Assembly: GCA_023954635.1 (NCBI GenBank)
Contig: JAGSHI010000004.1
Span: forward strand, 1,028 to 65,027
DNA from: Bacteriovoracaceae bacterium
GTDB taxonomy: Bacteria; Bdellovibrionota; Bacteriovoracia; Bacteriovoracales; Bacteriovoracaceae
Length of the DNA: 64,000 nucleotides
Direction: 5' to 3'
Positions 1-64,000 of the stretch are shown piece by piece (within the stretch, counting starts at the first letter, position 1; every line of letters starts with the position of its first letter). Under the pieces are notes generated by a model that worked only from the letters and a program-made list of their open reading frames with translations, did no database searches and had not been told where the DNA came from. A program made the position numbers and the translations under genes.

Positions 1-43
1 GAGAAACATAGATAATTAGTTTTAGGAAAGCACTAGTTAATTG

Positions 44-520
44 TTAGGAATCCATTACTATTTGAGATTGCATGTAGCGCTCTACGCCAACTTTCTCAAT
101 AAGACCTTGCTGAGTTTCTAACCAGTCTACATGCTCTTCTTCACTTTCAAGGATCTCGCTAAAAAGATCTCTTGAGACGAAGTCACGGGCCTTTTCAGCA
201 TATTCAATGCATTCCTTTAGGTAAGGTACAGCAGCATTTTCAACGGCCAAGTCAGCGGCGATGATTTCTTCAATATTTGAGCCGATAACTACCTTTTCTA
301 GTTTTTGAACATTAGGGATCCCTTCTAAGAAAAGAATTCTCTTTATAAGTTGATCCGCATGCTTCATTTCATCAATAGAAGCTTTATATTCGAGGGCACC
401 AAGTTTCTCTAGACCCCAGTCTTGGAGCATACGAGCGTGAAGGAAGTATTGGTTAATGGCCGTTAGCTCTTTAGTAAGAACGCCGTTTAGCATTTCAATG
501 ACTTTTGCATCACCTTTCAT
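44..520 (-). CDS. bfr: bacterioferritin, copy 1
   Basis: 158-aa ORF with ferritin-like di-iron ligands at canonical positions (E18, E51, H54, E94, E127, H130; motifs DEMKHAD and ESEEEH) and heme-ligand Met52. GGAGA RBS lies just upstream. Confidence 0.93.
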   Translation of the reverse strand: MKGDAKVIEMLNGVLTKELTAINQYFLHARMLQDWGLEKLGALEYKASIDEMKHADQLIKRILFLEGIPNVQKLEKVVIGSNIEEIIAADLAVENAAVPYLKECIEYAEKARDFVSRDLFSEILESEEEHVDWLETQQGLIEKVGVERYMQSQIVMDS

Positions 521-578
521 ATGGTCTCCAGTAGTTGAATTTCAGTTGGATTTTATTCTTTTGGGGTATATTGGTCAA

Positions 579-755
579 TTAGGACCGAGCTTTTGCTCTA
601 GATTTGGCCTGAACCTTTTCAATGGCGTCTACAACGCAAATTCCGCAGTCAGAACCAACACCGAGCTTCTTAAGAACCTCTTGAGTTGGAAGACCTTTAT
701 CAACCAGGTCCTCTATCTTCTTGTCTGTGATTCCTTTGCAAAGGCAAATAACCAT
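579..755 (-). CDS. bfd: bacterioferritin-associated ferredoxin (BFD-like [2Fe-2S] domain), 58 aa, absent from the supplied ORF track
   Basis: Hand translation of the minus strand gives MVICLCKGITDKKIEDLVDKGLPTQEVLKKLGVGSDCGICVVDAIEKVQAKSRAKARS*. It has four Cys in the C-x-C...C-x2-C pattern. The first ~45 residues closely match the 66-aa ORF at 45978..46178, which also sits directly upstream of a bfr. Confidence 0.8.
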   Translation of the reverse strand: MVICLCKGITDKKIEDLVDKGLPTQEVLKKLGVGSDCGICVVDAIEKVQAKSRAKARS

Positions 756-837
756 CTCTTCTCCTATCGTCTGCGCTTATGCTTCTGTTCGGTTAGCCAA
801 ACAAAAATATTAAGAGCAAAATTATAATACCCTTTTT

Positions 838-853
838 GTTTGATAGGTCAAAC
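838..853. promoter_or_regulatory. palindrome GTTTGATAGGTCAAAC (GTTTGA-N4-TCAAAC) upstream of bfd copy 1, candidate operator overlapping a -35-like TTGACC on the gene strand
   Basis: Near-identical palindrome found at 46237..46252 upstream of bfd copy 2. The surrounding TTTGTTTGATA(G/T)GTCAAAC is conserved while the flanking intergenic DNA is not. Confidence 0.4.
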
Positions 854-995
854 ACTAGTTTATTTTACCATACGATTGTTGAGAGAATCGATTTTTATTT
901 GGATTAAGTTATTGATTTTACGATATTTAAACCCAGGTTTAACGCAAAACTAACTCATGGGACCTAAGCTTTTTATAAATCAAAAAGGAGCAGTT

Positions 996-1418
996 ATGAG
1001 ATTAGTTTTTTTGGTGAGTTTACTTTTGTATTTTGTCTTAATGGTTGATGTCTCTGTGGCCTCTACCTGTCGGATTGAAATGAAGGACTATATAAACCTA
1101 GTGGAGGAAGGCCCTTCTGTTAGTGTCATCGAACTTAAGGAAGTCCCAAGTCGAACTAAAAATAGAAACTTTATTATTACTGATAAAGTAGATAGCGAAG
1201 ATAGTTGGAGTGAGAGGTTTTATATTTCTAAAAAAGATGATCTTGTTAATGTACCGACGGGGCTTGGGGATCTTTTAACTAAAAATCAAATCTTAAAAAA
1301 ATATAAAATGAAGGATGATTCGCAGTTGGTCTTTTCAGAAATAAGTGGTTCCAGTTGCACAGAGCAAGATAGGGCGCTTATCTACTACTTCATCATGGAG
1401 TGGTTTTATTTTGGTTAG
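996..1418 (+). CDS. hypothetical secreted protein
   Basis: ORF 957..1418. The internal ATG at 996 is preceded by an AAGGAG RBS and starts a signal-peptide-like MRLVFLVSLLLYFVLMVDVSVA. No family recognised. Confidence 0.5.
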   Translation: MRLVFLVSLLLYFVLMVDVSVASTCRIEMKDYINLVEEGPSVSVIELKEVPSRTKNRNFIITDKVDSEDSWSERFYISKKDDLVNVPTGLGDLLTKNQILKKYKMKDDSQLVFSEISGSSCTEQDRALIYYFIMEWFYFG

Positions 1419-1657
1419 CTAAGGATAACTAAGACAATATAAGGAACGCCAAAGAAAACAAAATTAGCTAACTTATAAAATGCTAGACCAGCGTAGTGTG
1501 TACCGTTGAACTGCTCTCTTGTTATGCCTACAAAAGTACGATGTGCTTTATAGATCCAGTCGGGAAGGAAAAAGAGAAATCCTGCCCACCAAAATAAGAT
1601 CGCCAAGTTGATAAGAAAACCGTAGAGAAAAAAGTTTTTAAAAAATTCTATATCCAT
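1415..1657 (-). CDS. small hydrophobic membrane protein (2-3 TM), function unknown
   Basis: 80-aa ORF, strongly hydrophobic, compact spacing upstream of the CBS gene on the same strand. Confidence 0.45.
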   Translation of the reverse strand: MDIEFFKNFFLYGFLINLAILFWWAGFLFFLPDWIYKAHRTFVGITREQFNGTHYAGLAFYKLANFVFFGVPYIVLVILS

Positions 1658-1666
1658 TTTTAACCT

Positions 1667-2179
1667 CTAGAAATCGTATATCCAACGAAGGATATCGTGA
1701 TGGGTGACAATCCCAACTAATTCGTCATCTTTATTAATGACTGGTAGAGCAGAGATCTGCTCGTTAACCATAACCTTCGCCAAGTGTTCGATGGGGGTTT
1801 CCTCATGGCAACAAAGAATGGTTTTACTCATAAATTCTGAAAGTTTTGAATGCTTGGTTAAGTCAAACTTCTCAAGCCAGAGCACATCACGGTCGCTAAT
1901 AAGTCCTTTAAGAACACCCTTTTTCGTAATGGGGAGATGGTGAACGGACTTAGTTTTAAAGACTTTAAGGGCCTCTTCTATGGAGCAGTCTTGATCTAAG
2001 AACTCTAGGGACTTACTCATAATCTCTATGGCAAAGCTTTGAGAGTCATTGAGAAGGTCCCTGGGTTGGGCCTTTTGCCCTGGAACAACAGTGGCTTCTA
2101 GACGCCTTCCAGAGACCTTTTTTAAGTATTCGAAATCATGTTCGGTGATATGACCACCCACAATGATATAAAAAGACAT
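1667..2179 (-). CDS. CBS-pair domain protein
   Basis: Two CBS-like modules (HHLPITKKGVLKGLISDRDVL and ISALPVINKDDELVGIVTHHDILRWIY). Confidence 0.8.
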   Translation of the reverse strand: MSFYIIVGGHITEHDFEYLKKVSGRRLEATVVPGQKAQPRDLLNDSQSFAIEIMSKSLEFLDQDCSIEEALKVFKTKSVHHLPITKKGVLKGLISDRDVLWLEKFDLTKHSKLSEFMSKTILCCHEETPIEHLAKVMVNEQISALPVINKDDELVGIVTHHDILRWIYDF

Positions 2180-2316
2180 ATGAACTCCCTGCTTTCATTA
2201 TGGCAGAGAATAAATGTAAAACCTTGATCAATATCAGGTTTTTTTATTATAAGGACTAATAGCCGAAAACCCTTATAAATGGGAGAAAGGGGCATAAATC
2301 TTATTTAGGAAAATAC

Positions 2317-3792
2317 ATGAAAGCGATTGCCTTACTTATCATCTTAATATTTTTTGCGGGAATCAAGGCCCATGGGAATACAGCTCTTGAGGCTAAGCTT
2401 CAAAGCTTTTATGAAAACCCAGCTCGCTTTATGAACACACTGCCTGTTAACCATCTAGAGGATAGAAAGTTTAGTCATAGAGAAATTCTTGAAAAGGATT
2501 TCGTAAGAGCAAAGAGTCACGTTAGAGATGAGATCTTAAATAATTTAGATCCATCTACTCCTGAGTATAACGACCGTGTGGAGTCGCTTTTTCAAGGTGA
2601 AACCCTTATTGAAACTTTACAGGAAATGGAAAGTTTAAAATTAACTGAAGCCGAGGTCATGACAAAACCATGGTCTGATGACTATTGGCCAATTTATCAA
2701 GGTATCCTTGGTAAACGTTATGCTGATGAAAGTTTTGCTTATAAAGATGACTGGAGTGAGTATCATCAGTACGTGATCGATCGTCCTTATATGATGATCT
2801 TTAAAAGTGGTAGAGATAAGGAAGTTGATGAGCTTGGTCCCTCAGAGAAGTACGATTTACTTTTTGGTGGAAATGTAAACCTCACTGGTAAGATGTGGAA
2901 AGAGGGAAAAACTTATTGGCAAAGGTATGGATCAGTAGAAACCTGGATGGGGATCTGTCATGGCTGGGCCCCAGCTTCTTTTTCATTAGCTAGACCAGAA
3001 AATGTTATTACCGTTAAGGCTTTTGATGGAAAAACGGATTTAAATTTTTACCCTAGCGATATTAAGGCCCTTGCTTCACTTCTTTGGGCCAATGTTAGAG
3101 TTCCCACTCTTTTTGTAGGTGGAAGGTGTAATGTTAAGAATCCAGAGACAGATGATGAAGGCCGAATCATTGATCAAGAATGTTTTGATACAAACCCGGC
3201 CACTTGGCACCGCGCTGTTGTTGAACAAGTAGGAAGAAGAGGGAAGAGTTTTGTTTTTGATGCGACTTATGATTATCAGGTTTGGAATCAACCGGTTATT
3301 TCATACGAATATACTTATTTTAATCCTCAAAGTCTTGAAGAGCCCGTTAGTTTAAAAAACGCAATCATCCCAATTGAAAAATTCGAAAGAGATGTCTTTA
3401 AGAAGTATCGAAGCTCAAAAACAAGGTATGTTGTAGGAATTGAGATGGATATCACTTATTTGGTTGAAACCGATCCAAGTCAACTTCCTTACGATGACGA
3501 ATCTCAAGATATCCACCGTACTATGAGTTATATGTACGATCTAGAGCTCGATAAAGACCTCAAGATTATTGGTGGAGAGTGGTACCAAAACTATCATCCT
3601 GACTTTATTTGGATGCCTAGACCCGGTGCCAGGGCCCAAAGTATTGGTGATTTCTCTATCGGAAATGAAGAGACTTGGAACTTAGACATGTCTGCACCTA
3701 AATCTTGGGCCAGACCAGCTGCCATCTCAGCTAAACGAGGACAACCACTTAGTAAAGTTGTAGAATTCCTTATTCAAAAAAGCCGTCAATAA
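2317..3792 (+). CDS. secreted transglutaminase-elicitor-like protein (oomycete GP42 / marine-bacterial TGase family)
   Basis: Signal peptide MKAIALLIILIFFAGIKAHG. GICHGWAPAS motif (Cys214, nt 2956..2958) resembles the catalytic Cys context. VWNQPVISYEYTY (nt 3280..3318) matches the first six residues of the Phytophthora Pep-13 epitope VWNQPVRGFKVYE. Confidence 0.65.
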   Translation: MKAIALLIILIFFAGIKAHGNTALEAKLQSFYENPARFMNTLPVNHLEDRKFSHREILEKDFVRAKSHVRDEILNNLDPSTPEYNDRVESLFQGETLIETLQEMESLKLTEAEVMTKPWSDDYWPIYQGILGKRYADESFAYKDDWSEYHQYVIDRPYMMIFKSGRDKEVDELGPSEKYDLLFGGNVNLTGKMWKEGKTYWQRYGSVETWMGICHGWAPASFSLARPENVITVKAFDGKTDLNFYPSDIKALASLLWANVRVPTLFVGGRCNVKNPETDDEGRIIDQECFDTNPATWHRAVVEQVGRRGKSFVFDATYDYQVWNQPVISYEYTYFNPQSLEEPVSLKNAIIPIEKFERDVFKKYRSSKTRYVVGIEMDITYLVETDPSQLPYDDESQDIHRTMSYMYDLELDKDLKIIGGEWYQNYHPDFIWMPRPGARAQSIGDFSIGNEETWNLDMSAPKSWARPAAISAKRGQPLSKVVEFLIQKSRQ

Positions 3793-3811
3793 ACCAAGGA
3801 GAGGTTTAGAA

Positions 3812-5257
3812 ATGGGACAAGAAATAAGTAAGGTCGACTTTAGTAAAGCCGAATACGAAGAATTCAACAAGCGCTTAAGAGAAGAAACTAAAATACTAAA
3901 AAGTTATTTTGATCAAAACCTCTTCGAACCAGAAGATGGTCAGACCTGCACCTTTGGCGCAGAAGTCGAAGGTTGGCTGATCGATAAGAATCATATTCCT
4001 GCACCCAAAAATACTGAGTTTTTAGATAAACTTGGGGACCCCTTAGTTGTTGCTGAGTTGGCTCAATTTAATTTTGAGCTTAACTGTAATCCAAGATCCC
4101 TAGGAGGAAATAACTTAAAACTAATGGAAGAGGAGCTTGTTCAAAGATGGAAGGGGGCAAGAGATTGTGCCAAGTCCATGGGCCTTGATATTCTTAGTAT
4201 TGGAATTCTTCCTACCCTTAGAGATGATATGCTTAATCTTAAGTATCTCTCCGATCAAAATAGGTACGCTTCCTTAAATAATAAAATCATGGAGGGAAGG
4301 GATGGAGAGCCAGTTCACTTAAATCTTCATGGTCTTGATGAACTTCACGTGGATCATGATGATGTTATGCTCGAGGCTGCTGCCACAAGTATGCAAATTC
4401 ATCTGCAAGTAAACTTAAAAAACGCGGTTAGATACTATAATGCCTCGATGATTCTCTCTCCCGCAATAGTCGCGGCGGCGGGAAATAGTCCTTTTATGTT
4501 TGGAAAGGAGCTTTGGTCTGAAACAAGAATTCCAGTCTTTGAGCAGGCCGTGAGTAATAAAGTCTTTAGAGATAGGACTGGGAAGTTTGTAGAACGAGTA
4601 GGCTTTGGTTCTGGTTATGCCAGAAACTCTATGATGGAGCCTTTTCTTGAGAACCTAGATGGTTTTCCTCCTCTTCTTCCACTTCTTATGGATGAAGATC
4701 CTAAACAACTTCCACATTTTAAACTTCATAACGGAACTATCTGGCGTTGGAATAGACCACTTATTGGAGTAGATAAAAATAATATTCCTCATTTAAGACT
4801 AGAACATAGAACTCCTGCAGCTGGTCCCACCATGGTGGATAGCATGGCGGATATTGCTTTTTATCTTGGTCTAACAGAATCACTTGCTACTGAGGAAATT
4901 GCACCTGAAGAAAAATTGGATTTTGAAACCGCGAGAAAGAACTTCTATGAAGGAGCTAAACTTGGACTTGAGGCCGATATAAAGTGGATCGATGGCAAAG
5001 TTTGGAATCTTCAAAAATTAATTCTTGATGAGCTAATTCCAAGGGCAAAAGACGGTCTTTCAAAACAAAATTTTGATGAAAAAGATATTAATTATTATAT
5101 GGATGAGATTCTTCATTCTCGAATCTTAAGTGGGCAAAATGGAGCGAGTTGGCAAAAGGCCTTTGTTCATACTCATGGAACTTGCTTTCAAGAAATGACT
5201 GAAGAATATTTAAAATGGCAAAATAAGCAAGTTCCAGTTTCACAGTGGAATGTATAA
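3812..5257 (+). CDS. glutamate--cysteine ligase family (GCS2-like carboxylate-amine ligase) protein
   Basis: 481-aa ORF with GCS2-like segments (FGAEVEGWLID, ELAQFNFELNCNP, SMQIHLQV, AAAGNSPF). No signal peptide. Starts 20 nt after the preceding gene. Confidence 0.6.
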   Translation: MGQEISKVDFSKAEYEEFNKRLREETKILKSYFDQNLFEPEDGQTCTFGAEVEGWLIDKNHIPAPKNTEFLDKLGDPLVVAELAQFNFELNCNPRSLGGNNLKLMEEELVQRWKGARDCAKSMGLDILSIGILPTLRDDMLNLKYLSDQNRYASLNNKIMEGRDGEPVHLNLHGLDELHVDHDDVMLEAAATSMQIHLQVNLKNAVRYYNASMILSPAIVAAAGNSPFMFGKELWSETRIPVFEQAVSNKVFRDRTGKFVERVGFGSGYARNSMMEPFLENLDGFPPLLPLLMDEDPKQLPHFKLHNGTIWRWNRPLIGVDKNNIPHLRLEHRTPAAGPTMVDSMADIAFYLGLTESLATEEIAPEEKLDFETARKNFYEGAKLGLEADIKWIDGKVWNLQKLILDELIPRAKDGLSKQNFDEKDINYYMDEILHSRILSGQNGASWQKAFVHTHGTCFQEMTEEYLKWQNKQVPVSQWNV

Positions 5258-5271
5258 GTATTGGAGAAAGT

Positions 5272-5721
5272 ATGAAATTGATTTTGATAATAGGACTTAT
5301 GGGTTTACTGACTTCTTGCGCTTCTAGTAGCGATAGGCAGATAGAAGAAGAAAAAACACATGTTCGAAAAAATATGTCTAAAAAAGAGATGAGCGATAAA
5401 ATGATCAAAATTTTAGAATCATCTAAAAGGTTAACTAAAAAACAAAAAGAAGATTTTTTAGTTCTTCACTCAAATGTTAAACAGGATGTGACCGTTGTTA
5501 ATGATGAGCTAAGAAGACTTAAAATCGTCTTGTTCCAGACTTTGGCTAAAGGTGAGTATAAAAGAAAGAAAATTGATCTTATTAAGAAAAAGATTGTGAA
5601 GCAGTATAATAAGAGACTCAATATTATGTTTGATGCCTTATACAAGTTTCAAAAAATTCTTGGTGTTGGGTCAGGTGACTTCTATCAAAATGAATGGTTC
5701 CCAATTCATTTTACGTTGTAA
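5272..5721 (+). CDS. lipoprotein with LTXXQ motif (Spy/CpxP/ZraP-like periplasmic protein, tentative)
   Basis: ATG at 5272 with GGAGAAAG RBS. Lipobox LLTSC. Lys-rich helical sequence containing RLTKKQKEDF. Confidence 0.45.
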   Translation: MKLILIIGLMGLLTSCASSSDRQIEEEKTHVRKNMSKKEMSDKMIKILESSKRLTKKQKEDFLVLHSNVKQDVTVVNDELRRLKIVLFQTLAKGEYKRKKIDLIKKKIVKQYNKRLNIMFDALYKFQKILGVGSGDFYQNEWFPIHFTL

Positions 5722-5725
5722 GCAC

Positions 5726-6355
5726 TTACTCTTCTAGCTGATAGATTTCCATAATATTCTTAAGAATTTTATCGAAATCTATTTTTAGATCAATAAGCTT
5801 GCCTGATTTAATATCAAAAACCCAACCGTGTACCTTAAGACCTCTATGCTTAGAGGCCTTTTGAACACAGGCCGTTTTAATAACATTAATACATTGCTCT
5901 TGAACATTAAGTTCAACAAGGCGCTTGTAGCGTGCATCTTCATCGCTAATGGCATTAAGCTCTTCTTTATGTAGTCTATAAACATCACGGATATTTCTAA
6001 GCCAAGGATTCAGAATTCCTAAGTCTTTTGGTTGAAGTGCCGCTGCAATCCCGCCGCATCCATAATGACCACAGACGACCACATGATTAACTTCTAAGTT
6101 ATTAACGGCATAATTTAAAACCGTCATAATATTCAAGTCAGTGCTAATAACCATATTGGCGACATTTCTATGAACAAAAGCCTCACCGGGATCGACTCCC
6201 ATCATCTCCTCCGCTGTTACGCGGCTATCGGAGCAACCGATATATAAAAGTTCTGGGTTTTGATCATTTGAGATTTTTTCTAAAAAGCCTGGGTCTATTG
6301 AAAGTTTTTCTTTGATCCAGTTTTCATTATTTTTGAAGACTTGTTCGATATTCAT
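5726..6355 (-). CDS. can: beta-class carbonic anhydrase
   Basis: Strong full-length similarity to E. coli Can as I recall it: CSDSRV, FVHRNVANMV and CGHYGCGG zinc-ligand motifs. Confidence 0.93.
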   Translation of the reverse strand: MNIEQVFKNNENWIKEKLSIDPGFLEKISNDQNPELLYIGCSDSRVTAEEMMGVDPGEAFVHRNVANMVISTDLNIMTVLNYAVNNLEVNHVVVCGHYGCGGIAAALQPKDLGILNPWLRNIRDVYRLHKEELNAISDEDARYKRLVELNVQEQCINVIKTACVQKASKHRGLKVHGWVFDIKSGKLIDLKIDFDKILKNIMEIYQLEE

Positions 6356-6888
6356 TTTTTCTTGCTCACCTTCTTCGAAGTTGTTTTCTTTCGTGCATTT
6401 GTTGTTCTGCGCTGACCTTGCTTTTGACCAGGAAGTTTAAAAAAGTCATCTTTTGTTAAAGCATAAAAATGATCAGCTTCTTCTAAGAGCATAGCGGAAG
6501 TTGTCTGTTTAACAGAAGCTATTTCTACTCTTACTCCCATGGCCTTTAAGTGGCGGACAAGCTCAATATAGTCTGAATCACCACTCATGATGACAATGGT
6601 ATCCACTTTAGAGGCCAGCTGTGTGGCCTTAATACTAAGGGGGATATCGGCACTTTTATGACAAGGTCTAACGCTTCCGTGATAATGCTGCTGAAGTCTT
6701 TCAGTAAGCTTATCAGAAATTTGTTTTCCTTCTCTAAAGTAGACCAGACGATTGAGCTGACGATCAACGACGAGCTTAGGAATAATCACTTCAAAATTTA
6801 ACATGGTAGCATCACTGACTTCGTGAATGCTTCTCTCAATATTATTACCGTCTATGAGAATAGCGACGGATTGGCTTATATCTATCAT
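6352..6888 (-). CDS. NYN-domain (LabA/DUF88-like) protein with Lys/Arg-rich C-terminal tail
   Basis: ILIDGNNIE...IVIMSGDSDYIELVRHLKAMGVRVEI is typical of NYN/LabA. The stop overlaps the can start (ATGA). Confidence 0.75.
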   Translation of the reverse strand: MIDISQSVAILIDGNNIERSIHEVSDATMLNFEVIIPKLVVDRQLNRLVYFREGKQISDKLTERLQQHYHGSVRPCHKSADIPLSIKATQLASKVDTIVIMSGDSDYIELVRHLKAMGVRVEIASVKQTTSAMLLEEADHFYALTKDDFFKLPGQKQGQRRTTNARKKTTSKKVSKKK

Positions 6889-7035
6889 GGGCTGATTCTA
6901 ACCTTCCGTTTGTCTACCGACAACGGTAAAAAAAGTATTAATATCAAGTGCTTAGGGATTGTCTAAGAACCTAACAGGGTCTGAAAGGTTTACTCTCAAA
7001 GTCATTTTCAAATGAATTTGACCTAAAATAGGTAC

Positions 7036-7665
7036 ATGAAAACACTAACTCTACTCATTATCCTTCTTGGTTATTCCTCAAATGCTTTTTCTGGTGGTTA
7101 CTTCACTGTTAAAGATGGGGTGATTTCAATGGTGCCAGAAGAGCGCACCCATAAGATTAAAGACTTTAGTACAGATGGTTGCTCATCATTTCCAGATGGC
7201 TTCATTCCCACTCAATCAACTGAATGGCTCGATTGCTGCATCATGCACGATGTGGATTATTGGGTAGGTGGAGAAGAACATTTAAAAGATAAGGCCGATG
7301 AAGAACTAGGTTATTGTGTAGCAAATGTTTCTAACTCATTATTAGGACTTTCAATGGATCTTGGTGTGCAGGTTGGCGGTGTTCCTTCACCAATGTCTTG
7401 GCGTTGGGGTTATGGTTGGGATGCTATTATTGGTTATAACCCTCTTGATACCAAACAATTAACATCAGCAGCCTCCAAGTACGATACTGTAATTGACGCG
7501 ATCATAAGTGAAAAAGAACTTTTGGATGGTGATCAAAAATTAAGAATTAAAGAAAAACTTCATATGAAATTAGTAGAACTTTTACCTTACTTAGGAAAAG
7601 ACGAAAAATCTAAAGAGGCAGAGTATGACCGTCTCTTAGAAAGGATCTATCAGTCTTTTAAGTAG
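7036..7665 (+). CDS. secreted protein with CCxxHDxxY (phospholipase A2-like) motif, function tentative
   Basis: Signal peptide MKTLTLLIILLGYSSNAFS. DGCSSFPDG...LDCCIMHDVDYW resembles the His-Asp catalytic motif context of secreted PLA2 families. Confidence 0.4.
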   Translation: MKTLTLLIILLGYSSNAFSGGYFTVKDGVISMVPEERTHKIKDFSTDGCSSFPDGFIPTQSTEWLDCCIMHDVDYWVGGEEHLKDKADEELGYCVANVSNSLLGLSMDLGVQVGGVPSPMSWRWGYGWDAIIGYNPLDTKQLTSAASKYDTVIDAIISEKELLDGDQKLRIKEKLHMKLVELLPYLGKDEKSKEAEYDRLLERIYQSFK

Positions 7666-7758
7666 TTTTGATTATAGTGAGTCTTAAATGTCCACGTAGA
7701 TGAAACTTATCCGGTCTCCATGCAAAAGCATATTAACTGGGGGCTTCAAACGTTTACC

Positions 7759-10038
7759 TTATTGGAATGGACTTATTTTAGTGTTTTTGAAATCACGCCA
7801 ATAACCTACATTTCCTGTATTACCCTGAGAATTATTTTTGGCCTTCATATACTGGTCATTCCCGGCCAAATCAAAAAAGAAGCCAAGGCTCATTCCGTCT
7901 CTGGCTTCATTTGTTGGGATCGTTGCAGGGAAGGTATTCACTCGATATGTGTCGTTCCCTTTTGTATCGAGGAAAAAGGCATAAGAGTTTTGAGCAGCAG
8001 ATCCAAGAGTCATTCCCATACTCTCGTATAAATCATTTCCTGCGTGATCTTCAAAATAGGTGACCCCTAGATCCCATGCCATGCCAACAGTGGCCTCATG
8101 ACGACCGAGGTATTTATCATTACCACCTTCCTCAAGAAAACTGGCCACGGCGTAATGGGCCGTTGCTCCTTGTGAGTAACGAGAACCTATATATATGTCA
8201 TTATCATTTGATCCACTGTGAAAAATTCCAAAACCAAAATAATACCCGGCCCCTTGGGAAAAGTTTCCACCTTTAAAGTCATCTCTTCCTTTTAAGTCGC
8301 TAAGGATTCCAATTCCTCCGGACATAAAACCGCGAAAGCCAAATCCCATTCCTTGGGAAAAACTTTTAAAAATCCCATGGGTTCCGTAACTCGATAGATA
8401 GAGACCCCTTGCTTCATATTCATCATGACCAGAGCTATCTTTTAAAAGAGAAATGCCTCCGGCCACAGCTGAGCCCTGTGAGAAAAGTTTGGCGCGGTAA
8501 ATATCATTCCCTTTAATATCTAAAAGAGCAGAGATTCCATAAAAAGAATAGGCCTGGGACTGAGAGATGGATTCGTAGCGATCAAAGCCCTCTCGGTCGA
8601 TTAAGATTCCATGACCACCAAAACTCGCCCCTTGGCTAAATTTTGTTCCGGTATAAGTATCATTTCCTTTTTGATCGATAAGGATCCCAAGACCTAGGAT
8701 TCCGCAGCCAAATGAACAGGCCCTGGCCGCTTCGTAGGTGTCATTACCATTTAAATCAATCACCATACTAAATGGGTTGCCAAATCCAGTTCCACCGAAG
8801 CTTCCAGAGTAGAGATCGTCTCCACCTAGATCAATGATAAGGGCAGTGGAGTGGGGGCTTATACCGCGGTACCAGTTATTGCCTTTGCCTCCAATGATAA
8901 TATTTCCAAAACGAGTGTTCACTTGATGCTGAGGGGTCTTATTCTTTTCTAGAAACTTCTCAAGATCTTTAAAAAGGTTTTTCTCTTCTAAACTGAAGGC
9001 AAAGTAGCGAGCTCTAATTAAATGCTCCATCTTAATTTTTTGTAAGATCTTATCGAGCCTTGCAAACTTCTCCATGTCCTTCAAATCAGTAAGTATGATC
9101 TTTTCATCGATATAAGAAATAATGCTCTGATAGTTTTGAAGGAGATACTTTTTATCTTCTTGTTCTATTTCTTTAAAGGCGAAATGAAGTTCAGTATAAA
9201 TTTGATTTAAGACCTGTTTGATAAAAGCAATAGGGTCCGAGCTTTTTGAATAAACTCTTATCTTTGGATACTTAACTTTAAGGTCCATATATTCGTCTAA
9301 ATGATCTAACTTAAGCTTATTTTTCAATTTCCCCGTTAGAGTTCCAAGCTCAAGAGGATTATTTTGAACATAAGTCACAAGGTTTCTTCGATAAAAGTCA
9401 GCTCGATTAGTTAAAAGGGAGAAAGTCTCTTGAAGTTCCTCATATTGATCTTCTTTTTTGTTTTTAGATATCTGTTTTTTGACAAGTTCTCTAAACTTAG
9501 AATTCTTATGTTTTATAAAAGAGGGGAGAAGGTCTTCATTTTTAGTAGGAAGAAGTTTTGGACCATTCCCATAAACTCTTCTATCAAGATGTCCACTTAG
9601 TTCTAACTCTATCTTTTTAGATTCTACCGTTATCTGCGCTTTTTCCTTTAAGTTACTAACAAAGGCATCGAGGTCTTCAATTTTTTTTCCATCCACAGTG
9701 CTGGTTTTTTTTACCCTAAGCAGCTTAAAGCGAATGCTTTTTTCTCTAGGATAATTTTTAATATAGTTTGTAAAGGCCTTTCGGCGGGGGCTCTTAAACT
9801 CAGCGATGGCCTTGCCATTAACTTTGGTTAAAAAGTCACCGGATTTCATTCCCATACGCTCAGCACTGGCCCCAGGAATAAGAAAGCCAAGCTTTATGGC
9901 GATACCATGCTCTTTAACTTCCTGAACAACGGCCCCAAGATAGCTTTTGCCATCGCCATTGAGGGGAGACTCTTTCACGGCAGGGGTTGAGCATGCGGTT
10001 AAAAATAATAGAACAGAACAAAATAAGAGATTTTTCAT
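7759..10038 (-). CDS. lipoprotein with N-terminal PDZ domain and C-terminal ~12-repeat Gly/Asp-rich beta-solenoid-like region
   Basis: Lipobox LFLTACS. PDZ-like GAVVQEV...GMKSGDFLTKVNGKAIA. The last 361 aa consist of about 26-aa repeats, consensus hhhDxxGNDxYxxxxFSQGxxxxxGhG. Confidence 0.7.
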   Translation of the reverse strand: MKNLLFCSVLLFLTACSTPAVKESPLNGDGKSYLGAVVQEVKEHGIAIKLGFLIPGASAERMGMKSGDFLTKVNGKAIAEFKSPRRKAFTNYIKNYPREKSIRFKLLRVKKTSTVDGKKIEDLDAFVSNLKEKAQITVESKKIELELSGHLDRRVYGNGPKLLPTKNEDLLPSFIKHKNSKFRELVKKQISKNKKEDQYEELQETFSLLTNRADFYRRNLVTYVQNNPLELGTLTGKLKNKLKLDHLDEYMDLKVKYPKIRVYSKSSDPIAFIKQVLNQIYTELHFAFKEIEQEDKKYLLQNYQSIISYIDEKIILTDLKDMEKFARLDKILQKIKMEHLIRARYFAFSLEEKNLFKDLEKFLEKNKTPQHQVNTRFGNIIIGGKGNNWYRGISPHSTALIIDLGGDDLYSGSFGGTGFGNPFSMVIDLNGNDTYEAARACSFGCGILGLGILIDQKGNDTYTGTKFSQGASFGGHGILIDREGFDRYESISQSQAYSFYGISALLDIKGNDIYRAKLFSQGSAVAGGISLLKDSSGHDEYEARGLYLSSYGTHGIFKSFSQGMGFGFRGFMSGGIGILSDLKGRDDFKGGNFSQGAGYYFGFGIFHSGSNDNDIYIGSRYSQGATAHYAVASFLEEGGNDKYLGRHEATVGMAWDLGVTYFEDHAGNDLYESMGMTLGSAAQNSYAFFLDTKGNDTYRVNTFPATIPTNEARDGMSLGFFFDLAGNDQYMKAKNNSQGNTGNVGYWRDFKNTKISPFQ
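7762..8844 (-). repeat. coding repeat array: about 12 tandem 26-32-aa GNDxY...SQG units (one 47-aa insertion-bearing unit)
   Basis: Hand-parsed from the ORF: ALIIDLGGDDLY.., VIDLNGNDTY.., ILIDQKGNDTY.., ILIDREGFDRY.., LLDIKGNDIY.., LLKDSSGHDEY.., ILSDLKGRDDF.., ..SNDNDIY.., FLEEGGNDKY.., FEDHAGNDLY.., FFLDTKGNDTY.., FFFDLAGNDQY.. Confidence 0.65.
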
Positions 10039-10090
10039 AGAGAAATACTAGCACAAAGCGACATCGCTGCGGTGTCGCATGGTGTCCTAC

Positions 10091-10900
10091 TTACTTCTGA
10101 CAACCAGGACACCAAACTGAGGATCTACCTCCTAAGACAGTATTTTTTAAAAAGTTTTTACACCGAGGGCAGGGGTGTTCACTTTTCCCATAAACATTAA
10201 ATCTATGTTGAAAATAACCAGAATCCCCACCGGCCTGCTTGAAGTCGGAAATGGTACTTCCCCCGGCGTTTATGGCCTTCTTTAGGGTGTCTTTGATATT
10301 TTTAATTAAAAATTCACATTCTTTCTTTGTTATATTTTTTGTTTTTCTCGTAGGACGAATACCACTAAGGAAAAGTGACTCTACAGCGTAAATATTGCCA
10401 ACTCCAACGACAATCTTTTGATCCATTATAAAGTTTTTAATGGCGACTTCTTTTTTACGAGATCTTTGCCATAAATAATCAAAGCTAAATTCAGTACCCA
10501 AGGGCTCTGGACCAAGATGATCTAGGCGGTGATAGTCTTCATCCTTTTTTGTGTATTCAAAAAGCCCAAATTTCCTAGGGTCGCAATAGGTAAGTTTACG
10601 ACCGTCTTTTAAAATAATTTCTATATGATCATGCTTTTTTCTATCATTTTCAAAAACTCGCCAAGTTCCGGTCATACCTAAATGAGAATAAAGGATAAAA
10701 TCTTTAAGTTCAAAAATGAGATACTTGGCCCGTCTTTTCACCGCCAAGATCTTTTGGTTTTTAACTTTAGTTTGCAAAGCTTTAGGCACAGGAAAGCGTA
10801 ACTTTGGATTTAAAACTTTTATGCTTTTGATAACAGGATTCGCCCCTAGAATTTCTTCTAGGCCTCGCTTCACTGTTTCAACTTCGGGTAGTTCGGGCAA
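10091..10900 (-). CDS. mutM: formamidopyrimidine-DNA glycosylase
   Basis: N-terminal MPELPEVETV, H2TH region, C-terminal zinc finger CPRC...CPGC. Confidence 0.95.
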   Translation of the reverse strand: MPELPEVETVKRGLEEILGANPVIKSIKVLNPKLRFPVPKALQTKVKNQKILAVKRRAKYLIFELKDFILYSHLGMTGTWRVFENDRKKHDHIEIILKDGRKLTYCDPRKFGLFEYTKKDEDYHRLDHLGPEPLGTEFSFDYLWQRSRKKEVAIKNFIMDQKIVVGVGNIYAVESLFLSGIRPTRKTKNITKKECEFLIKNIKDTLKKAINAGGSTISDFKQAGGDSGYFQHRFNVYGKSEHPCPRCKNFLKNTVLGGRSSVWCPGCQK

Positions 10901-10948
10901 GTGGTCTCCTGATTGTGTTTAGTAGCGATTTTAAGGAATTTTATACTC

Positions 10949-10970
10949 AGTGGAACAAGAAAGTTCCACT
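10949..10970 (-). terminator. hairpin AGTGGAAC-N6-GTTCCACT just downstream of the 10976..12409 gene (terminator-like, no clear U-tract)
   Basis: Perfect 8-bp inverted repeat 5 nt after the stop codon. The arm sequence AGTGGAAC recurs three more times at 12583..12787. Confidence 0.4.
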
Positions 10971-10975
10971 TAAAA

Positions 10976-12409
10976 CTATTCTAGACTTTCTCTTCCTTGG
11001 ATTACATCAGATGCGGAACTATGGATTGAACTTGCATCAGAGATAATCCCTAGAGCTTCTTGAGCATTTGCTAGGTGCTCTAGGCCCCTTTCATCTAAAA
11101 ACTTGAGAGCAGGGGTTCTTCCTATTTTTATAAGAAACTTTAGGGCTTTAACGCTTGGAGCGAATTTTTTTAGTTCTAATCCTGCCCCTACAAAAACCAA
11201 TGGTGCCATCATTAATTCAAGAGCAAAGTCCTTATCAGCATCTGAGAGTCCATCAAAGCCGTCCATCATTTCCATACTTAGCGCTGAAGTAAAAGTTCTT
11301 GAGCGTTCAAGCTCTAAGGTCTGATAACTTCCGTGTAGAGATTTAGCTGTTAATAGGACCCCCGTTGCAGCACAGAGGGTCCCTGCTCCAATAACGGTCC
11401 AAGAAGTTACAGCACAACCGACACCAGTACCCGTTGCGAGAGCTAGCTTTCCGTAATTTTTAATTTGATCCATTTTAATTTTTTTATCTATCCATTCATT
11501 TGCAGCTGAGCAGTAACTTGGATTTTCAGATAGGGCAGATTCAATTATCGGCGTAAATCCTGCTAACTCGTCGGGACTTAGATCATTTTGCAAAAGCTTT
11601 TTATTATTTTCAATCATTCTGTCTAGGCCGGCTGTAATTTCTGCATTGTCTGGAAACCTCGAGTTAACATAGGCCATAATGGGAGCATTACTTATGGCCT
11701 GGGTGTATTGAGGTAAGTACTTTTCAGTTAGGGTATCTTTTAAATGAATAAATTCGGTGTTGTCATAGGGCCCTGTGTAAGTTCTTCCTGAAGGAAATTC
11801 TTCGCTAATTGTTTTTTGATACTCACTTTCAATCTGCTCTTTTAAGTCATGCCTGAGATCAAACTCCTCCCCAAAGGGATGTTTCATTTTATTTTTTGGG
11901 GAGGTCTTAGGAAAATTCAACCTATCACCGGGGTCCCTTTCGGTAAGCATTGATTCGAATCGCAAATTATCCTTCAACCCTAAAGCAGCACCAATCGCCA
12001 TTTGGTCCCAATTATTCATGATCTTTAGTTTTATTCCTCTAGCCACTTTTTGACATGCCAGATTGGGGTTAGCTCCAAGACAATCTTTTTGCAATTTTAA
12101 CTTCTCAATATTGGCGTTGGCTAAAAAAGCTACTTTCCTTCTCAATATGCTATAAAGCTCTTCTTTTTCTCTGGGATAAGTGTCTCCCGTAATTTGTTCG
12201 TAAACGTCACTCACATCGGATTCAAGATTTGTTATTCTTTCTAATGATTGATTTAAGTTACCTTGGTCTTGAGGACACGCCACTAAGTCTGTATTTGGAG
12301 TTGGTAGGTTTGTACAAGACTCAAAATGTGATGCCCATAGGCTCATAAATGAACCAGCGAAGGCAAATAATATAAAATAGAGCATGACTCTCATTTCCCC
12401 CCCTGACAT
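10976..12409 (-). CDS. hypothetical secreted/membrane-associated protein
   Basis: 477-aa ORF with an N-terminal signal-like segment and hydrophobic Gly/Ala/Thr-rich segments near the C-terminus. No family recognised. Confidence 0.5.
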   Translation of the reverse strand: MSGGEMRVMLYFILFAFAGSFMSLWASHFESCTNLPTPNTDLVACPQDQGNLNQSLERITNLESDVSDVYEQITGDTYPREKEELYSILRRKVAFLANANIEKLKLQKDCLGANPNLACQKVARGIKLKIMNNWDQMAIGAALGLKDNLRFESMLTERDPGDRLNFPKTSPKNKMKHPFGEEFDLRHDLKEQIESEYQKTISEEFPSGRTYTGPYDNTEFIHLKDTLTEKYLPQYTQAISNAPIMAYVNSRFPDNAEITAGLDRMIENNKKLLQNDLSPDELAGFTPIIESALSENPSYCSAANEWIDKKIKMDQIKNYGKLALATGTGVGCAVTSWTVIGAGTLCAATGVLLTAKSLHGSYQTLELERSRTFTSALSMEMMDGFDGLSDADKDFALELMMAPLVFVGAGLELKKFAPSVKALKFLIKIGRTPALKFLDERGLEHLANAQEALGIISDASSIHSSASDVIQGRESLE

Positions 12410-12750
12410 AAGATAACCTACTTACTTAGTTTATCGGTATCTCAACAATTTTACATGATTGCTCTAAGTATATTAGTTAAAACAGTGGGTTAGTGTCTTT
12501 GTCCTGAAGAACTTATGCCAAAGAAAATAGGCACTTTAATTACGAAATTATAAAAATATAAGAAAGAAATTAAATTGAAGGGAGTGGAACTAGTGGAACC
12601 GCTTTCGTGAACTAAAATGAAACTGATTGAAATCAAATGAAAGTAGAAACGAAGAGGTAGGAGCTATTCTTTGTAACCTATCGAAATTTTTGACTAGCTT
12701 TTGGTTGGTAAAAATTCGGGTAACTCAGGCAAACTATCTCCTAAGGGCTT

Positions 12751-12773
12751 AAAACACCTTTTAAAGGTGTTTT
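12751..12773 (-). terminator. AT-rich hairpin AAAACACC-TTTTAAA-GGTGTTTT downstream of the GH1 gene
   Basis: 8-bp stem (extendable) about 40 nt after the GH1 stop on the minus strand. Confidence 0.4.
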
Positions 12774-12813
12774 ATATACAGTGGAACCATTAGTTAAGAG
12801 CTAGTGATGAAGA

Positions 12814-14250
12814 TTACTTTTTAAAACGCCAATCGATATCTCTAACTTTCACCTGACGGGGCTCGTTTAAAGCGGTCTCGCCATCTTTAGAACGACAAAA
12901 AGCTCGGTCCTTTCCAACGGCATTCAGAACTTTTTTCCATGACTCAGTTCTTTGTGAAGCCGTGATCTTTTTAGTCTTAGAAATTTTTTGGTAAAGGAAA
13001 AAGCCATCTCGTTTTGTTCTTTGGAGGTTATTTGAACGATCAACTGCAACCATTCCAAATTTTGGACAATAGCCATCTGCCCATTCCCAATTATCAGAGA
13101 GACTCCAGGCCATATAACCAAGAACTTTAATTCCTTCTTTCATCACCGTATTTAAAGCGAGAAGGTGCTCAACCATATAACTTGAACGAAGCCAGCCTTT
13201 TTCATCTGCAACACCATTTTCAGTAATAATGAATGGCAAATTACGCTTCTTTTTAAGATTATAACGCTTGTGTAGCTCTTTAATCACTTTATAGAAACCA
13301 TTTGGCGAAACTGCACGACCACTATCGGAATACTCATAGTCTTTAGAAAGCGCAAGAGTTGTGCCTTTTACAACTTCTGCTCCGTAATAGTTAACACCAA
13401 TATAATCCATCTTCTTTGAAACAAGATCGTAGAACTTATAATTCATCTTTCTTTTAGAAACACCAGCAAAGTACTTACTGATCCACTTTTGGCCAACATA
13501 ATCACCAACATTTTGAGCAATCCCGATGGGGGCCTTGTGTCCTTTGCTTTTGATGTAGTCATAAATTTGATTATGACCGCGGGCCATATTCTTTAAGGCC
13601 CTTTCATAGGAACCTTTTATTGGACCTAAGTTAAAAAATGAAAGAGGACGTCTTCTTTGATGATAAGAAGGCCATGTCCCCACAACTTGAGTCATAAGGG
13701 CATAGAGGTTCGATTCGTTAAAAGTAACCCAGTAGTCAATATCATCTCCAAAATTATCGACGACTGTTTTTGAAAAACGCATAAAGTGATTCACCATAGA
13801 TTTTTTCACCCAGCTTTTTTCTTTAATGGTCCAGTCCGGTTCAGCGTGGTGAAAAAGAGAAACCATGATTTTCATATTTCTTTTTTTAATCATTTGAAAA
13901 ATTTCTTTGTATCTTTTGATAACTTTTGGGTCTGGTTTCTTAGTGTCTTTGCTAGGGAAAAGTCGTTTCCAGCTAAGTCCCAATCTAAAAACACTAAGCC
14001 CAAGTTCTTGGGCCATGTCGAGTTCTCTTTCTGGTTCTGTCCAAAAACGAATCCTTTCTTCTGGATTAACGTAATTATAAAACGCAGGGATTTTTCCATC
14101 GCGGGCATGATGAATCCATGCACCTTCTAACTGATCTTCAACTTGAACGGGGGCATTTGCCACTCCAAAGAAAAAGTCCTTAGGAAATTGGGCGATTGTT
14201 TGTGCCTGTAATGAGAAGCTCATCATGAGTAGCAAGAGAGTTGTTTTCAT
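12814..14250 (-). CDS. secreted glycoside hydrolase family 1 (beta-glucosidase-like)
   Basis: Signal peptide, acid/base motif TFNESN (canonical T-x-NEP) and nucleophile motif ITENG, plus DNWEW near the C-terminus. Confidence 0.88.
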   Translation of the reverse strand: MKTTLLLLMMSFSLQAQTIAQFPKDFFFGVANAPVQVEDQLEGAWIHHARDGKIPAFYNYVNPEERIRFWTEPERELDMAQELGLSVFRLGLSWKRLFPSKDTKKPDPKVIKRYKEIFQMIKKRNMKIMVSLFHHAEPDWTIKEKSWVKKSMVNHFMRFSKTVVDNFGDDIDYWVTFNESNLYALMTQVVGTWPSYHQRRRPLSFFNLGPIKGSYERALKNMARGHNQIYDYIKSKGHKAPIGIAQNVGDYVGQKWISKYFAGVSKRKMNYKFYDLVSKKMDYIGVNYYGAEVVKGTTLALSKDYEYSDSGRAVSPNGFYKVIKELHKRYNLKKKRNLPFIITENGVADEKGWLRSSYMVEHLLALNTVMKEGIKVLGYMAWSLSDNWEWADGYCPKFGMVAVDRSNNLQRTKRDGFFLYQKISKTKKITASQRTESWKKVLNAVGKDRAFCRSKDGETALNEPRQVKVRDIDWRFKK

Positions 14251-14420
14251 AGGGGAAATTTAACATTTTCAGCGTTGAGTTCAACCATTTTGAAAAATCT
14301 ATTGTATTCTAAGTTCTTAATATTATGAAGATACAGATCAACTTTTAAGGTAAGAAGACATCTCTTCTTTGCAGGTTTGTTTAATATGTAAGAATGAGAG
14401 ATGCTGTTGAGATTGAACCA

Positions 14421-14452
14421 AAACTAAAAAGACCCTCACATTTGTGAAGGCC
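14421..14452 (-). terminator. rho-independent terminator of flp paralog 1
   Basis: Minus strand reads GGCCTTCACAAATGTGAGGGTC followed by TTTTTAGTTTT. Confidence 0.7.
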
Positions 14453-14483
14453 TTTTAAAATACTTTTAATTTTTTTATAATTC

Positions 14484-14786
14484 TTATAAAGTTGGTTCAC
14501 CTGCCGCTCCGTATTCCATCGTTTGGTCAGATTTCATTCCTTTATTCGAAGTTTCGAAAAGCTCTGTCGCTTGTTCAGAAGTAGTAACAGCAGCTGCTAG
14601 AGCTGAATCTACACCTGCAGTGTTACCTGAAATGGCAGAAGTTACTTGTGTCATTTTTTGCTCTAATGTTTTTCCAAAATAAGAAGAAACACCGATAGAA
14701 CCAACAGCGATAAGTACTAAAAGAATTAGATACTCAGCAGTGTTTTGACCTTGTATCTTATTGATTTTTTTGTTTGAATTTTTCAT
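14484..14786 (-). CDS. flp: Flp/Fap-family pilin, long form (100 aa), paralog 1
   Basis: Leader MKNSNKKINKIQG followed by QNTAEY and a 20-residue hydrophobic stretch, matching the Flp prepilin-peptidase motif G/xxxxEY. AGGAGG RBS. Confidence 0.75.
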   Translation of the reverse strand: MKNSNKKINKIQGQNTAEYLILLVLIAVGSIGVSSYFGKTLEQKMTQVTSAISGNTAGVDSALAAAVTTSEQATELFETSNKGMKSDQTMEYGAAGEPTL

Positions 14787-14959
14787 AATTATCCTCCTGA
14801 TATTAGTTTTAAGATTATTCTTAAACCCGTTTTCCTGTATACATATATACCAGAAAATTCTTTAGCCAATATACTGAAATTGATTTAGTTTAAAAAAATA
14901 GAAAGAATCTTTTAAATTCCTAAGTGAGCAAAATTCTTAGATAGTTTGCCCTGAACAAA

Positions 14960-14990
14960 ACGAAAAAGGCCCTCACATTTGTGAAGGCCT
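14960..14990 (-). terminator. rho-independent terminator of flp paralog 2
   Basis: Minus strand reads AGGCCTTCACAAATGTGAGGGCCT followed by TTTTCGTTTTGTTC. Confidence 0.7.
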
Positions 14991-15021
14991 CTTAAAATAC
15001 ATTCAACTTTTATTATAATTC

Positions 15022-15324
15022 TTATAAAGTTGGCTCAGCTGCAGCTCCGTATTCCATAGTTTTGTCAGACTTCATTCCGTTACTAGAAGTTTCGAAAAGC
15101 TCTACAGCTTGTTCTGAAGTATCAATAGCAGCTGCTTGAGCTGAATCTACACCTGCAGTGTTACCTGAAATGGCAGAAGTTACTTGTGTCATTTTTTGCT
15201 CTAATGTTTTTCCAAAATAAGAAGAAACACCGATAGAACCAACAGCGATAAGTACTAAAAGAATTAGATACTCAGCCGTGTTTTGACCTTTGATTTTTTT
15301 GATTTTTTTGTTTGAATTTTTCAT
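15022..15324 (-). CDS. flp: Flp/Fap-family pilin, long form (100 aa), paralog 2
   Basis: Same G/QNTAEY motif. 90 of 100 residues are identical to paralog 1 by my count, and all 8 mature-region differences fall in the last 40 residues. Confidence 0.75.
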   Translation of the reverse strand: MKNSNKKIKKIKGQNTAEYLILLVLIAVGSIGVSSYFGKTLEQKMTQVTSAISGNTAGVDSAQAAAIDTSEQAVELFETSSNGMKSDKTMEYGAAAEPTL

Positions 15325-15451
15325 AACTATTCTCCTGATATTAGTTTTAAGATCATTCTTAAACCCGTTTTCCTGTATACATATATAGCAAAACTTTCTT
15401 TAATCAGTTAACTGAAATTGACCTAGTGAAATAAATTCATGATGAATATTT

Positions 15452-15486
15452 TTATAAAAAAAAAGGCCCTCACAAGGGAGGGCCTT
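15452..15486 (-). terminator. rho-independent terminator downstream of 15513..16487
   Basis: Minus strand reads GGCCCTC-CCTTGT-GAGGGCC followed by a T9 run. Confidence 0.7.
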
Positions 15487-15512
15487 TCGATATAGTATGG
15501 TTTTTTTTAGTT

Positions 15513-16487
15513 TTAAATTCCTTTTAATGTCTGATCAATCACTTGATTAATCTCAGTGTCAGTTACCGTCTGCTTAAGGTTTAATAAGGCAGATCTAGAG
15601 GCATCAGGATCAAGTCTAGCTTCTAGTGAAAGGATTTCAATCTCTTTCATAATAGCAACTTTATCCTCTTTTCTGAGTTCAATTTTAGGTTTTTCGACTT
15701 TCTTTTTGACCAATTCTTTAGCTTCAATTTTTACTGCTGTCTTTTTCTTCTTAACAGAGACTCGTTTTGGCTTTAGAACTTCGATTAGTTTATTACGAAC
15801 GTTGTTTTCTAAATGATTATACTCATACTTCATTTTCTTTAACTTTTTTTGAGTCTCGAAGTCTAGTTTGTTTTTATAATTATTTAAAGCTGTCATTCGC
15901 TTCATCTCTACTCTTTTAAATACTTCAAGCGCCTTGGGGACAATAACAATACCTGTTATAAGCGCTGCGAATAACGACAATCTAAATATTTTTCCGCCGA
16001 TTTTTCGCCTTTTCTTTTTAGCTATTACACCTTTATTTATTTCACTTTTAGGATCTATTGTCATCTCTTCTTCACCTTCATTAAACTTAAGATCTAATTC
16101 ACTTGTGTATAAATTTTCAGCTTTATTTGGTTCTAACTCTAGTGAATCAAAATCTTGAAGAGGCTCTTCTTCAATTTTATTTGAGAAAAAAGTAGTATCA
16201 GGAGCTACAATAATGACATGTTCATTATTGATAGAGAGTGTATTTGTCGCGAGTAAATGTGCCACTTCGACTACTTTTGTTCCATCAATTGTGACATCAA
16301 TATCAGTTCTCTCTCCAATATCTAGTAAGAAACTACCAGATTCGCCCAAAGATAAAGTAATTCCAGTTTCTAATGTTATAGATTCACCTTCAGAAATCTC
16401 CATAATTGTGCCATCATTTCTCAAAATGATATGCTTTGACGAGGGTGTTTTCTTAGTGTTTTCATCTAATAATAGTATCTTGTCCAC
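15513..16487 (-). CDS. bitopic membrane protein of the Tad locus (acidic N-terminal region, one TM, Lys-rich coiled-coil C-terminus), function unknown
   Basis: 324-aa ORF with TM IFRLSLFAALITGIVIVP. Starts 1 nt after the upstream ORF stop, in an operon with the secretin gene. Confidence 0.5.
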   Translation of the reverse strand: MDKILLLDENTKKTPSSKHIILRNDGTIMEISEGESITLETGITLSLGESGSFLLDIGERTDIDVTIDGTKVVEVAHLLATNTLSINNEHVIIVAPDTTFFSNKIEEEPLQDFDSLELEPNKAENLYTSELDLKFNEGEEEMTIDPKSEINKGVIAKKKRRKIGGKIFRLSLFAALITGIVIVPKALEVFKRVEMKRMTALNNYKNKLDFETQKKLKKMKYEYNHLENNVRNKLIEVLKPKRVSVKKKKTAVKIEAKELVKKKVEKPKIELRKEDKVAIMKEIEILSLEARLDPDASRSALLNLKQTVTDTEINQVIDQTLKGI

Positions 16488-16488
16488 C

Positions 16489-17688
16489 TTAGCTTCCTTT
16501 TATAAGTTTATCCACCAGCTTAATGGTGTCTATAATTTGATTTCTTTTTTTCCAGTAACTTTCTGGATAATATCTAAGTAATTTCTCTAATTCGTACTTC
16601 GCTTTATCGTACTTTTTCAATTTTAAAAGAATACTAATTTCATCATTTAAAGACTTGGTAATTGTTTTAAACTCATCTTTAATTTTCTGTTGTAACATAT
16701 TTATTTTGAATTGAAGCTCTTTTGAAAATTTAACTTCTTTAGTCATCGCAATCGCTTTCGAAATAGTCTGGTGAGAGGTTTTTAAGTTTTCTGGAGCTAA
16801 CTCTCTATCTTTATAATATCTTTCTGCTAGGGCAAATAAATATTCTAAGGCAATCATATTCTCTTGAGTTGCCTTAGGCATAAACTTTAATAAAAAGTTC
16901 CTTAAGAGATAGGGGCTTGTAGGGTAAGCATGTTTTATAGTTACTGTGTTCGTCCCAGGAATGGTGTATTCAGCTGGAATATCCATGGTTATGTGACAAA
17001 ATGTTTTGTGACATTCTTTTCTTACTTGATAGTTATAAACAAGATTTTTATTGATAAAAACACTAATCTCATTTCCTTTGTCTAGCCCAGCCCCTTCAAA
17101 GCTAAAAAGAAGAGCTTCACTTTCCATACTCTTTGGCAAAATTACTTGTAATATAATCTCTTTTTTCCTGAACTCAACATTTTTTGAATAACCTAGATTT
17201 AGAGAGTTAATTGAATTAAAATCCATTTTTACAGCTTTATGCGAAACATCAGCAGTTGTACCTGGTTTATTAATCATATTTTTAATTACTGGAAGTGACA
17301 CCAATAGAAGTATAAGTAAAATTCGCAGTGGCATAAACTTAGGAGCGAGTAATGTTGGAACTTTCTTGCTAAAGACTCTCTTAATAATATTTTGCTCTAG
17401 GTCTATAATCTTATTAAAAGGTCCTGACTTTCGAACAGGTTTTTTTTCTGCCAGATCGCCAACTCCAATTCCAATTTTATCTAATATTTCAATTGAAACA
17501 TTATTACCATCTTGGTCCTTGATGAAAAAATCGCCTTCAGAGTTTTTATCTAAGCTTAAAATCATCTTATCAAGAGCATTATCATTAATAACAATATTAC
17601 AGTTTGCACTTCTTCCAATCTGTACCGGCAGTCTAAACACTCTTGACTGGTTTGATGCTTTTAATGTGATCTCTACTCTTTGAATCAT
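16489..17688 (-). CDS. bitopic membrane protein of the Tad locus with a degenerate FHA-like N-terminus and TPR-like C-terminus, function unknown
   Basis: N-terminus VFRLPVQIGRSANCNIVINDNALDKMILSL...FFIKDQDGNNVSI is FHA-like but lacks the canonical S-x-x-H. TM LRILLILLLVSLPVI. C-terminal KYDKAKYELEKLLRYYPESYW. Confidence 0.45.
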   Translation of the reverse strand: MIQRVEITLKASNQSRVFRLPVQIGRSANCNIVINDNALDKMILSLDKNSEGDFFIKDQDGNNVSIEILDKIGIGVGDLAEKKPVRKSGPFNKIIDLEQNIIKRVFSKKVPTLLAPKFMPLRILLILLLVSLPVIKNMINKPGTTADVSHKAVKMDFNSINSLNLGYSKNVEFRKKEIILQVILPKSMESEALLFSFEGAGLDKGNEISVFINKNLVYNYQVRKECHKTFCHITMDIPAEYTIPGTNTVTIKHAYPTSPYLLRNFLLKFMPKATQENMIALEYLFALAERYYKDRELAPENLKTSHQTISKAIAMTKEVKFSKELQFKINMLQQKIKDEFKTITKSLNDEISILLKLKKYDKAKYELEKLLRYYPESYWKKRNQIIDTIKLVDKLIKGS

Positions 17689-17714
17689 TACTTAATGCCT
17701 TTAAACCTTTCTTA

Positions 17715-19130
17715 TTAATCAAAAATGCTAAATTTTACATCTCTAGATGCATGGTCCCAGAGACCCTTCGCAGCCGATAAGCTCTCCTTAGAGGGCTTTA
17801 CAACTTTCATTGTGACTAGAACCATAAGTTCAATATTTTCATCTTCAAATTTTCTACTCTTAAATAACTCACCAAGTACTGGGACATCTCCAAGAAGTGG
17901 AACTTTACTCACTTCCTTAGAGTTTCTTGTTTTACTGAGCCCACTTATCAAAATACTTTGACCATCTTTAATAGTTACCGCTGTCGAAATTTTTGAAACC
18001 GCAAGAGAAGGTAATCCTCCAGCAATTTTAGCTTCAACAACATCTGTTACAGAGGCATTAAGGTTGGCGTCTATATTTCCTAGCTTATCTACTTTTGGTA
18101 AAATATTTAATTCAATACCGTGATTAACTGGATTAATAACGATTTCTTTTTTTCCATCAACATTTTGAACACTTTCCATATAGAAGGTACCGCCAGAATG
18201 AAATTCTGCTTTCTCTCCTGATCTTGAAACTAGTAATGGCTGAGATAGAACTCTTGATGTACCACTTGTTCTGATCATTTCTAAAAAGAAAGTAAAATCA
18301 TTCAAGACCCAGTTTATTGGCCCTGAGGAGAAGTTCGAATGAGATTGAACTCCTTTTGCTAGTGCTATTGCATTATCTCCACCAATTGGAGGATTTTTTA
18401 AACCAATAGTAAGTAGATCAGATTTAGTCACTTCAACAAACATCACTTCAATTTTAATTGATGGAGCAGTAGAAGTATCTTTACTCATTGAATCTACAAT
18501 TGTTCGATCTATTGTTCTCGCTAACTTAAGTGCCAAATTCTTTTGTAAGTTATCCATTGGAGACCCTACTAGGAATAAGTACTTTCCGTAGTTTCTTGCT
18601 CTAATTCCCTCAATACCACTTTTTTCCAAAGTTCTATTAACTGTCTCAACAATAATTTGTGGTTTCGATAAAAACCTTTCTGTTCCATCGACTATTATTC
18701 CTGGGTATTGTCTTTTACTTTTTTGAATTAATTGATTGGCTTTTTTATTAGTTATTCTTCCACTTAAATAAACCTTGCTACCAACAATTTCTATCTTAAG
18801 ACCTTCAATGCCTTTTAATTCTTTTCTTACTTTTCTTGCCTTAGTACTGCTCGGTCTAGGAGTCACTTTAATACTAAACTCTTCAGTCTTGTTATTATTT
18901 AAAGTTACCTTCATGGTCACTTTTCCTCGCCTTTTCGCTTGGACAATAATGATACTTTTATCTTTTCCTTTGCTTATAGAAACAATTTTATCTTTTGATA
19001 AATCAATTACTTTAACAAAGTCTGTAAGTTGTATTTCCTGGCTTTCACCTCTTTGTATTGAAATATCTTTGGCAAAAGCATTGGTTGTTAACGTGAGCAT
19101 GAATATGAAAACTAAAATTGATTTAATCAT
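17715..19130 (-). CDS. rcpA: Tad pilus secretin (RcpA/CpaC family)
   Basis: Signal peptide. The C-terminal secretin signature VPLLGDVPVLGELFKSRKFEDENIELMVLVTMKVV is typical of the bacterial type II/III secretin domain. Confidence 0.9.
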   Translation of the reverse strand: MIKSILVFIFMLTLTTNAFAKDISIQRGESQEIQLTDFVKVIDLSKDKIVSISKGKDKSIIIVQAKRRGKVTMKVTLNNNKTEEFSIKVTPRPSSTKARKVRKELKGIEGLKIEIVGSKVYLSGRITNKKANQLIQKSKRQYPGIIVDGTERFLSKPQIIVETVNRTLEKSGIEGIRARNYGKYLFLVGSPMDNLQKNLALKLARTIDRTIVDSMSKDTSTAPSIKIEVMFVEVTKSDLLTIGLKNPPIGGDNAIALAKGVQSHSNFSSGPINWVLNDFTFFLEMIRTSGTSRVLSQPLLVSRSGEKAEFHSGGTFYMESVQNVDGKKEIVINPVNHGIELNILPKVDKLGNIDANLNASVTDVVEAKIAGGLPSLAVSKISTAVTIKDGQSILISGLSKTRNSKEVSKVPLLGDVPVLGELFKSRKFEDENIELMVLVTMKVVKPSKESLSAAKGLWDHASRDVKFSIFD

Positions 19131-19291
19131 TAAATTTCCTTAAAAATAGATTCTTTATTTATTGAGTATATTTTTACTATATAATGATTTTAAAATATCA
19201 GTTTGACCGGAATTGCAGTTAATTTATGGAGTTATCATCTAGGTTGTTGATATATTACTGAAATTTAATGGTAACCACCTAAAATCAATAC

Positions 19292-19945
19292 TTAATATAG
19301 TTTTGAATATTCAATTAGTTGAAATTGGTTTTCGGATTTCATCAATTCAATTGCAATAAATGAAAATACTATCCAAGGTCCATAAGGGAAGGCTTCATGC
19401 CTACCTTTTTTCCAAACAACGATAAGGCTGAAGGGGATGGCTAATATAATTGAGTATGTAAAAACCTTAAATATTGAAGATCCAGCAATAAGGGCAAGCC
19501 ACAACAGAAGTTTTATATCTCCCTGACCAATCCCTTCCTTTCCATTCACCTTATTATAAATAAAATTCAGAATAATTAATAAAAAAGGCAGGGCAATGCC
19601 AATACCAATATTAATGAAACCTATAAACTTAAGTCCGAACACACAAGTTAATATGGCCCCACACAAGCCTAATAGTTGGATTTCATCAGGTATGATTTTA
19701 AATTTGAAATCAAGCCATAGAACAGCTACAAGAGCGTTTGATATTAGTGCCCAGCCTAATTTATACATGAGACCGTGACCTTGCCCTATATGGCCAACCA
19801 ACATAAACTGAAAAACCATTATAATGATAGAAATAGTATAATAGTTTTTTGGAAGTGTACTTTCTTCAAAATACTCAGCATATTTTAAGTAGATCTTCGG
19901 TGTAATGAAAAGTATCCCTAATAAATAAATTGGTATGTAAACCAC
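19292..19945 (-). CDS. tadV: prepilin peptidase, A24 family (TadV/CpaA type, no methyltransferase domain)
   Basis: Polytopic membrane protein with the two catalytic Asp contexts IIPDEIQLLG and GQGDIKLLLW. Confidence 0.85.
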   Translation of the reverse strand: MVYIPIYLLGILFITPKIYLKYAEYFEESTLPKNYYTISIIIMVFQFMLVGHIGQGHGLMYKLGWALISNALVAVLWLDFKFKIIPDEIQLLGLCGAILTCVFGLKFIGFINIGIGIALPFLLIILNFIYNKVNGKEGIGQGDIKLLLWLALIAGSSIFKVFTYSIILAIPFSLIVVWKKGRHEAFPYGPWIVFSFIAIELMKSENQFQLIEYSKLY

Positions 19946-20090
19946 TGCAATCCCTTAAATACATATTGTATTCTCTTAATATAGAATATTTAATTAAATA
20001 TGTTTGACTAGTCTTGTGCACAATAACAGTCAAATCTAAAAAACAATTCTGATATATACAAGTGATGATAGAAATACGTGGAGGAAAGTT

Positions 20091-20951
20091 TTGAAAGATA
20101 GTAAAGAGAAGAGCACTAAAGCAGATAGTAACAGTTTGCTTAATAAGCTCAAATCCAGTCCAATGTGGCGTAAAGAGAGCTTTCTTTTAGTATTAGCTCT
20201 TGTTAGTGCCTTACTTTCATCGTTCCTAAAGAAAACAAGTGAAGAAAAAAAACTCAATGCCGTTAGAAATGCTCATAGAAAGGTTAGAATTGTTGTTGCT
20301 TCCAAAGACTTAGCAAAAAATTCAGTCATTCAGCAAGAGTCTGTTACTTTTAAGTCTTACTTAGCTCAAAATGTAACTACAAATATGATTCCAGCTAAAG
20401 ACTATCAGAAAATGAAAAATAGAAACCTTCTATTAGAGTTTAAAAAAGGTGATCCTATACTTTCAACAGCTGTTTTAGGATTAAACTCTGGAGACTCAAT
20501 GTCTCGAAACATCCCACTGGGAAAAAGATTCTTTATTCTTGAGTTAAAAGACCAAGCTGTGAGTAATGGTTGGGTTAGACCAAATGATCATGTTGATATT
20601 ATCGTCACAATGAATCTTCCTAAAAAAGGTTCAACTACTTTTACCTTACTACAAGACATTACTCTTGTAAGTGTAGGGGGTAAGACGAGTTGGAATGATA
20701 AAAAGAATGCCGTTGGGTCCCAAATTGGTTTTTACACGGGTCCTAAAGAATTTGAGCTTCTCAAGTTTGCTCAAAAACGTGGAACTTTTGGTATAGCTCT
20801 TAGAAATCCAAAAGATATTGTGATGACAAATACTGTTTCTGATTTCAATGAAGAAGGAATCAATATGGATAGCTTCCTAGATAGTGGAATGCTTAGAAAG
20901 GCCTCTGGTGGATCCGAACTAAAAGTTAAAGTAAGAGGAAAGAGAAAATGA
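20091..20951 (+). CDS. rcpC: Flp pilus assembly protein CpaB/RcpC
   Basis: TTG start with GGAGG RBS, N-terminal TM, SAF-like RIVVASKDLAKNSVIQQESV, RcpC-like PNDHVDIIVT. Confidence 0.85.
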   Translation: MKDSKEKSTKADSNSLLNKLKSSPMWRKESFLLVLALVSALLSSFLKKTSEEKKLNAVRNAHRKVRIVVASKDLAKNSVIQQESVTFKSYLAQNVTTNMIPAKDYQKMKNRNLLLEFKKGDPILSTAVLGLNSGDSMSRNIPLGKRFFILELKDQAVSNGWVRPNDHVDIIVTMNLPKKGSTTFTLLQDITLVSVGGKTSWNDKKNAVGSQIGFYTGPKEFELLKFAQKRGTFGIALRNPKDIVMTNTVSDFNEEGINMDSFLDSGMLRKASGGSELKVKVRGKRK

Positions 20952-21133
20952 GGGAACCTTTAATGAAAAAGGTATTAAAAAATCAACATGGTCAAAGTTC
21001 GACAGAGTATTTACTTATCTGCTTGGCGTTAATCGTTTCCATGGGAGTACTTGCTACATTTGATGGAGGCATTTTAGATATATTTAATGGTAGCTCGAAA
21101 ACTACAATCAAGTTAATCAATTTACCTTACTAG
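20948..21133 (+). CDS. flp: Flp/Fap-family pilin, short form (61 aa; alternative start at 20963)
   Basis: HG/QSSTEYLLICLALIVSMGVLA matches the G/xxxxEY Flp motif followed by a hydrophobic helix. Start overlaps the rcpC stop. Confidence 0.7.
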   Translation: MREPLMKKVLKNQHGQSSTEYLLICLALIVSMGVLATFDGGILDIFNGSSKTTIKLINLPY

Positions 21134-21147
21134 GATTTAACATTATT

Positions 21148-22872
21148 ATGAGTAAAGACAGAAATACTTCAGACATTGAAAAACAGAACTTAGGGTTAGA
21201 GATTGGAGTTAATTATAAGAATTCTGACGGTGTTCAATTTAAACATTTTTCAAAAGGTAAACATCTTATAGGATCTAGTTCATTTGCAAACATCAAAATA
21301 AATTACGATGACTCCAATATTTGTGCTTCATTAAAAATCACGGAAAAAGATGCTTATTTAAAATGTATTGCGGCCACTCCCACCATTTATCATGATGGGA
21401 AATTAATGACTATCGGTGAAGAACTTCATATTGGTGAAAGGTTAAATGTTGTTATAGCAAGAACTCTTGTCACCCTTTCCTTATATCAACATGGAGAGAT
21501 AGTTAAAGATGAAGATGAAGATTTAGATGAAGTTGAAAAATATATTAAAAATATAGATAGAGACTCAGTCAAACTTGTAAAATCCCTATCTATTATTCTA
21601 CAAAATGAATTAGATCTAAGCATAGCGAATATTGAAAGTGCTTCACAAGAAACAAATCAAAAAGCGTCTGCCATTATAAGAAAAAAATTATCTCATTATA
21701 CATTTCCTGAAAATGCTATGTACGATAGAGATAATATTGAGCAAAGAACATTAGACGAAGTGTTAGGTCTTGGTCCACTAGAGCCTCTTTTAGCAGATGA
21801 ATCAATATCAGAAATAATGGTAAATAGTAGAGATCAAATTTTTATAGAAAAAGCCGGAAAACTAACCCTTTCCGATATTGGATTTAGTTCAGAGCAGGCC
21901 CTACTAAATGTTATAGAGAGAATCGTTTCAAGTGTAGGAAGAAGAATTGATACTTCAAGCCCAATTGTCGATGCAAGACTTTTAGATGGCTCAAGAGTAA
22001 ATGCTATTATCCAACCACTTGCTCTCAAGGGAGCTTCTCTTACAATTCGTAAATTTTCTAAGTCTCCAATAACTGTTGATAAATTAATTGATTTTGGCGC
22101 CTTTGATCAAAATATGGGCGACTTCCTGAAATTTTTAGTTGAATCTCATAAAAATATAATCATAAGTGGTGGTACAGGGTCTGGAAAAACAACTCTTCTC
22201 AATGCCTTATCAGGGTTCATTCCAAATGGTGAGCGTATAATTACTGTAGAAGATTCAGCAGAACTACAATTACAACAGGATCATGTTGTTTCTCTTGAAA
22301 CACGTCCTCCAAATCTTGAAGGTAAAGGTGAGATATCCATAAGACGGCTTATTAAAAATACTCTTCGTATGAGACCTGACAGAATTATCGTAGGTGAGTG
22401 TAGAGGTGGAGAGGCTCTTGATATGCTTCAGGCCATGAACACAGGTCACGATGGTTCAATGACAACAGGTCATGCCAATAGTCCTGAAGACATGCTTAGA
22501 AGATTAGAAACTATGACTATGATGTCTGGAATGGAGCTTCCTCTTGCCGCCATTAGAGAACAAATTACTTCAGCTGTTTCGTTAATTATTCAACAAACAA
22601 GAAGAAAAACCGGAAGAAGATTAATTACGGCTATATCTTGGGTAAAAGAACTAGATAGAGATACCGGAATGTATATTACAGTTAAATTATTTTCAAGAAA
22701 TAAAAGAGATGACATCATTGTTCACTCAGAAGCAATCAAAGATTTTTACCGCACAGAAGCAATTGACGGAGATTATAGAACATTTATCCCAGATCTTGCA
22801 GGGCCATTAGACGCTGGTTTAGTAAACGGTAATCTTCCAGATCAAGATTCAGAGGCTCCTCTGTGCCATTAA
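21148..22872 (+). CDS. tadA: Tad secretion ATPase (TadA/CpaF family) with about 200-aa N-terminal extension
   Basis: Walker [15 protein letters not shown], Asp/His boxes ([33 protein letters not shown]). The N-terminal extension has a weak FHA-like pattern ([17 protein letters not shown]...). Confidence 0.92.
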
Positions 22873-23708
22873 TATACCTTCAACTTTTAATGGAATTTAT
22901 ACCTACGTTTATGTTGGACTTTATATGCTTTTCAGCTTTATTTGTCCTCCTAAAGGGTTTCAAAGAAAAGTTAGAACTTGAGCAATTAAAAAATTTTGAA
23001 AAACAGGACAAAACACTAACCTATAATTTTCCAGCCGTATTAATCTGTTCTATCATTTTATTTGTTGGTGTGATGTTAAAATTTTCAATGCTAATAATAT
23101 TAATTTCAGTAGCTGGACTCTATCCACTGCTTTCTAAGTTCTTTAAGAAAAGAGCAGTTACAAAACTTCAAGAAGAATTTGATAAATCCCTAGGAGAGTC
23201 TCTACAAATACTTACTTCTAGCTTACGAGCCGGATTAACTCTAAAGGCCGCATTAACTGCTTCTATAAAGTCTGCCCCCAAAGTTTTTGCAGATCAAATG
23301 AGAATTACAATAAACGACTTTAACCTTGGTGTTCCTATGGATGAAGCCTTAACTAGAATGAAATCAAGGGTCAATACTCCAACTACTGACTTAGCACTCG
23401 GATCAATGATTATTACCAGCAGGTCTGGTGGTGACTTGGCCTCTATGCTGGGAAAAATCTCACTCTCAATTAATGAGTCTGAAAGAATACAAGGAAAGTT
23501 ACGGGCCTTAACAGCTCAAGGGAAAATGCAAGCTTTGCTAGTTAGTTTAGCTCCACCATTTTTGTTCATTTTTATGTCATTTTATGATCCCGAAAGAATG
23601 AATGTTTTAACAGAGACCACAATGGGGCAAATACTCTTAGTAACAGCAGTTATTTTTGAGGTGATAGGAATTATTATCACTAAGAAAGTATTAAAATTAA
23701 AAATATAG
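22863..23708 (+). CDS. tadB: Tad platform protein TadB (single T2SSF domain); start uncertain (GTG 22863 or ATG 22890)
   Basis: T2SSF-like LQILTSSLRAGLTLKAALTASIK...MDEALTRMKSRV...GGDLASMLGKIS flanked by TM segments. Confidence 0.85.
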   Translation: MPLIYLQLLMEFIPTFMLDFICFSALFVLLKGFKEKLELEQLKNFEKQDKTLTYNFPAVLICSIILFVGVMLKFSMLIILISVAGLYPLLSKFFKKRAVTKLQEEFDKSLGESLQILTSSLRAGLTLKAALTASIKSAPKVFADQMRITINDFNLGVPMDEALTRMKSRVNTPTTDLALGSMIITSRSGGDLASMLGKISLSINESERIQGKLRALTAQGKMQALLVSLAPPFLFIFMSFYDPERMNVLTETTMGQILLVTAVIFEVIGIIITKKVLKLKI

Positions 23709-23715
23709 GATTGTT

Positions 23716-24579
23716 TTGGAAGCATTTTTAGGAATTATATTTGAATTTATTTCTAGCACCATCATTTTATGGTTGTTACTAAAATTCTTTGTATTTACAT
23801 ACACTCAGCACGGCTATTTATATGTAGCTGATGATAAAAAGAAACTATTAGATATTTGGGTCAATCTAGTTATGCCTCTTGCCAATATGTTAAGACTTAC
23901 AGAATATAGAAAAATCATCGATGAAAAATTGGCTATACTTGGTCATCCAAATGGTTGGACTTCTAAACAATTTGTTGCACTCCAACTGATCATTGTCATA
24001 GCAGTGTTTGCCTTTAGTTATGTCTTTTTTGTCTTTTTATTTAGTATGCCATTATATTATGTATTTATTTTTACATTATTTGCCCCCACGCTACCTCTTA
24101 TAAAACTACAAGAGACATCTGGAATTAAATCATCTAGCTGTAATAGTGAACTACCATACTTTATAGATTTCTTATCTCTGACAATGGCCTCAGGACTAGA
24201 TTTTAATCAAGCATTACACTCTGCTGTAACCACATCTAAGAAAGGTCCATTATCGGAAGAGTTTAAAAAGGTTTTAAGAGATTCTCAATTAGGTGTTCCC
24301 CGCAAAGATGCATTACTTAAAATGGAAAAAAGAATGAATGTACCAAGTCTTAGACTCTTTGTGCATACCTTAGTTCAAGGCATTGAAATGGGTACAGATA
24401 TGGTTTCAACTTTAAATAGTTTATCCAGTATTTTACATACTAAAAAATTCCAACAGGCAGAAGAAAGGGCTGGAGCAGCTTCAATAAAAATGATGCTTCC
24501 TATGATGATATTCATCATGCCAGCGGTTATGATTGTTTTACTAGGTCCTATGGTTCTTCAGTATGTGGCAAGCCAGTAG
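23716..24579 (+). CDS. tadC: Tad platform protein TadC (single T2SSF domain)
   Basis: T2SSF-like ELPYFIDFLSLTMASGLDFNQALHSAV...RKDALLKMEKRMNVPSLRLFV...GTDMVSTLNSLS flanked by TM segments. Confidence 0.85.
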   Translation: MEAFLGIIFEFISSTIILWLLLKFFVFTYTQHGYLYVADDKKKLLDIWVNLVMPLANMLRLTEYRKIIDEKLAILGHPNGWTSKQFVALQLIIVIAVFAFSYVFFVFLFSMPLYYVFIFTLFAPTLPLIKLQETSGIKSSSCNSELPYFIDFLSLTMASGLDFNQALHSAVTTSKKGPLSEEFKKVLRDSQLGVPRKDALLKMEKRMNVPSLRLFVHTLVQGIEMGTDMVSTLNSLSSILHTKKFQQAEERAGAASIKMMLPMMIFIMPAVMIVLLGPMVLQYVASQ

Positions 24580-24675
24580 AATAGACTTCTAAAAAACTAA
24601 ATACTAAATACTATACAGGATTTCCTCAACTTGATAGGATTGTCATATATTATAAATCCTTTTTTGAGGTTAAAA

Positions 24676-25842
24676 ATGTATATGTCTATAACGAAGAAGT
24701 ATTTACTTCCATTGCTGATCCTATCTCTAATGACAGTGACAAATACTAATATCAGAGCAGAAGAAAGTGCTACCAATTTTAAAACTGTGGCGGTTGTAGT
24801 CTCAATAACGACAAAAGAAATAAGCATTCCAACAATAGAATTATTTAGAGAAGTTGTTACAAATATACAAAATTCAAGTGATTGGGTTCCTGCTCCAAAC
24901 TGGTCCGTAAAAAACCTTTTGAGTAAAAACCAAAAAGAGATTCCTGGTATTGGTGCTATTCCTGCTCTAGATAGAGCTATATTAACAGCTGCCTATCCAA
25001 AAATCTCTGGAGACGAGCAAGACAAAAATACGACAGGAACTAAGGTTCTAACCCCGATACAAGTAATGCTCGATACACTTGCCTTGGAGGGAGCGATTAT
25101 AGTTGACTGTGTTCCTAAAGGGCAAGAGACAGTAAGCTCTTGTGCATTATATTACTATGATAGGGCCTTTGGTAAAATCGTAGCCGCTAGTTCAAAATCA
25201 TTTCTAGCTGGTGTCAGCGATTCATTAAAGTGGGCGCCGACTTTACTTTCAAGTTTAACTGAAGGTATGAAAAGTGTCCGTGAAAAAAGAAGTAAAGCTC
25301 AACTTAAAAATGCCTTTGCCAAGACCAAAGAAGAAACTGTAGATAAAGCTACTACGGGAATAGAGTTAGCTGTTTGGGGACAATCTCCAGGTGATGATAG
25401 TGATGTAACGAGTTCAATTCCAGGTTTAACTTTAGTTGTAGGAAAATATAATAAGGGTTATAGCTGGGGAATTGATCTTTCACTAGCTAAAACAAATGAG
25501 GCTAGCTCTGCAAAAAATATTGACTATAATTCAAAATCTTTAGGGCTTGTGTTTCAATCTCGTGTAAATGCAGCAGAATCACTTATTTGGGACCTCTCCT
25601 TTGGAGCAGGTTACGCCAAGAGATCACTTGTCGTTAATAATCTAACATTAGATACTAAAAACCTAGTTCTAAAGCTCTCACCAGGCCTTCTGTGGAAGTT
25701 GAACTCTAGTTTCAACCTTGGAATTGGAATGATCTATGAGAGATTCTTTCATATCGACGAAGTACAAAGCAACGCGGGCGTAAAGCCTATATTGTTTGAT
25801 GGTTCATTAAAGGCCAGCATAAGGTTACAGACTCTGTTCTGA
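24676..25842 (+). CDS. putative outer-membrane beta-barrel protein of the Tad locus
   Basis: ATG 24676 with GAGG RBS, signal peptide, alternating amphipathic C-terminal half and terminal ...IRLQTLF (aromatic C-terminal residue typical of OMPs). No family recognised. Confidence 0.45.
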   Translation: MYMSITKKYLLPLLILSLMTVTNTNIRAEESATNFKTVAVVVSITTKEISIPTIELFREVVTNIQNSSDWVPAPNWSVKNLLSKNQKEIPGIGAIPALDRAILTAAYPKISGDEQDKNTTGTKVLTPIQVMLDTLALEGAIIVDCVPKGQETVSSCALYYYDRAFGKIVAASSKSFLAGVSDSLKWAPTLLSSLTEGMKSVREKRSKAQLKNAFAKTKEETVDKATTGIELAVWGQSPGDDSDVTSSIPGLTLVVGKYNKGYSWGIDLSLAKTNEASSAKNIDYNSKSLGLVFQSRVNAAESLIWDLSFGAGYAKRSLVVNNLTLDTKNLVLKLSPGLLWKLNSSFNLGIGMIYERFFHIDEVQSNAGVKPILFDGSLKASIRLQTLF

Positions 25843-25991
25843 ACTTACTGTCTAATCTTTATACACTTGTTAAGATGTATACTTTTTAGACAATATAACG
25901 GAAACCTATTTTCAGTAATTTAACCCGTGTATTCACTTGGCATTCACCTTGCACTCTAGCTGGTAACTAAACCATCATTAGGGAGCTTTTT

Positions 25992-26519
25992 TTGAAGGCC
26001 ACACAAACACACAATTTAGAGGAAGACTTTATTTACTTAGATTGGTCAGTAGTAATGCCAGTGTTTTTAAGTAAGAATGCTACAGTTGTTAATGTATCCG
26101 AATACGTTCTCAAAAACCTATCTGAAGAAATTAGTTTAGTAGACCTAGCAAAATCTGTAGATGTCTCTACATTTTATCTTTGCCGAGTTTTTAATAAAGA
26201 ATTAGGAATTAGTCCTATAAAGTGGATGTGGCTTCAGAGAGTTATGGCAGCAGCTTCTTATTTAGCCGCCAATACAAAGTTCAGTTTAACAGATATTGCT
26301 TTTAATTGTGGATTTGCGAGCTCTGCTCATTTTTCTAGATTATTTAAATCTATCTACGGCATAAATCCAAGCAGCTATAAAAAAAGACTAAATGGGGGCT
26401 CTACTGTTTATAAAGGTATGGTTTATCCAGAAATTACAAAAGGTGAACTAGGTGTTGTTCCTAGTCACTTAATGGACAAAATAGAAAATATTTCTTTTAT
26501 TCAATATAATGTATTTTAG
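25992..26519 (+). CDS. AraC-family transcriptional regulator (HTH only, 175 aa)
   Basis: Two HTH_AraC modules: SLVDLAKSVDVSTFYLCRVFNKELGISP and LTDIAFNCGFASSAHFSRLFKSIYGINPSSYKK. Confidence 0.85.
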   Translation: MKATQTHNLEEDFIYLDWSVVMPVFLSKNATVVNVSEYVLKNLSEEISLVDLAKSVDVSTFYLCRVFNKELGISPIKWMWLQRVMAAASYLAANTKFSLTDIAFNCGFASSAHFSRLFKSIYGINPSSYKKRLNGGSTVYKGMVYPEITKGELGVVPSHLMDKIENISFIQYNVF

Positions 26520-27169
26520 GGACTTGAAGTTTTAATAATAGAAACACTAGTTTTTCCATCTTTAAGCTTTTTATAATTTTGTTGGATAGAAGATTTACTA
26601 GAGAACCAAGTTTCATTTTCTTCATTAGAAAATTCTTTAATAGCGGCTTTATTTATAACTTTTTTAAATCCGGCACCTTTTAATTTCTTTGAATAATGTT
26701 TTATTGTTGGACTCATACTAAGATTAGAAACATGAGAAAACATTTCAACTTTAAAGCCATTAAATTCAATTACAACATCATTTATATTTACATTATTATC
26801 TAAAACTTTTTGCATGTCCTTAGCATCACTAGAAAAAGCTAAGCTGCCATTATTAGGAAGTTTAAGAAAATTAAAAATATAAATATTTTTATTCTTTTTA
26901 AAAAGGCCCATCCAGCCACTTTGGTTGGGGTAGACGCCCATAAACTTAGCGCCGTCATTTTCAATTTCAGAGACAATTGTAGAAAGGTCTTTATTTCCGA
27001 ATTGTTGAACAGCGATAGGAAGAGTTTTTTTGCCAAACGACATTTTTCCAAACTTTGTATGTTTCTTTAACAGACTCCAATCTTTCTTAAAATTGTCCAA
27101 GTTGGACGCTAAAGCGCCTCCAAAATAGGTTAAATTAAAAACGATAAATATAGCGAAACATCTTTTCAT
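26516..27169 (-). CDS. hypothetical secreted protein
   Basis: 217-aa ORF with signal peptide, convergent with and overlapping the AraC gene end by 4 nt. No family recognised. Confidence 0.5.
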   Translation of the reverse strand: MKRCFAIFIVFNLTYFGGALASNLDNFKKDWSLLKKHTKFGKMSFGKKTLPIAVQQFGNKDLSTIVSEIENDGAKFMGVYPNQSGWMGLFKKNKNIYIFNFLKLPNNGSLAFSSDAKDMQKVLDNNVNINDVVIEFNGFKVEMFSHVSNLSMSPTIKHYSKKLKGAGFKKVINKAAIKEFSNEENETWFSSKSSIQQNYKKLKDGKTSVSIIKTSSP

Positions 27170-27315
27170 GTAACTCCCACCGTATATTATCCAAAATTTT
27201 TAGCTGCTTTTGACTATGATTGAACACTTATTATCTTAATTTATGATTTGAGCAAGATGAGTCAAATCGGTGCTCTTTAAACATGTAGAATCAATCAACT
27301 TAAAAGGGTTATAAT

Positions 27316-28356
27316 ATGTTCACTAATAATGGAGATAACAATGAAAAAGGTTCTACCATTGTAGAATTTCTTTTTATGTTTCCAATATTCATTTTAGTTT
27401 GTCTATTTGTATTAGAGACAAGTTTTTCTTGGTCTGACAAGCATGTGGCTACCTTAGCAGCATATGAAGCAGCAAGATCTTTAAGCTTGGAAAATCTAGA
27501 CTCTGACCCATGTGATGGTGATCAACTACAGCAAGCGAGATACACGGCCATTAAAAGGTTAGCTTCAGTAGCTCCAACTACTGGACTTGTTTCAACTATG
27601 TTAGGAAAGGGGTCAATAACAGATAGTTTTACTGAAGCATTAGGTACTTCGACATTAAGTGCTCCACTAAAAAGGTTACTTCAAGGATTCGGAACAGCGG
27701 CTCTTTCCACAGATGTAACTTGTGTTTTTGATACAAATACAAATCAGATCAACTTAACATTAACGTACTATCGCATACCAAAACTTCCCCTCGTTGGAAA
27801 AGCTATGTTTCAAGCATATGCTCTGGCCGAAATGTTTAAAAGTACACCTCAAACTCCAGAAACAACAGACGATGAAAAAGTTGATGCCATGAAATCTGTT
27901 ATCACTCAAATTAATGAAAAAATGCTCACACTTGATATGGATCCATCACAGGTTTTAAATGTTCTTTCTCAAGTTAATGGCATGAGCGAAATGGTCAATA
28001 TAAAAAGTCTCATTTCTGATAATGTGTCTACCCTGCAGAGTGATCAAGTTGATATATTAAATAATGCTCTAGCTTCAATGGATCTTTCTCAAGAATTATT
28101 AAATCAAGAATTATTACTTAAAACATTTGTAAACGGTCTTCCTGATGCTCTTACTAGGATTCCAATGACTGTTGAAATATCATTTTTAAGAAAAAGATTT
28201 GACAACAATGCTTCTGTCGATGGAGACGCTTTAGTCTCTACAAGATGGAACGGAGATATCAAAGGTCTAATCAAAATCGATGGTGACTTTAGATCTTGGG
28301 GAAATGAAATGTCAGTTGATCACGGTTTTGATTATACAGAAAGTAGGGACCTATGA
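27316..28356 (+). CDS. tadE: TadE-like pseudopilin, unusually long (346 aa)
   Basis: N-terminus EKG/STIVEFLFMFPIFILVCLFVLE...AAYEAARS matches the TadE-like N-terminal domain, including a G/xxxxEF processing-type motif. Confidence 0.65.
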   Translation: MFTNNGDNNEKGSTIVEFLFMFPIFILVCLFVLETSFSWSDKHVATLAAYEAARSLSLENLDSDPCDGDQLQQARYTAIKRLASVAPTTGLVSTMLGKGSITDSFTEALGTSTLSAPLKRLLQGFGTAALSTDVTCVFDTNTNQINLTLTYYRIPKLPLVGKAMFQAYALAEMFKSTPQTPETTDDEKVDAMKSVITQINEKMLTLDMDPSQVLNVLSQVNGMSEMVNIKSLISDNVSTLQSDQVDILNNALASMDLSQELLNQELLLKTFVNGLPDALTRIPMTVEISFLRKRFDNNASVDGDALVSTRWNGDIKGLIKIDGDFRSWGNEMSVDHGFDYTESRDL

Positions 28357-29471
28357 AGTTTATAAATAATGACAAAGGTTCAAGCATTGTTGAATTTTTA
28401 ATCTTCGCTCCAATCACCGTGATGATTATGCTTTATGTTCACTCAGTTCATACACATATGGAATCTAGTCTAGGAGGTCAAATTCTTTCAAGAAACCTTT
28501 TAATGTTAGGAAATAAAGGAAAAGAGATCAATGAAAATTATCTTGATATCGTTCGAGGTAAAATGGTTAGCAACCTAGATCGATCTCTGTATGAATCAAC
28601 TCCAGAAAATGTAGTTAGATATAAAAAAGATCTTGTATTTGGAGATGGTATCATTGGCAAAATAACAGCTAATACAATTGATACTACTGATATAAAAACT
28701 GAAGAAACAACTTTATTATTTGGGAAAACGGCCACTGATCACGGAGATAAAGGTTCTGAAAGTGCCATTGATGTTAACTCATTGGCCATTAATCCTATTT
28801 TTACAAATCATTTAAAAATGGATCAAGTCATCTTTTCAACACCTCTTGATGAAGATAAAAATGGTATACAAAAATCAATATCATTTTTAAAAGATTACAA
28901 TCGTCAGGGAAAAGACGAATACATAAATCAACAAATCGATATTTATAATAACCTCTATTTGAGTGGTAATTCCGGCTATCATTCTAATGATGCCAACTCA
29001 ACTTCAATCCTAACCACTCAAGCTTCTGTGGGAGAAGACATTTGGGGTGACGATCAAGGTGGAGATTTTAGTAGAACAGTTTTCTTTGAAGATTATTGTT
29101 TAAACAACTCTACGGGAATTGGAAGTTGTGGAAACGTTGAATTTGTCTACCTTAGTATTATATTAAACGATTTTACCAGAAAGGTTTTTGAAGTAGCCTC
29201 TGCTAAAATCAATCTAGAAAATGTACTCGATCCCGTTGAGCTAACAACTGCTAATAGTTATATAAAGGCTCAAACAGAGACTGCTCTCACAAATATTGGA
29301 AGTACGTTTCTCACCGACTATGAAGCAGACTTTATGAGTAAAGTGGCCTTAGAAGGAGTAGAAGATCCTATAGCGGCTCTTAACTTTGAAACTGACACTG
29401 ATACAACTTTTGATAGAGCAACAGGTTGGATAGAGCCACTCGCTGGAAAGTTGAACTTTGAAATAGAGTAA
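28353..29471 (+). CDS. TadE/TadF-like pseudopilin, unusually long (372 aa)
   Basis: N-terminus NDKG/SSIVEFLIFAPITVMIMLYV. Start overlaps the upstream stop (ATGA). Confidence 0.6.
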   Translation: MKFINNDKGSSIVEFLIFAPITVMIMLYVHSVHTHMESSLGGQILSRNLLMLGNKGKEINENYLDIVRGKMVSNLDRSLYESTPENVVRYKKDLVFGDGIIGKITANTIDTTDIKTEETTLLFGKTATDHGDKGSESAIDVNSLAINPIFTNHLKMDQVIFSTPLDEDKNGIQKSISFLKDYNRQGKDEYINQQIDIYNNLYLSGNSGYHSNDANSTSILTTQASVGEDIWGDDQGGDFSRTVFFEDYCLNNSTGIGSCGNVEFVYLSIILNDFTRKVFEVASAKINLENVLDPVELTTANSYIKAQTETALTNIGSTFLTDYEADFMSKVALEGVEDPIAALNFETDTDTTFDRATGWIEPLAGKLNFEIE

Positions 29472-29481
29472 TCGGGAACAT

Positions 29482-31092
29482 ATGAGGATACCAAATTTAG
29501 TAGATGGAAGAACAATGAATGATAATAAAAAACAAAATATTCTAAAAAATGAAAGTGGAAATATTACTCTTTTCTTTTTACTTATTTCAGGACTTGTTTT
29601 TGGTTCTATCAATTATAGTCTCTACATGGGAAAAACAGTTGAAAGTAAAATAAAAACCCAAAACACAGCTGACTTTGCTTCTTATGAAATGGCCGCTCAT
29701 AATGCCGCGGGTTTAAATATGATGAGTACAAATAATTTGGCCATTGGAGCAGCTCTGCATGTCGCGGCCTCTACTAAATTTATTTCAAGATACAGGAGTA
29801 TTCTAACAGCTCTTTCATATGATAGTTCAGATGCAGCAAAGCTTGATCCTATAGTATTCTTAGGAGAGCACGATAAGATTTTTGCTGATTCTGCTAATAT
29901 TTTTGGAACCATGATAAAAAATGCCAAACACTTAACATCTTTAAATAAAAATATCGGAAAGAATTGGCTTAAAGTTGCGCTTCAAAGATCTGTTCAAAGC
30001 TATAGACTCAACTTACCTGGGGCGATTGGACTTCCAGTTCAAGGTGGCCGTGTTATCGGTGATGTTGATTTTAAATATCAACAACTAGCTGTAACTAATG
30101 CTAAAAATGCTTTTTGCCATACCATTAGATCATCTAGAAACATGGTTGATAGGAATAATGTGAAAAATTGGCTTAGTGAACCTGTAAACTCTTTAGGAAT
30201 TGATACGACTTTTTTAAATAAAATAGATAGCCTTGCAGAGAGAGCGACAAATACTGCCAATGAATTTCAAGAACAAATTAGAGCGGGTATATTAGCTAAA
30301 TCTGTAGACTATCAATCAAAATGCGCAAGTATGGGAAATAACGGCCAAAAAGATCCAGAACTACTGCTTTGGTGTAAAACATATGACTTTTGGAAAGTAG
30401 AAAACCCTGAAATTCCAGTTCCAGCATTTTCAGGCTGTGGTTTAAACTACGATGGAGATCTTGGAGAGCAATTGGAATACTTTGCCAATAACGAGACTCC
30501 TGTTGTTACTTTTTCAAATGGACAGCCAAGAATAAGATTATGTCACTCTCAGGGGGGCTCTTTCCAAACATTAGTACCGAGCAGTCCCGGTGTTATTGAT
30601 GGGCATTTAGAACATCATCCTAACGACTATTTGGGAACTTGTAGACCAGAAGGTGGTTCAGATGCTTCATATGATATTGGATTAGTTTTTCCAAATGTAC
30701 AAACAGCTGCTGAAGCTGATGCTTTTAAGGATTCTCTTGATATGGGAATCATGATAGTTAATGCCGGTCTAAAAGAAAATGAAATTCCAGATGCTTGTCC
30801 GACCGACATGAAAGACGATCTATATGGAAATTGTAGCATGAGCCTAAGGGGTGTGAACTTTTTTGGAGACGTTAATGACGAAAATAATGTTTGGGAAAGG
30901 TCGACTTGGGCCTTTGCTCAAACGAAAGCTTTCTACGACCCAAAAGATGACGATCCTGCAAGTGCTATAGTTTTACCACTTGAAGTTTCACCTGATAAAA
31001 TGAGAATGCAAATGTACTGGCCGTCTTGGGAATCATCACTTTCAACACCAACATTGCTACCAGAGGTCATCAATTCAATTAAAGGAAGCTAG
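29482..31092 (+). CDS. tadG: TadG-like protein (Tad N-terminal domain, 536 aa; alternative start 29515)
   Basis: NESGNITLFFLLISGLVFGSINYSLYMGKTVESKIKTQNTADFASYEMAAHNAA fits the TadG-like N-terminal TM + QxxADxAA pattern. Confidence 0.55.
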   Translation: MRIPNLVDGRTMNDNKKQNILKNESGNITLFFLLISGLVFGSINYSLYMGKTVESKIKTQNTADFASYEMAAHNAAGLNMMSTNNLAIGAALHVAASTKFISRYRSILTALSYDSSDAAKLDPIVFLGEHDKIFADSANIFGTMIKNAKHLTSLNKNIGKNWLKVALQRSVQSYRLNLPGAIGLPVQGGRVIGDVDFKYQQLAVTNAKNAFCHTIRSSRNMVDRNNVKNWLSEPVNSLGIDTTFLNKIDSLAERATNTANEFQEQIRAGILAKSVDYQSKCASMGNNGQKDPELLLWCKTYDFWKVENPEIPVPAFSGCGLNYDGDLGEQLEYFANNETPVVTFSNGQPRIRLCHSQGGSFQTLVPSSPGVIDGHLEHHPNDYLGTCRPEGGSDASYDIGLVFPNVQTAAEADAFKDSLDMGIMIVNAGLKENEIPDACPTDMKDDLYGNCSMSLRGVNFFGDVNDENNVWERSTWAFAQTKAFYDPKDDDPASAIVLPLEVSPDKMRMQMYWPSWESSLSTPTLLPEVINSIKGS

Positions 31093-31103
31093 GGATATTA
31101 AAA

Positions 31104-32114
31104 ATGATAAGTGAACCAAAATTTGCAGACTGGTGTGAAAATCTGTCTCAGTCTTTAGACTCGGGACTAGATATTAATTCTCATTTAGAATCAAGAGGTT
31201 CAATCTATAAAAATACTAAATACGATAGAAAAGTCTTAGCTAATATAAATACTGGTGAAAGACTATATCAAGCCATTGGTTATCCAAAATCTAATAACGC
31301 CACTTTCTACCAATCAATAATTAAAACCGGAGAAATCGCAGGACAGTTAACAGAAGTGTTAGCAGATCTTTCAGAATATATTCGTTTTAACGTAAAAATT
31401 AGAAAAGAAATCTACCGTCTCATTCTTATGTTTTTTTTAAAAATCATAGCCCTTGCCGCCTATTTAGGTGGTGCAATGATGATGCTTGAAGTTGTATCAA
31501 GAAAAAAGATTGATCTTTTAGGCCTAGGTCTTTACGGAGACGCTGGTGCCACAAAATTATTTCTTACTGCATGTGGTGGATCTGTAGCTCTTGCTCTTAT
31601 AGGCTACATATGTTTTAAAGCGATTAACTTAAAACCTGTTGAAAGTCTTTATCTTAAGCTACCATTACTTGGAAGATGCTTGCGAGCATTTGCCATGTTC
31701 CGTTTTACCTATGCTATGAAATTAGTTTTTAATACCGAAATGGGACTTAGAGAATCAGTTGAGTTAATCTATGGAGCGGCCGGAAGTAAAGTCATCAAGG
31801 GAAAATACAATAAAACTATAGAAGCTCTGGACGAAAGTAAATCATTTGCCGTTAGTTTAAGTACAAATAGTTATATTCCAGAAAATTTGATTAAATCAAT
31901 AGAGTTCGCTGAACGTGCCGGTAAGATTCCTGACGCCTCGGCTAGACTCTCTGTGCAATTTAAAGAAGAGGCAGAAAAGGCTTTTTATAAATTAAAAGAT
32001 TTCGTCAACCTGATGACTAAAATATTAATTTTTCTAGTTTGTGTTGGCTCTGTGGCCTCTTTGATGTGGCATGTAGCGGTTAAGCCTATGATCGAAGCGT
32101 TTAAAAATTTCTAA
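31104..32114 (+). CDS. two-domain GspF/PilC-like (T2SSF x2) inner-membrane platform protein
   Basis: Two T2SSF-like modules (LSQSLDSGLDINSHLE...TGERLYQAIG...IIKTGEIAGQLTEVLADLSEYI and MKLVFNTEMGLRESVELIYG...SKSFAVSLS...SIEFAERAGKIPDASARLS) separated by TM segments. Starts 11 nt after the tadG-like gene. Confidence 0.7.
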   Translation: MISEPKFADWCENLSQSLDSGLDINSHLESRGSIYKNTKYDRKVLANINTGERLYQAIGYPKSNNATFYQSIIKTGEIAGQLTEVLADLSEYIRFNVKIRKEIYRLILMFFLKIIALAAYLGGAMMMLEVVSRKKIDLLGLGLYGDAGATKLFLTACGGSVALALIGYICFKAINLKPVESLYLKLPLLGRCLRAFAMFRFTYAMKLVFNTEMGLRESVELIYGAAGSKVIKGKYNKTIEALDESKSFAVSLSTNSYIPENLIKSIEFAERAGKIPDASARLSVQFKEEAEKAFYKLKDFVNLMTKILIFLVCVGSVASLMWHVAVKPMIEAFKNF

Positions 32115-32446
32115 TTTTCTGCTTTACACTTGTAGGCTGTTGCATAAACCTTCCATTTGCCTTCAGCCATCACTTGTTTATCAAAAGATATTCCATCTCC
32201 ACCAGCTAGCGTTGCTAGATTCATGGCGTGGATTTGTGCTAAATCAACTCTATTTTCCATATTTACTCCCATAACCTTTTTAAGTTCTTTGCAATGAACT
32301 GGCACAGATTCCAAGAGTAGAGTTATTCTTTCAGCGTCTTTGCTTAGTTTAGTTTTTGAAGCTGAACAGGAAGTCGTTATAAATATAAAAATAATTAAAG
32401 TAGTATTTAGTATTGTAGAATTTTTCATAATAACTTTTCGGAACAT
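32111..32446 (-). CDS. small lipoprotein (DUF4156-like, tentative; start may be 32428)
   Basis: Lipobox ITTSC. C-terminal ...KVYATAYKC pattern resembles DUF4156 lipoproteins. Confidence 0.45.
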   Translation of the reverse strand: MFRKVIMKNSTILNTTLIIFIFITTSCSASKTKLSKDAERITLLLESVPVHCKELKKVMGVNMENRVDLAQIHAMNLATLAGGDGISFDKQVMAEGKWKVYATAYKCKAEN

Positions 32447-32580
32447 TTATTTCTAGCTATAGGTTTATTTCAAACGATTTTCTGTCTTACCCTGAGAGAT
32501 ATGTTTTTACAGCATCAGTAAAGTCTTTTGTACTCATATCTTTTTGTAATCACTAGCAGAGTTTGACTGTTCAACTTGCC

Positions 32581-32928
32581 TTAGAGGTTAACTTCACTTT
32601 TTAAAATATCATCGACCTTAGAAGCAAATATAAAATCGCTTTCAACAAGTCCGTTAATCTTATGAGTCCAAATCTCAATATCGAGATGACCAAAGCCTAT
32701 GGTAAGTTCGGGGTGATGCCATTGTTCATCAGCTAGTTTGGCAATTATATTTGCAATTTTCATTGGCTCGGCCATTTCTCTCAAATTTACTGAGCGTCTA
32801 ATCCGAGTATCCTCATGGGTGAGTGTCCAGTCCGAATGAATTTCTTTTAAAAAATTATTAATATCATTCAAGGGAAGTTTCGGAACTCCTCCTTGACAAG
32901 GGATGCAAGATTTACTTGAAAGTGACAT
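32581..32928 (-). CDS. phhB: 4a-hydroxytetrahydrobiopterin (pterin-4-alpha-carbinolamine) dehydratase
   Basis: 115 aa with C-x-P-C...G, W...HHPEL...W.TH motifs typical of the PCD/DCoH family. Confidence 0.85.
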   Translation of the reverse strand: MSLSSKSCIPCQGGVPKLPLNDINNFLKEIHSDWTLTHEDTRIRRSVNLREMAEPMKIANIIAKLADEQWHHPELTIGFGHLDIEIWTHKINGLVESDFIFASKVDDILKSEVNL

Positions 32929-33030
32929 TATCGTTCCTTCTTTTTTATATATTTGTCTCGTTATATATTGTTTTATTGTTCTAACATTTGTCTACTTTGA
33001 AAAGTCATTTTTAAGCGTTAGAATGAATCA

Positions 33031-33810
33031 ATGAAAACCTTCTTTCTTTCTCTTTATTTACTTCTTTTAAGTTCTTGTAGCTTCAAGTCTTTAGTGATGC
33101 CCAATCTACATTTCTTTATTGTTTCTCGAATTGATAAGAACCTCGGCCTCTATGGTGAACAAGAAATTGAAGTTAAAGCGGATATTCTAAAACTATTAAA
33201 AGAAGAAGTCTCTGTCGCAAAAGGGATATCTAATGACCTTCAGGATCTTAATCCAAAATCTTTTAATCCTGACAAAAAGTATGAAGTTCTTCAAAGTTAC
33301 TACAAACAAATAGGGTCCAAGGTAAATATAATCCTAGCAAAGCAGATTGCGAAATTTGATGACAAGCAAATCAAAAAATTCTTTAAAATAAGTCGAAAAC
33401 GAAATGACGAGATTGAAGAGAATATCAAAGATAGAGAGACGGAAGATTATTACGATCGTTATGAGTTTTTTCTAGATGATCTTAATCAAAAACAGAAAGA
33501 TCTCATTGCTAAAAATATAGGACTGTTTAAGAAACTCTCAAAACAACGACTAGAGAATAGACTTTCTACTCAGGCTGAAATGAAAGTACTCTTTAAAATT
33601 AAAGATATTAATGAAAGGCAGACTAAGATATTAGAGCTGTTTTCTAAGAGAATGTCCCTTCCTATGACAAAAGAGCGTAAGCAGGCTATCTCTCTTTTTG
33701 GCGATATTATAAAATCAATGGATAGTGAACAAATTAAGTATTTTCGAGAAAAACAGCAAAGTTGGCTTGAATGGTTAGACTATTATATTCAATACTTTTC
33801 CTCTAAGTAA
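33031..33810 (+). CDS. hypothetical lipoprotein (helical, Lys/Glu-rich)
   Basis: Lipobox LLSSCS. No family recognised. Confidence 0.5.
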   Translation: MKTFFLSLYLLLLSSCSFKSLVMPNLHFFIVSRIDKNLGLYGEQEIEVKADILKLLKEEVSVAKGISNDLQDLNPKSFNPDKKYEVLQSYYKQIGSKVNIILAKQIAKFDDKQIKKFFKISRKRNDEIEENIKDRETEDYYDRYEFFLDDLNQKQKDLIAKNIGLFKKLSKQRLENRLSTQAEMKVLFKIKDINERQTKILELFSKRMSLPMTKERKQAISLFGDIIKSMDSEQIKYFREKQQSWLEWLDYYIQYFSSK

Positions 33811-33815
33811 TTGTA

Positions 33816-34139
33816 TTACGAATCAGCAACGATTGCTTTAGCTGCCTCTAGGGCCATTACTAAATTTTCCCCATTCAGATTAAAACACTCAATGAGTATC
33901 ATCATGGCATCATTGTCAGAGTTTTCTAGGGCCGTCTTTAGGTTCATTAATTTATTAAAGAAATCGGGCTGAGTTTGCAGTTTACTGACAAAAAAATTGG
34001 TAGCAGTCTCAGCAACAGAATCATCTAGGTTTAGGATTATGGAGAGGGCCATTGCTGCCTCTTTGATTTTTCCGACTTGGACAAAAATGGCAAATTCTTT
34101 AAATGTAATTGTGCTTGTACTCATTGTTTCTCCATACAC
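33816..34139 (-). CDS. hypothetical small helical protein
   Basis: 107-aa ORF, no signal peptide, no family recognised. Confidence 0.35.
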   Translation of the reverse strand: MYGETMSTSTITFKEFAIFVQVGKIKEAAMALSIILNLDDSVAETATNFFVSKLQTQPDFFNKLMNLKTALENSDNDAMMILIECFNLNGENLVMALEAAKAIVADS

Positions 34140-34306
34140 ACTTATAAATGAATTTTATCACATCTTTTTGAAAATAATAAAAAAATAAAGCCATCTTGTT
34201 TGATTTTTTGTTTTTATAGAGTGTTTCTTTCAATTGTCCATACTAGCAGTTGACGCAACCTCATTTAGCTGACATCAAACACTATGCATTTAAAATCAGG
34301 AAACCA

Positions 34307-35953
34307 ATGAATCAGAAAAAACATTCTAATGAACTCACACACACTGAAAATAAACTAATTTCATTACGTATATCAAAGCCTAGAAACTTAAAAAATGATG
34401 TTTTATCGGGCCTTACTGTGGCCTTGGCCCTTATTCCTGAGGCCATAGCTTTTTCATTTGTGGCCGGAGTAAACCCTAAAGTTGGTCTATATGCCGCTTT
34501 CATGATGGGGCTTATAACTGCTATCTTTGGAGGCCGACCAGGAATGATTTCAGGCTCTACTGGGGCCGTAGCTGTTATCTTTGCTCCACTTGTGGCCAAA
34601 GTCGTTGAGATGGGAAAAGTGGCAGGACTAAGTTCAGAAGTCATCTTACAAGATGCTCTGGGATATCTTTTTTCAGCTGTCATCTTGATGGGGCTCATTC
34701 AAATTCTTTTTGGAGTCTTAAAATTAGGGAAGTTTATTAGATTAGTTCCGCATCCAGTGATGTTGGGGTTCGTGAACGGTTTGGCCATCATCATTTTCCA
34801 AGCTCAGTTAAGTCAATTCACAGTTAACGGACAGATCCTGGAGATGAGCTCTCTTATTACGATGTGTACTCTTTTGACCTTAACAATGCTTATTAGTATT
34901 TTCCTACCAAAGTTAACAAAAGCTGTTCCTGCAACACTTGTAGGGATCGTAGTCGTTTCAGTTATCGGCTACTTTCTCAATAAGTTCTCTCCAGGATCTG
35001 TACGAACTGTTCTCGATTTCGTTCAAGATCGGGACCCAAGCATCTTAACAATCGCAGCTGGACTACCAAGCTTTTCTCTACCGACAATGCCACTGAGTTT
35101 AGAGGCGCTTAAACTTATCTTTCCTTATGCTGTTTTAGCAGCAGCAGTCGGGCTCATCGAATCCTTGATGACATTAACACTTATTGATGAACTCACAGAA
35201 ACTCGAGGACACGGAAATAAGGAATGTATTGGTCAAGGCCTGGCCAATCTAGTGAATGGCTTTTTTGGTGGAATGGGTGGTTGTGCCATGATCGGTCAGA
35301 GTATGATCAATATTCGTGGAGGCGGAAGAGGGAGATCTTCAGGAATTTCTGCAGCCATTTTTCTTTTGGCCTTTGTTTCTTTTGGTTCAAGTTTCATCGA
35401 GATGATTCCACTTGCAGCTCTCGTTGGTGTCATGTTTATGGTTGTTATCGGAACATTTGAATGGTCGAGTTTAAGACTCCATGGAAAAATTCCTCTTTCT
35501 GATATCATTGTCATCACAAGTGTTTCTATCATTACAGTGTATGTAGATCTAGCTATTGCTGTTCTCGTTGGAATTATCATGTCTGCCTTAGTCTTTGCGT
35601 GGGAACACGGAAAATCAATCGAAGCAAAAAAGAGAGTTGAAGATAAGAAAACTATTTACGACCTAAAGGGACCACTCTTTTTTGGTTCAGTGACTTCTTT
35701 TAAAGATCTCTTTAGCTTTAAAGATGATGAAGATCATGTGGTTATTGATTTTGCAGAATCTCGCATATGGGATCATTCTGGAATTGAGGCCCTTCAAAAT
35801 ATTACAGAGCGCTATCAACAATACGATAAAAAACTTCATTTACTTAATTTAAGTAAGGAGTGTGCGGTTCTTCTCAAGAGAGCAGACAGTATCGTTGAAC
35901 TTAGTGTGATTGAAGACCTTGAATGGCATATAGTAGACGATAGTCTAGGTTAA
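34307..35953 (+). CDS. SulP-family anion permease with C-terminal STAS domain
   Basis: ATG 34307 with AGGAA RBS. DVLSGLTVALALIPEAIAFSFVAG and GQGLANLVNGFFGGMGG motifs. STAS-like tail (IYDLKGPLFFGS...LHLLNLS). Confidence 0.9.
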   Translation: MNQKKHSNELTHTENKLISLRISKPRNLKNDVLSGLTVALALIPEAIAFSFVAGVNPKVGLYAAFMMGLITAIFGGRPGMISGSTGAVAVIFAPLVAKVVEMGKVAGLSSEVILQDALGYLFSAVILMGLIQILFGVLKLGKFIRLVPHPVMLGFVNGLAIIIFQAQLSQFTVNGQILEMSSLITMCTLLTLTMLISIFLPKLTKAVPATLVGIVVVSVIGYFLNKFSPGSVRTVLDFVQDRDPSILTIAAGLPSFSLPTMPLSLEALKLIFPYAVLAAAVGLIESLMTLTLIDELTETRGHGNKECIGQGLANLVNGFFGGMGGCAMIGQSMINIRGGGRGRSSGISAAIFLLAFVSFGSSFIEMIPLAALVGVMFMVVIGTFEWSSLRLHGKIPLSDIIVITSVSIITVYVDLAIAVLVGIIMSALVFAWEHGKSIEAKKRVEDKKTIYDLKGPLFFGSVTSFKDLFSFKDDEDHVVIDFAESRIWDHSGIEALQNITERYQQYDKKLHLLNLSKECAVLLKRADSIVELSVIEDLEWHIVDDSLG

Positions 35954-36040
35954 GACCTTTATAAAAACTAACATCTAAGTTATTGAAACTAAAAGACTCT
36001 TATTGTTGGATTAAATGAGTGAAAAACCGATAAGTTCACA

Positions 36041-37114
36041 GTGAGAGTCTTATTTTTTTTACTGATTTCAATGAATGTCTATTCTGCAGAAATGTGTCCT
36101 GTAGGCTCAAGGTTTTTGAGTTACAAAGGCGAAATCAATCAGCCAGAAATACTTCTATGTGAATCAACATCACCTCACGAATATTCACTTCTTTTTTCTG
36201 ATGGAACTAAAAGAGGAATCCCTATTCAACCCCTCGAGGGGCAACAAAATTTAATAGAAATCTTAGAAGGCCATAATTGGGGCCAAGCAAAGTTAAACTA
36301 TGTAAAAAGAGTTCACTCAACGAATATTGAAAATGAAAACAGCTATTATATTCAAAGACAAAATTATAGATCGATCACTGTATTAAATAGATTAAATAAT
36401 AATTCATCTTATATTGGTTCACTTTTAAATGACCCTTGTTATTCACAGCTTGATGCCCCAGAAAACTCAAGTGATTCAAGACCATTTCGAAAGTATATGT
36501 GCCAAGTAGAAGTCGATGAATTTCAAAGGCAAAAATTAGGTCTAGATAAGACTGGAAAATTATCCATTGCTCAAATGGAAAGTTTATTTCATGATTTCGA
36601 TTTAATCATGAAAAGTAAATCAATAGTAACGGGATCCGTGGCGACAACTCAAAACTTCGAACCAAGAGATTTTGCAGAATATGATTTGATAGTCACAAAA
36701 AGGACTACTAATGAGCAAGTTATTTTAAAAGGAAGCTGTCGGGACAGGAGAGACGCCATTACCCTTGCCTCTCAATTTAGCGACTCTGAGAGATCTGTCT
36801 CTGACGACTTTGTCTCGCCATTAGACTTTAAAGTTAACGTAGCAGGAATGGATGTTGGTTTTCCCCTTGATGTAAATATTAGACCAGCTGAAAATATAAG
36901 TGATGATGGTGAAGACAAGTATGATGTTGATTTAAATCTCGGCGTCTCAACTGATGTAAACTTAGGAAGAGGGTTAACGATGAAGGTTTCACCAAACATT
37001 ATCGTTCCCTTTGCAAGAGACGTTGGAGGGTTTTCTGACTCTTTAAATGTTAACAATCTAACTGATAACTTCGCCCCAACCGAAGTTGGAGTGAAGTTCA
37101 ATATTCAGTTTTAA
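36041..37114 (+). CDS. hypothetical secreted protein
   Basis: GTG start, signal peptide MRVLFFLLISMNVYSA. The C-terminal part is beta-strand-like and ends in ...KFNIQF (possible OM association). Confidence 0.45.
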   Translation: MRVLFFLLISMNVYSAEMCPVGSRFLSYKGEINQPEILLCESTSPHEYSLLFSDGTKRGIPIQPLEGQQNLIEILEGHNWGQAKLNYVKRVHSTNIENENSYYIQRQNYRSITVLNRLNNNSSYIGSLLNDPCYSQLDAPENSSDSRPFRKYMCQVEVDEFQRQKLGLDKTGKLSIAQMESLFHDFDLIMKSKSIVTGSVATTQNFEPRDFAEYDLIVTKRTTNEQVILKGSCRDRRDAITLASQFSDSERSVSDDFVSPLDFKVNVAGMDVGFPLDVNIRPAENISDDGEDKYDVDLNLGVSTDVNLGRGLTMKVSPNIIVPFARDVGGFSDSLNVNNLTDNFAPTEVGVKFNIQF

Positions 37115-37221
37115 AATAACCTTAGTATTACAGTAAGCCATTGAAAATACGCAAATTTACAATGTTTTTGTGAGATAATTAGTTTATTCGAGACTAATAA
37201 AGCGAAACCTGTTCAACGAAA

Positions 37222-37725
37222 GTGTGGATGAGAGAAGAGCGATTTAACCAAATTAACAATGAGTTTTCAAAGGCCCTCAAAAGGATTTGTGCCAGTTACG
37301 AGCACAACGAACAGAAGTCCTTGGAACTCTATCAAGATGTCATGATGGCAATTTGGCAATCTCTTCCAAACTTTAAGGATGAGTCGACTTTGAAAACTTG
37401 GGTCTATCGGATTGCCTATAACAAATCCATAACTCACGTTTCAAAGGAAGCTAAATCGAACAAGTTGGAATTTAATTCGCTTGAAGACCTCGAAGTCTCC
37501 GTTGAAAGCAATCAAGTTGAAAATCAGGATCAACTCAAAGTGATCCAAGGAATTTTAATGAAACTTGATCCTATCGATAGAGAAGTTTTCGTTCTCTATT
37601 TAGAGGGGGAGAAACAATCAGATATTTCAAGCATCACTGGACTCAGTGAAAGTAATATTTCCACCAAGGTTTCACGAATCAAGAAGATCATTTCTTCAGT
37701 ATTTAGGAGAATGGACAATGAATGA
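37222..37725 (+). CDS. ECF (group 4) sigma-70 family factor (likely ATG start at 37228)
   Basis: Region 2 (LKTWVYRIAYNKSITHV) and region 4 HTH (DREVFVLYLEGEKQSDISSITGLSESNISTKVSRIKK). Confidence 0.85.
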   Translation: MWMREERFNQINNEFSKALKRICASYEHNEQKSLELYQDVMMAIWQSLPNFKDESTLKTWVYRIAYNKSITHVSKEAKSNKLEFNSLEDLEVSVESNQVENQDQLKVIQGILMKLDPIDREVFVLYLEGEKQSDISSITGLSESNISTKVSRIKKIISSVFRRMDNE

Positions 37726-38278
37726 TGAAAAATTAATCAATCTTTGGAAACAAAGTGAAACCACCATAGGAGATGTTGATATGGAAGCTATTAAGTTGAA
37801 GAGTGTGAAATTTGAAAAAACTATTAAGTGGAGAAATTTAAGAGAATATGCAGCTGCTATTTTTGTCATGGTTATGTTTATTCGTAGTGGATTAGAAACT
37901 GAATCAACAGTAAGGATGATCGCCAATTTTGAAATTGCCCTCTCTGCTCTCGTTATTTGTTTCTTTTTATACTTTAAAGGAAAGTCCGAGAAGGTGAGTG
38001 ACCTCGCAGCTGACAGCCAAAAGTATTTGAGGGCTCATAAAGAGGCCTTGAAGAAACAGATAAAGTTACTCGGAAGCGTTCGTTATTGGTATGTTTTCCC
38101 TTTGATGGCAGGAATGCTTGTCTTAAATATAGAGTCATGGATGAGTAGTGGAAATATCTATGTAGGGCTAGGTTCTGTCATTTTTAGTATTGCACTTGGA
38201 ATCGGCATCATTTATTTGAATGAATACTACGGTGTGAGAAAACTACAAGAAGAACTGGATAGTTTAGAGAGTAAATGA
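37718..38278 (+). CDS. membrane protein, putative cognate anti-sigma factor
   Basis: ATG 37718 overlaps the sigma gene end by 8 nt. Short cytoplasmic N-terminus followed by about 4 TM segments. Confidence 0.45.
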   Translation: MNDEKLINLWKQSETTIGDVDMEAIKLKSVKFEKTIKWRNLREYAAAIFVMVMFIRSGLETESTVRMIANFEIALSALVICFFLYFKGKSEKVSDLAADSQKYLRAHKEALKKQIKLLGSVRYWYVFPLMAGMLVLNIESWMSSGNIYVGLGSVIFSIALGIGIIYLNEYYGVRKLQEELDSLESK

Positions 38279-38282
38279 AAGA

Positions 38283-38301
38283 AGGGCACCTACTGTGCCC
38301 T
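38283..38301. terminator. hairpin AGGGCAC-CTACT-GTGCCCT between convergent operons (overlaps the czcA stop codon)
   Basis: Perfect 7-bp stem followed by ATTTTCT on the plus strand. Confidence 0.5.
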
Positions 38302-41300
38302 ATTTTCTAAACTTGGTTGCATCTGCTTTATAAATAATCCATATAAACTTGGAAGAACAATCAGAGTTAGTGCAGTCGCTGACAATATCCCACCAACAAC
38401 AACTGTCGCGAGAGGTTTTTGAACTTCGGCCCCAAGTCCTGTTGAAAACATCATGGGAAGAAACCCAAATATATCTGTAAGAGCTGTCATAAGGACTGGA
38501 CGAAGTCTTGTCATCGCACCTTCTCGGACTACATCTTCGGGAGACTTTCCATCGAGAATGAGCCTATTAAAGTAGGTGACAAGCACCACACCATTTAAAA
38601 TACTAATTCCACACAGAGCAATAAACCCAACGCCAGCAGAAATACTAAAAGGCATTCCCATAAGATTTAATGAGATCACCCCTCCTATAAGCGCCATAGG
38701 AGCACAGGCAAATATGAGAACAACTTGAGCAAAGTTTTTAAAAGCAGCATAGAGCATGGCCAAAATGATAAGTAAGGCCATAGGTACAAGTATTCCTAAT
38801 CTTTCTTTTGCGCTTTGAAGATTTTTAAAGCTCCCACCCCATTCGATATAGTAACCTTCAGGTAGTTTAACTTTTTCACTGACAAGTTTTTTTGCTTTAT
38901 TGACGAAACTTTCAATATCTCTGACTTCAGGATTAATGAGAACAGCAATTCTTCTTTGTGAATTCTCTCTACCTACAGCTGAAAAGGTTTCAACAAACTC
39001 GATATCTGCAACCTGTTCAATAGGAACAGTATACCCATCAGATATACCTACAGGTAAGCTCCTCACAATTTTAACATCCTTTCTTTCTGCTTCAGAAAGT
39101 CTTGTCACTATTGGAAATTTTCGAACTCCATCATAGACATGCCCAACTTCGCGCCCTCCAATGGCGGTACTAATGGCATCTAGTACCGGTCTCGCATTAA
39201 CTCCTAGCTCAGCAAGTTCCTGCATTTTTGGCGTATATTGAAGAAGAGGGGACTTTCCTTTAGATTCGGACTCAGCTACTCCTGCTCCTTCAATGTTACC
39301 TACAATTCCTGCAACTTTTTTAGAATATGAGATTAACTTGTCGAGATCATCCCCAAATACTTTCGCTGAGACATCAGCTCTCGTTCCTTCAAGAAGTTCA
39401 TTAAATCTAAGTTCAACAGGTTGAGAAACTAACATGACTTGACCTGGGACATGGAGGTCAAGTTTATCTTTTACAGCTTTCATTAACGACTTTTTGTCTT
39501 TAATGACCGGATCTTCAGGCCATAGGTCTCTCTTTTTTAACATGACATAGGAATCAGAGATATTAACTCCCATAGGGTCAGTGGCAACTTCAGCAGCTCC
39601 TGTTCTAGCGAATACATCTTTTATTTGTGGAAATTCTGCTACAATTTTTTCTGAAATTTGTTGCAACTTTACGGAGTTCTCCATACTGATATTTGCAGGA
39701 CGAATGAACTGAAGGGCAAAGTCTCCTTCATCCAGCTGAGGTATAAACTCTGCACCCAGCCTTGAGAATAGAAAAACTCCAGTCACAATAGAGGCTATAC
39801 CAAGACCTAAAACTAGCTTTTTAATTTTTAAGGCCTTTTCAAGGGTAGGTTTAAATGCTTTCTCTGCAAGTCCCATTAAAAATGGTTTTTTATCTTTTGT
39901 TTTACCACTCAAAAATGTTGCAGCAAGTGCTGGTACAACAGTAAAAGACAATACGAGGGCCGAGGCCAATGCCATTATGAATGTTGTGGCCATGGGACCA
40001 AACATTTTCCCTTCGACACCTGTAAGTGCAAATAGAGGAATAAAGACAACGATAACGATAAGTTCTCCAAATCCTGCTGCAGATCTGATTTCAATTGCAG
40101 AGTCGATAACGACTTGTTTAACTTCAGCTCTTGTTAATTCCCTTCCAGCCAGTTTTCCTTTTTGTTGTAAGCGGTGAACACAGTTTTCAATAACGATAAC
40201 GGCACCATCAACAATAATTCCAAAGTCAAGAGCACCGAGGCTCATTAAGTTACCGGACACATTTTGCCACTTCATTAAAATGAAAGTCATGAGTAGTGAG
40301 ATAGGAATAGTTATAGAAGTAATAATGGCCGCTCGAACATTTCCAACCAATAGAAGTAAAAATAGAATGACTAGTCCTGCACCCATTAATAGGTTGTGTT
40401 GAACTGTCCCAAGTGTTGCATCTACCATGTCTGAACGATCATATAGAACTTTTAATTTTACCCACTCAGGCAGGTCCTTTTTTATATGATCTAGCTTCCC
40501 TGAAACTCTTTGAGAAACTGCTCTCGAATTTTCTCCAAGAAGCATAAAGGCGGTACCAATAATTGATTCTTCACCATTAACAGTCGCAGCACCGGTTCTA
40601 ATTTGTTTGTCGTACTTAACATCAGCAATATCTTTAATCTTTATCACTTGATAGGAAGAAGTTCTTTTAACGACAACTGATTCGATATCTTTAATGTTCT
40701 GTAAAAGACCAACACCTCGAACTAATAATTGCTCTCCAGTTTGTTGAATATAACCACCGCCAACATTCAAATTTGTTTCTTCAATTGCAGATTCAATGTC
40801 ATCAAAATGGAGACCATACTTGGTCATCTTAAGAATATTTGGTTGGATGAAAAATTGCTTTTCATATCCTCCAATCGTATTGACTTCAGTAACACCTTTA
40901 ACAGTTAGGAGACGGGGTTTAATAAACCAATCTTGAAGAGATCTTAATTCCATTAATTGTAGTAATCTTTTCTCAGGATCAGTTTCTACATTTTTGGCCT
41001 CGATAGAATAATGAAATATCTCTCCAAGGCCTGTACTAATGGGACCCATCTCTGGAGCGATTCCCGCAGGAAGCTCAATGCTATGGAGTTTTTCAGAAGT
41101 CAGTTGCCTGGCTTTATAAATATCCATATCGTCTTTGAAGATGACTGTAACTTGCGAAATCCCATACCGTGAAATAGATCGTATTGTTTCAACTCCAGGA
41201 ATACCATTCATTGAGTATTCAATAGGAAAAGTAACCATTCTTTCGATTTCTTCAGGTACAAGTCCTTTTACCTGAGTATTAATTTGAACTTGAGTGTTCG

Positions 41301-41427
41301 TAATATCTGGTACGGCATCAATGGAGAGCTCTTGAAAAGACTTAGCCCCAAAGATGATTAACAAAAGTGTCGCCATGAAGACAAACATTCTATTGTTGAC
41401 TGAAAATTCTATAACTTTATTGATCAT
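38290..41427 (-). CDS. czcA: heavy-metal efflux RND transporter (CzcA/CusA family)
   Basis: 1045 aa, 12-TM RND architecture. HME signature LGALDFGIIVDGAVIVIEN in TM4. Confidence 0.93.
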   Translation of the reverse strand: MINKVIEFSVNNRMFVFMATLLLIIFGAKSFQELSIDAVPDITNTQVQINTQVKGLVPEEIERMVTFPIEYSMNGIPGVETIRSISRYGISQVTVIFKDDMDIYKARQLTSEKLHSIELPAGIAPEMGPISTGLGEIFHYSIEAKNVETDPEKRLLQLMELRSLQDWFIKPRLLTVKGVTEVNTIGGYEKQFFIQPNILKMTKYGLHFDDIESAIEETNLNVGGGYIQQTGEQLLVRGVGLLQNIKDIESVVVKRTSSYQVIKIKDIADVKYDKQIRTGAATVNGEESIIGTAFMLLGENSRAVSQRVSGKLDHIKKDLPEWVKLKVLYDRSDMVDATLGTVQHNLLMGAGLVILFLLLLVGNVRAAIITSITIPISLLMTFILMKWQNVSGNLMSLGALDFGIIVDGAVIVIENCVHRLQQKGKLAGRELTRAEVKQVVIDSAIEIRSAAGFGELIVIVVFIPLFALTGVEGKMFGPMATTFIMALASALVLSFTVVPALAATFLSGKTKDKKPFLMGLAEKAFKPTLEKALKIKKLVLGLGIASIVTGVFLFSRLGAEFIPQLDEGDFALQFIRPANISMENSVKLQQISEKIVAEFPQIKDVFARTGAAEVATDPMGVNISDSYVMLKKRDLWPEDPVIKDKKSLMKAVKDKLDLHVPGQVMLVSQPVELRFNELLEGTRADVSAKVFGDDLDKLISYSKKVAGIVGNIEGAGVAESESKGKSPLLQYTPKMQELAELGVNARPVLDAISTAIGGREVGHVYDGVRKFPIVTRLSEAERKDVKIVRSLPVGISDGYTVPIEQVADIEFVETFSAVGRENSQRRIAVLINPEVRDIESFVNKAKKLVSEKVKLPEGYYIEWGGSFKNLQSAKERLGILVPMALLIILAMLYAAFKNFAQVVLIFACAPMALIGGVISLNLMGMPFSISAGVGFIALCGISILNGVVLVTYFNRLILDGKSPEDVVREGAMTRLRPVLMTALTDIFGFLPMMFSTGLGAEVQKPLATVVVGGILSATALTLIVLPSLYGLFIKQMQPSLENRAQ

Positions 41428-41444
41428 AATATAGTTGCCTTGTC

Positions 41445-41999
41445 TTAGTGAGAGTGTCCGTATTCAGATTTGTCTGTGCTGTACACATCGCTAACTCTTA
41501 AGAGTCCAACTCCATTCGTTACAAATTGGTCTCCAAAAATAAGACCCTCTATTTTAACTTTATAGTCACTCTTTTGTTCTTTAATTATCCTGGCCGGAAC
41601 AAATTTAAAAAAACCATTACGGAATCGATAGATTCCTTTTTTATCTTTTGTGGTCACAAGGTTTTTCTTTTCGATTAAAAACTCAGAGTTGCTAATTGTT
41701 TTAAGCTGAATTTTGAGAGTTTTTATGGCCTCTTTAGAAAGCATGAAACCATTTTTCTCATCTACTTCAACAATAGCTTTTCCTTTTCCTATCGCCTTTC
41801 CGCCTCCATGCCCATGATCATCGTGAGCTTCGTGCTCATTATGGTCATCCTGACCTTTATGATCATCATGACTGTCTAGGCTATCGTGGCTTCCATGATT
41901 TTCACTTCCATGGTCGTGATCTGAGTGATCACCTTCGGCCCATGAGGAAGCTGAGAGTAAAGAAGCTGTTATATATAAAGTAATTAATAATATTTTCAT
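41445..41999 (-). CDS. His-rich periplasmic protein in the adaptor (CzcB/CusB) position; only the terminal segments of an RND adaptor are recognisable
   Basis: Signal peptide, then about 40 residues with 12 His. Next comes FMLSKEAIKTLKIQLKTI (adaptor N-terminal strand-like) and a C-terminal YKVKIEGLIFGDQFVTNGVGLLRVSDV (adaptor C-terminal-like). 184 aa in total. Confidence 0.5.
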   Translation of the reverse strand: MKILLITLYITASLLSASSWAEGDHSDHDHGSENHGSHDSLDSHDDHKGQDDHNEHEAHDDHGHGGGKAIGKGKAIVEVDEKNGFMLSKEAIKTLKIQLKTISNSEFLIEKKNLVTTKDKKGIYRFRNGFFKFVPARIIKEQKSDYKVKIEGLIFGDQFVTNGVGLLRVSDVYSTDKSEYGHSH

Positions 42000-42011
42000 T
42001 GTTACTCCGAA

Positions 42012-43229
42012 TTAAATATTTTTATTGTTTGTCTGACCATTCATCTTATAAATGTTCCACAGTGCTTCGATAGCACCTATTTCAAACTCAAACCTAGTAT
42101 TAGAAAACTCAATCAATTGTCTGTGAGACTCAATTACGAGTGAAGTTGAAATAATCCCTCTGCTGAAGAGAGACTCAATTCTTTTGTGTTTCATTTCAAG
42201 TTCTTTTTTAGTCGCAATAGAAACTAATGAGTCTCTATATCTTTGATAGGTAATAATCCATGAGTCTAAATCTAAAATGCTCTCTTTCTCTATACTGTTA
42301 AGTTGAGTGGAAGCGACGATGACTTCTTTCGCAGCTTTGGCCTTTCCGGCACTATTAAAGTTCAATACAGGTAGATCAAAAGAAAGTGCGATCCCAATAG
42401 TCTTTGAGTTTCTAGAGTTCAATTTCTCATATTCCAATGTTGGACCTATCTTTAAGTTTGGATAACTTCTAGATGATTCTAAATTTAAATTTGCTTGAGC
42501 TACTTCTAACGAAGCTTTTGCAAAATCTATTTTAGAATAGGATTTTAGTTTTTTACTGTTAAAAACCTCAGTTAAGTTAATTTTTGTTGGAAGTGCTCTC
42601 TTTGGAATGTCACAGTTTGTTCCGGCAAAAAAAGACAAATGTTTACTCAGTTTAATCTTTTCAGAGTTTAACTTAGACATTTTAAGTTGGTAGTCGTATT
42701 TCGCAAGCTCAAGCGTTTCCCTTTCAACTCTTTGTTGAGGAGAAATAGAATTTCTTTTTTTCAATGTTATTAAAATCTTATTAAAAGTAGTTAAGGATTC
42801 TTCATAGAGAGGGATAACTTCATAAATTTGTCTTAATCGATGTAACTTAAGTATTGAGTCAATGATGGTGTCTTCATCTTGAAACATTGCTGCCGCTTTT
42901 CCGGCCTTAAAATGAGTTCGCGCAAGTTTAACTCTAGATTTTCTTTTTCCGCCTAATTCAAAGGTGTGCTTTAAGGTTAAAGAGGTCGAGTATGTCTTCC
43001 CTATAGTGCCATCTTCAATAGTACTCTGAGCATCAAGTTCAGGATTTGGCACTTGATCTGCAAAATCAATTGATTTCTTGAGTACATCACTTTTTGTTTT
43101 ATTGATTGAAATATTTGGATGATTTTTCTTAATCATCTCAAATAACTCATTAGGAGTGTTAAAGTTACACTCTGCCTTCACGACAAAGCTACATATCATT
43201 GAGAATGTGAAGAAAGTAAAACCTTTCAT
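42012..43229 (-). CDS. TolC-family outer-membrane efflux protein (CzcC-like)
   Basis: 405 aa with a signal peptide and two-fold repeated helical/beta OEP-like organisation. Located upstream of the adaptor and RND genes. Confidence 0.8.
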   Translation of the reverse strand: MKGFTFFTFSMICSFVVKAECNFNTPNELFEMIKKNHPNISINKTKSDVLKKSIDFADQVPNPELDAQSTIEDGTIGKTYSTSLTLKHTFELGGKRKSRVKLARTHFKAGKAAAMFQDEDTIIDSILKLHRLRQIYEVIPLYEESLTTFNKILITLKKRNSISPQQRVERETLELAKYDYQLKMSKLNSEKIKLSKHLSFFAGTNCDIPKRALPTKINLTEVFNSKKLKSYSKIDFAKASLEVAQANLNLESSRSYPNLKIGPTLEYEKLNSRNSKTIGIALSFDLPVLNFNSAGKAKAAKEVIVASTQLNSIEKESILDLDSWIITYQRYRDSLVSIATKKELEMKHKRIESLFSRGIISTSLVIESHRQLIEFSNTRFEFEIGAIEALWNIYKMNGQTNNKNI

Positions 43230-43272
43230 TATTCTTTCCTTTATATAAGTAAATTAACTTTTGTGAATTTTA

Positions 43273-43623
43273 TTAAGAGAAGGTCGGAGGTCTTAGTGCA
43301 GGGTCTAGCACTGGTCTTTGATAATATTTGTAGTATGCCCAAGCAGCTTGATTTTTATTAACAAGAGTTGGGGTTATTGAGATTTCGTTTTTTGATATGG
43401 CCATATTGTGATCGCCACTACACTGATGAGAGCAATGCCCTTGCTCATCTTCATTATCATTACAGTTTTTTTCATGGGATTGATCGAAAGAATCGTGATT
43501 TAGATCATTTGTTGAAAGACTATTATTTTTTAGCTCATCGAGAATATGTGAGCTTTCAACTTGAGTCATAAAACCAAGGTTTATGAAAAGGAGAAGTAAA
43601 AGGGTTATAAGTTTTCTCATCAT
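43273..43623 (-). CDS. small secreted Cys/His-rich protein in the czcI-equivalent position
   Basis: 116 aa with a signal peptide and HEKNCNDNEDEQGHCSHQCSGDH. First gene of the czc-like operon. Confidence 0.4.
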   Translation of the reverse strand: MMRKLITLLLLLFINLGFMTQVESSHILDELKNNSLSTNDLNHDSFDQSHEKNCNDNEDEQGHCSHQCSGDHNMAISKNEISITPTLVNKNQAAWAYYKYYQRPVLDPALRPPTFS

Positions 43624-43790
43624 TCGTGGTGCTATGTGCTAAGTGTGGCTATCTGAATATAAGTATAAATGAGCTATTACATCTCGTCTTTAAGTTTTTC
43701 TTAGTTTTGTGTCAATTTGGATCAACGCAACACACCTTAAAAAGTATCACGTACCTATTTAGAATAATAAGAAAAACCACGGATGGATTT

Positions 43791-45467
43791 ATGAGTGATT
43801 TCTTTCAGACTGGGCCTGAGCTGAGTAATACCTATAAGCTCGACCCTCTTCTTCAAAGTCTTTTAAAAAGAAAACTGCCAGCTAGTTTTAGGGGAGAAGT
43901 TGAAGAAGATCTTACTCGTTTTGGAGAAAGATTAGTAAGTGATATTTTGGCCTTCAGTGATGATGCCGAAGCTAACCATCCGACTCTCGTTTCTCACGAC
44001 CCGTGGGGAAATAGAATTGATGAAATAGAAACTAGTCTCGGTTGGAAAGAGTTGGATAAAGTTTCAGCTGAAGAAGGAATCGTGGCCATCGGTTACGAAA
44101 GAAAATTCGCCGAGTTTAGTCGACTCATTCAATTTGCAAAAATTTATCTTTATCATCCCTCTAGTGCTTATTATACCTGCCCACTCGCCATGACCGATGG
44201 AGCCGCCAAGTTGATTGAAACTTTTGGAGATACGAGTTTAAAAGAAGGCGCCTTTAAAAACTTAACTTCAAGAGATCCTAATCAGTTTTGGACTTCAGGA
44301 CAGTGGATGACTGAAAAGTCTGGAGGATCAGACGTCTCTGGAACTGAAACGGTAGCCAGGCTTGAAAATGGAGAATACAAACTTCATGGTGTGAAGTGGT
44401 TTACTTCGGCGACAACATCACAGATGGCCATGACTTTGGCCCGCATAGAAGATAAGGAAGGAAACTCGATAGAAGGAAATAGAGGACTTTCATTATTTTA
44501 TTTGGAACTAAGAAATGAAAAGGGTGAACTTCAAGGAATTGAGATACAAAGACTTAAAGATAAACTTGGAACGAAGGCCCTTCCCACAGCTGAACTTCAA
44601 CTCAAAGGTGTTCCAGCTAAATTGGTTGGAGAAGTCGGCGCCGGAGTAAAAACGATAGCAACACTTTTTAATGTCACAAGAATCTATAACTCATGTACCA
44701 CAATTGGTGCTTGGAAAAGGTTAATGGATCTCGCCAGAGATTATGCCGGAAAAAGACAGGCCTTTGGTAAAACTCTTGACCAACAGCCACTCCATTTAAA
44801 AATGCTTTCACATTTAGAAGTTCAGTTTCACGCGAGCTTTCACTTGGCCTTTTATGTGGCCGAGCTATTGGGATTAGATGAAGTAGGCAATTCAAAAGTA
44901 AATAAGGAAAGAGTGAACAAACTTCTTCGCTTCTTTACTCCAATAGCCAAACTGTATACTGCCAAAAATAATATGTTGGCCACCAGTGAACTCGTTGAGT
45001 CTTTTGGTGGAGCAGGATACGTTGAAGATACTGGAATTCCAAAGTGGCTTAGAGACAATCAAACGTTAACTATTTGGGAGGGAACGACAAATGTTCTCTC
45101 GTTAGATGTCTTAAGGTCAATTTCAAAGGAAGACACTTTTAGATATTTTGTTGATGAAGTTAAAGAGAAGCTTGGCGGAATAAATTCTTTAGAACTTAAA
45201 GAGGCAAAAGAGTCAGTAGTAACTGCATTTGAAAAGCTTTGCGTCTACGCTTTAAAGATGGGGGAGATGTCTCGAGATCAAGTCGAATCCCAGGCCAGAG
45301 ACTTTGCTTTTAGTATTGGCAATATTATGACCTCAGCTTTGATGCTTGAACACGCTGAGGCCTGTGGGGATGATAAATCGATCAAAGTAGTACAAAGATT
45401 TTGTACTTCAAAACTCTATTCAATAATTGAATACCGGAAAGATGATCACCAAGTCGTTTTTGGTTAA
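43791..45467 (+). CDS. acyl-CoA dehydrogenase family protein (AidB-like, long form)
   Basis: ATG at 43791. ACAD middle and C-terminal domain patterns (GQWMTEKSGGSDV, KWFTSA, FGGAGYVEDTGIPKWLRDNQTLTIWEGTTNV). Confidence 0.85.
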   Translation: MSDFFQTGPELSNTYKLDPLLQSLLKRKLPASFRGEVEEDLTRFGERLVSDILAFSDDAEANHPTLVSHDPWGNRIDEIETSLGWKELDKVSAEEGIVAIGYERKFAEFSRLIQFAKIYLYHPSSAYYTCPLAMTDGAAKLIETFGDTSLKEGAFKNLTSRDPNQFWTSGQWMTEKSGGSDVSGTETVARLENGEYKLHGVKWFTSATTSQMAMTLARIEDKEGNSIEGNRGLSLFYLELRNEKGELQGIEIQRLKDKLGTKALPTAELQLKGVPAKLVGEVGAGVKTIATLFNVTRIYNSCTTIGAWKRLMDLARDYAGKRQAFGKTLDQQPLHLKMLSHLEVQFHASFHLAFYVAELLGLDEVGNSKVNKERVNKLLRFFTPIAKLYTAKNNMLATSELVESFGGAGYVEDTGIPKWLRDNQTLTIWEGTTNVLSLDVLRSISKEDTFRYFVDEVKEKLGGINSLELKEAKESVVTAFEKLCVYALKMGEMSRDQVESQARDFAFSIGNIMTSALMLEHAEACGDDKSIKVVQRFCTSKLYSIIEYRKDDHQVVFG

Positions 45468-45471
45468 ACGC

Positions 45472-45948
45472 CTATGATTCCATAACAATTTGAGTTTGCA
45501 TGTATCTTTCGACACCAACTTTCTCAAGGAGTCCTTGTTGCGTTTCAAGCCAATCAACATGCTCTTCTTCACTTTCAAGGATGCTAGAGAATAAATCTCT
45601 AGTGACAAAGTCTTTAACTGATTCAGCATAAGCAATACAGTCTTTAAGATAGGGGACAGCTGCATTTTCAACTGCAAGGTCTGCCGCTATGATCTCTTCG
45701 ATATTTGACCCGATGGTAACTTTATCTAGCTTTTGAACATTTGGGATACCTTCAAGAAAAAGAATTCTTTTAATGAGTTGATCCGCATGTTTCATTTCAT
45801 CAATAGAGGCATTGTATTCTAAGGCACCAATTTTATCGAGGCCCCAGTCTTGAAGTATTCTTGAATGAAGAAAATATTGGTTAATGGCCGTTAACTCTCT
45901 CGTTAATACACCGTTTAGCAAATCAATGATTTTCGCATCACCTTTCAT
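45472..45948 (-). CDS. bfr: bacterioferritin, copy 2
   Basis: 158 aa with the same ligand set and Met52 as copy 1. About 21 substitutions relative to copy 1 by my count (about 87 percent identity). Confidence 0.93.
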   Translation of the reverse strand: MKGDAKIIDLLNGVLTRELTAINQYFLHSRILQDWGLDKIGALEYNASIDEMKHADQLIKRILFLEGIPNVQKLDKVTIGSNIEEIIAADLAVENAAVPYLKDCIAYAESVKDFVTRDLFSSILESEEEHVDWLETQQGLLEKVGVERYMQTQIVMES

Positions 45949-45977
45949 ATAATTTCTCCGTTAAATTTTTTTGAATA

Positions 45978-46178
45978 TTATGTTTTTGAATTCTTGGTAG
46001 TCAATGAATTGTTTTTTGAATTTGTTCTACTGGCAATTTTTTGAACAGCATCAATAACGCAGATACCACAGTCAGAGCCTACTCCAAGCCGTTTTAAAAC
46101 TTCATGAGTGGGGATACCTTTATCTACAAGGTCTTCAATCTTCTTTTCTGTAATGCCTTTGCATAAACAAACGACCAT
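45978..46178 (-). CDS. bfd: bacterioferritin-associated ferredoxin (BFD-like [2Fe-2S] domain), copy 2
   Basis: MVVCLCKGIT...GVGSDCGICV has the four-Cys BFD pattern. Directly upstream of bfr copy 2. Confidence 0.85.
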   Translation of the reverse strand: MVVCLCKGITEKKIEDLVDKGIPTHEVLKRLGVGSDCGICVIDAVQKIASRTNSKNNSLTTKNSKT

Positions 46179-46236
46179 AAAATCCTACTGAAGTGGCCAA
46201 TATATTTATTGACACTGGAGATATATTAACTTATTT

Positions 46237-46252
46237 GTTTGATATGTCAAAC
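46237..46252. promoter_or_regulatory. palindrome GTTTGATATGTCAAAC (GTTTGA-N4-TCAAAC), candidate operator overlapping -35 TTGACA of the bfd-bfr promoter (putative -10 TAATAT 16 nt downstream on the minus strand)
   Basis: Conserved with 838..853. Lies in the 140-bp divergent intergenic region between bfd copy 2 and the porin-like gene. Confidence 0.45.
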
Positions 46253-46318
46253 TATGGTTAAATGTACCATATAATGGTTACGCCTGACATACTAATTTTG
46301 TTGAATGGAGAATTTAAA

Positions 46319-47476
46319 ATGTATAAGTCATTGTTATTACTTGCTGTGTTAAGTTTCAATCAGTCCTTCGCAGCAACGATTGAAGAACTCGACGAGAGAA
46401 TGGACCTTTTAAGTGAAGAGATTCTAGAACTTAAGCAAGCTGGCCCCTCTAAATCAAAAACTTACTTCGGAGGTTACGGAGAGTTTGTTTATGTAAATAA
46501 GAGATCTAAGGATGAAAGCAAGACTTCAGTCTCAAATGCCAATAATCCCAAATTAGATGCTCAAAGATTTATTCTTTATATAGGACACGATTTTAATAAG
46601 AAGTGGAAACTCACAAGTGAAATCGAAGTTGAACACGCTAATGAGATTTTTCTTGAGCAAGGGACTATTGATTACACTCTTTCTGAAAGTATTAATATGC
46701 AAGCAGGGGTAATGCTTATTCCTGTAGGGCTCATTAATATTTATCATGAGCCAACAACTTTTTTTGGTGTGAATCGACCAGAGATTGCTAAAAAGTTAAT
46801 TCCAACAACTTGGAGAGAGCTTGGTGTTTCATTTTTTGGAAAAACTGGAGGCCTCGATTATAGATTGTCACTGGTTGATGGTTTACTTGCGAGTGGGTTT
46901 TCTTCTGATGGAGTGAGATCAGGTCGCCAAAAAGCTAGTAAAGCAGAAGGGCGAGACCTCGCTTGGGTCACTCAAGTTAACTACAACTTCTTAGGGACAA
47001 GTAAGGTTGGAGCCTCTGCTTATGTTGGAAAAGCTGGTGGAGTTCAAACTGAGGTCACTCATAATGTCTACGATCTTCATTTCGATTCCAAGTTCTCTGG
47101 CTTAAGCCTGAGAGGGGTTTACACCATGGTTAAGCTTGGTGGAATCGATAAGTTAAATGCTGAGCAAGGTAAAACTGGCTCAAGTTCGATTGCTTCTGAA
47201 ATGAAAGGTTATTACGCCAATTTAGGTTATAATGTTTTACATAAATTTACTGACTGGGAACTTATTCCTTTTATTCAGTATGAAAACTACAATACTCAAT
47301 CAAAGGTTGGGGGAGCTTTCACAAAAGATTTAAGCAAAGAAAGAACTAATATTACTTATGGCGTTTCTGTTAAGCCGATTAAGAATATTGTTTTTAAAGC
47401 GGATTATGTAAAGGCAACAAACAAGGCCAAGACCGGAGTGGATTCTTGGAACTTAGGAATGGGATGGAATTTCTAA
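46319..47476 (+). CDS. putative outer-membrane porin (OprO/P-like beta-barrel with N-terminal coiled coil), tentative
   Basis: ATG 46319, signal peptide, TIEELDERMDLLSEEILELK helix, alternating beta-strand pattern, terminal ...LGMGWNF. Confidence 0.5.
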   Translation: MYKSLLLLAVLSFNQSFAATIEELDERMDLLSEEILELKQAGPSKSKTYFGGYGEFVYVNKRSKDESKTSVSNANNPKLDAQRFILYIGHDFNKKWKLTSEIEVEHANEIFLEQGTIDYTLSESINMQAGVMLIPVGLINIYHEPTTFFGVNRPEIAKKLIPTTWRELGVSFFGKTGGLDYRLSLVDGLLASGFSSDGVRSGRQKASKAEGRDLAWVTQVNYNFLGTSKVGASAYVGKAGGVQTEVTHNVYDLHFDSKFSGLSLRGVYTMVKLGGIDKLNAEQGKTGSSSIASEMKGYYANLGYNVLHKFTDWELIPFIQYENYNTQSKVGGAFTKDLSKERTNITYGVSVKPIKNIVFKADYVKATNKAKTGVDSWNLGMGWNF

Positions 47477-47928
47477 AAATATTTCTCATACTTTTTATGA
47501 CTAATGCTCATGCCCAGGATTTAACTGGGCTGAGTTTTTTTAAGGCCAATCCAAATTGTGAACTGGGCAAAGACTATTTGTACTTATCTAAAGAGAAATC
47601 TCAACAGTTTGAAGTACAAAGAATTGTGAAGAGATACAAAATTAACTGCCCAAATGAAAAATTAACTGGTTATGCCATAAGCGATAAAATCAGAACTCAT
47701 TTTCAAAGTTTGTTGATTATCATTAAGAACCAGAAAGTAAAGTGGATCGATACCATTAAGTTTCTAGAACCTTTAAAGTATCAAGCTCCTTCTAAGTGGA
47801 TTGAGATAATGTTTCAGGGAAAAAAGCTAGATAAATTGAGTGCCGATGCTATTTCAGGAGCTACATTAACAACTCAATCCTACATGAGAATACTAAAGAA
47901 AATTGAAAGACTAGAAAGTGATAAGTAA
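47464..47928 (+). CDS. periplasmic FMN-binding-domain protein with flavinylation motif
   Basis: Signal peptide. C-terminal D-A-I-S-G-A-T (nt 47845..47865) matches the ApbE flavinylation motif Dxx(S/T)GA(T/S) of NqrC/RnfG-type FMN_bind domains. Confidence 0.7.
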   Translation: MEFLKIFLILFMTNAHAQDLTGLSFFKANPNCELGKDYLYLSKEKSQQFEVQRIVKRYKINCPNEKLTGYAISDKIRTHFQSLLIIIKNQKVKWIDTIKFLEPLKYQAPSKWIEIMFQGKKLDKLSADAISGATLTTQSYMRILKKIERLESDK

Positions 47929-48337
47929 ATTTGAAAAAAGAAATATTCTGATTTCATTTGTCCTCTGTTTAATAACGGGAGTCACTATCTATGTTCTTGA
48001 TAATTACTTTCAAGTTCAAGCTGAATGGGGGATAGAGTCGAGTCCCTATCTTAGTTTAGCAAAAGCTTTTCACTATATAACCACACCTCTGCTTATTCTT
48101 GCTGTCGGTTTTATCATTAAGAGTCATATTGCTCTCAAAATTAAAAACTTAGATAAAATGTTTACGAAAAAAAAGAAGTCTGGTCTCTTTCTATGTATCG
48201 GACTTGTATTACTTATTTTCTCTGGGCAATCATTACTGATCATTACATCAGAAACCATTCGAGAATTGGTCATTTATTTTCACTTAGGAATTGGCCTTCT
48301 CATGGGGCTGGCCTTAATTAGGCATCTGAGGCGTTAG
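47918..48337 (+). CDS. 4-TM membrane protein with intramembrane His residues (possible b-type cytochrome-like partner), tentative
   Basis: GTG start overlapping the upstream gene. Four hydrophobic helices with His in or next to them (AFHYITT, IKSHIAL, IYFHLGI, LIRHL). Confidence 0.45.
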   Translation: MISKFEKRNILISFVLCLITGVTIYVLDNYFQVQAEWGIESSPYLSLAKAFHYITTPLLILAVGFIIKSHIALKIKNLDKMFTKKKKSGLFLCIGLVLLIFSGQSLLIITSETIRELVIYFHLGIGLLMGLALIRHLRR

Positions 48338-48339
48338 AA

Positions 48340-48984
48340 ATGAAAATAGCAATTATCGGATCGACAGGACTCATAGGCTCAGAACTTTTAAAAGCACTTT
48401 TAAAAAATCCCAATATTTCTAAAGTCATCTCTATTTCTAGACGGCAAATAGATATTGATGAAGAAAAACTTGAACAAATTGTTATTACTGATTTGAATGC
48501 AAAATCATTAAACGAGTTAACGATTGAGGCCGATGTCTTTTTTTGTAGTTTAGGTACAACAATAAAGGTAGCCGGTTCAAAAGAGCGCTTCAAGGAGGTC
48601 GATTATGATCTCGTCTGTGCCTTTGGAGATTTGGCAAAGAAATCAAGTGCAAGCTCTTTGATTGTCATCTCAGCAATGGGTGCTAAGAAAGACTCCTTTG
48701 TTTTTTACAATAAAGTTAAAGGTGAAATGGAAGAATATATAAAGGGACTTGAATTGAAGTCGACTTATATCCTGAGACCTTCTTTGTTGATAGGATCTAG
48801 AAGCGAGAAAAGAACTTCGGAGGAATTAGGAATTAAAACCTTTAATGTCCTCGAACCAATTATGCCTAAAAAACTAAGTCTATTGATTGGGACAAAGGTT
48901 TCTTCTGTCGTTACATGTGTGGAAAATCTTATGGAGAAATCTGCTGATGGGTTTCATGTTGTTTCTGCGTCTGAGATCACTTAA
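48340..48984 (+). CDS. NAD(P)H-binding atypical SDR-like protein
   Basis: N-terminal Rossmann motif KIAIIGSTGLIGSELL. 214 aa. Starts 2 nt after the upstream gene. Confidence 0.75.
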   Translation: MKIAIIGSTGLIGSELLKALLKNPNISKVISISRRQIDIDEEKLEQIVITDLNAKSLNELTIEADVFFCSLGTTIKVAGSKERFKEVDYDLVCAFGDLAKKSSASSLIVISAMGAKKDSFVFYNKVKGEMEEYIKGLELKSTYILRPSLLIGSRSEKRTSEELGIKTFNVLEPIMPKKLSLLIGTKVSSVVTCVENLMEKSADGFHVVSASEIT

Positions 48985-49068
48985 ATGCCTTAAGTTCCTG
49001 TTAAAAAACAGTAAAATTGCAAATTGTGAAATATTAATTGTTGAATTACTTCAAAAATAAAGACATTA

Positions 49069-49404
49069 ATGCCTTCGCAATTTATTTATCTGTTTCAGAA
49101 AATAAGGAGAATATTGGTGATTCTAATTATGGCGCTACTGTTTACAAGCAATGTTTACTCTCAGGTCATAGAAGAAGATTCAGCTCTCATCCTTCACTCC
49201 ACACACTGTGCTCACAAAGCTAAAATGAGAAAATTCTCATTCTCTAAAAATGTCGTTATCGATTTCGATGACATTGAAAACGAGTTTAATATCTCTTCTA
49301 CAATTACATTAAATAATAAAAAGGTAATGGGCTGCAAATCTACCATTTCTGGAGAAGGTGAAGTTAAAGGTGTAGACGTTATCTCTGTTGGCTCTAGACG
49401 CTAG
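49069..49404 (+). CDS. hypothetical small secreted protein
   Basis: Signal-like ILVILIMALLFTSNVYSQ. No family recognised. Confidence 0.4.
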   Translation: MPSQFIYLFQKIRRILVILIMALLFTSNVYSQVIEEDSALILHSTHCAHKAKMRKFSFSKNVVIDFDDIENEFNISSTITLNNKKVMGCKSTISGEGEVKGVDVISVGSRR

Positions 49405-49596
49405 TCTTAAATCCCCTTTAAATGAGCCCCAAAGATTCACCAAGTTCCAGTAGAAGGTATGAACACCCTGTAATCTTGCTCTATTCTTACCTAAATATCT
49501 GAAAAATAACGATACTCTCTAAGTTCTTAGAATAAGTGGTGTTTTCACTAAAACTTTATTATAAAAAACAAGTTATATAAAAATTGCGAGGAAGAA

Positions 49597-50328
49597 ATGG
49601 GACGTAAATGGGCCAACATTGTTAAGAAGAAAGGTGCCGCAGATAAGCTACGTGGACAGATTTATACAAAGATTCTCTTTGAAGTTACTCGAGCAGTAAA
49701 ATCTGGTGGAGATGATGCTAATACAAACTTTCTACTCAAAATTGCACTAGAAAAATGTAAGAAAAATAATGTTCCTAAAGACAATATTGATCGAGCAATA
49801 AAAAAGGGTCTTGGAACAGATGACGACGGTTACCAAGAAATTACTTATGAAGGTTACGGTCCAAATGGGGTAGCAGTTTTTGTTGAGGCCTCAACAAATA
49901 ATGTTACTCGAACAGTTGCGAATGTTAGAGTTTGCTTTAATAAGGCCGGAGGGTCATTAGGTACAACTGGATCTCTACAATTTGTCTTTAATAGAAAAGC
50001 TTCATTTGAAGTTCCTGTTGGAAAGCTGGACGAAGATGAATTTACTTTAGAGATGATTGATGCTGGGGCCGAAGATATTGAAATAGAAGATGGATTTTTC
50101 TGTATTACAGGGCCCATGGAAGTTTTTGGTCAAATCTCTAAGAAATTAGAAGAGCTTAAGATTAATCCTGAAGAGGCCACATTAGAACAGGTGCCAGTAA
50201 CGTTTAAAGAAGTTGATGATGAAACCTATATTACTATAATGAAAATGATTGACGCTCTAGAGGCCGATGAGGATGTTATTAAAGCCTATCATAATATAGA
50301 ATTTAATGAGAGGTTTAACGAACTATAA
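49597..50328 (+). CDS. yebC: YebC/PmpR-family transcriptional regulator
   Basis: MGRKWANIVKKKGAADKLRG...YEGYGPNGVA... is the characteristic YebC-family sequence. Confidence 0.93.
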   Translation: MGRKWANIVKKKGAADKLRGQIYTKILFEVTRAVKSGGDDANTNFLLKIALEKCKKNNVPKDNIDRAIKKGLGTDDDGYQEITYEGYGPNGVAVFVEASTNNVTRTVANVRVCFNKAGGSLGTTGSLQFVFNRKASFEVPVGKLDEDEFTLEMIDAGAEDIEIEDGFFCITGPMEVFGQISKKLEELKINPEEATLEQVPVTFKEVDDETYITIMKMIDALEADEDVIKAYHNIEFNERFNEL

Positions 50329-50434
50329 TACTCAGCTATAGTTCTTTCTTTGCTGATTTATCTCACTTTTATTTCATGTTTCGCCGATGAGTTTAGTACA
50401 CAATATCTATTGTTGACTAAGGTGTGGAACAGCT

Positions 50435-50890
50435 ATGAATATAATTTCTAAAACAGTTTTAATTCTATTGTTTCTTCCTTCTTTGGTTTTCTCTGGAATC
50501 TCCTCCAAACAGCTAAACCAACTTTCAAGATTGAAAGGTTCCTATAAAGTAACTAAGGGAAGTCATAAAAATTGTTCTGATGGTTATCTTAATATAGTTG
50601 GTAAGGAAGATGATAAAGGTATAAGAATTGGTCACTCAATTTTTCTAGGTCCATTTAAAGACAGTCTTGAAAAGCCAACAAATAAAAATTGCCGAGTATC
50701 TACAAAGTTTAAAATGTCTGAGAAATCGATCACAGTCAAAACGGTAGTTGATAAATGTGCCATTAAAAGAAACCTTGAAGAAGGTAAAACAACACAACAT
50801 TTAATAATTAAAAATAACAAACTTGAGTATAAGGTCGATGAAACTGGATATAGTTGCTTCTATAGTAAAGTTGAGAAGGTGAAAGAATGA
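50435..50890 (+). CDS. hypothetical secreted protein
   Basis: Signal peptide, no family recognised. Stop overlaps the next start (ATGA). Confidence 0.45.
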   Translation: MNIISKTVLILLFLPSLVFSGISSKQLNQLSRLKGSYKVTKGSHKNCSDGYLNIVGKEDDKGIRIGHSIFLGPFKDSLEKPTNKNCRVSTKFKMSEKSITVKTVVDKCAIKRNLEEGKTTQHLIIKNNKLEYKVDETGYSCFYSKVEKVKE

Positions 50891-51648
50891 GAATCTTAAT
50901 TCTGGCACTAACGCTATTTTCATCGAATGTTTACTCTCAAGATATTAATGATCTTTTCAATCAGGTCCAAGAAGCTGTCAGCAATGCAGGAAATTCTCCC
51001 GAGGCCGGTTGTCCCCATTGTGTAGACGGAGAAACTCGCCTAAAAAAATTACCTCTTCCAATTGGTGGGAGAAATTTTAATGCAAAATGTACTAGTTTTA
51101 TTAAGTCTGATGGAACTTATGGGAAATGGGGTAAGCTCATTGTTAAATATTTAAATAAAACTGATGAAAGAAAAGAGCGTTTCTTTAGTCCTGCTCTTCC
51201 TGGTATGCAAACGACTCCAAGGTCGTGCCCAAACTGGGGCAATATGACTAATGATCAAAAGGGACAATTTTGGGTTTGGACATTTGCTTCTATTGCACAA
51301 GTAGAATCAAGTTGTAATAAACGGTCTGTAAATACAGGTGCTGTTCCAAACCGTAATGATCGTCCAAGAGGCCTCTTCCAACTAAATACATTACGAAGTG
51401 CAAGAGCATGGAGAGGACCAAATTGTAGGTTTCCTTCCGGTGCTGAAAATGTGTATATTGCAGCCAACTCAATTCACTGTTCATTAGATATCATGAGTGA
51501 AATCTTAAAAGGAAGAAGTGGAGAGTATAGAGGAAATGGAAAAATCTTTCCGACTAACTCATACTGGGAAAAGCTTAGACCTAATCATTCTTCGACAGGT
51601 GGAGATATTGGTAGGCTCATCAGAAAGTTTCCAGGTTGTATGCTCTAA
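50887..51648 (+). CDS. secreted protein with lytic-transglycosylase (SLT)-like motifs, tentative
   Basis: Signal peptide. FASIAQVESSCN (catalytic Glu-Ser context) and RGLFQL (GLMQ-like). Confidence 0.45.
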   Translation: MRILILALTLFSSNVYSQDINDLFNQVQEAVSNAGNSPEAGCPHCVDGETRLKKLPLPIGGRNFNAKCTSFIKSDGTYGKWGKLIVKYLNKTDERKERFFSPALPGMQTTPRSCPNWGNMTNDQKGQFWVWTFASIAQVESSCNKRSVNTGAVPNRNDRPRGLFQLNTLRSARAWRGPNCRFPSGAENVYIAANSIHCSLDIMSEILKGRSGEYRGNGKIFPTNSYWEKLRPNHSSTGGDIGRLIRKFPGCML

Positions 51649-51730
51649 TCTCTAAATTCTAATGATATCTTATTTGCTCGAAAAGCTTTATTATCTATAG
51701 GCAAGCTCTTAATTAATTGAAGGTAAAAAA

Positions 51731-52627
51731 ATGAGTAACAAACTTGAGGCACTTCTTGGGCATCTATCAAAAAATGAATTTGATAAACATTATAAAGAAA
51801 ATAAACCTTTTCATATTGAAGGGCTAGATAAAAGCTTATCTGAGCTTAAAGAGATAGGTTTTTTAAAGTCATTAGATGATCTCTTAAATTTTTGGCCAAC
51901 TCAAGTTGAAGCGATGTTACCTGGAATATGTGATGAGGCCAATACTAAAATAATTGACAGCAATGAAGCTAGAGATTCCTTTAAAGAGGGGATGAGCCTT
52001 CTTTTTAATGATGCGAATAATCTATCTCCAGTACTTAGCAATTGGGTTGAATCTTTGATTTTTGAATTAGGTCTTTCTAGAATGACCTATGGAAGAAATT
52101 TAATTTACGCCACTCCGGCAAGTAAAGGAAATGCCCCACATTTTGATCAAAATATTAATTTTGTTTTGCAACTTCATGGAGAAAAAAAGTGGTGGGTTGC
52201 CCCCAATACTCATGTTGAAAACCCACTTACAAGACATGTTATTGGACAACCGATTGATCCTGAACTTGAAAGTTATGCTCCCGAAATGCCATCGTCCTTT
52301 CCTGAAAACTCTGAAGAGTTTACGTTAAAAGCAGGTTCTATGCTTTTTGTTCCGAGGGGAGCTTGGCATAAGACTGAAGCTATAACCGATGCCCTCTCTC
52401 TTAACTTTACCTTTAGCTCTCCAAGTTGGATTGATGTTTTAAGTGCTGCTCTTCGCGGACGCTTGGCCATGTCGAAGGATTGGAGAGAAACTGCTGACTT
52501 TGTCTCTGATCCTAGTCGTCAGGATGAAGCAATGATTAAATTAGACCAATTATTATCTGAGTTGGCCCAAGATGTATCACACTGGAACGCAAAAGATATA
52601 TTAGGAGCTACTGAAGGCCAAGGTTAA
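51731..52627 (+). CDS. JmjC/cupin-4 family oxygenase-like protein
   Basis: HxD...H facial-triad candidates (APHFDQN ... GAWHKTEA) in a cupin-like context (VLQLHGEKKWWV). Confidence 0.65.
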   Translation: MSNKLEALLGHLSKNEFDKHYKENKPFHIEGLDKSLSELKEIGFLKSLDDLLNFWPTQVEAMLPGICDEANTKIIDSNEARDSFKEGMSLLFNDANNLSPVLSNWVESLIFELGLSRMTYGRNLIYATPASKGNAPHFDQNINFVLQLHGEKKWWVAPNTHVENPLTRHVIGQPIDPELESYAPEMPSSFPENSEEFTLKAGSMLFVPRGAWHKTEAITDALSLNFTFSSPSWIDVLSAALRGRLAMSKDWRETADFVSDPSRQDEAMIKLDQLLSELAQDVSHWNAKDILGATEGQG

Positions 52628-52636
52628 ACTATATTC

Positions 52637-53215
52637 ATGAATATATCCCAGTTAAATGGAAATAAATTCTATAAGGCCTTTCTTGTCATTTCGTTTTTAG
52701 TGATAGTTTTTCTCGTTGCAGAGCTAACAGGATTTCGAGAGAAAATCACAATCGATTATATTCGACAGCTTTTTATGGAACATAAATTTATCGGAAGCAT
52801 TGTCTTTATTTCAATTTTTTCTCTCGGAAACCTTCTCTATATACCTGGATGGATATTTCTTGTTGGAGGCGTCCTTGCTGTTGGGAAGTTTTATGGAGGT
52901 TGTCTGGCTTTTGCTGGAGGAATGTCTTCAAGCATTTTGAGCTATGTAGTCGTTGGTTTCGCTGGAAAAGATGCACTAAGAGTTTTAGAAAAACATAAAG
53001 TAGCTAAGAAGTTCTTTGATCATTTAGACGAAAGACCACTTCGTACAATAATTGTATTAAGATTTATTTTCCAAACAGCTCCTTTTCTAAATTATGCTTT
53101 AATTTTATCCAAGGTTAAGTTCAGAGATTTTTTCATTGGAACATTCCTAGGTCTTCCACTTCCGATTACCCTTTACTGCATCTTTTTTGAATACCTCTTT
53201 TCTAAATACCTTTAG
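52637..53215 (+). CDS. TVP38/TMEM64 (DedA-related, SNARE-associated) family membrane protein
   Basis: 192 aa with 5 TM-like segments and family-typical LLYIPGWIFLVGGVLAVG and RFIFQTAPFLNYAL segments. Confidence 0.65.
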   Translation: MNISQLNGNKFYKAFLVISFLVIVFLVAELTGFREKITIDYIRQLFMEHKFIGSIVFISIFSLGNLLYIPGWIFLVGGVLAVGKFYGGCLAFAGGMSSSILSYVVVGFAGKDALRVLEKHKVAKKFFDHLDERPLRTIIVLRFIFQTAPFLNYALILSKVKFRDFFIGTFLGLPLPITLYCIFFEYLFSKYL

Positions 53216-53261
53216 TTTAAGAATTAACACCTTGGAACATATCTAATGTAGAATAGGGAAT

Positions 53262-54281
53262 ATGGCAGAAAACAATAAACAAACAAATTCAGGGCTAGCG
53301 AGTCAAGTCACAATAGAAGGTGTGATTTATTATCATATGCCTATAAATATCGCGATTAAGTATGCCAAAAAAATTACGTCTGGATTCTTTATACCTTTAT
53401 CAGAAACAAAAAGAGTTCGAATTCATCTCGAAGATGGTGATATCTCCGAAAAAATGTTGAATTACCAGTCTAAAGGACTTGAAAGTATTCTACTTGCTGA
53501 AGAAGATTATTATGAGTTTGTTAAAAAAATTAAACATGGACTCATTGGCTTCTTTTTAAATGACACTGACGAGATCAAATATTTAGATATTGAACAGATG
53601 TTAGGCCTTGTTAAGAGAGTAACTCTATATATTGGTCTTGACCCCAAAACGATTGAGTTGAGTGAGGAGATAGCAAGAAAAACTCTTGTACAAATTAAAA
53701 CTGTGTCTATTATTGCAGAGCCCTTAAGAACGTTTCAAAAAGAAAATCAAAATGAATTTCTTAAAAACTTAATGGTGTGTTATTCAGCTATCGGACTAAT
53801 CGAAGCTTTGAATTGGTCTACTCCTCAAATAAAAGAAAAAATTGCTCAAGTATGTTTGTTCTGCGATATCACCCTTACTTCCGAGGACTATACAGAAATG
53901 ATATTAGTTGGGAATGATGTGAGTAAATTTTCAAAACGAATTCTTGATCATCCAATTACTGCCTCAAATTTAGTTGGTAAAACTAGAAATGCTGTGAGCA
54001 ATGAAGCTGCTTTGGCCATTCGTCAACACCATGAACTCCCTGATGGATCAGGTTATCCGAAGGGGATTAAGGGTTTAACCATAAATCAACTTTCTGCAGT
54101 TCAAATCATAGCAAGAACATTTATTGATGCTCTTGTCGAATCTGACTTTGCTTATGAAGATAGGAAGTCTTTTATAAAAAGTATGTTAGAGAAGTTTAAT
54201 TACCCTAACTTTGCTCAACCTTGTAAGGCCTTGTATATTTTGATGGGTTTAGAGCCAGAAACTCATAAAAAAGAGTATTGA
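53262..54281 (+). CDS. HD-GYP domain protein (putative c-di-GMP phosphodiesterase), non-REC N-terminal domain
   Basis: IRQHHELPDGSGYPKGIKG is the HD-GYP signature, with an upstream HD-type helical bundle. Confidence 0.85.
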   Translation: MAENNKQTNSGLASQVTIEGVIYYHMPINIAIKYAKKITSGFFIPLSETKRVRIHLEDGDISEKMLNYQSKGLESILLAEEDYYEFVKKIKHGLIGFFLNDTDEIKYLDIEQMLGLVKRVTLYIGLDPKTIELSEEIARKTLVQIKTVSIIAEPLRTFQKENQNEFLKNLMVCYSAIGLIEALNWSTPQIKEKIAQVCLFCDITLTSEDYTEMILVGNDVSKFSKRILDHPITASNLVGKTRNAVSNEAALAIRQHHELPDGSGYPKGIKGLTINQLSAVQIIARTFIDALVESDFAYEDRKSFIKSMLEKFNYPNFAQPCKALYILMGLEPETHKKEY

Positions 54282-54814
54282 TCCTTGGGTCATTTTTGAT
54301 CAGTTTTCCGAGTAGCCATTATTTGTTAGAATTACTCATGGTTAACAAAATATCTAAAATATCTGTCTTGTTTACTCTATTACTGTTTGCAAGAGTAACG
54401 TATGGATTGACCCGTATTCAGCCTACCTTAGGTAAGGTTGGGGATATTATATATTCAAATTCACCTACAGACTTAAAGAAAATTGATACTATTAATGATC
54501 AAGTTAGCTTCACTCAGGTTTTGCTTTTAAAGAATGACTCTATAGAACAAACTCACGATCTTGTTTTAGAAAATGCTAGGCTACTTGTATACGATAAAGT
54601 GATGCCAGTTCTCTGTCAGCATGCCTCAGAATCAAAAACGTCATTTCCAATTTCTCCTGGAAGTTATTTAAAAATAAAATGTCTGGTACAAGTTAAGTCT
54701 GGAGATGATGCTAGGTTTAAAACCCAAGATGCTATTGCCACGTTACGAATCCCACTTGGAGAGAGTGGAGCGATTCGAATCCCTATTCGAATAAGAATTG
54801 GAGATTTCAAATGA
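54278..54814 (+). CDS. hypothetical secreted protein (start TTG 54278 or ATG 54338)
   Basis: Signal-like KISVLFTLLLFARVTYG followed by beta-rich sequence. No family recognised. Confidence 0.45.
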   Translation: MILGSFLISFPSSHYLLELLMVNKISKISVLFTLLLFARVTYGLTRIQPTLGKVGDIIYSNSPTDLKKIDTINDQVSFTQVLLLKNDSIEQTHDLVLENARLLVYDKVMPVLCQHASESKTSFPISPGSYLKIKCLVQVKSGDDARFKTQDAIATLRIPLGESGAIRIPIRIRIGDFK

Positions 54815-55911
54815 AAAGTATGCTTCTCTCTACTATTTTATTCGTATTATGTTTAAACAACTCTCACGGTGAAGAAAGTCCTCATATTTTAAATAGAGTG
54901 TACTCAGGAATGACTAAAAATAGTTTAAACCTCTATAGTAAAAGATATGAGTTTAGAGGTTGGAAGCAAAAAGATTCAGGCTCAACAACTCAACTAGAAT
55001 CTAATTGTGGAGTCGTAACGGAATTCAAACTATTAAATTATCATAGAAGATCTGGTGTTTATATTTCTATTTATAACTCATCAGGTGAAGATTTCTTCTA
55101 TGACATTCAGAAAATACGTATGAACTTTGGAGATGGGAAAAGTAGAATTCCCCTTCTCAAAGGTAATCACCATGTCGTTGAGGTAAAAGATCATTGGATG
55201 TTAAGGGCCTACGCAAAGTTTGTTGATCAATCAGACTTTAAAGGTCAAACAGAATTAGAAGTTGTCGTTCCTCTATTAAATAAAAAGGGAGATGTAACTT
55301 GTGAAGTAAAAACAAAGTACGTAAGAGATGAGAAGGTTATTGAGAGAGTTGAAGATTACCTTGTCCTTCCAAAACTAGAGTTTGGTGTACTGGTCGGAGT
55401 TAACCTCACATCTTCAAGCTCTATTGATCAAGTCTTCAAAAAAAATGGTTCTTCATATTCAGTTGAGCTTGCCTTTTATCCACATTCATTTCATGGTTTT
55501 TTCCTAGGTTTTTCCGGAGATGAAGAATCTAATCATTTAAACACTAGTCTAGGATCTCGACTTGATGATCGGGGAGAAACAGATATTCAAACAAATCAAT
55601 ATGTTGTTGGTTATCGGCAAAGGCGAAATATTACAGATCATTTTTGGCTTGTCTATTCTCTTGGTTGGCAATATGTTTCCCTCGAAGACTGGAATATAGA
55701 TATTGGAAACTACAAAAGAGATGTTCATCGTATGGATACTGCTATTCAAAGATTAGGACTTCGCTACATTCCAAATTTAAATTCCTCAAAAATCGTTTAC
55801 TCGATTACATTTGGTCTCAACCAAACTATTATCCCTACAACACGTATTGCTGATCAGAAAATAAAAGGCCATAGAGTGAATGCCTTTGGCGAATTCACCT
55901 TTGGTTGGTAA
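54811..55911 (+). CDS. hypothetical outer-membrane beta-barrel-like protein
   Basis: ATG overlaps the upstream stop (ATGA) with a GGAGA RBS. Signal peptide. The C-terminal half alternates in polarity and ends ...GEFTFGW. Confidence 0.45.
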   Translation: MKSMLLSTILFVLCLNNSHGEESPHILNRVYSGMTKNSLNLYSKRYEFRGWKQKDSGSTTQLESNCGVVTEFKLLNYHRRSGVYISIYNSSGEDFFYDIQKIRMNFGDGKSRIPLLKGNHHVVEVKDHWMLRAYAKFVDQSDFKGQTELEVVVPLLNKKGDVTCEVKTKYVRDEKVIERVEDYLVLPKLEFGVLVGVNLTSSSSIDQVFKKNGSSYSVELAFYPHSFHGFFLGFSGDEESNHLNTSLGSRLDDRGETDIQTNQYVVGYRQRRNITDHFWLVYSLGWQYVSLEDWNIDIGNYKRDVHRMDTAIQRLGLRYIPNLNSSKIVYSITFGLNQTIIPTTRIADQKIKGHRVNAFGEFTFGW

Positions 55912-55914
55912 ACC

Positions 55915-56592
55915 TTATTTTTCCCAAGTATAAATTGTTTTCAAGTCAGAATCTTCGTACTGAGATTTAGGACTAACTGTTCTTCTCTCCCAAGGAATAC
56001 TCGGAGAACCTGGAATAGCCCAATGAAAGAACCAAAATTTAAAGAACTTTATGGCCTCCTCTCTTCTTTGAGGATCTTCATGTGTATCTAGAATATCTTG
56101 AAACGTTTCAATTTTACCAACTTCAATACCAAGTGCTTCTTTGTATATTTCCCAAACAAACTTGGAGCAAAATTGCTTCGAGGAATCAAGTTTAAATCCA
56201 AGGTGGTAATAAACCCCTAATCTCTTTTTACTAGACACTCTCAAATCTAGGAGATCCCTTGAATTCAACGCAATCCCTCGAAGTCTTGAGACAGCAACCT
56301 TGCCTTTTGCTCGATCCACAAATTTGCAAAAACTGGTGTCTTTAGAAAATGGGTAAGTACTTTCAGATACAAATAATTCATCATTATCATTTTTTAAAAC
56401 CATACCAACATGTGTCGCCCAGTGGTTCATCGCCTTTTCGACTTTTTCATAAAAGGCGTGTCCCGGAAGGGAAATAAACAAAATATCCCCAGACTTTGCG
56501 ATTTTTTTTATATGCTCGCAGGAGCCCAATGTTTGCGCATTGATTTGAGGAATAAATAAGAGACAAGTAAGTATTAATGTTAATTTTTTCAT
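55915..56592 (-). CDS. secreted YiiX-like permuted papain/NlpC-P60-fold protein, tentative
   Basis: Signal peptide. GDILFISLPG...WATHVGMV...C-S-K-F-V pattern resembles the YiiX/DUF830 family. Confidence 0.45.
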   Translation of the reverse strand: MKKLTLILTCLLFIPQINAQTLGSCEHIKKIAKSGDILFISLPGHAFYEKVEKAMNHWATHVGMVLKNDNDELFVSESTYPFSKDTSFCKFVDRAKGKVAVSRLRGIALNSRDLLDLRVSSKKRLGVYYHLGFKLDSSKQFCSKFVWEIYKEALGIEVGKIETFQDILDTHEDPQRREEAIKFFKFWFFHWAIPGSPSIPWERRTVSPKSQYEDSDLKTIYTWEK

Positions 56593-56671
56593 GTGTGCAC
56601 TGTAGCAATAAGTTCTCAGTTCGCAAGCAGGTCTGTAATATCTAAAATAAGTAAGTATTTGGTCGGGAGCG

Positions 56672-57301
56672 TTGGGAGCAATTGTGGATCAAGAATTAAT
56701 TCAAACATTTAAAAAGCATTACAGCCATGGTGACCCTAGTCATGATTGGCTTCACATAGAAAGAGTTGTTCGAACTTGTAAAGAATTAGCAAACGAATTA
56801 GGGGCCAACTTAAAAACCCTTCTACCTGCTGCTTACCTTCATGACGTTATAAATATTCCTAAAGATAGTGAGCTAAGATCTAAGGCCGCTGGACTTGCCG
56901 CTAACAAGGCCTCTGAATTGTTAAAAGATAGTGATCTCACTGATGAGGAAATTCAAGAAATTACAACAATCATATTAGAGCATTCCTATAGCGCAAATTT
57001 AAAACCTAGTTCTCTTGAGTCTCAAATTCTTCAAGATGCTGACAAGCTAGATGGGATGGGAGCTATCGGTGTAATGAGATGGACAACTTGTGGCGCAAAA
57101 ATGAAGTCTACTTATTATCATGCCAATGATCCTTGGGGAGAAGATCGGGAATTAGATGACAAGAGCTATTCATTAGATCACTTTGAGAAAAAACTTTTAA
57201 ACCTTTACGGTAGGCTTAATACAGCGCCAGCAAAAATAGAGGGTGAAAAAAGAATGGCCTTCTTTGAATCATTTCTATCTCAATTGAAATCAGAAATTTA
57301 A
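56672..57301 (+). CDS. HD-domain phosphohydrolase
   Basis: HDWLHIERV ... YLHDV ... LQDADKLD are HD superfamily motifs. Confidence 0.8.
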   Translation: MGAIVDQELIQTFKKHYSHGDPSHDWLHIERVVRTCKELANELGANLKTLLPAAYLHDVINIPKDSELRSKAAGLAANKASELLKDSDLTDEEIQEITTIILEHSYSANLKPSSLESQILQDADKLDGMGAIGVMRWTTCGAKMKSTYYHANDPWGEDRELDDKSYSLDHFEKKLLNLYGRLNTAPAKIEGEKRMAFFESFLSQLKSEI

Positions 57302-57455
57302 GACAACTTCATCGCGGGACCAAGGTAAACTATTAAAAATAGATACGATACCGCCTGTCCTGTTGCGTTAGTTTCTCTTTTACTATTATAGTTCTGGACG
57401 AAGACAATCGGGCATCGTTTAATTTCTTTGTATCATTTTATTTGAGGAGAAATTA

Positions 57456-57998
57456 ATGAGAATCACATTATTAACATTACTTTTAACACTTTCATTTAAT
57501 GCTCATTCCTTTACTTTAACCTCAAATAATATTCATAAGTTTTCAAACTCAACTGTTTTAATCAATATCAACGATAAAAATTGTCTCCAAGAATCTAAAG
57601 ATATTTTAAAGCTCGCAGTTGAAGCCACAAATATCTATTGGAATAAAATATCACTTACAAAGATCAACTTTGTAAAAGGTGTGAGAACGAGAGACACTCA
57701 TAATGAATCAATTCTTATTACTTGTGAGACTCTTCATACAGATGACATAACCTTCGCTTCAATTGAGGGAGAAAATCACTTTATTAAAATTAACTCTGAA
57801 AAAATGCATGTCTTTCTTGGATTATCTAAAGATGAAAAATTAACTCTCATTGGACATGCTTTTGGTCACGCTATTGGTTTAGGCCACTCACAGGACTCTA
57901 ACTCTCTTATGAGTCCTTTTATTGAAAATGGTCCTCGAAAGCTTAGAAGACTTTCTTATGATGATATTGATGGAATGCTTTACCTTTACGGAAAATAG
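57456..57998 (+). CDS. secreted matrixin (M10)-like protein with HAxxHxxGxxH (catalytic Glu replaced by Ala)
   Basis: Signal peptide. GHAFGHAIGLGHSQDSNSLMSP has three His ligands, a conserved Gly and a Met-turn. Codon 57858..57860 is GCT (Ala) where Glu is expected. Confidence 0.7.
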   Translation: MRITLLTLLLTLSFNAHSFTLTSNNIHKFSNSTVLININDKNCLQESKDILKLAVEATNIYWNKISLTKINFVKGVRTRDTHNESILITCETLHTDDITFASIEGENHFIKINSEKMHVFLGLSKDEKLTLIGHAFGHAIGLGHSQDSNSLMSPFIENGPRKLRRLSYDDIDGMLYLYGK

Positions 57999-58008
57999 AT
58001 AACTTAAA

Positions 58009-58695
58009 ATGTTAAACAACCAATGCCCGTGGGACCAATACGAACCCGCAACAAGACATTTCTGTGAAGCTGAACTTTGTCAGTGGATTACTAAGCCAGC
58101 GGAGAGTTGGTCTAATATTGGCTTTGTTCTCATTGGGGCCTACCTCATTCATAAGGCAAGTAAATCAAATCGAAAGAACCTTTCTCTTGTTGGGATTTGC
58201 TCAATCTTAGTCGGTATAGGTTCATTTATTTTCCATGCTACTGCTACTCGGTGGGGTCAAGTTCTCGATGTTTCAGCTATGATGTGGCTTCTCTCTCTGC
58301 CATTAGTTTTAAATGGTGCCCGCTTAAAAGTCCTCAAGGACTCTCAAGTTAAAATGGCTTACGCATTGTTTAGCTTACTTTCAACTGTCTTTATTACTTT
58401 CTTTACTAAATGGGGTATCGCATACTTCGGTGTTTTTGTAGCAGTTGGAGTTTTTTCAGAATTAAAACTATTTCTAAATAAAGCGAACAAAGTAAATTAT
58501 AAACCCTATATAAAGTTGCTTGTTACTTTCTTTGTTGCTCTTGGCATTTGGATTACCGATACTTTTAAAATAATTTGTGATCCAAACAATCATATCTTTA
58601 ATGGACATGCAGCTTGGCATTTACTTTGTGCTTTGGCAGTTTATTATATTTATGAATTTTACTCTCAGTTCCCTGAGAACAAACTGGAGAGTTAA
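58009..58695 (+). CDS. alkaline-ceramidase-like 7-TM family protein
   Basis: N-terminal FCEAELCQWITKPAESWSNIGFVLIG and C-terminal GHAAWHLLCALAVYY resemble the ceramidase family pattern. Confidence 0.55.
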   Translation: MLNNQCPWDQYEPATRHFCEAELCQWITKPAESWSNIGFVLIGAYLIHKASKSNRKNLSLVGICSILVGIGSFIFHATATRWGQVLDVSAMMWLLSLPLVLNGARLKVLKDSQVKMAYALFSLLSTVFITFFTKWGIAYFGVFVAVGVFSELKLFLNKANKVNYKPYIKLLVTFFVALGIWITDTFKIICDPNNHIFNGHAAWHLLCALAVYYIYEFYSQFPENKLES

Positions 58696-58696
58696 A

Positions 58697-59584
58697 TTGG
58701 GGCACAACCATTCTCATCACCATCATAGTGGGAGCAAAAATATATTAGTGGCCTTTTTCTTGAACGCTGGCTTTGCAGTGATCGAGTTTATTGGTGGATA
58801 TCTAACCAATAGTGTGGCTATTTATTCCGATGCTCTCCATGATCTCGGAGATAGTATAGCTCTACTTTTTTCTTGGTATTCAGAGAAGATAAGTCACAAA
58901 GACCCCGACGAAAAGTTTACTTATGGTTATAGACGCTTTTCAGTTCTCTCAGCATTTATCAATGGCTTTATTCTTTTAGGCGGGAGTTTCTTTGTCCTCT
59001 ATGAAGCCGTTAAACGACTTAGTTCTCCTGAGCCTGTTGTTCCCGAAGGAATGTTAGTCCTCGCTATTCTAGGAGTTCTGGTTAACTCCATTGCTGCTTG
59101 GAGGCTTTCTAAAGATGATGGAATCAATCAGCGAATGGTTATGTTTCATTTGATGGAAGATATTCTTGGTTGGGTTGCTGTATTGATTGTGAGTATCATT
59201 CTTCTCTTTAAACCTTGGTATATTCTGGATTCAATTCTTTCTATTCTGATCTCATTGATTATTCTAAGAGGTGTTTATAAAAATATGCTCACAGTAGGCG
59301 CGATCTTTTTACAGAAATTCCCTGAATCTTTAGAGATGGATCAAATTAAAGAAGCTATTTGCTCACTCGAATTAGTACAAAGTGTTCATGCTGTTAAGGG
59401 ATGGTCTATAGATGAAGAGCATTCATACCTCGGGTTTCATGTAACGGTTCCAAAAGTTACTCAGATGGGTCAAATCGATGATATCAAAACTAAAGTAAAG
59501 GCCATTCTTCACGATCATAAAGTTTTTTATTCGACTATTGAGTTTGAGAGTTCGGATGATTATGAGTGCATTGAACACAAATAG
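58697..59584 (+). CDS. cation diffusion facilitator (CzcD/ZitB-type) transporter; proposed TTG start
   Basis: CDF signature SVAIYSDALHDLGD and HLMEDILGW. His-rich N-terminus GHNHSHHHHSG. TTG 58697 has a GGAGAG RBS 6 nt upstream and gives a 295-aa product. The ORF-track start 58577 would overlap the previous gene by 119 nt. Confidence 0.85.
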   Translation: MGHNHSHHHHSGSKNILVAFFLNAGFAVIEFIGGYLTNSVAIYSDALHDLGDSIALLFSWYSEKISHKDPDEKFTYGYRRFSVLSAFINGFILLGGSFFVLYEAVKRLSSPEPVVPEGMLVLAILGVLVNSIAAWRLSKDDGINQRMVMFHLMEDILGWVAVLIVSIILLFKPWYILDSILSILISLIILRGVYKNMLTVGAIFLQKFPESLEMDQIKEAICSLELVQSVHAVKGWSIDEEHSYLGFHVTVPKVTQMGQIDDIKTKVKAILHDHKVFYSTIEFESSDDYECIEHK

Positions 59585-59587
59585 TTT

Positions 59588-60265
59588 TTAGAAATCATTG
59601 GTGTTAGGGTAAATAGTTCTTTGGCATTTTGATTTTTGACTTTGAAAAACTTTGAACTTGCCTTTATTCAATCTCTTCATTGCTTCTTTTTTTAAAGTCT
59701 CATTACTAACAACAAACTTTGACTTAATGCTACTCCAAGACAAAATATTAACAGGACGCTTCTTGTAACTTTTCATAAAATCCAGTGCCACTGAATTATT
59801 ATAAAGATCCATTTTTGAAGCTGAGTCTAAACTCGTCGATTGGTCACGATACTCTTGAAGATAACCAATTTGTTTGGCCTGCTCGACACCTAAGTATTGG
59901 GCCATAAGTGAAACCCAGATAAAATGTCTAACGGCATCAACTTCATCACCACTCCGTCTGCCAGCCTTTGGCGACAGACCACAAAATTCTCTGGAGAGTT
60001 TTTCTGCTTGATAATGAGCAAAGGCCATCACCGCGCTGGCCGATTTATTTTTAGAAAAATGTTCCAACATATACTCAGTCATTTTTCCCTTGCTCATTTT
60101 ATTGAGGATTTTTGACCAAGTAGAATCTAATTCTTCTAATTTTGAGATATCGGGTAGCCCTAAAATTGTTTGGCAATAATCTTCAATGATTAGATTAATA
60201 TCATTGGAACTGACCGGATTAGTCAGGAATAACATGAATAGAATTAAGATCACTCGTTTACTCAC
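59588..60265 (-). CDS. hypothetical secreted protein
   Basis: Signal peptide MSKRVILILFMLFLTNPVSS. No family recognised. Confidence 0.45.
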   Translation of the reverse strand: MSKRVILILFMLFLTNPVSSNDINLIIEDYCQTILGLPDISKLEELDSTWSKILNKMSKGKMTEYMLEHFSKNKSASAVMAFAHYQAEKLSREFCGLSPKAGRRSGDEVDAVRHFIWVSLMAQYLGVEQAKQIGYLQEYRDQSTSLDSASKMDLYNNSVALDFMKSYKKRPVNILSWSSIKSKFVVSNETLKKEAMKRLNKGKFKVFQSQKSKCQRTIYPNTNDF

Positions 60266-60313
60266 ACTTTCTTATCGGAATTAATGATGTAAAATATGAA
60301 CCTCGGAGGATCT

Positions 60314-60739
60314 ATGGACGATTGCATATTTTGTAAAATTTTAAGAGGTGAAATTGAGGCGACTTTTGTTCATAAAGGCGAAAAGGCCTCTGCTATTATG
60401 GATTTGTTTCCCCTTAATCAAGGTCACGTCCTCGTCATTCCAAACGATCACTCACAGTGGTTTTCAGATATTGATCCTGAGACAGTCGGAGAAATGTTTA
60501 AATTAGGACAAAGAGTTTTGAAGGCCATCAAAAAATCAGACATCAAAAGTGATGCTGCTAATCTTTTTCTTTCGGATGGAAAAATTGCAGGCCAAGAAGT
60601 GATGCACTCTCATCTTCATATCGCCCCCAGATTTAAAGAAGATGGTTACCGAATGGGATTTTCTGGAGGAAGTCCTTCTGAAAGAACCAGAGAAAAGCTG
60701 ACTGAAACGGCCGAGATTATTAAGCAGAATTTGCTTTAA
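60314..60739 (+). CDS. HIT-family (histidine triad) hydrolase
   Basis: ATG 60314 with GGAGG RBS. CIFCKI N-terminus and the histidine triad HSHLHI. Confidence 0.88.
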   Translation: MDDCIFCKILRGEIEATFVHKGEKASAIMDLFPLNQGHVLVIPNDHSQWFSDIDPETVGEMFKLGQRVLKAIKKSDIKSDAANLFLSDGKIAGQEVMHSHLHIAPRFKEDGYRMGFSGGSPSERTREKLTETAEIIKQNLL

Positions 60740-60980
60740 CTTCGACGATTTTCATCATCTCCTAGTAGTCTTATCAATCTAATAATTAGATAGTTCCTAT
60801 TCATTAATGTTATGCAATATAGTTGCTTCGCAGGTAAAGTTCCGCATATTCACGGTTTGTCGACTTTTTGACGTTAGGCTTCATCTTACGAGTGAATGCG
60901 GTGCGTTTGACACGAACAAAAATGGACTGATAATCCTTTCTAACTTATAAATTTTATTTAAAAAACTTACGGGAGTTATC

Positions 60981-62474
60981 ATGACTAAGACGATCCAAAA
61001 CTATATCAATGGTCAGTTCGTAGATTCTACTTCAACTGATATTACACCAATTCATAATCCAGCTACAGATGAGGTTTTGGCCAACACTCCACTTGGAACA
61101 TATAAAGATGTCGACTCAGCAGTTGCTTGTGCCAAAGAGGCCTTCAAGACTTGGAAGAAAACTCCAACAGTTGATCGTATTCAACCACTATTCAAATTAA
61201 AAACATTACTTGAAGAACACAAAAAAGAAATCGCCACTTTAATTGTTAAAGAACATGGAAAAACTTTGAAAGAGGCCATGGGTGATATTCTTCGTGGAAT
61301 TCAAATGGTTGAAGTGGCCTGTGGAATGCCAGCTCTAATGATGGGTGAGAACGCAACAAATATTGCTGCAGGAATAGATGCTTCAACAGAAAGACGTCCA
61401 ATGGGTGTTTTTGCTGGGATCACTCCTTTTAACTTTCCTGCCATGGTTCCATTTTGGTTTTGGCCATTCGCTGTTGCCACAGGAAACACATACGTACTTA
61501 AGCCAAGTGAAAGAGTTCCTCTAACACAAATGAGAATTTTTGAATTGATCAATGAGTGTGGTTTTCCAAAAGGTGTTATCAATATGGTTCACGGTGGAAA
61601 AGATGTTGTGAACGGTCTTTGTGATCATGCTGACGTTGAGGGTGTAAACTTTGTAGGAAGTACTCCAATTGCTAAGCATGTTTATACAAGAGGTTCAGCA
61701 ACAGGAAAACGTGTTCAAGCACTCGGTGGAGCTAAAAACTTTATGGTTATTCTTCCTGATGCTTCTATGGAGCAATCAGTAAAGGCGATGGTTGATTCTT
61801 GTTATGGTTGTGCTGGTGAAAGATGTCTTGCCGGATCAATTTTAGTTGGTGTTGGTGATGCATACGGACAACTTAAAGAACAAGTTCTTAATGAAATTAA
61901 AAATGTAAAAGTTGGAGACGGACTTAACCCTGAAACAACTCTTGGACCTGTTATTTCAAAGGCCGCCAAAGATAGAATTACAACTGATATTCAAACGGCA
62001 ATAGACGAGGGAGCAGAGCTTCTAGTCGATGGAAGAAACCCTGAAGGCGTTGATGCTAACGGTTATTTCTTAGGAGCAACTGTCCTTGATAAAATTAAGC
62101 CTGGTACAACAATGGCGACTAAAGAAATCTTTGGTCCAGTTATTGGTCTTATGCAAGTCGCTACAATGGACGAAGCGATTGAACTTCTAAACAGTTCAAA
62201 TTATGCTAATACAACTTCACTTTTCACTACCAATGGCGGAGCGGCCAGAAAGTTTATTCAGGAAGTAACTCCTTCAATGGTTGGAGTTAACATCGGTGTT
62301 CCTGCACCAATGGCCTTCTTCTCATTTGGTGGTTCAAAGGATTCATTCTTTGGAGATATTAAAGTTCACGGGAACTCTTCAGTTGAATTCTTTACAGAGA
62401 AGCACACAGCGATGATCCGTTGGTATGAAGAAGGAACTGAAGCTGCAGTTTGTCCAATTTGGAAAGAAAACTAA
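60981..62474 (+). CDS. mmsA: CoA-acylating methylmalonate/malonate-semialdehyde dehydrogenase
   Basis: ALDH fold with the MmsA-typical catalytic context GERCLA, NFP..VPFW segment and C-terminal FFTEKHTAMIRW. Confidence 0.88.
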   Translation: MTKTIQNYINGQFVDSTSTDITPIHNPATDEVLANTPLGTYKDVDSAVACAKEAFKTWKKTPTVDRIQPLFKLKTLLEEHKKEIATLIVKEHGKTLKEAMGDILRGIQMVEVACGMPALMMGENATNIAAGIDASTERRPMGVFAGITPFNFPAMVPFWFWPFAVATGNTYVLKPSERVPLTQMRIFELINECGFPKGVINMVHGGKDVVNGLCDHADVEGVNFVGSTPIAKHVYTRGSATGKRVQALGGAKNFMVILPDASMEQSVKAMVDSCYGCAGERCLAGSILVGVGDAYGQLKEQVLNEIKNVKVGDGLNPETTLGPVISKAAKDRITTDIQTAIDEGAELLVDGRNPEGVDANGYFLGATVLDKIKPGTTMATKEIFGPVIGLMQVATMDEAIELLNSSNYANTTSLFTTNGGAARKFIQEVTPSMVGVNIGVPAPMAFFSFGGSKDSFFGDIKVHGNSSVEFFTEKHTAMIRWYEEGTEAAVCPIWKEN

Positions 62475-62495
62475 ACCAATTACGGGGGTAATATA

Positions 62496-63890
62496 ATGGG
62501 AAAAACGCTAATCAAAAATGGTCACATCTGGAGTGCACACGATGACTTTATCGGTGACATCCTAGTTGATGGCGATAAGATTGCTGCTGTTGGGAAGGAT
62601 CTCGACAAGGTTTATAGTGCGGATGAAACAATCGATGCATCTGGAATGTATGTCTTTCCTGGTGGCGTGGATGTTCACACTCACATGGAACTTCCTTTCA
62701 TGGGTACAAGTTCTGCAGATGATTTTGAAACAGGGACGCTTGCAGGTCTTCACGGTGGAACAACTTCAATCGTTGATTTTGCCATTCAGACACAAGGTAA
62801 CTCTTTAAGTGACTGTATCAATCACTGGCATGAAAAGGCCGGTAATAAAGCAGTTGGCGATTATGCTTTTCACTGTGCTGTAACAGACTTCAACGAGAAA
62901 ACGGCAAAAGAGATTCCTGGAATTATTGAAGGTGGGATTACTTCTTTTAAAACTTTCATGGCCTATAAAGGTGCCTTGATGATCGATGACAAAATGATGC
63001 TCGGTCTTATTAAGGATGTGAGAAAGCACGGTGGACTTGTAACTGTTCACGCTGAAAACGGTGACATTGTTGACTCAATGGTTGAGCATTATAAAAAAGA
63101 GGGAACACTTGATCCTAAGTATCATGCCCTTGCTCATCCACCTGAAGCTGAAGCTGAAGCCGCTGCTAGAGTTATGGACTTGGCCCATTATCACGATGCT
63201 CCAATCTATCTCGTTCACACTAGTTGTCGTCAATCTCTTGATAGAATGAAACAAAACTTTATGAGAGAGCAAAGAATTTTCATTGAAACATGTACTCAGT
63301 ACTTACTTCTTGATGATTCTGTTTACGATCAACCAAATTTTGAAGGTGCGAAATATGTAATGTCTCCTCCAATCAGAAAGAAAGATGATCAAACTGCTCT
63401 TTGGCACTCGTTGCAGTGTGGACATATTCACACAGTAGCTACTGATCACTGCCCATTTAATTTCTGTGGACAAAAGGACATGGGAAAAGATGACTTCTCA
63501 AAGATTCCTAATGGAGCAGCAGGAATTGAGCACAGACTTGAGCTTATATTTTCTGAAGGTGTGAAGAAGGGGAAAATCACAATGAATAGATTCGTTGAAG
63601 TGATGTGTTCTCAACCAGCTTCAATCTTTGGACTTCATAATAAGGGAACTCTTGGACTTGGAAAAGATGCCGATATCGTTATCTTAGATCCGAATAAAAA
63701 ACATTCTATTTCAGCTAAAACTCACCATCATAATGTTGATTCATCTATTTATGAAGGTTGGGAGTTAACTGGGAGAGTTAATACAGTACTTGCAAGAGGA
63801 AAAGTTGTTGTTCGTGATGAGAAAGCTGATCAAGTAGAGAAGGGACAAGGGCAATTTCAAAAACGTAATAAATTTAATTTTAGTTTATAA
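62496..63890 (+). CDS. dihydropyrimidinase / D-hydantoinase (cyclic amidohydrolase)
   Basis: GGVDVHTHMELPFMGT metal-binding motif, carboxylated-Lys context SFKTFMAYK, HAENGD and VATDHCPF motifs. Confidence 0.88.
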   Translation: MGKTLIKNGHIWSAHDDFIGDILVDGDKIAAVGKDLDKVYSADETIDASGMYVFPGGVDVHTHMELPFMGTSSADDFETGTLAGLHGGTTSIVDFAIQTQGNSLSDCINHWHEKAGNKAVGDYAFHCAVTDFNEKTAKEIPGIIEGGITSFKTFMAYKGALMIDDKMMLGLIKDVRKHGGLVTVHAENGDIVDSMVEHYKKEGTLDPKYHALAHPPEAEAEAAARVMDLAHYHDAPIYLVHTSCRQSLDRMKQNFMREQRIFIETCTQYLLLDDSVYDQPNFEGAKYVMSPPIRKKDDQTALWHSLQCGHIHTVATDHCPFNFCGQKDMGKDDFSKIPNGAAGIEHRLELIFSEGVKKGKITMNRFVEVMCSQPASIFGLHNKGTLGLGKDADIVILDPNKKHSISAKTHHHNVDSSIYEGWELTGRVNTVLARGKVVVRDEKADQVEKGQGQFQKRNKFNFSL

Positions 63891-63908
63891 GAAAAAAGGG
63901 AGCTTAAA

Positions 63909-64000
63909 ATGGCCAGAAATGTAAAATGTGGAATTATCCAACTTGGAAACAAGGTAGATACAGAAAAATCATGTGAAGAGCATAGACTAGGAATGATCGA
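63909..64000 (+). CDS. 5' end of a nitrilase-superfamily gene (beta-ureidopropionase / N-carbamoyl-amino-acid amidohydrolase-like), truncated by the window
   Basis: GGGAG RBS, MARNVKCGIIQLGNKVD... N-terminus. Position directly after the dihydropyrimidinase gene. Only 30 codons are visible. Confidence 0.4.
   Translation, partial: MARNVKCGIIQLGNKVDTEKSCEEHRLGMI

Follow-up and report, generated by a model that had tools for sequence, protein, structure and literature searches.

The window analysed here (64,000 nt of contig JAGSHI010000004.1 from a Bacteriovoracaceae bacterium, assembly GCA_023954635.1) contains a gene whose predicted product carries a segment resembling Pep-13, the plant-immunity epitope of the Phytophthora cell-wall transglutaminase GP42. 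Pep-13 is a MAMP perceived in parsley and, in potato, by the receptor PERU. The locus therefore raises the question of whether a marine bacterial predator encodes a GP42-type enzyme and what such an enzyme would do.

Family assignment and fold

An uninterrupted ORF of 491 codons was found to encode a 491-aa protein, with the ORF, both motifs described in the first-pass annotation and their coordinates all as given there (Table 1). The gene is a single-domain, chromosomal copy with a GC content of 39%, compared with 36% for the genome, and its composition is native. A promoter and terminator scan around the gene found nothing beyond shuffle expectation.

The proposal that the protein is a bacterial GP42 homologue was examined by the profile search and the structural comparison suggested with it. 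The Pfam family PF16683 (TGase_elicitor) was matched at 143.7 bits, well above the cut-off of 25 (E 8.3e-42), across profile positions 11–343 of 361, and the HMMER sequence alignment to PDB 3TW5, the GP42 crystal structure of a C290S construct, covered residues 100–445 (E 7.6e-30). The AlphaFold2 model of the protein (pLDDT 87.6, pTM 0.85) retrieved 3tw5_A in Foldseek with E 8.5e-17, a probability of 1.00 and a TM score of 0.65 normalised to the target, indicating a compatible fold; no other PDB chain was returned at E <= 0.001. There was no match to PF01841 (Transglut_core) at E <= 1 in the Pfam search, and the NCBIfam search returned no family matching the protein. Judged by these profile and alignment scores, the GP42 match is one of homology and not of chance, and the protein belongs outside the canonical transglutaminase family PF01841.

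Table 1. Features of the TGase-like gene, its product and the downstream gene, in window coordinates
Feature	Position (nt)	Strand	Basis
CDS, secreted TGase_elicitor (GP42-type) protein, 491 aa	2317..3792	+	ORF, PF16683, 3TW5, Foldseek
Predicted Sec signal peptide, residues 1–20, cleavage approximately between AHG and N	2317..2376	+	Inspection
Putative pro-region, residues 21–87: conserved helices 23–39, then low-confidence linker	2377..2577	+	pLDDT, conservation
TGase_elicitor catalytic domain, residues 95–445	2599..3651	+	Pfam envelope 95–445; 3TW5 alignment 100–445
Cys214-His215, 'CH' catalytic motif, N-terminus of helix 214–223	2956..2961	+	Alignment, conservation, model
Asp248, candidate third triad member, N-terminus of helix 246–259	3058..3060	+	Conservation, model
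Cys271...Cys289, putative disulfide-closed loop	3127..3183	+	Both at least 90% conserved
Pep-13-equivalent segment VWNQPVISYEYTY, residues 322–334, leading into beta-strand 324–335	3280..3318	+	Alignment, model
His427-Pro428-Asp429, family-conserved motif	3595..3603	+	81–82 of 82 bacterial, 13/13 eukaryotic
Divergent GCS2-like carboxylate-amine ligase, 481 aa, without signal peptide	3812..5257	+	Pfam GCS2, 31 bits

Catalytic residues and the Pep-13-like segment

The GP42 active site has an unusual arrangement in which the His directly follows the Cys in sequence (the 'CH' motif) and pairs with an Asp borne on another nearby helix (PMC10318531). In the window protein, the GICHGWAPAS motif places Cys214 at nt 2956..2958, and Val322 lies 108 residues further downstream. 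Cys214-His215 aligned with GP42 Cys290-His291, with Cys214 over the Ser of the C290S construct, and the pair was invariant in 82/82 bacterial homologues. In the model, Cys214 starts its helix as in papain-like enzymes. The first reading of Cys214 as a nucleophile in a transglutaminase-like context is supported by this alignment, by the adjacent His and by a conserved Asp: Asp248, the equivalent of GP42 D318, was invariant in all 82 bacterial and all 13 eukaryotic homologues and is a candidate for the Asp that would pair with the catalytic His. A significant profile match, a compatible fold and the presence of both His215 and a conserved D248 were thus found together.

Conservation across the two sets identified C214, H215, D248, H298, W323, N324, P326, E421, H427 and D429 as present in at least 95% of the bacterial and at least 90% of the eukaryotic homologues. 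Every family-wide conserved residue is intact in the window protein. The protein has three Cys in total, Cys214, Cys271 and Cys289, and the latter two probably close a loop by a disulfide.

The alignment to 3TW5 placed VWNQPV exactly over Pep-13 residues 1–6, residue for residue, so that V322, W323, N324, Q325 and P326 are all present at their GP42 positions. The identity of the first six residues, with Trp-2 and Pro-5 kept, had been noted from the sequence and was seen again here; residues 7–13 are ISYEYTY in the window protein vs RGFKVYE in Pep-13. A W2A variant of Pep-13 is nearly inactive, and Pro-5 is important for Pep-13 activity. The motif does not single this protein out. V322, W323, N324 and P326 were invariant in 95/95 homologues (82/82 bacterial and 13/13 eukaryotic), which makes the core a family-wide trait. 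It is presumably conserved for the structure or function of the enzyme and not as a shared epitope; mutagenesis of GP42 has reportedly found the VWNQP segment (the Pep-13 core) to be needed for transglutaminase activity. Such family-wide conservation is in keeping with a plant receptor that targets a part of the enzyme with little freedom to change.

N-terminal region and pairing with a C11 peptidase

The N-terminus (MKAIALLIILIFFAGIKAHG followed by N) is, by inspection, of the Sec signal peptide type without a lipobox Cys, its basic n-region being followed by a hydrophobic core and then a c-region of small residues; residues 2–17 form a helix in the AlphaFold2 model. In the region that follows, pLDDT was 85–94 at residues 21–40 and below 50 at residues 48–56, 64–66 and 73–84, and the conserved positions include L28, F31, P35 and P43. 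The mature GP42 chain, as it starts in 3TW5, aligns from approximately residue 81–85, where the low-confidence linker ends. The window protein is thus probably made as a pre-pro-enzyme, which would comprise signal peptide 1–20, an N-terminal helical pro-segment in a docked position, a flexible linker reaching approximately residue 87 and the catalytic domain.

Among 80 related loci, 34, one of them a paralogue in the source genome, had a gene for a clostripain-like C11 peptidase directly downstream. The single C11 gene of the source genome adjoins a paralogue on contig C69; no C11 peptidase gene is adjacent to the window copy, which is followed instead by a GCS2-like ligase gene. A neighbour family of secreted proteins of approximately 260 aa is likewise absent beside the window gene, and the two homologues of this family in the source genome are on contig C91, away from TGase-like genes. 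In related copies the linker carries a conserved [RK]-[AS] site, with the basic residue at alignment position 79; the site corresponds in the alignment to the start of mature GP42, and in a P. sojae paralogue a KR site precedes the same position. The R/K was kept in 34/34 C11-linked loci vs 40/45 unlinked loci, which is suggestive only of an association between the site and C11 linkage. Together these patterns raise the tentative idea, which we consider rather doubtful as it stands, that the 'type A' bacterial GP42-like enzymes are zymogens activated at [RK]-[AS] by a co-encoded Arg/Lys-specific C11 peptidase. The frequent pairing makes the mode of activation of the family enzymes a testable matter. 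The window lineage has D-P-S in place of the site and may be a derived branch that is differently regulated or constitutively active.

Distribution and phylogeny

In the published view, the GP42 family is one of oomycetes and Vibrio (PMC4915311), and the first-pass annotation had likewise described it as known mainly from oomycetes and some marine bacteria. The databases indicate a much wider range, with 2,218 TGase_elicitor clusters at 50% identity that come chiefly from Bdellovibrionota, Myxococcota, Thiotrichales and cable bacteria, plus others. Among cultured bacteria, Bdellovibrionota strain FG-1 and Enhygromyxa salina carry 'type A' copies. Reviews that restrict GP42 homologues to oomycetes and Vibrio also propose gene acquisition by oomycetes from Vibrio; with bacterial members now numbering in the thousands across predatory and filamentous lineages, there is less reason to single out Vibrio as the donor.

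Three family copies were found in the source genome, that of a Halobacteriovorax-like marine predator, and genomes of related Bacteriovoracales gave up to 14 matches each. The first-pass annotation had put the enzyme forward as a candidate cross-linker of prey-envelope or self-envelope proteins. Filamentous bacteria that are not predators (Thiotrichales and cable bacteria) have the family just as often, which argues against a role specific to predation. The proposed tree with Vibrio and eukaryotic members, in which the genus Vibrio was represented by a single plasmid homologue from V. owensii, grouped the window protein and the Vibrio protein in the bacterial 'type A' clade. A very long branch separated this side of the tree from the eukaryotic sequences, which formed one clade (SH-aLRT 99). 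The window protein is one unremarkable representative of a bacterial family that is very large and uncharacterised; no assay of any bacterial member was found in the literature. The gene, a clean representative of a curated Pfam family, comes from an uncultured marine predator and by itself changes little.

Proposed function and alternative explanations

The protein is most likely an exported, catalytically competent GP42-family enzyme of the papain-like thiol type with cross-linking chemistry, a reading to which we assign a probability of about 0.6. Acyl transfer of the transglutaminase type, which for the GP42 family means a Ca2+-dependent protein-glutamine gamma-glutamyltransferase activity, is favoured by analogy with GP42, the sole assayed member of the family. 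Under this model, Cys214, at the start of its helix, would serve as the nucleophile with the adjacent His215 as general base, and Asp248 from the neighbouring helix would orient His215; the Trp-rich VWNQP segment is conserved alongside these residues. Cys214 would attack a protein-bound glutamine to form a thioester, and the acyl group would then pass either to a lysine or other amine, giving a transglutaminase cross-link, or to water, giving deamidation. With its export signal, the enzyme would act beyond the cytoplasm, and its substrates would be envelope or extracellular proteins. Fusions to ricin-type lectin domains, as on a Vibrio owensii plasmid, or to ankyrin repeats occur among related copies, as would suit an enzyme directed at surface glycans or proteins. 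If the bacterial members are transglutaminases, bacteria would have a second large class of such enzymes.

The long bacterial-eukaryotic branch means that the bacterial chemistry could differ from that of GP42, and many papain-fold 'transglutaminase-like' proteins are hydrolases. The same fold and Cys-His-Asp site could accordingly belong to a protease, isopeptidase, amidase or glutamine deamidase acting as a lytic enzyme in prey digestion. The papain-like superfamily holds both hydrolases and transferases (PMC10318531), the expansion to as many as 14 matches in a single Bacteriovoracales genome is of a kind that digestive arsenals often show, and the coupling to a C11 peptidase gene is frequent. 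We nevertheless regard a hydrolase as unlikely, since the one member that has been assayed is a transglutaminase, all family-invariant residues are kept, including three Trp within or next to the catalytic and Pep-13 motifs, and non-predatory Thiotrichales and cable bacteria carry the family just as often. Pseudo-enzymes are common in expanded families, and a structural or adhesive protein that had lost catalysis and retained only the fold might be considered on this general ground, with nothing specific in its favour; the intact Cys214, His215, Asp248 and other invariant polar residues make it very improbable.

The downstream gene suggests a different elaboration, in which the secreted enzyme and a co-transcribed GCS2-like ligase would form a gamma-glutamyl pathway, the ligase product being transferred by the exported enzyme onto envelope components. 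GCS2-type ligases and transglutaminases both act on gamma-glutamyl amide bonds. The ligase gene starts 19 nt after the TGase-like gene and is preceded by a Shine-Dalgarno-like AAGGAGAGG, and the pair is kept in the contigs of the two closest orthologues (L084 and L085, 65–67% identity) despite different outer flanks. In none of the other related loci does the ligase adjoin the TGase-like gene (locus L004 being a near-identical copy of the window locus); adjacency is thus confined to the narrow lineage of the window. The ligase itself occurs in just 8/41 relatives, three of which have no TGase_elicitor gene, and its lack of a signal peptide would leave the two proteins in different compartments. 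Such a pathway therefore appears improbable, and the ligase was rejected as a general conserved partner of the family. More improbable still is that VWNQPV marks a specific link to oomycetes, through recent transfer or selection for a plant-immunity epitope. All six leading residues match Pep-13, Trp-2 and Pro-5 among them, but the motif is invariant in every bacterial homologue examined, identity is 29% to GP42 as against 40% over the full length to a Vibrio homologue, the eukaryotic sequences stand apart as one clade on a long branch, the gene has a native composition and plant contact is not evident for a marine bacterial predator. The trees, the identity values and the gene's composition together led to the rejection of recent transfer from oomycetes.

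Comparison with known systems

The cross-linking enzyme proposed here shares with P. sojae GP42 (3TW5, PF16683) its Pfam family, its fold, the CH motif and the conserved Asp. VWNQP lies at the homologous position in both, and both are secreted with an N-terminal region before the mature domain. The two differ in that identity is 29% over the core, with the long bacterial-eukaryotic branch between them, and the window protein carries conserved N-terminal helices of its own and, at the C-terminus, approximately 45 extra residues. GP42 also has more than the three Cys of the window protein, and a plant link is known for GP42 alone.

Vibrio homologues of GP42 have reportedly been described before. 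The Vibrio owensii protein WP_233902700.1, encoded on plasmid NZ_CP025798, is 40% identical to the window protein over its full length, including the pro-like region, and contains VWNQPVI. It differs in having a C-terminal ricin-type lectin domain and in being plasmid-borne, neither of which applies to the window protein.

The transglutaminase of Streptomyces mobaraensis is a secreted papain-like thiol enzyme from which a separate protease removes an N-terminal helical pro-peptide. It offers a functional analogy only, with no Foldseek or Pfam match to the window protein, and its zymogen status is established whereas that of the window protein is putative. This microbial transglutaminase has a rearranged triad (PMC10318531). 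With the canonical transglutaminases (PF01841, such as factor XIII, TG2 and TgpA), the window protein has the papain-like superfamily and, presumably, acyl transfer through a Cys thioester in common; the catalytic His of the canonical enzymes is on a beta-strand, whereas in the window protein the His directly follows the Cys.

Family membership and gene product

The window protein had a single strong Pfam match, to PF16683 TGase_elicitor (E 8.3e-42, residues 95-445, 143.7 bits; cut-off, 25 bits), and no NCBIfam model. Searched against PDB sequences, it had one real match, to the Phytophthora sojae GP42 transglutaminase structure 3TW5 (E 7.6e-30, residues 100-445). The AlphaFold2 model, for which 45 homologues were supplied, was confident (mean pLDDT 87.6, pTM 0.85), and the only significant Foldseek match in the PDB was again 3tw5_A (E 8.5e-17, probability 1.00, target-normalized TM 0.65), all others lying at E > 0.3. 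The bacterial GP42 homologue proposed in the first-pass annotation is therefore supported by all three matches, with no counter-indication from any of them: the profile score was significant and the model was compatible with the GP42 fold.

Frame and translation placed the ORF, the cysteine motif and the Pep-13-like motif exactly where the first-pass annotation had located them. An AGGA lies 8 nt 5' of the ATG, and the GC content of the gene (39 % versus 36 % for the genome) gives it a native-looking composition. The protein contains only three cysteines, at positions 214, 271 and 289.

Active site and Pep-13-like segment

GP42 has been described as an exception among papain-like enzymes in that the catalytic His lies off the beta-strand, directly after the Cys ('CH' motif), and is partnered either by an Asp from a second helix close by or by an Asn from strand beta-2 (PMC10318531). 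Cys214 aligned with the mutant Ser290 in the crystal construct (C290S) and His215 with His291; in the model, Cys214 begins helix 214-223 and Asp248 begins helix 246-259. The nomination of Cys214 as nucleophile candidate is supported by this placement. In a joint alignment of 82 bacterial and 13 eukaryotic homologues, ten residues were the same in 95 % or more of the bacterial rows and 90 % or more of the eukaryotic rows: C214, H215, D248, H298, W323, N324, P326, E421, H427 and D429, equivalent respectively to GP42 C290, H291, D318, H368, W393, N394, P396, E482, H491 and D493 (chain offset 162). Whichever of these polar residues belongs to the GP42 triad, it is retained in the window protein, and D248 is probably the triad Asp.

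The VWNQPV of the window protein aligned over Pep-13 residues one to six, and the segment continues into a long beta-strand within the central sheet (residues 324-335). The identity of these six residues, as originally noticed, holds, but it is not specific to this protein: V322, W323, N324 and P326 were invariant in 45/45 sequences of a first alignment (Q325 in 44) and the same V, W, N and P in 95/95 of the joint alignment. Because of this invariance, the identity reflects a family-wide constraint rather than a peculiarity of the window protein, and it was discarded as a sign of an oomycete link. Residues 7-13 differ (ISYEYTY versus RGFKVYE in GP42). In Pep-13 itself, recognition is almost lost with W2A; Pro-5 is reportedly important, and mutations in the epitope are said also to remove transglutaminase activity.

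Distribution and phylogeny

GP42 homologues have been regarded as confined to oomycetes and some Vibrio (PMC4915311), and the first-pass annotation placed the family mainly there; this picture is now outdated. A word-seeded search returned more than 1,690 homologues, almost all annotated 'hypothetical protein', and HMMER, run exhaustively over 1.84 billion representatives, returned 2,218 clusters at E <= 0.001 (647 at E <= 1e-30). Among named genomes, full-length relatives with 42-56 % identity were found in Bacteriovoracaceae, Halobacteriovoraceae, Bdellovibrio, Oligoflexia, Nannocystaceae, Polyangia and Enhygromyxa, and also in Thiothrix, Thiolinea, Thiofilum, Leucothrix, the cable bacterium Candidatus Electronema and Hahella. 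A copy with 100 % identity was found on a contig belonging to 'MAG: Halobacteriovorax sp. bin.43'. The window's own genome carries three copies, and the family was present in 21/41 related genomes, with a maximum of 14 matches in any one genome; some related Bacteriovoracales had 10-14. Our literature search found no paper tying the GP42 family to Bdellovibrionota. In both its size and its taxonomic breadth the bacterial family contradicts the literature, a by-product of interest that lies beyond the window gene.

In two maximum-likelihood trees, oomycete and chytrid sequences formed one clade (SH-aLRT 99-100) separated from the bacterial sequences by a long branch. The bacterial sequences fell into two types. 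Type A, of ~490 aa, comprised the window protein, both paralogues, a Vibrio owensii plasmid protein, Hahella, Thiotrichales, Myxococcota and cable bacteria; type B, found in related Bacteriovoracales, has shorter catalytic domains, frequently fused to ankyrin repeats. The window protein and its paralogue on contig C157 shared a 13-member subclade (SH-aLRT 97).

Gene neighbourhood

All ORFs of 80 related loci were clustered. In 34, all from Bdellovibrionota or Myxococcota, the GP42-like gene was followed by a clostripain-like Peptidase_C11 gene; in 32 of these the C11 gene overlapped the end of the GP42-like gene or started within ~40 nt of it, and in two it was more loosely placed. The sole C11 gene of the window's own genome partners the C69 paralogue. 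In eight loci, all from the window protein's subclade, a ~260-aa secreted protein without Pfam or NCBIfam match replaced C11 as the immediate downstream neighbour. The window copy adjoins neither partner. No paper describing a GP42-like/C11 gene pair was found in the literature.

Features of the window gene, its paralogues and associated genes (L, related loci or contigs; C, contigs of the same genome; G, related genomes)
Feature	Location	Strand	Remarks
CDS	2317..3792	+	open 491-codon frame
Signal peptide	N-terminus		MKAIALLIILIFFAGIKAHG/N; typical Sec, no lipobox cysteine
Cys motif	Cys214, nt 2956..2958		GICHGWAPAS
Pep-13-like motif	residues 322-334, nt 3280..3318		VWNQPVISYEYTY
Paralogues	C69:2501-4003, C157:16739-18286
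GCS2-like carboxylate-amine ligase	3812-5257	+	divergent, 481 aa, cytoplasmic; 19 nt downstream; Pfam GCS2 31 bits (weak)
Peptidase_C11, examples	L009:7557-8942, L018:7534-9246
C11 partner of C69 paralogue	C69:907-2493	-	signal peptide, GHG and DAC catalytic motifs
~260-aa secreted family	L005:6764-7573, L007, L008, L012, L014, L072, L074, L078
Tandem homologues of ~260-aa family	C91:5333-6112, C91:6303-7001		own genome
Ankyrin-repeat fusions	L089:2638-5184 (G020), L090:1902-3959 (G010)		up to 6 Ank_2 matches
Ricin-type lectin fusion	L086:4377-6212		Vibrio owensii plasmid

The gene directly downstream of the window copy encodes a GCS2-like ligase without NCBIfam (equivalog) or PDB assignment. 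The pair and an upstream CBS-domain gene recur together in L084 and L085, the contigs of the two nearest orthologues (65-67 % identity); the ligase is missing from all other related loci except L004, the near-identical copy of the window locus. It occurred in 8/41 related genomes, was not adjoining in the other seven, and three of the genomes bearing it lacked any TGase family gene. It was therefore considered a lineage-specific neighbour and set aside as a functional partner.

Elsewhere in the window, a short ORF (579-755, -, < 60 aa) lies between bfr (44-520) and ORF 957-1418; at its position L084 has a 60-aa Fer2_BFD gene adjoining a ferritin-like gene. Two secreted or lipoproteins (5245-5721 and 7036-7665, both +) had no Pfam match. 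For the 158-aa lipoprotein of these two, locus L005 holds two paralogue-like matches (34-41 % identity), which lie downstream of its GP42-like gene.

Putative pro-region and activation

Residues 21-40 form two conserved helices (pLDDT 85-94; L28, F31, P35 and P43 conserved), followed by a low-confidence linker (pLDDT < 50 at 48-56, 64-66 and 73-84). In 3TW5, the first residue of mature GP42 aligned at about residues 81-85 of the window protein, and in a full-length paralogue from P. sojae this start is immediately preceded by a KR dibasic site. Alignment positions 79-80 were [RK]-[AS] in 76/82 bacterial sequences; in the window protein and the three orthologues nearest to it, D-P-S occupies this position. 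The basic residue was retained in 34/34 C11-linked genes versus 40/45 others, a weak association. Clostripain-type peptidases cleave after Arg or Lys. The conserved basic linker site, the mature-start alignment and an Arg/Lys-cleaving neighbour together suggest that the GP42-like protein may be a zymogen activated by the adjacent C11 peptidase, in the way that secreted proteases activate the transglutaminase of Streptomyces. This recurrent pair with its conserved basic site is a by-product of interest beyond the window gene.

Predicted function

The analysis shows the window protein to be an exported thiol enzyme of the GP42 type whose active-site signature is intact. By analogy, transglutaminase-type acyl transfer is the favoured activity, at a probability of about 0.55-0.6; a purely hydrolytic activity is rather unlikely. 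Since some relatives are fused to lectin or ankyrin domains, the targets may be surface glycans or proteins.

The envelope cross-linking role originally proposed could be specific to predation, acting for example on the bdelloplast or prey envelope. Given that the family is plentiful in non-predatory filamentous bacteria, as seen among the named genomes and in the tree, such a role is unlikely, and a more general function involving envelope, sheath or matrix proteins seems no less likely. Among known systems, the protein encoded on the Vibrio owensii plasmid NZ_CP025798 (611 aa, ending in a ricin-type lectin domain) shares 40 % identity with the window protein over its whole length, whereas GP42 shares 29 % over the core only.

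Follow-up and report, generated by a model that had tools for sequence, protein, structure and literature searches.

A complete Tad/Flp pilus locus in an uncultured Bacteriovoracaceae bacterium, probably of an FHA-associated, TadZ-less, Kil-like kind

Is a Tad/Flp (type IVc) pilus locus without a recognisable TadZ, TadD or RcpB a machine of a new kind, of a known kind, or an ordinary machine seen in part? The question is raised by positions 14484..32114 of the window, the 64-kb stretch of DNA analysed here, which belongs to a 70-kb contig. The DNA comes from the metagenome-assembled genome of an uncultured member of the Bacteriovoracaceae, by its names of a predatory lineage. The locus is a complete Tad/Flp pilus locus. 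Its core families are backed by Pfam, and the genes stand in the order given by the preliminary description. Seventeen of the 18 genes of the locus are colinear with locus L004, at 23–64% identity. The product is probably a complete envelope-spanning Tad machine of the FHA-associated, TadZ-less, Kil-like kind, from a conserved Bdellovibrionota lineage paralogous to the hit-locus Tad.

Core machine, pilins and regulator

The secretin gene rcpA/cpaC (17715..19130, minus strand; Pfam Secretin, E 8e-35) encodes a protein 50% identical to its L004 orthologue. TadV (19292..19945, minus) is an A24 prepilin peptidase without a methyltransferase domain (Peptidase_A24, E 6e-9), with five hydrophobic segments. 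Encoded on the plus strand are RcpC/CpaB (20091..20951; Pfam RcpC, E 1e-9, and SAF), the motor ATPase TadA/CpaF (21148..22872; T2SSE, E 2e-67) and the single-domain platform proteins TadB (22863..23708; T2SSF, E 4e-15) and TadC (23716..24579; T2SSF, E 6e-21). An extra platform-type protein, GspF/PilC-like (31104..32114, plus), has two T2SSF domains (E 3e-13) and three transmembrane segments. Its best NCBIfam match, GspF (E 2e-16), lies far below the curated cut-off; among the loci examined an orthologue occurs only in L004.

Two 100-aa Flp prepilins, FlpA (14484..14786, minus) and FlpB (15022..15324, minus), carry the motif G/QNTAEY, followed in FlpA by a hydrophobic helix at residues 20–38. 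Their Flp_Fap matches (E 0.003 and 0.0016, respectively) are under the Pfam cut-off. The genes are tandem duplicates, in 538-bp units that are 92% identical and extend over ~100 bp of upstream sequence and over the terminator. FlpA is 60% identical to a 94-aa Flp of L004. Long Flps (86–100 aa) are present in five of the seven clade-A loci compared at the DNA level (window, L004, L006, L008, L009). Three hairpins resembling intrinsic terminators occur on the minus strand of the flp and secretin-operon region: after flpA (14427..14456; 13-bp stem, then T-run; duplicated with the flp unit), after flpB (14964..14993) and at the close of the operon of tadV, rcpA and the 399-aa and 324-aa protein genes (15461..15488; 11-bp stem, then T-run).

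A 61-aa Flp-like prepilin (20948..21133, plus), encoded directly 5' of tadA, has the motif G/QSSTEY and a hydrophobic helix, and no match in Pfam. The same position is occupied by a 59–81-aa Flp with a G-x4-E-Y motif in L004, L006, L008 and L009 and by a 49-aa ORF in L003; these short ORFs share a C-terminal LP[YVISL]. In L007 a 60-aa gene is called 5' of rcpC.

The pseudopilin operon, on the plus strand, encodes a 346-aa TadE-like protein (27316..28356; Pfam TadE, E 8e-10, residues 12–54; orthologues in L004 and L006), a 372-aa TadE/F-like protein (28353..29471; orthologue in L004) and, as third product, a 536-aa putative TadG/KilN-like large minor pilin (29482..31092; orthologues in L006 and in L004, BLASTP E 1e-108, phmmer 2e-100). 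The N-terminus of the 372-aa protein, KGSSIVEFL with a hydrophobic helix (transmembrane segment 11–29), is nearly that of the 346-aa protein. The 536-aa protein has a hydrophobic helix at residues 25–43 after SGN. Both N-termini are hydrophobic and pseudopilin-like; neither protein matches a Pfam family.

The small AraC-family regulator (25992..26519, plus; HTH_18, E 3e-21) consists of HTH domains only. Its L004 orthologue is 51% identical, and AraC genes are also present in L008 and the JGI locus. The convergent 217-aa secreted protein (26516..27169, minus; signal-peptide-like N-terminus) has no Pfam or NCBIfam family match and no detectable similarity to the L004 gene in equal position. Its membership in the pilus locus is doubtful.

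FHA-like domains and accessory envelope proteins

TadA bears an N-terminal degenerate FHA-like domain (aa 14–116, nt 21187–21495) with no FHA match in a Pfam scan. A profile of this domain from 62 clade members aligns with the N-domains of Pfam-annotated FHA-TadA proteins (hhalign probability 95%, E 3e-8, 87 columns). The S-x-x-H and S-x-N-G-T positions are not conserved. By these profiles the domain is homologous to canonical FHA and has lost the phosphothreonine-binding positions.

The 399-aa protein (16489..17688, minus) is bitopic, as first described. Its truncated FHA-like domain is cytoplasmic (aa 1–78, nt 17455–17688) and is followed by a transmembrane helix (aa ~117–139), a periplasmic CBM-like beta-sandwich (aa 152–269, nt 16882–17235) and a TPR-like helical domain (aa 275–398, nt 16495–16866). 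The AF2 model has a mean pLDDT of 91 and in Foldseek matches CBM6/35/36 and BcsB carbohydrate-binding domains. The family N-terminus aligns with canonical FHA (hhalign probability 94%, E 1e-7), and here also the phosphothreonine-binding residues are lost. Both FHA assignments come from such profile-profile alignments; PDB profile searches gave nothing significant. Pfam matches to FHA (E 0.012), Yop-YscD_cpl and TPR are weak. Given these FHA and TPR matches and the NCBI name 'FHA domain-containing protein', the protein is not wholly unassigned, as it had been taken to be. Database search gave 61 matches at E ≤0.001, the query included, with about 50 full-length relatives at 18–27% identity. The gene adjoins the secretin gene or tadC in L004, L005, L006 and L008. 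Helix and beta-sandwich align (probability 72%, E 3.5e-5) with a bitopic protein that has a canonical FHA domain and is encoded after tadC in an FHA-Tad locus containing a kinase.

Its partner, the 324-aa bitopic protein (15513..16487, minus), has one transmembrane segment and no Pfam or NCBIfam match. It comprises a cytoplasmic beta-rich N-domain (~1–100), a helix (172–190) and a Lys-rich C-terminal part, probably helical and predicted to be periplasmic. For the N-domain, likeness to FHA is not significant (hhalign probability 10%). In L004, L005 and L006, and with a weak match in L008, an orthologue directly adjoins the 399-family gene; the pair beside the secretin is common to most of the eight clade-A loci.

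The outer-membrane protein (24682..25842, plus) has a signal peptide, a conserved periplasmic N-domain, a long helix and a C-terminal 8-stranded OmpA/OmpX-like barrel with terminal Phe. The barrel was correctly noticed at the outset; the length of 389 aa is not retained, the start being most likely 24682, which gives 386 aa, identical to database protein P0182. In the AF2 model the barrel (residues 224–385) has pLDDT 80–90 and the N-domain low confidence. Foldseek matches are OmpA, NspA, Ail and OmpX (target-normalised TM-score ~0.7), and the Pfam match to OMP_b-brl is weak. The family is present in seven of eight clade-A loci, after tadC in L003, L004, L005, L008 and L009 and beside the secretin in L006.

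Absent components and related systems

ParA/MinD-type TadZ, TadD and RcpB are not recognisable anywhere in the 64 kb; on this point motif and Pfam scans bear out the preliminary description. So does a six-frame search of the window, in which the one Walker-A P-loop protein is TadA (GGTGSGKT). The TadZ-type K/RGGxGxS/T motif is absent from every window ORF of at least 100 aa, TadA included, as are the Hanks-kinase motif and Ser/Thr kinases. Pfam scans of most other window ORFs of at least 120 aa gave no match to the ParA/CbiA, TadD or CpaD families. In sensitive profile searches, none of the 324-aa, 399-aa and barrel proteins came out as an ordinary TadZ, TadD or RcpB homologue. No Tad-related genes were found in the remainder of the window.

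The Myxococcus Kil system has an FHA-bearing KilF and several FHA proteins, and no second ATPase, TadD or RcpB (PMC8460266). Its pilins are KilP (97 aa) and KilK/O (~59 aa), the tip being formed by KilLMN (PMC12075869). The window locus is likewise FHA-rich, with FHA on TadA, no second ATPase in the locus and no TadD or RcpB; its two 100-aa Flps resemble KilP and the 61-aa Flp KilK/O in size, and the TadE/F/G-like trio mirrors KilLMN. The likeness is one of component inventory and FHA domains. The window has no Ser/Thr kinase, and the FHA domains have lost their phosphothreonine-binding residues. Because an FHA-rich, TadZ-less Tad with an FHA-ATPase fusion and without TadD or RcpB has already been described and studied experimentally as Kil (PMC8460266, PMC12075869), the earlier claim that the locus defines a variant Tad architecture is not supported. 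FHA-CpaF is also a named architecture class (PMC12019362), and the Tad loci published from Bacteriovorax and Halobacteriovorax include TadV and three flp genes (PMC5430801). The architecture is already described in part.

The last-named loci, similar in TadV and flp content, together with the reported synteny of B. marinus for the hit locus (PMC3526173), would suit a diverged orthologue of the Bdellovibrio/Halobacteriovorax hit Tad locus that has lost TadZ. Such an origin is scarcely credible in view of the TadA comparison (353 core columns; 200 bootstraps). Window TadA is 53–57% identical to Bd0111 and to the B. exovorus, H. marinus and B. stolpii proteins, versus 62.5–73% to clade-A proteins, among them that of Pseudobacteriovorax, which belongs to a more distant class. 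The clade-A split, which includes window TadA, has 99% bootstrap; the splits uniting window TadA with H. marinus and B. stolpii, or clade A with the hit clade, appear in 0/200, and window TadA carries no TadZ-type motif. By sequence it is a paralogue, not an orthologue, of hit-locus TadA (Bd0111, H. marinus, B. stolpii), and the proposed link to the hit locus is unsupported for this reason. Deeper in the trees, the branching order of clade A, KilF and the hit clade has no firm support. An ordinary Tad, with TadZ (and TadD and RcpB) encoded elsewhere and seemingly missing because a single contig was examined, is unlikely. The view is limited to 64 kb of the 70-kb contig, and tadZ, tadD and kinases could sit elsewhere in the genome; in B. 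bacteriovorus tad genes are scattered over several loci and TadZ is fused to TadA (bioRxiv 10.64898/2026.07.08.737194), and the MacSyFinder Tad model permits multi-locus systems (PMC6668835). Hit-type TadA does occur in Bacteriovoracia (H. marinus, B. stolpii), and a second locus, of the hit type and encoding TadZ fused to TadA, is a possible source of TadZ. However, tadZ adjoins tadA in canonical Tad loci, and a ParA-type gene is absent within 10 kb at 8/8 clade-A loci. Window TadA, moreover, bears its own N-terminal module, FHA-like partners are conserved in the locus, and Kil functions with a single ATPase (PMC8460266).

That the 324-aa, 399-aa and barrel proteins belong to the envelope but not to the machine, and only happen to be encoded next to the tad genes, is very improbable. 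They lack significant family annotation, and the neighbouring 217-aa gene is not conserved; yet adjacency to the secretin or tadC is kept in the rearranged loci L005, L006 and L008, the 399-aa and 324-aa genes belong to the secretin operon, flanked by rcpA and a strong terminator, and the 399 family has a relative in the FHA protein encoded after tadC in a canonical FHA-Tad locus. A function other than adhesion is a tentative possibility: the product may be a Kil-like prey-contact device, a short, dynamic pilus that recognises or pierces prey with its tip and aids killing or invasion. The predatory host lineage, the component inventory mirroring Kil and the fact that B. bacteriovorus needs Tad to attach to and invade its prey point this way, and the periplasmic CBM-like domain could sense glycan. 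The window holds no effector or T3SS* genes, which argues against it, as would the duplicated rcpA2-tadA2 module of B. bacteriovorus, dispensable for predation, if it belongs to clade A. The extra two-domain T2SSF platform protein and the large tip proteins might also point to a T2SS-like exporter.

Proposed assembly and significance

For the favoured Kil-like Tad machine, homology shows that TadV cleaves the Flp prepilins at G/xxxxEY, that a TadA hexamer on TadB and TadC polymerises them, and that the fibre exits via RcpC and the secretin RcpA. Size, motif and synteny make the tandem 100-aa Flps the candidate major pilin, the 61-aa Flp a candidate adapter or minor pilin and the 346/372/536-aa trio a putative priming tip complex. 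The FHA-like N-domain of TadA, the 399-aa protein and its 324-aa partner may replace TadZ as a phospho-independent scaffold, which would bring the motor to the platform and link it through the inner membrane to secretin and cell wall. Such a scaffold would serve as hub in place of TadZ and perhaps as TPR protein in place of TadD. The 8-stranded-barrel protein is a candidate accessory of the secretin, comparable in role to RcpB or a pilotin. Accessory proteins may in this way take over hub and pilotin roles. Expression is probably controlled by the small AraC-type regulator.

No description of the clade-A lineage was found in the literature that could be searched; relative to that literature, both the separate, conserved lineage and the accessory set peculiar to it are new. 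The FHA-associated, TadZ-less kind, of which Myxococcus Kil is the best-studied example, is already known in predatory bacteria.

Gene content of the Tad locus

The locus at 14484..32114 is a real, complete Tad system. Minus-strand genes encode two Flp-like proteins of 100 aa, a 324-aa ORF, a 399-aa ORF, the secretin and an A24 peptidase (TadV). Plus-strand genes encode RcpC, a 61-aa Flp-like ORF, TadA (574 aa), TadB, TadC, an outer-membrane barrel protein and an AraC regulator. A convergent gene for a 217-aa secreted protein follows the regulator, and then come genes for a TadE-like protein, for two proteins (372 and 536 aa) whose N-termini are of pseudopilin type, and for a GspF/PilC-like protein with two T2SSF domains. 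Strong terminator-like hairpins end the tadV-rcpA-399-324 operon and each flp gene. This gene list, upheld by ORF listing, translation and Pfam/NCBIfam scans, is accurate in the preliminary description. A GH1 glycosidase (12814-14250) and a pterin-4a-carbinolamine dehydratase (32581-32928) are encoded at the flanks and are unrelated to the locus. The convergent 217-aa gene was considered as a conserved component and was ruled out by comparison with related loci.

All core components are present. The single motor ATPase is of the TadA/CpaF type (T2SSE, E 2e-67); named 'CpaF family protein' in source databases, it groups with CpaF/TadA sequences. The platform is split, TadB and TadC being encoded by adjacent genes and carrying one T2SSF domain each. 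An RcpA/CpaC secretin and RcpC/CpaB are recognised by Pfam. TadV is a 217-aa protein (Peptidase_A24, E 6e-9) with no methyltransferase domain. The Flp pilins carry G/xxxxEY motifs, which were read from the sequence, Flp_Fap matches being sub-threshold. Homology shows the assembly pathway (TadV, Flp, TadA on TadB/C, RcpC, RcpA) to be an ordinary one.

TadA is the sole carrier of a Walker-A motif, in any frame, within the 64-kb window. Neither a TadZ-type motif (K/RGGxGxS/T) nor a Hanks-kinase motif is found in window ORFs of at least 100 aa. No CbiA/AAA_31/ParA match indicates a TadZ/CpaE hub ATPase encoded with tadA in the ORFs scanned, and TadD (a TPR lipoprotein) and RcpB/CpaD give no Pfam/NCBIfam match. 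ParA/CbiA, TadD, CpaD, kinases and other pilus families are likewise absent by Pfam from most other window ORFs of at least 120 aa, and no ParA-type gene lies within 10 kb in seven related loci. By these Walker-A, motif and Pfam scans, the initial statement that no TadZ, TadD or RcpB is recognisable holds within the window, where a single ATPase is found with neither TadD nor RcpB, as in Kil-like systems. A tadZ gene may be encoded elsewhere in the genome.

The flp genes lie in a tandem duplication of 538 bp, whose copies are 92% identical, promoter region and terminator included. The duplication spans 14420-15498 (-), and each copy has its own strong terminator. About 100 bp upstream of the copies are conserved and hold an 8-bp palindrome, TGTATACA, preceded by TATATA. 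Coding differences between flpA and flpB are concentrated in the C-terminal third of the pilin. The short Flp-like gene directly 5' of tadA encodes a conserved hydrophobic C-terminal motif, LP[YVISL], for which no described function is known to us; the tails are KLINLPY, ILKLPV, LSLPY, LKLPI, VALPS and IRLPL. Such genes lie at 20948-21133 (+) in the window and, in related loci, at L003:9840-9989, L004:9819-9998, L006:9802-9990, L008:9807-9989 and L009:9746-9991.

The TadE-like protein (346 aa) has a TadE Pfam match. The 372-aa protein shares its N-terminal sequence KGS(S/T)IVEFL, and the 536-aa protein is a candidate TadG by its hydrophobic N-helix and gene position only. Isolated N-termini of the 372-, 536- and 61-aa proteins give no TadE, Tad or Flp match in Pfam. 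Pilin roles at the locus are putative. A third platform-type protein is encoded at 31104-32114 (+), last in the pseudopilin operon; it has two T2SSF domains and three transmembrane segments and is GspF/PilC-like rather than TadB/C-like. Among the clade-A loci examined (clade A being the TadA clade that contains the window protein), this gene is present only in the window and in L004.

Other genes of the window are as follows. Just upstream of the Tad locus lie a 477-aa ORF with no Pfam match (10976-12409, -) and a gene for a 759-aa protein whose sole match, a weak one, is to PDZ at the N-terminus (7759-10038, -). A 491-aa protein encoded at 2317-3792 (+) matches Pfam TGase_elicitor (E 8e-42), which is unusual in a predatory bacterium because this family is best known from oomycetes. 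Two ferritin-like proteins, both of 158 aa and probably paralogues, are encoded 45 kb apart at 44-520 (-) and 45472-45948 (-). An RND efflux operon at 38290-43229 (-) encodes an AcrB-family pump (1045 aa), a 184-aa ORF with no match and an outer-membrane efflux protein. Just upstream of it, at 37222-37725 (+), is the gene for an ECF-type sigma factor, overlapped by a 210-aa ORF that could be its anti-sigma factor.

FHA-like modules and accessory proteins

About 200 residues precede the conserved CpaF core of TadA. The closest approximately 70 homologues (49-60% identity, 83-96% coverage) have the same extension and are not annotated as FHA by Pfam; the homologues that come next carry the annotations PF00498 FHA, PF16697 and T2SSE. 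The extension profile, built from 62 close relatives, was compared by hhalign with the N-terminal domains of the Pfam-FHA-annotated group. The whole N-terminus aligns with probability 98.5%, and the FHA part alone with probability 95% (E 3e-8, 87 columns). Gly-Arg and the C-terminal GD-I-x-IG-like strand are retained in this alignment. S-x-x-H is replaced by x-I-C-A and S-x-N-G-T by x-x-P-T-x-F, positions that bind phosphothreonine in canonical FHA domains. Pfam run directly on the window TadA does not recognise FHA, and the N-domain profile finds nothing significant in the PDB, its top match being the FHA protein 3hx1 (E 0.26). Judged by the profile-profile comparisons, the long N-terminus appears to be a degenerate FHA domain and not TadZ. 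A TadZ hidden in this region, as in TadZA, the TadZ-TadA fusion of B. bacteriovorus, was considered and rejected: the region aligns to FHA, and it has no Walker-A-like K/RGGxGxS/T motif of a fused ParA/MinD-like domain. Some TadA homologues are 911-998 aa long, about twice the normal length, with several P-loop family matches; these may be TadA fusions or tandem ATPases.

Class III CpaF proteins have the order FHA-IDR-3HB-NTD-CAD (PMC12019362). The window TadA corresponds to this class (N-terminal FHA, linker, three-helix bundle, NTD, CAD) and shows the same order of FHA-type domain, linker and CpaF core. Class III CpaF as described is mostly betaproteobacterial, with a phosphothreonine-binding FHA domain (PMC12019362), whereas the window domain is degenerate and Pfam-silent.

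The 399-aa protein has no match by exact-sequence lookup, and a word-index search returns itself alone. Exhaustive HMMER search gives 61 matches at E <=0.001, query included, about 50 of which are full-length relatives of 350-460 aa with 18-27% identity. The AF2 model, from a 41-sequence alignment, has a mean pLDDT of 91. It consists of a small beta domain (residues 1-78), a helix, a transmembrane helix (approximately 117-139), a beta-sandwich (152-269) and an all-helical region (275-398). The sandwich matches CBM6/35/36 modules and BcsB carbohydrate-binding domains in the PDB by Foldseek. The C-terminal helices give weak TPR matches and are the sole TPR-like region found at the locus. The N-terminal family profile aligns with canonical FHA (hhalign probability 94%, E 1e-7), in agreement with weak Pfam matches to FHA and Yop-YscD_cpl and with the NCBI protein name. 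A Pfam scan of all 41 family members gives no consistent family, and the family profile finds only coiled-coil and designed-helix matches in the PDB, none significant.

In L007, a related locus, tadC is followed by a gene for a 470-aa protein that combines a canonical FHA domain with a transmembrane helix. This helix and the periplasmic region of the protein align with the 399 family (probability 72%, E 3.5e-5, 164 columns). On this alignment, the 399 family seems to be a divergent version of the bitopic FHA protein that FHA-type Tad loci encode. L007:10001-18725 holds two canonical FHA-TadA genes and, following tadC, genes for the bitopic FHA protein and for an 805-aa Ser/Thr-kinase-FHA protein, and TadZ is absent; it is a likely phospho-regulated counterpart of the kinase-less system of the window.

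The 399-aa protein also resembles the inner-ring proteins PrgH/YscD of type III secretion. Both have an FHA-like cytoplasmic domain, probably phospho-independent in each, one transmembrane helix and periplasmic domains. The periplasmic part of the 399-aa protein differs in being a CBM-like jelly-roll with TPR-like helices, not ring-building motifs, and the only homology detected is in the FHA region (weak Yop-YscD_cpl matches, E 0.047 for the window protein and 0.006 for one family member). In M. xanthus, the FHA protein MXAN_4649 is annotated 'PrgH-like' and its gene adjoins platform genes (PMC8460266); it is likened to the 399-aa protein by annotation and gene position, not by sequence.

The 324-aa protein spans the membrane once (172-190); its first 100 residues are beta-rich and its C-terminus is Lys-rich. 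Its orthologues, found by iterated HMM search, directly adjoin the 399-family gene in L004, L005, L006 and, weakly, L008. Comparison of its N-domain with FHA by hhalign is not significant.

The start of the barrel protein is most likely at 24682, which gives 386 aa. It has five detectable homologues by word-index search and ends in a typical outer-membrane Phe. AF2 predicts with confidence an 8-stranded barrel (224-385), which matches OmpA, NspA, Ail and OmpX by Foldseek, and an N-domain at low confidence. Similarity to named Tad proteins was not detected. The family is encoded after tadC in L003, L004, L005, L008 and L009, and beside the secretin in L006.

Related loci and comparison with known systems

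On the L004 scaffold, which belongs to 'Bdellovibrionales bacterium GWA2_49_15', colinear orthologues (23-64% identity) exist for 17 of the 18 genes in the locus. Six further clade-A TadA loci were compared, including those of a Pseudobacteriovorax genome and a 3.8-Mb contig. Two modules, sometimes rearranged, recur: RcpC, short Flp, TadA, TadB, TadC and outer-membrane protein; and secretin, 399-family protein and 324-family protein. The loci usually also encode an A24 peptidase, TadE-like proteins and a long Flp of 86-100 aa, and an AraC regulator is frequent. At L008:15770-16351 (-), the gene for a GYF_2-PilZ protein adjoins the Tad locus, which hints at a c-di-GMP input in some clade-A members; a PilZ gene is absent from the window.

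The TadA tree comprises the TadA blocks of the published supermatrix of Seef, the window TadA, clade-A proteins and FHA-annotated homologues (353 columns). It is a neighbour-joining tree of a single protein with 200 bootstraps, scored as unrooted split counts. The clade-A split is recovered in 99% of the bootstraps, a value that supersedes the rooted support of 64%. Identity of the window TadA over the same columns is 62.5-73% with clade-A proteins, 60-62% with the FHA-annotated homologues, only 59% with KilF, the ATPase of the Tad-like prey-killing system (Kil) of Myxococcus xanthus, and 50% with Caulobacter CpaF. Identity to Bd0111 (TadA of the B. bacteriovorus hit locus), B. exovorus, H. 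marinus and B. stolpii is 53-57%. Neither the split of the window with H. marinus and B. stolpii nor that of clade A with the hit clade is recovered (0/200 each). Orthology with the hit-locus TadA is rejected on these identities and splits, and the window locus therefore represents a paralogous lineage; the link with the Bdellovibrio hit locus drawn in the preliminary description is not supported. Grouping with KilF is not settled by the tree, whose deeper nodes are without resolution and in which TadA is the only core protein compared.

In B. bacteriovorus TadZ is fused to TadA, tad genes are scattered, and the rcpA2-tadA2 module is dispensable (Tesseur et al. 2026 bioRxiv). The hit locus (Bd0108-Bd0121) and the window locus share the phylum and a Tad core with several flp genes, and FHA and TPR proteins have been noted near tad genes in B. 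bacteriovorus, as at the window locus. The window locus differs in the FHA-like, not ParA/MinD-like TadZ, N-terminus of its TadA, in the paralogous TadA lineage and in the position of tadC inside the locus. The Tad loci of Bacteriovorax and Halobacteriovorax contain TadV together with three flp genes (Avidan et al. 2017, PMC5430801), a set also associated with the window locus. A comparative genomic study of Bdellovibrionota (mSphere 2024) makes no mention of Tad or Flp.

The canonical loci are flp-tadV-rcpCAB-tadZABCDEFG in Aggregatibacter and pilA-cpaA-F in Caulobacter. Flp, TadV, RcpC, RcpA, TadA, TadB, TadC and TadE-like pseudopilins are common to these and the window locus, and gene order is partly similar (tadA-tadB-tadC, with an outer-membrane accessory gene at the place of tadD). 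The window locus differs in the absence of a TadZ/CpaE, TadD or RcpB/CpaD homologue, and in having divergent operons, long Flp pilins, FHA-like modules and an extra two-domain platform protein.

Kil is Tad-like: its one ATPase, KilF, is fused to an FHA domain, several proteins carry FHA or FHA plus TPR domains, and TadD and RcpB are missing (Seef et al. 2021, PMC8460266). Related systems occur in Myxococcales, Bradymonadales and Bdellovibrionales (PMC8460266). In Kil the 97-aa Flp KilP serves as major pilin, two Flps of approximately 59 aa, KilK and KilO, act as adapters, and the tip is made of KilL/M/N, which are TadE/F/G-like (Herrou et al. 2025, PMC12075869). Like Kil, the window system belongs to a predatory bacterium, has the core of TadV, secretin, RcpC, TadA, TadB/C and Flp, and shows within the window no TadZ-type second ATPase, TadD or RcpB. 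An FHA-type domain is N-terminal on the ATPase in both, degenerate and with no direct Pfam match in the window. Further FHA proteins, including FHA+TPR and PrgH-like FHA proteins beside platform genes, are also common to both; in the window the FHA-like protein of this kind is the 399-aa protein, the 324-aa protein giving no significant FHA match. A major Flp of approximately 100 aa, an adapter Flp of approximately 60 aa and a TadE/F/G-like tip trio correspond by size, motif and number only.

Several features separate the two systems. Kil genes occupy two clusters, with further clusters for the tip proteins, whereas everything is in one locus in the window. The FHA-like domains of the window are, unlike those of Kil, without phosphothreonine-binding residues and with no kinase nearby. 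Neither Ser/Thr kinase signalling nor a needle-less T3SS is detected in the window by motif and Pfam scans, and the T3SS* genes, unlike in Kil, are absent from it. KilD is described as cytoplasmic, whereas the FHA partner in the window is membrane-anchored with a CBM-like periplasmic domain. The outer-membrane barrel protein and the GspF-like platform protein are additional to the Kil set.

Proposed function and significance

In TadA and the 399-aa protein, the FHA-like domains would act as phospho-independent interaction modules, as judged by the lost key residues and the absence of a kinase nearby. The 399-aa and 324-aa proteins may pair as an inner-membrane scaffold joining the motor to the secretin or the cell wall; such a scaffold would take over from TadZ as hub and might also supply the TPR function of TadD. 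The barrel protein is a putative secretin accessory, and the small AraC protein a putative regulator.

A more far-reaching reading is offered tentatively and is considered rather unlikely as a whole. Clade A would be a second, uncharacterised Tad-like nanomachine of Bdellovibrionota, in which phospho-independent FHA-like modules replace the ParA-type hub TadZ. The motor would carry one of these modules and a bitopic protein of the inner membrane the other; the CBM-like and TPR-like domains that this protein has in the periplasm would sense or bind cell wall or secretin. The gate on assembly would be periplasmic, opened for instance by prey contact, and not a cytoplasmic polarity system, and the dedicated outer-membrane barrel protein would take the role of RcpB/TadD.

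The new architecture originally claimed for this locus is overstated, because an FHA-type, TadZ-less Tad system is already known in Kil (PMC8460266). What is new within the literature searched is a distinct, conserved lineage of Bdellovibrionota that has degenerate FHA modules and accessory proteins of its own. Practical value is limited, since the source is an uncultured MAG and the general architecture was already known.

Tad pili play a central part in predation, in Myxococcus (Kil) as in Bdellovibrio. Three solutions are found on the same motor: TadZ fused to TadA in Bdellovibrio; canonical FHA domains with kinases in Kil and related loci; and, in the window lineage, a degenerate FHA domain with a membrane-spanning FHA-like partner. 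If the hub is truly replaced, this lineage would provide a simple system, encoded at one locus, in which to study Tad motor recruitment in the absence of a ParA-type protein, and many Bdellovibrionota may carry two distinct Tad-type machines.
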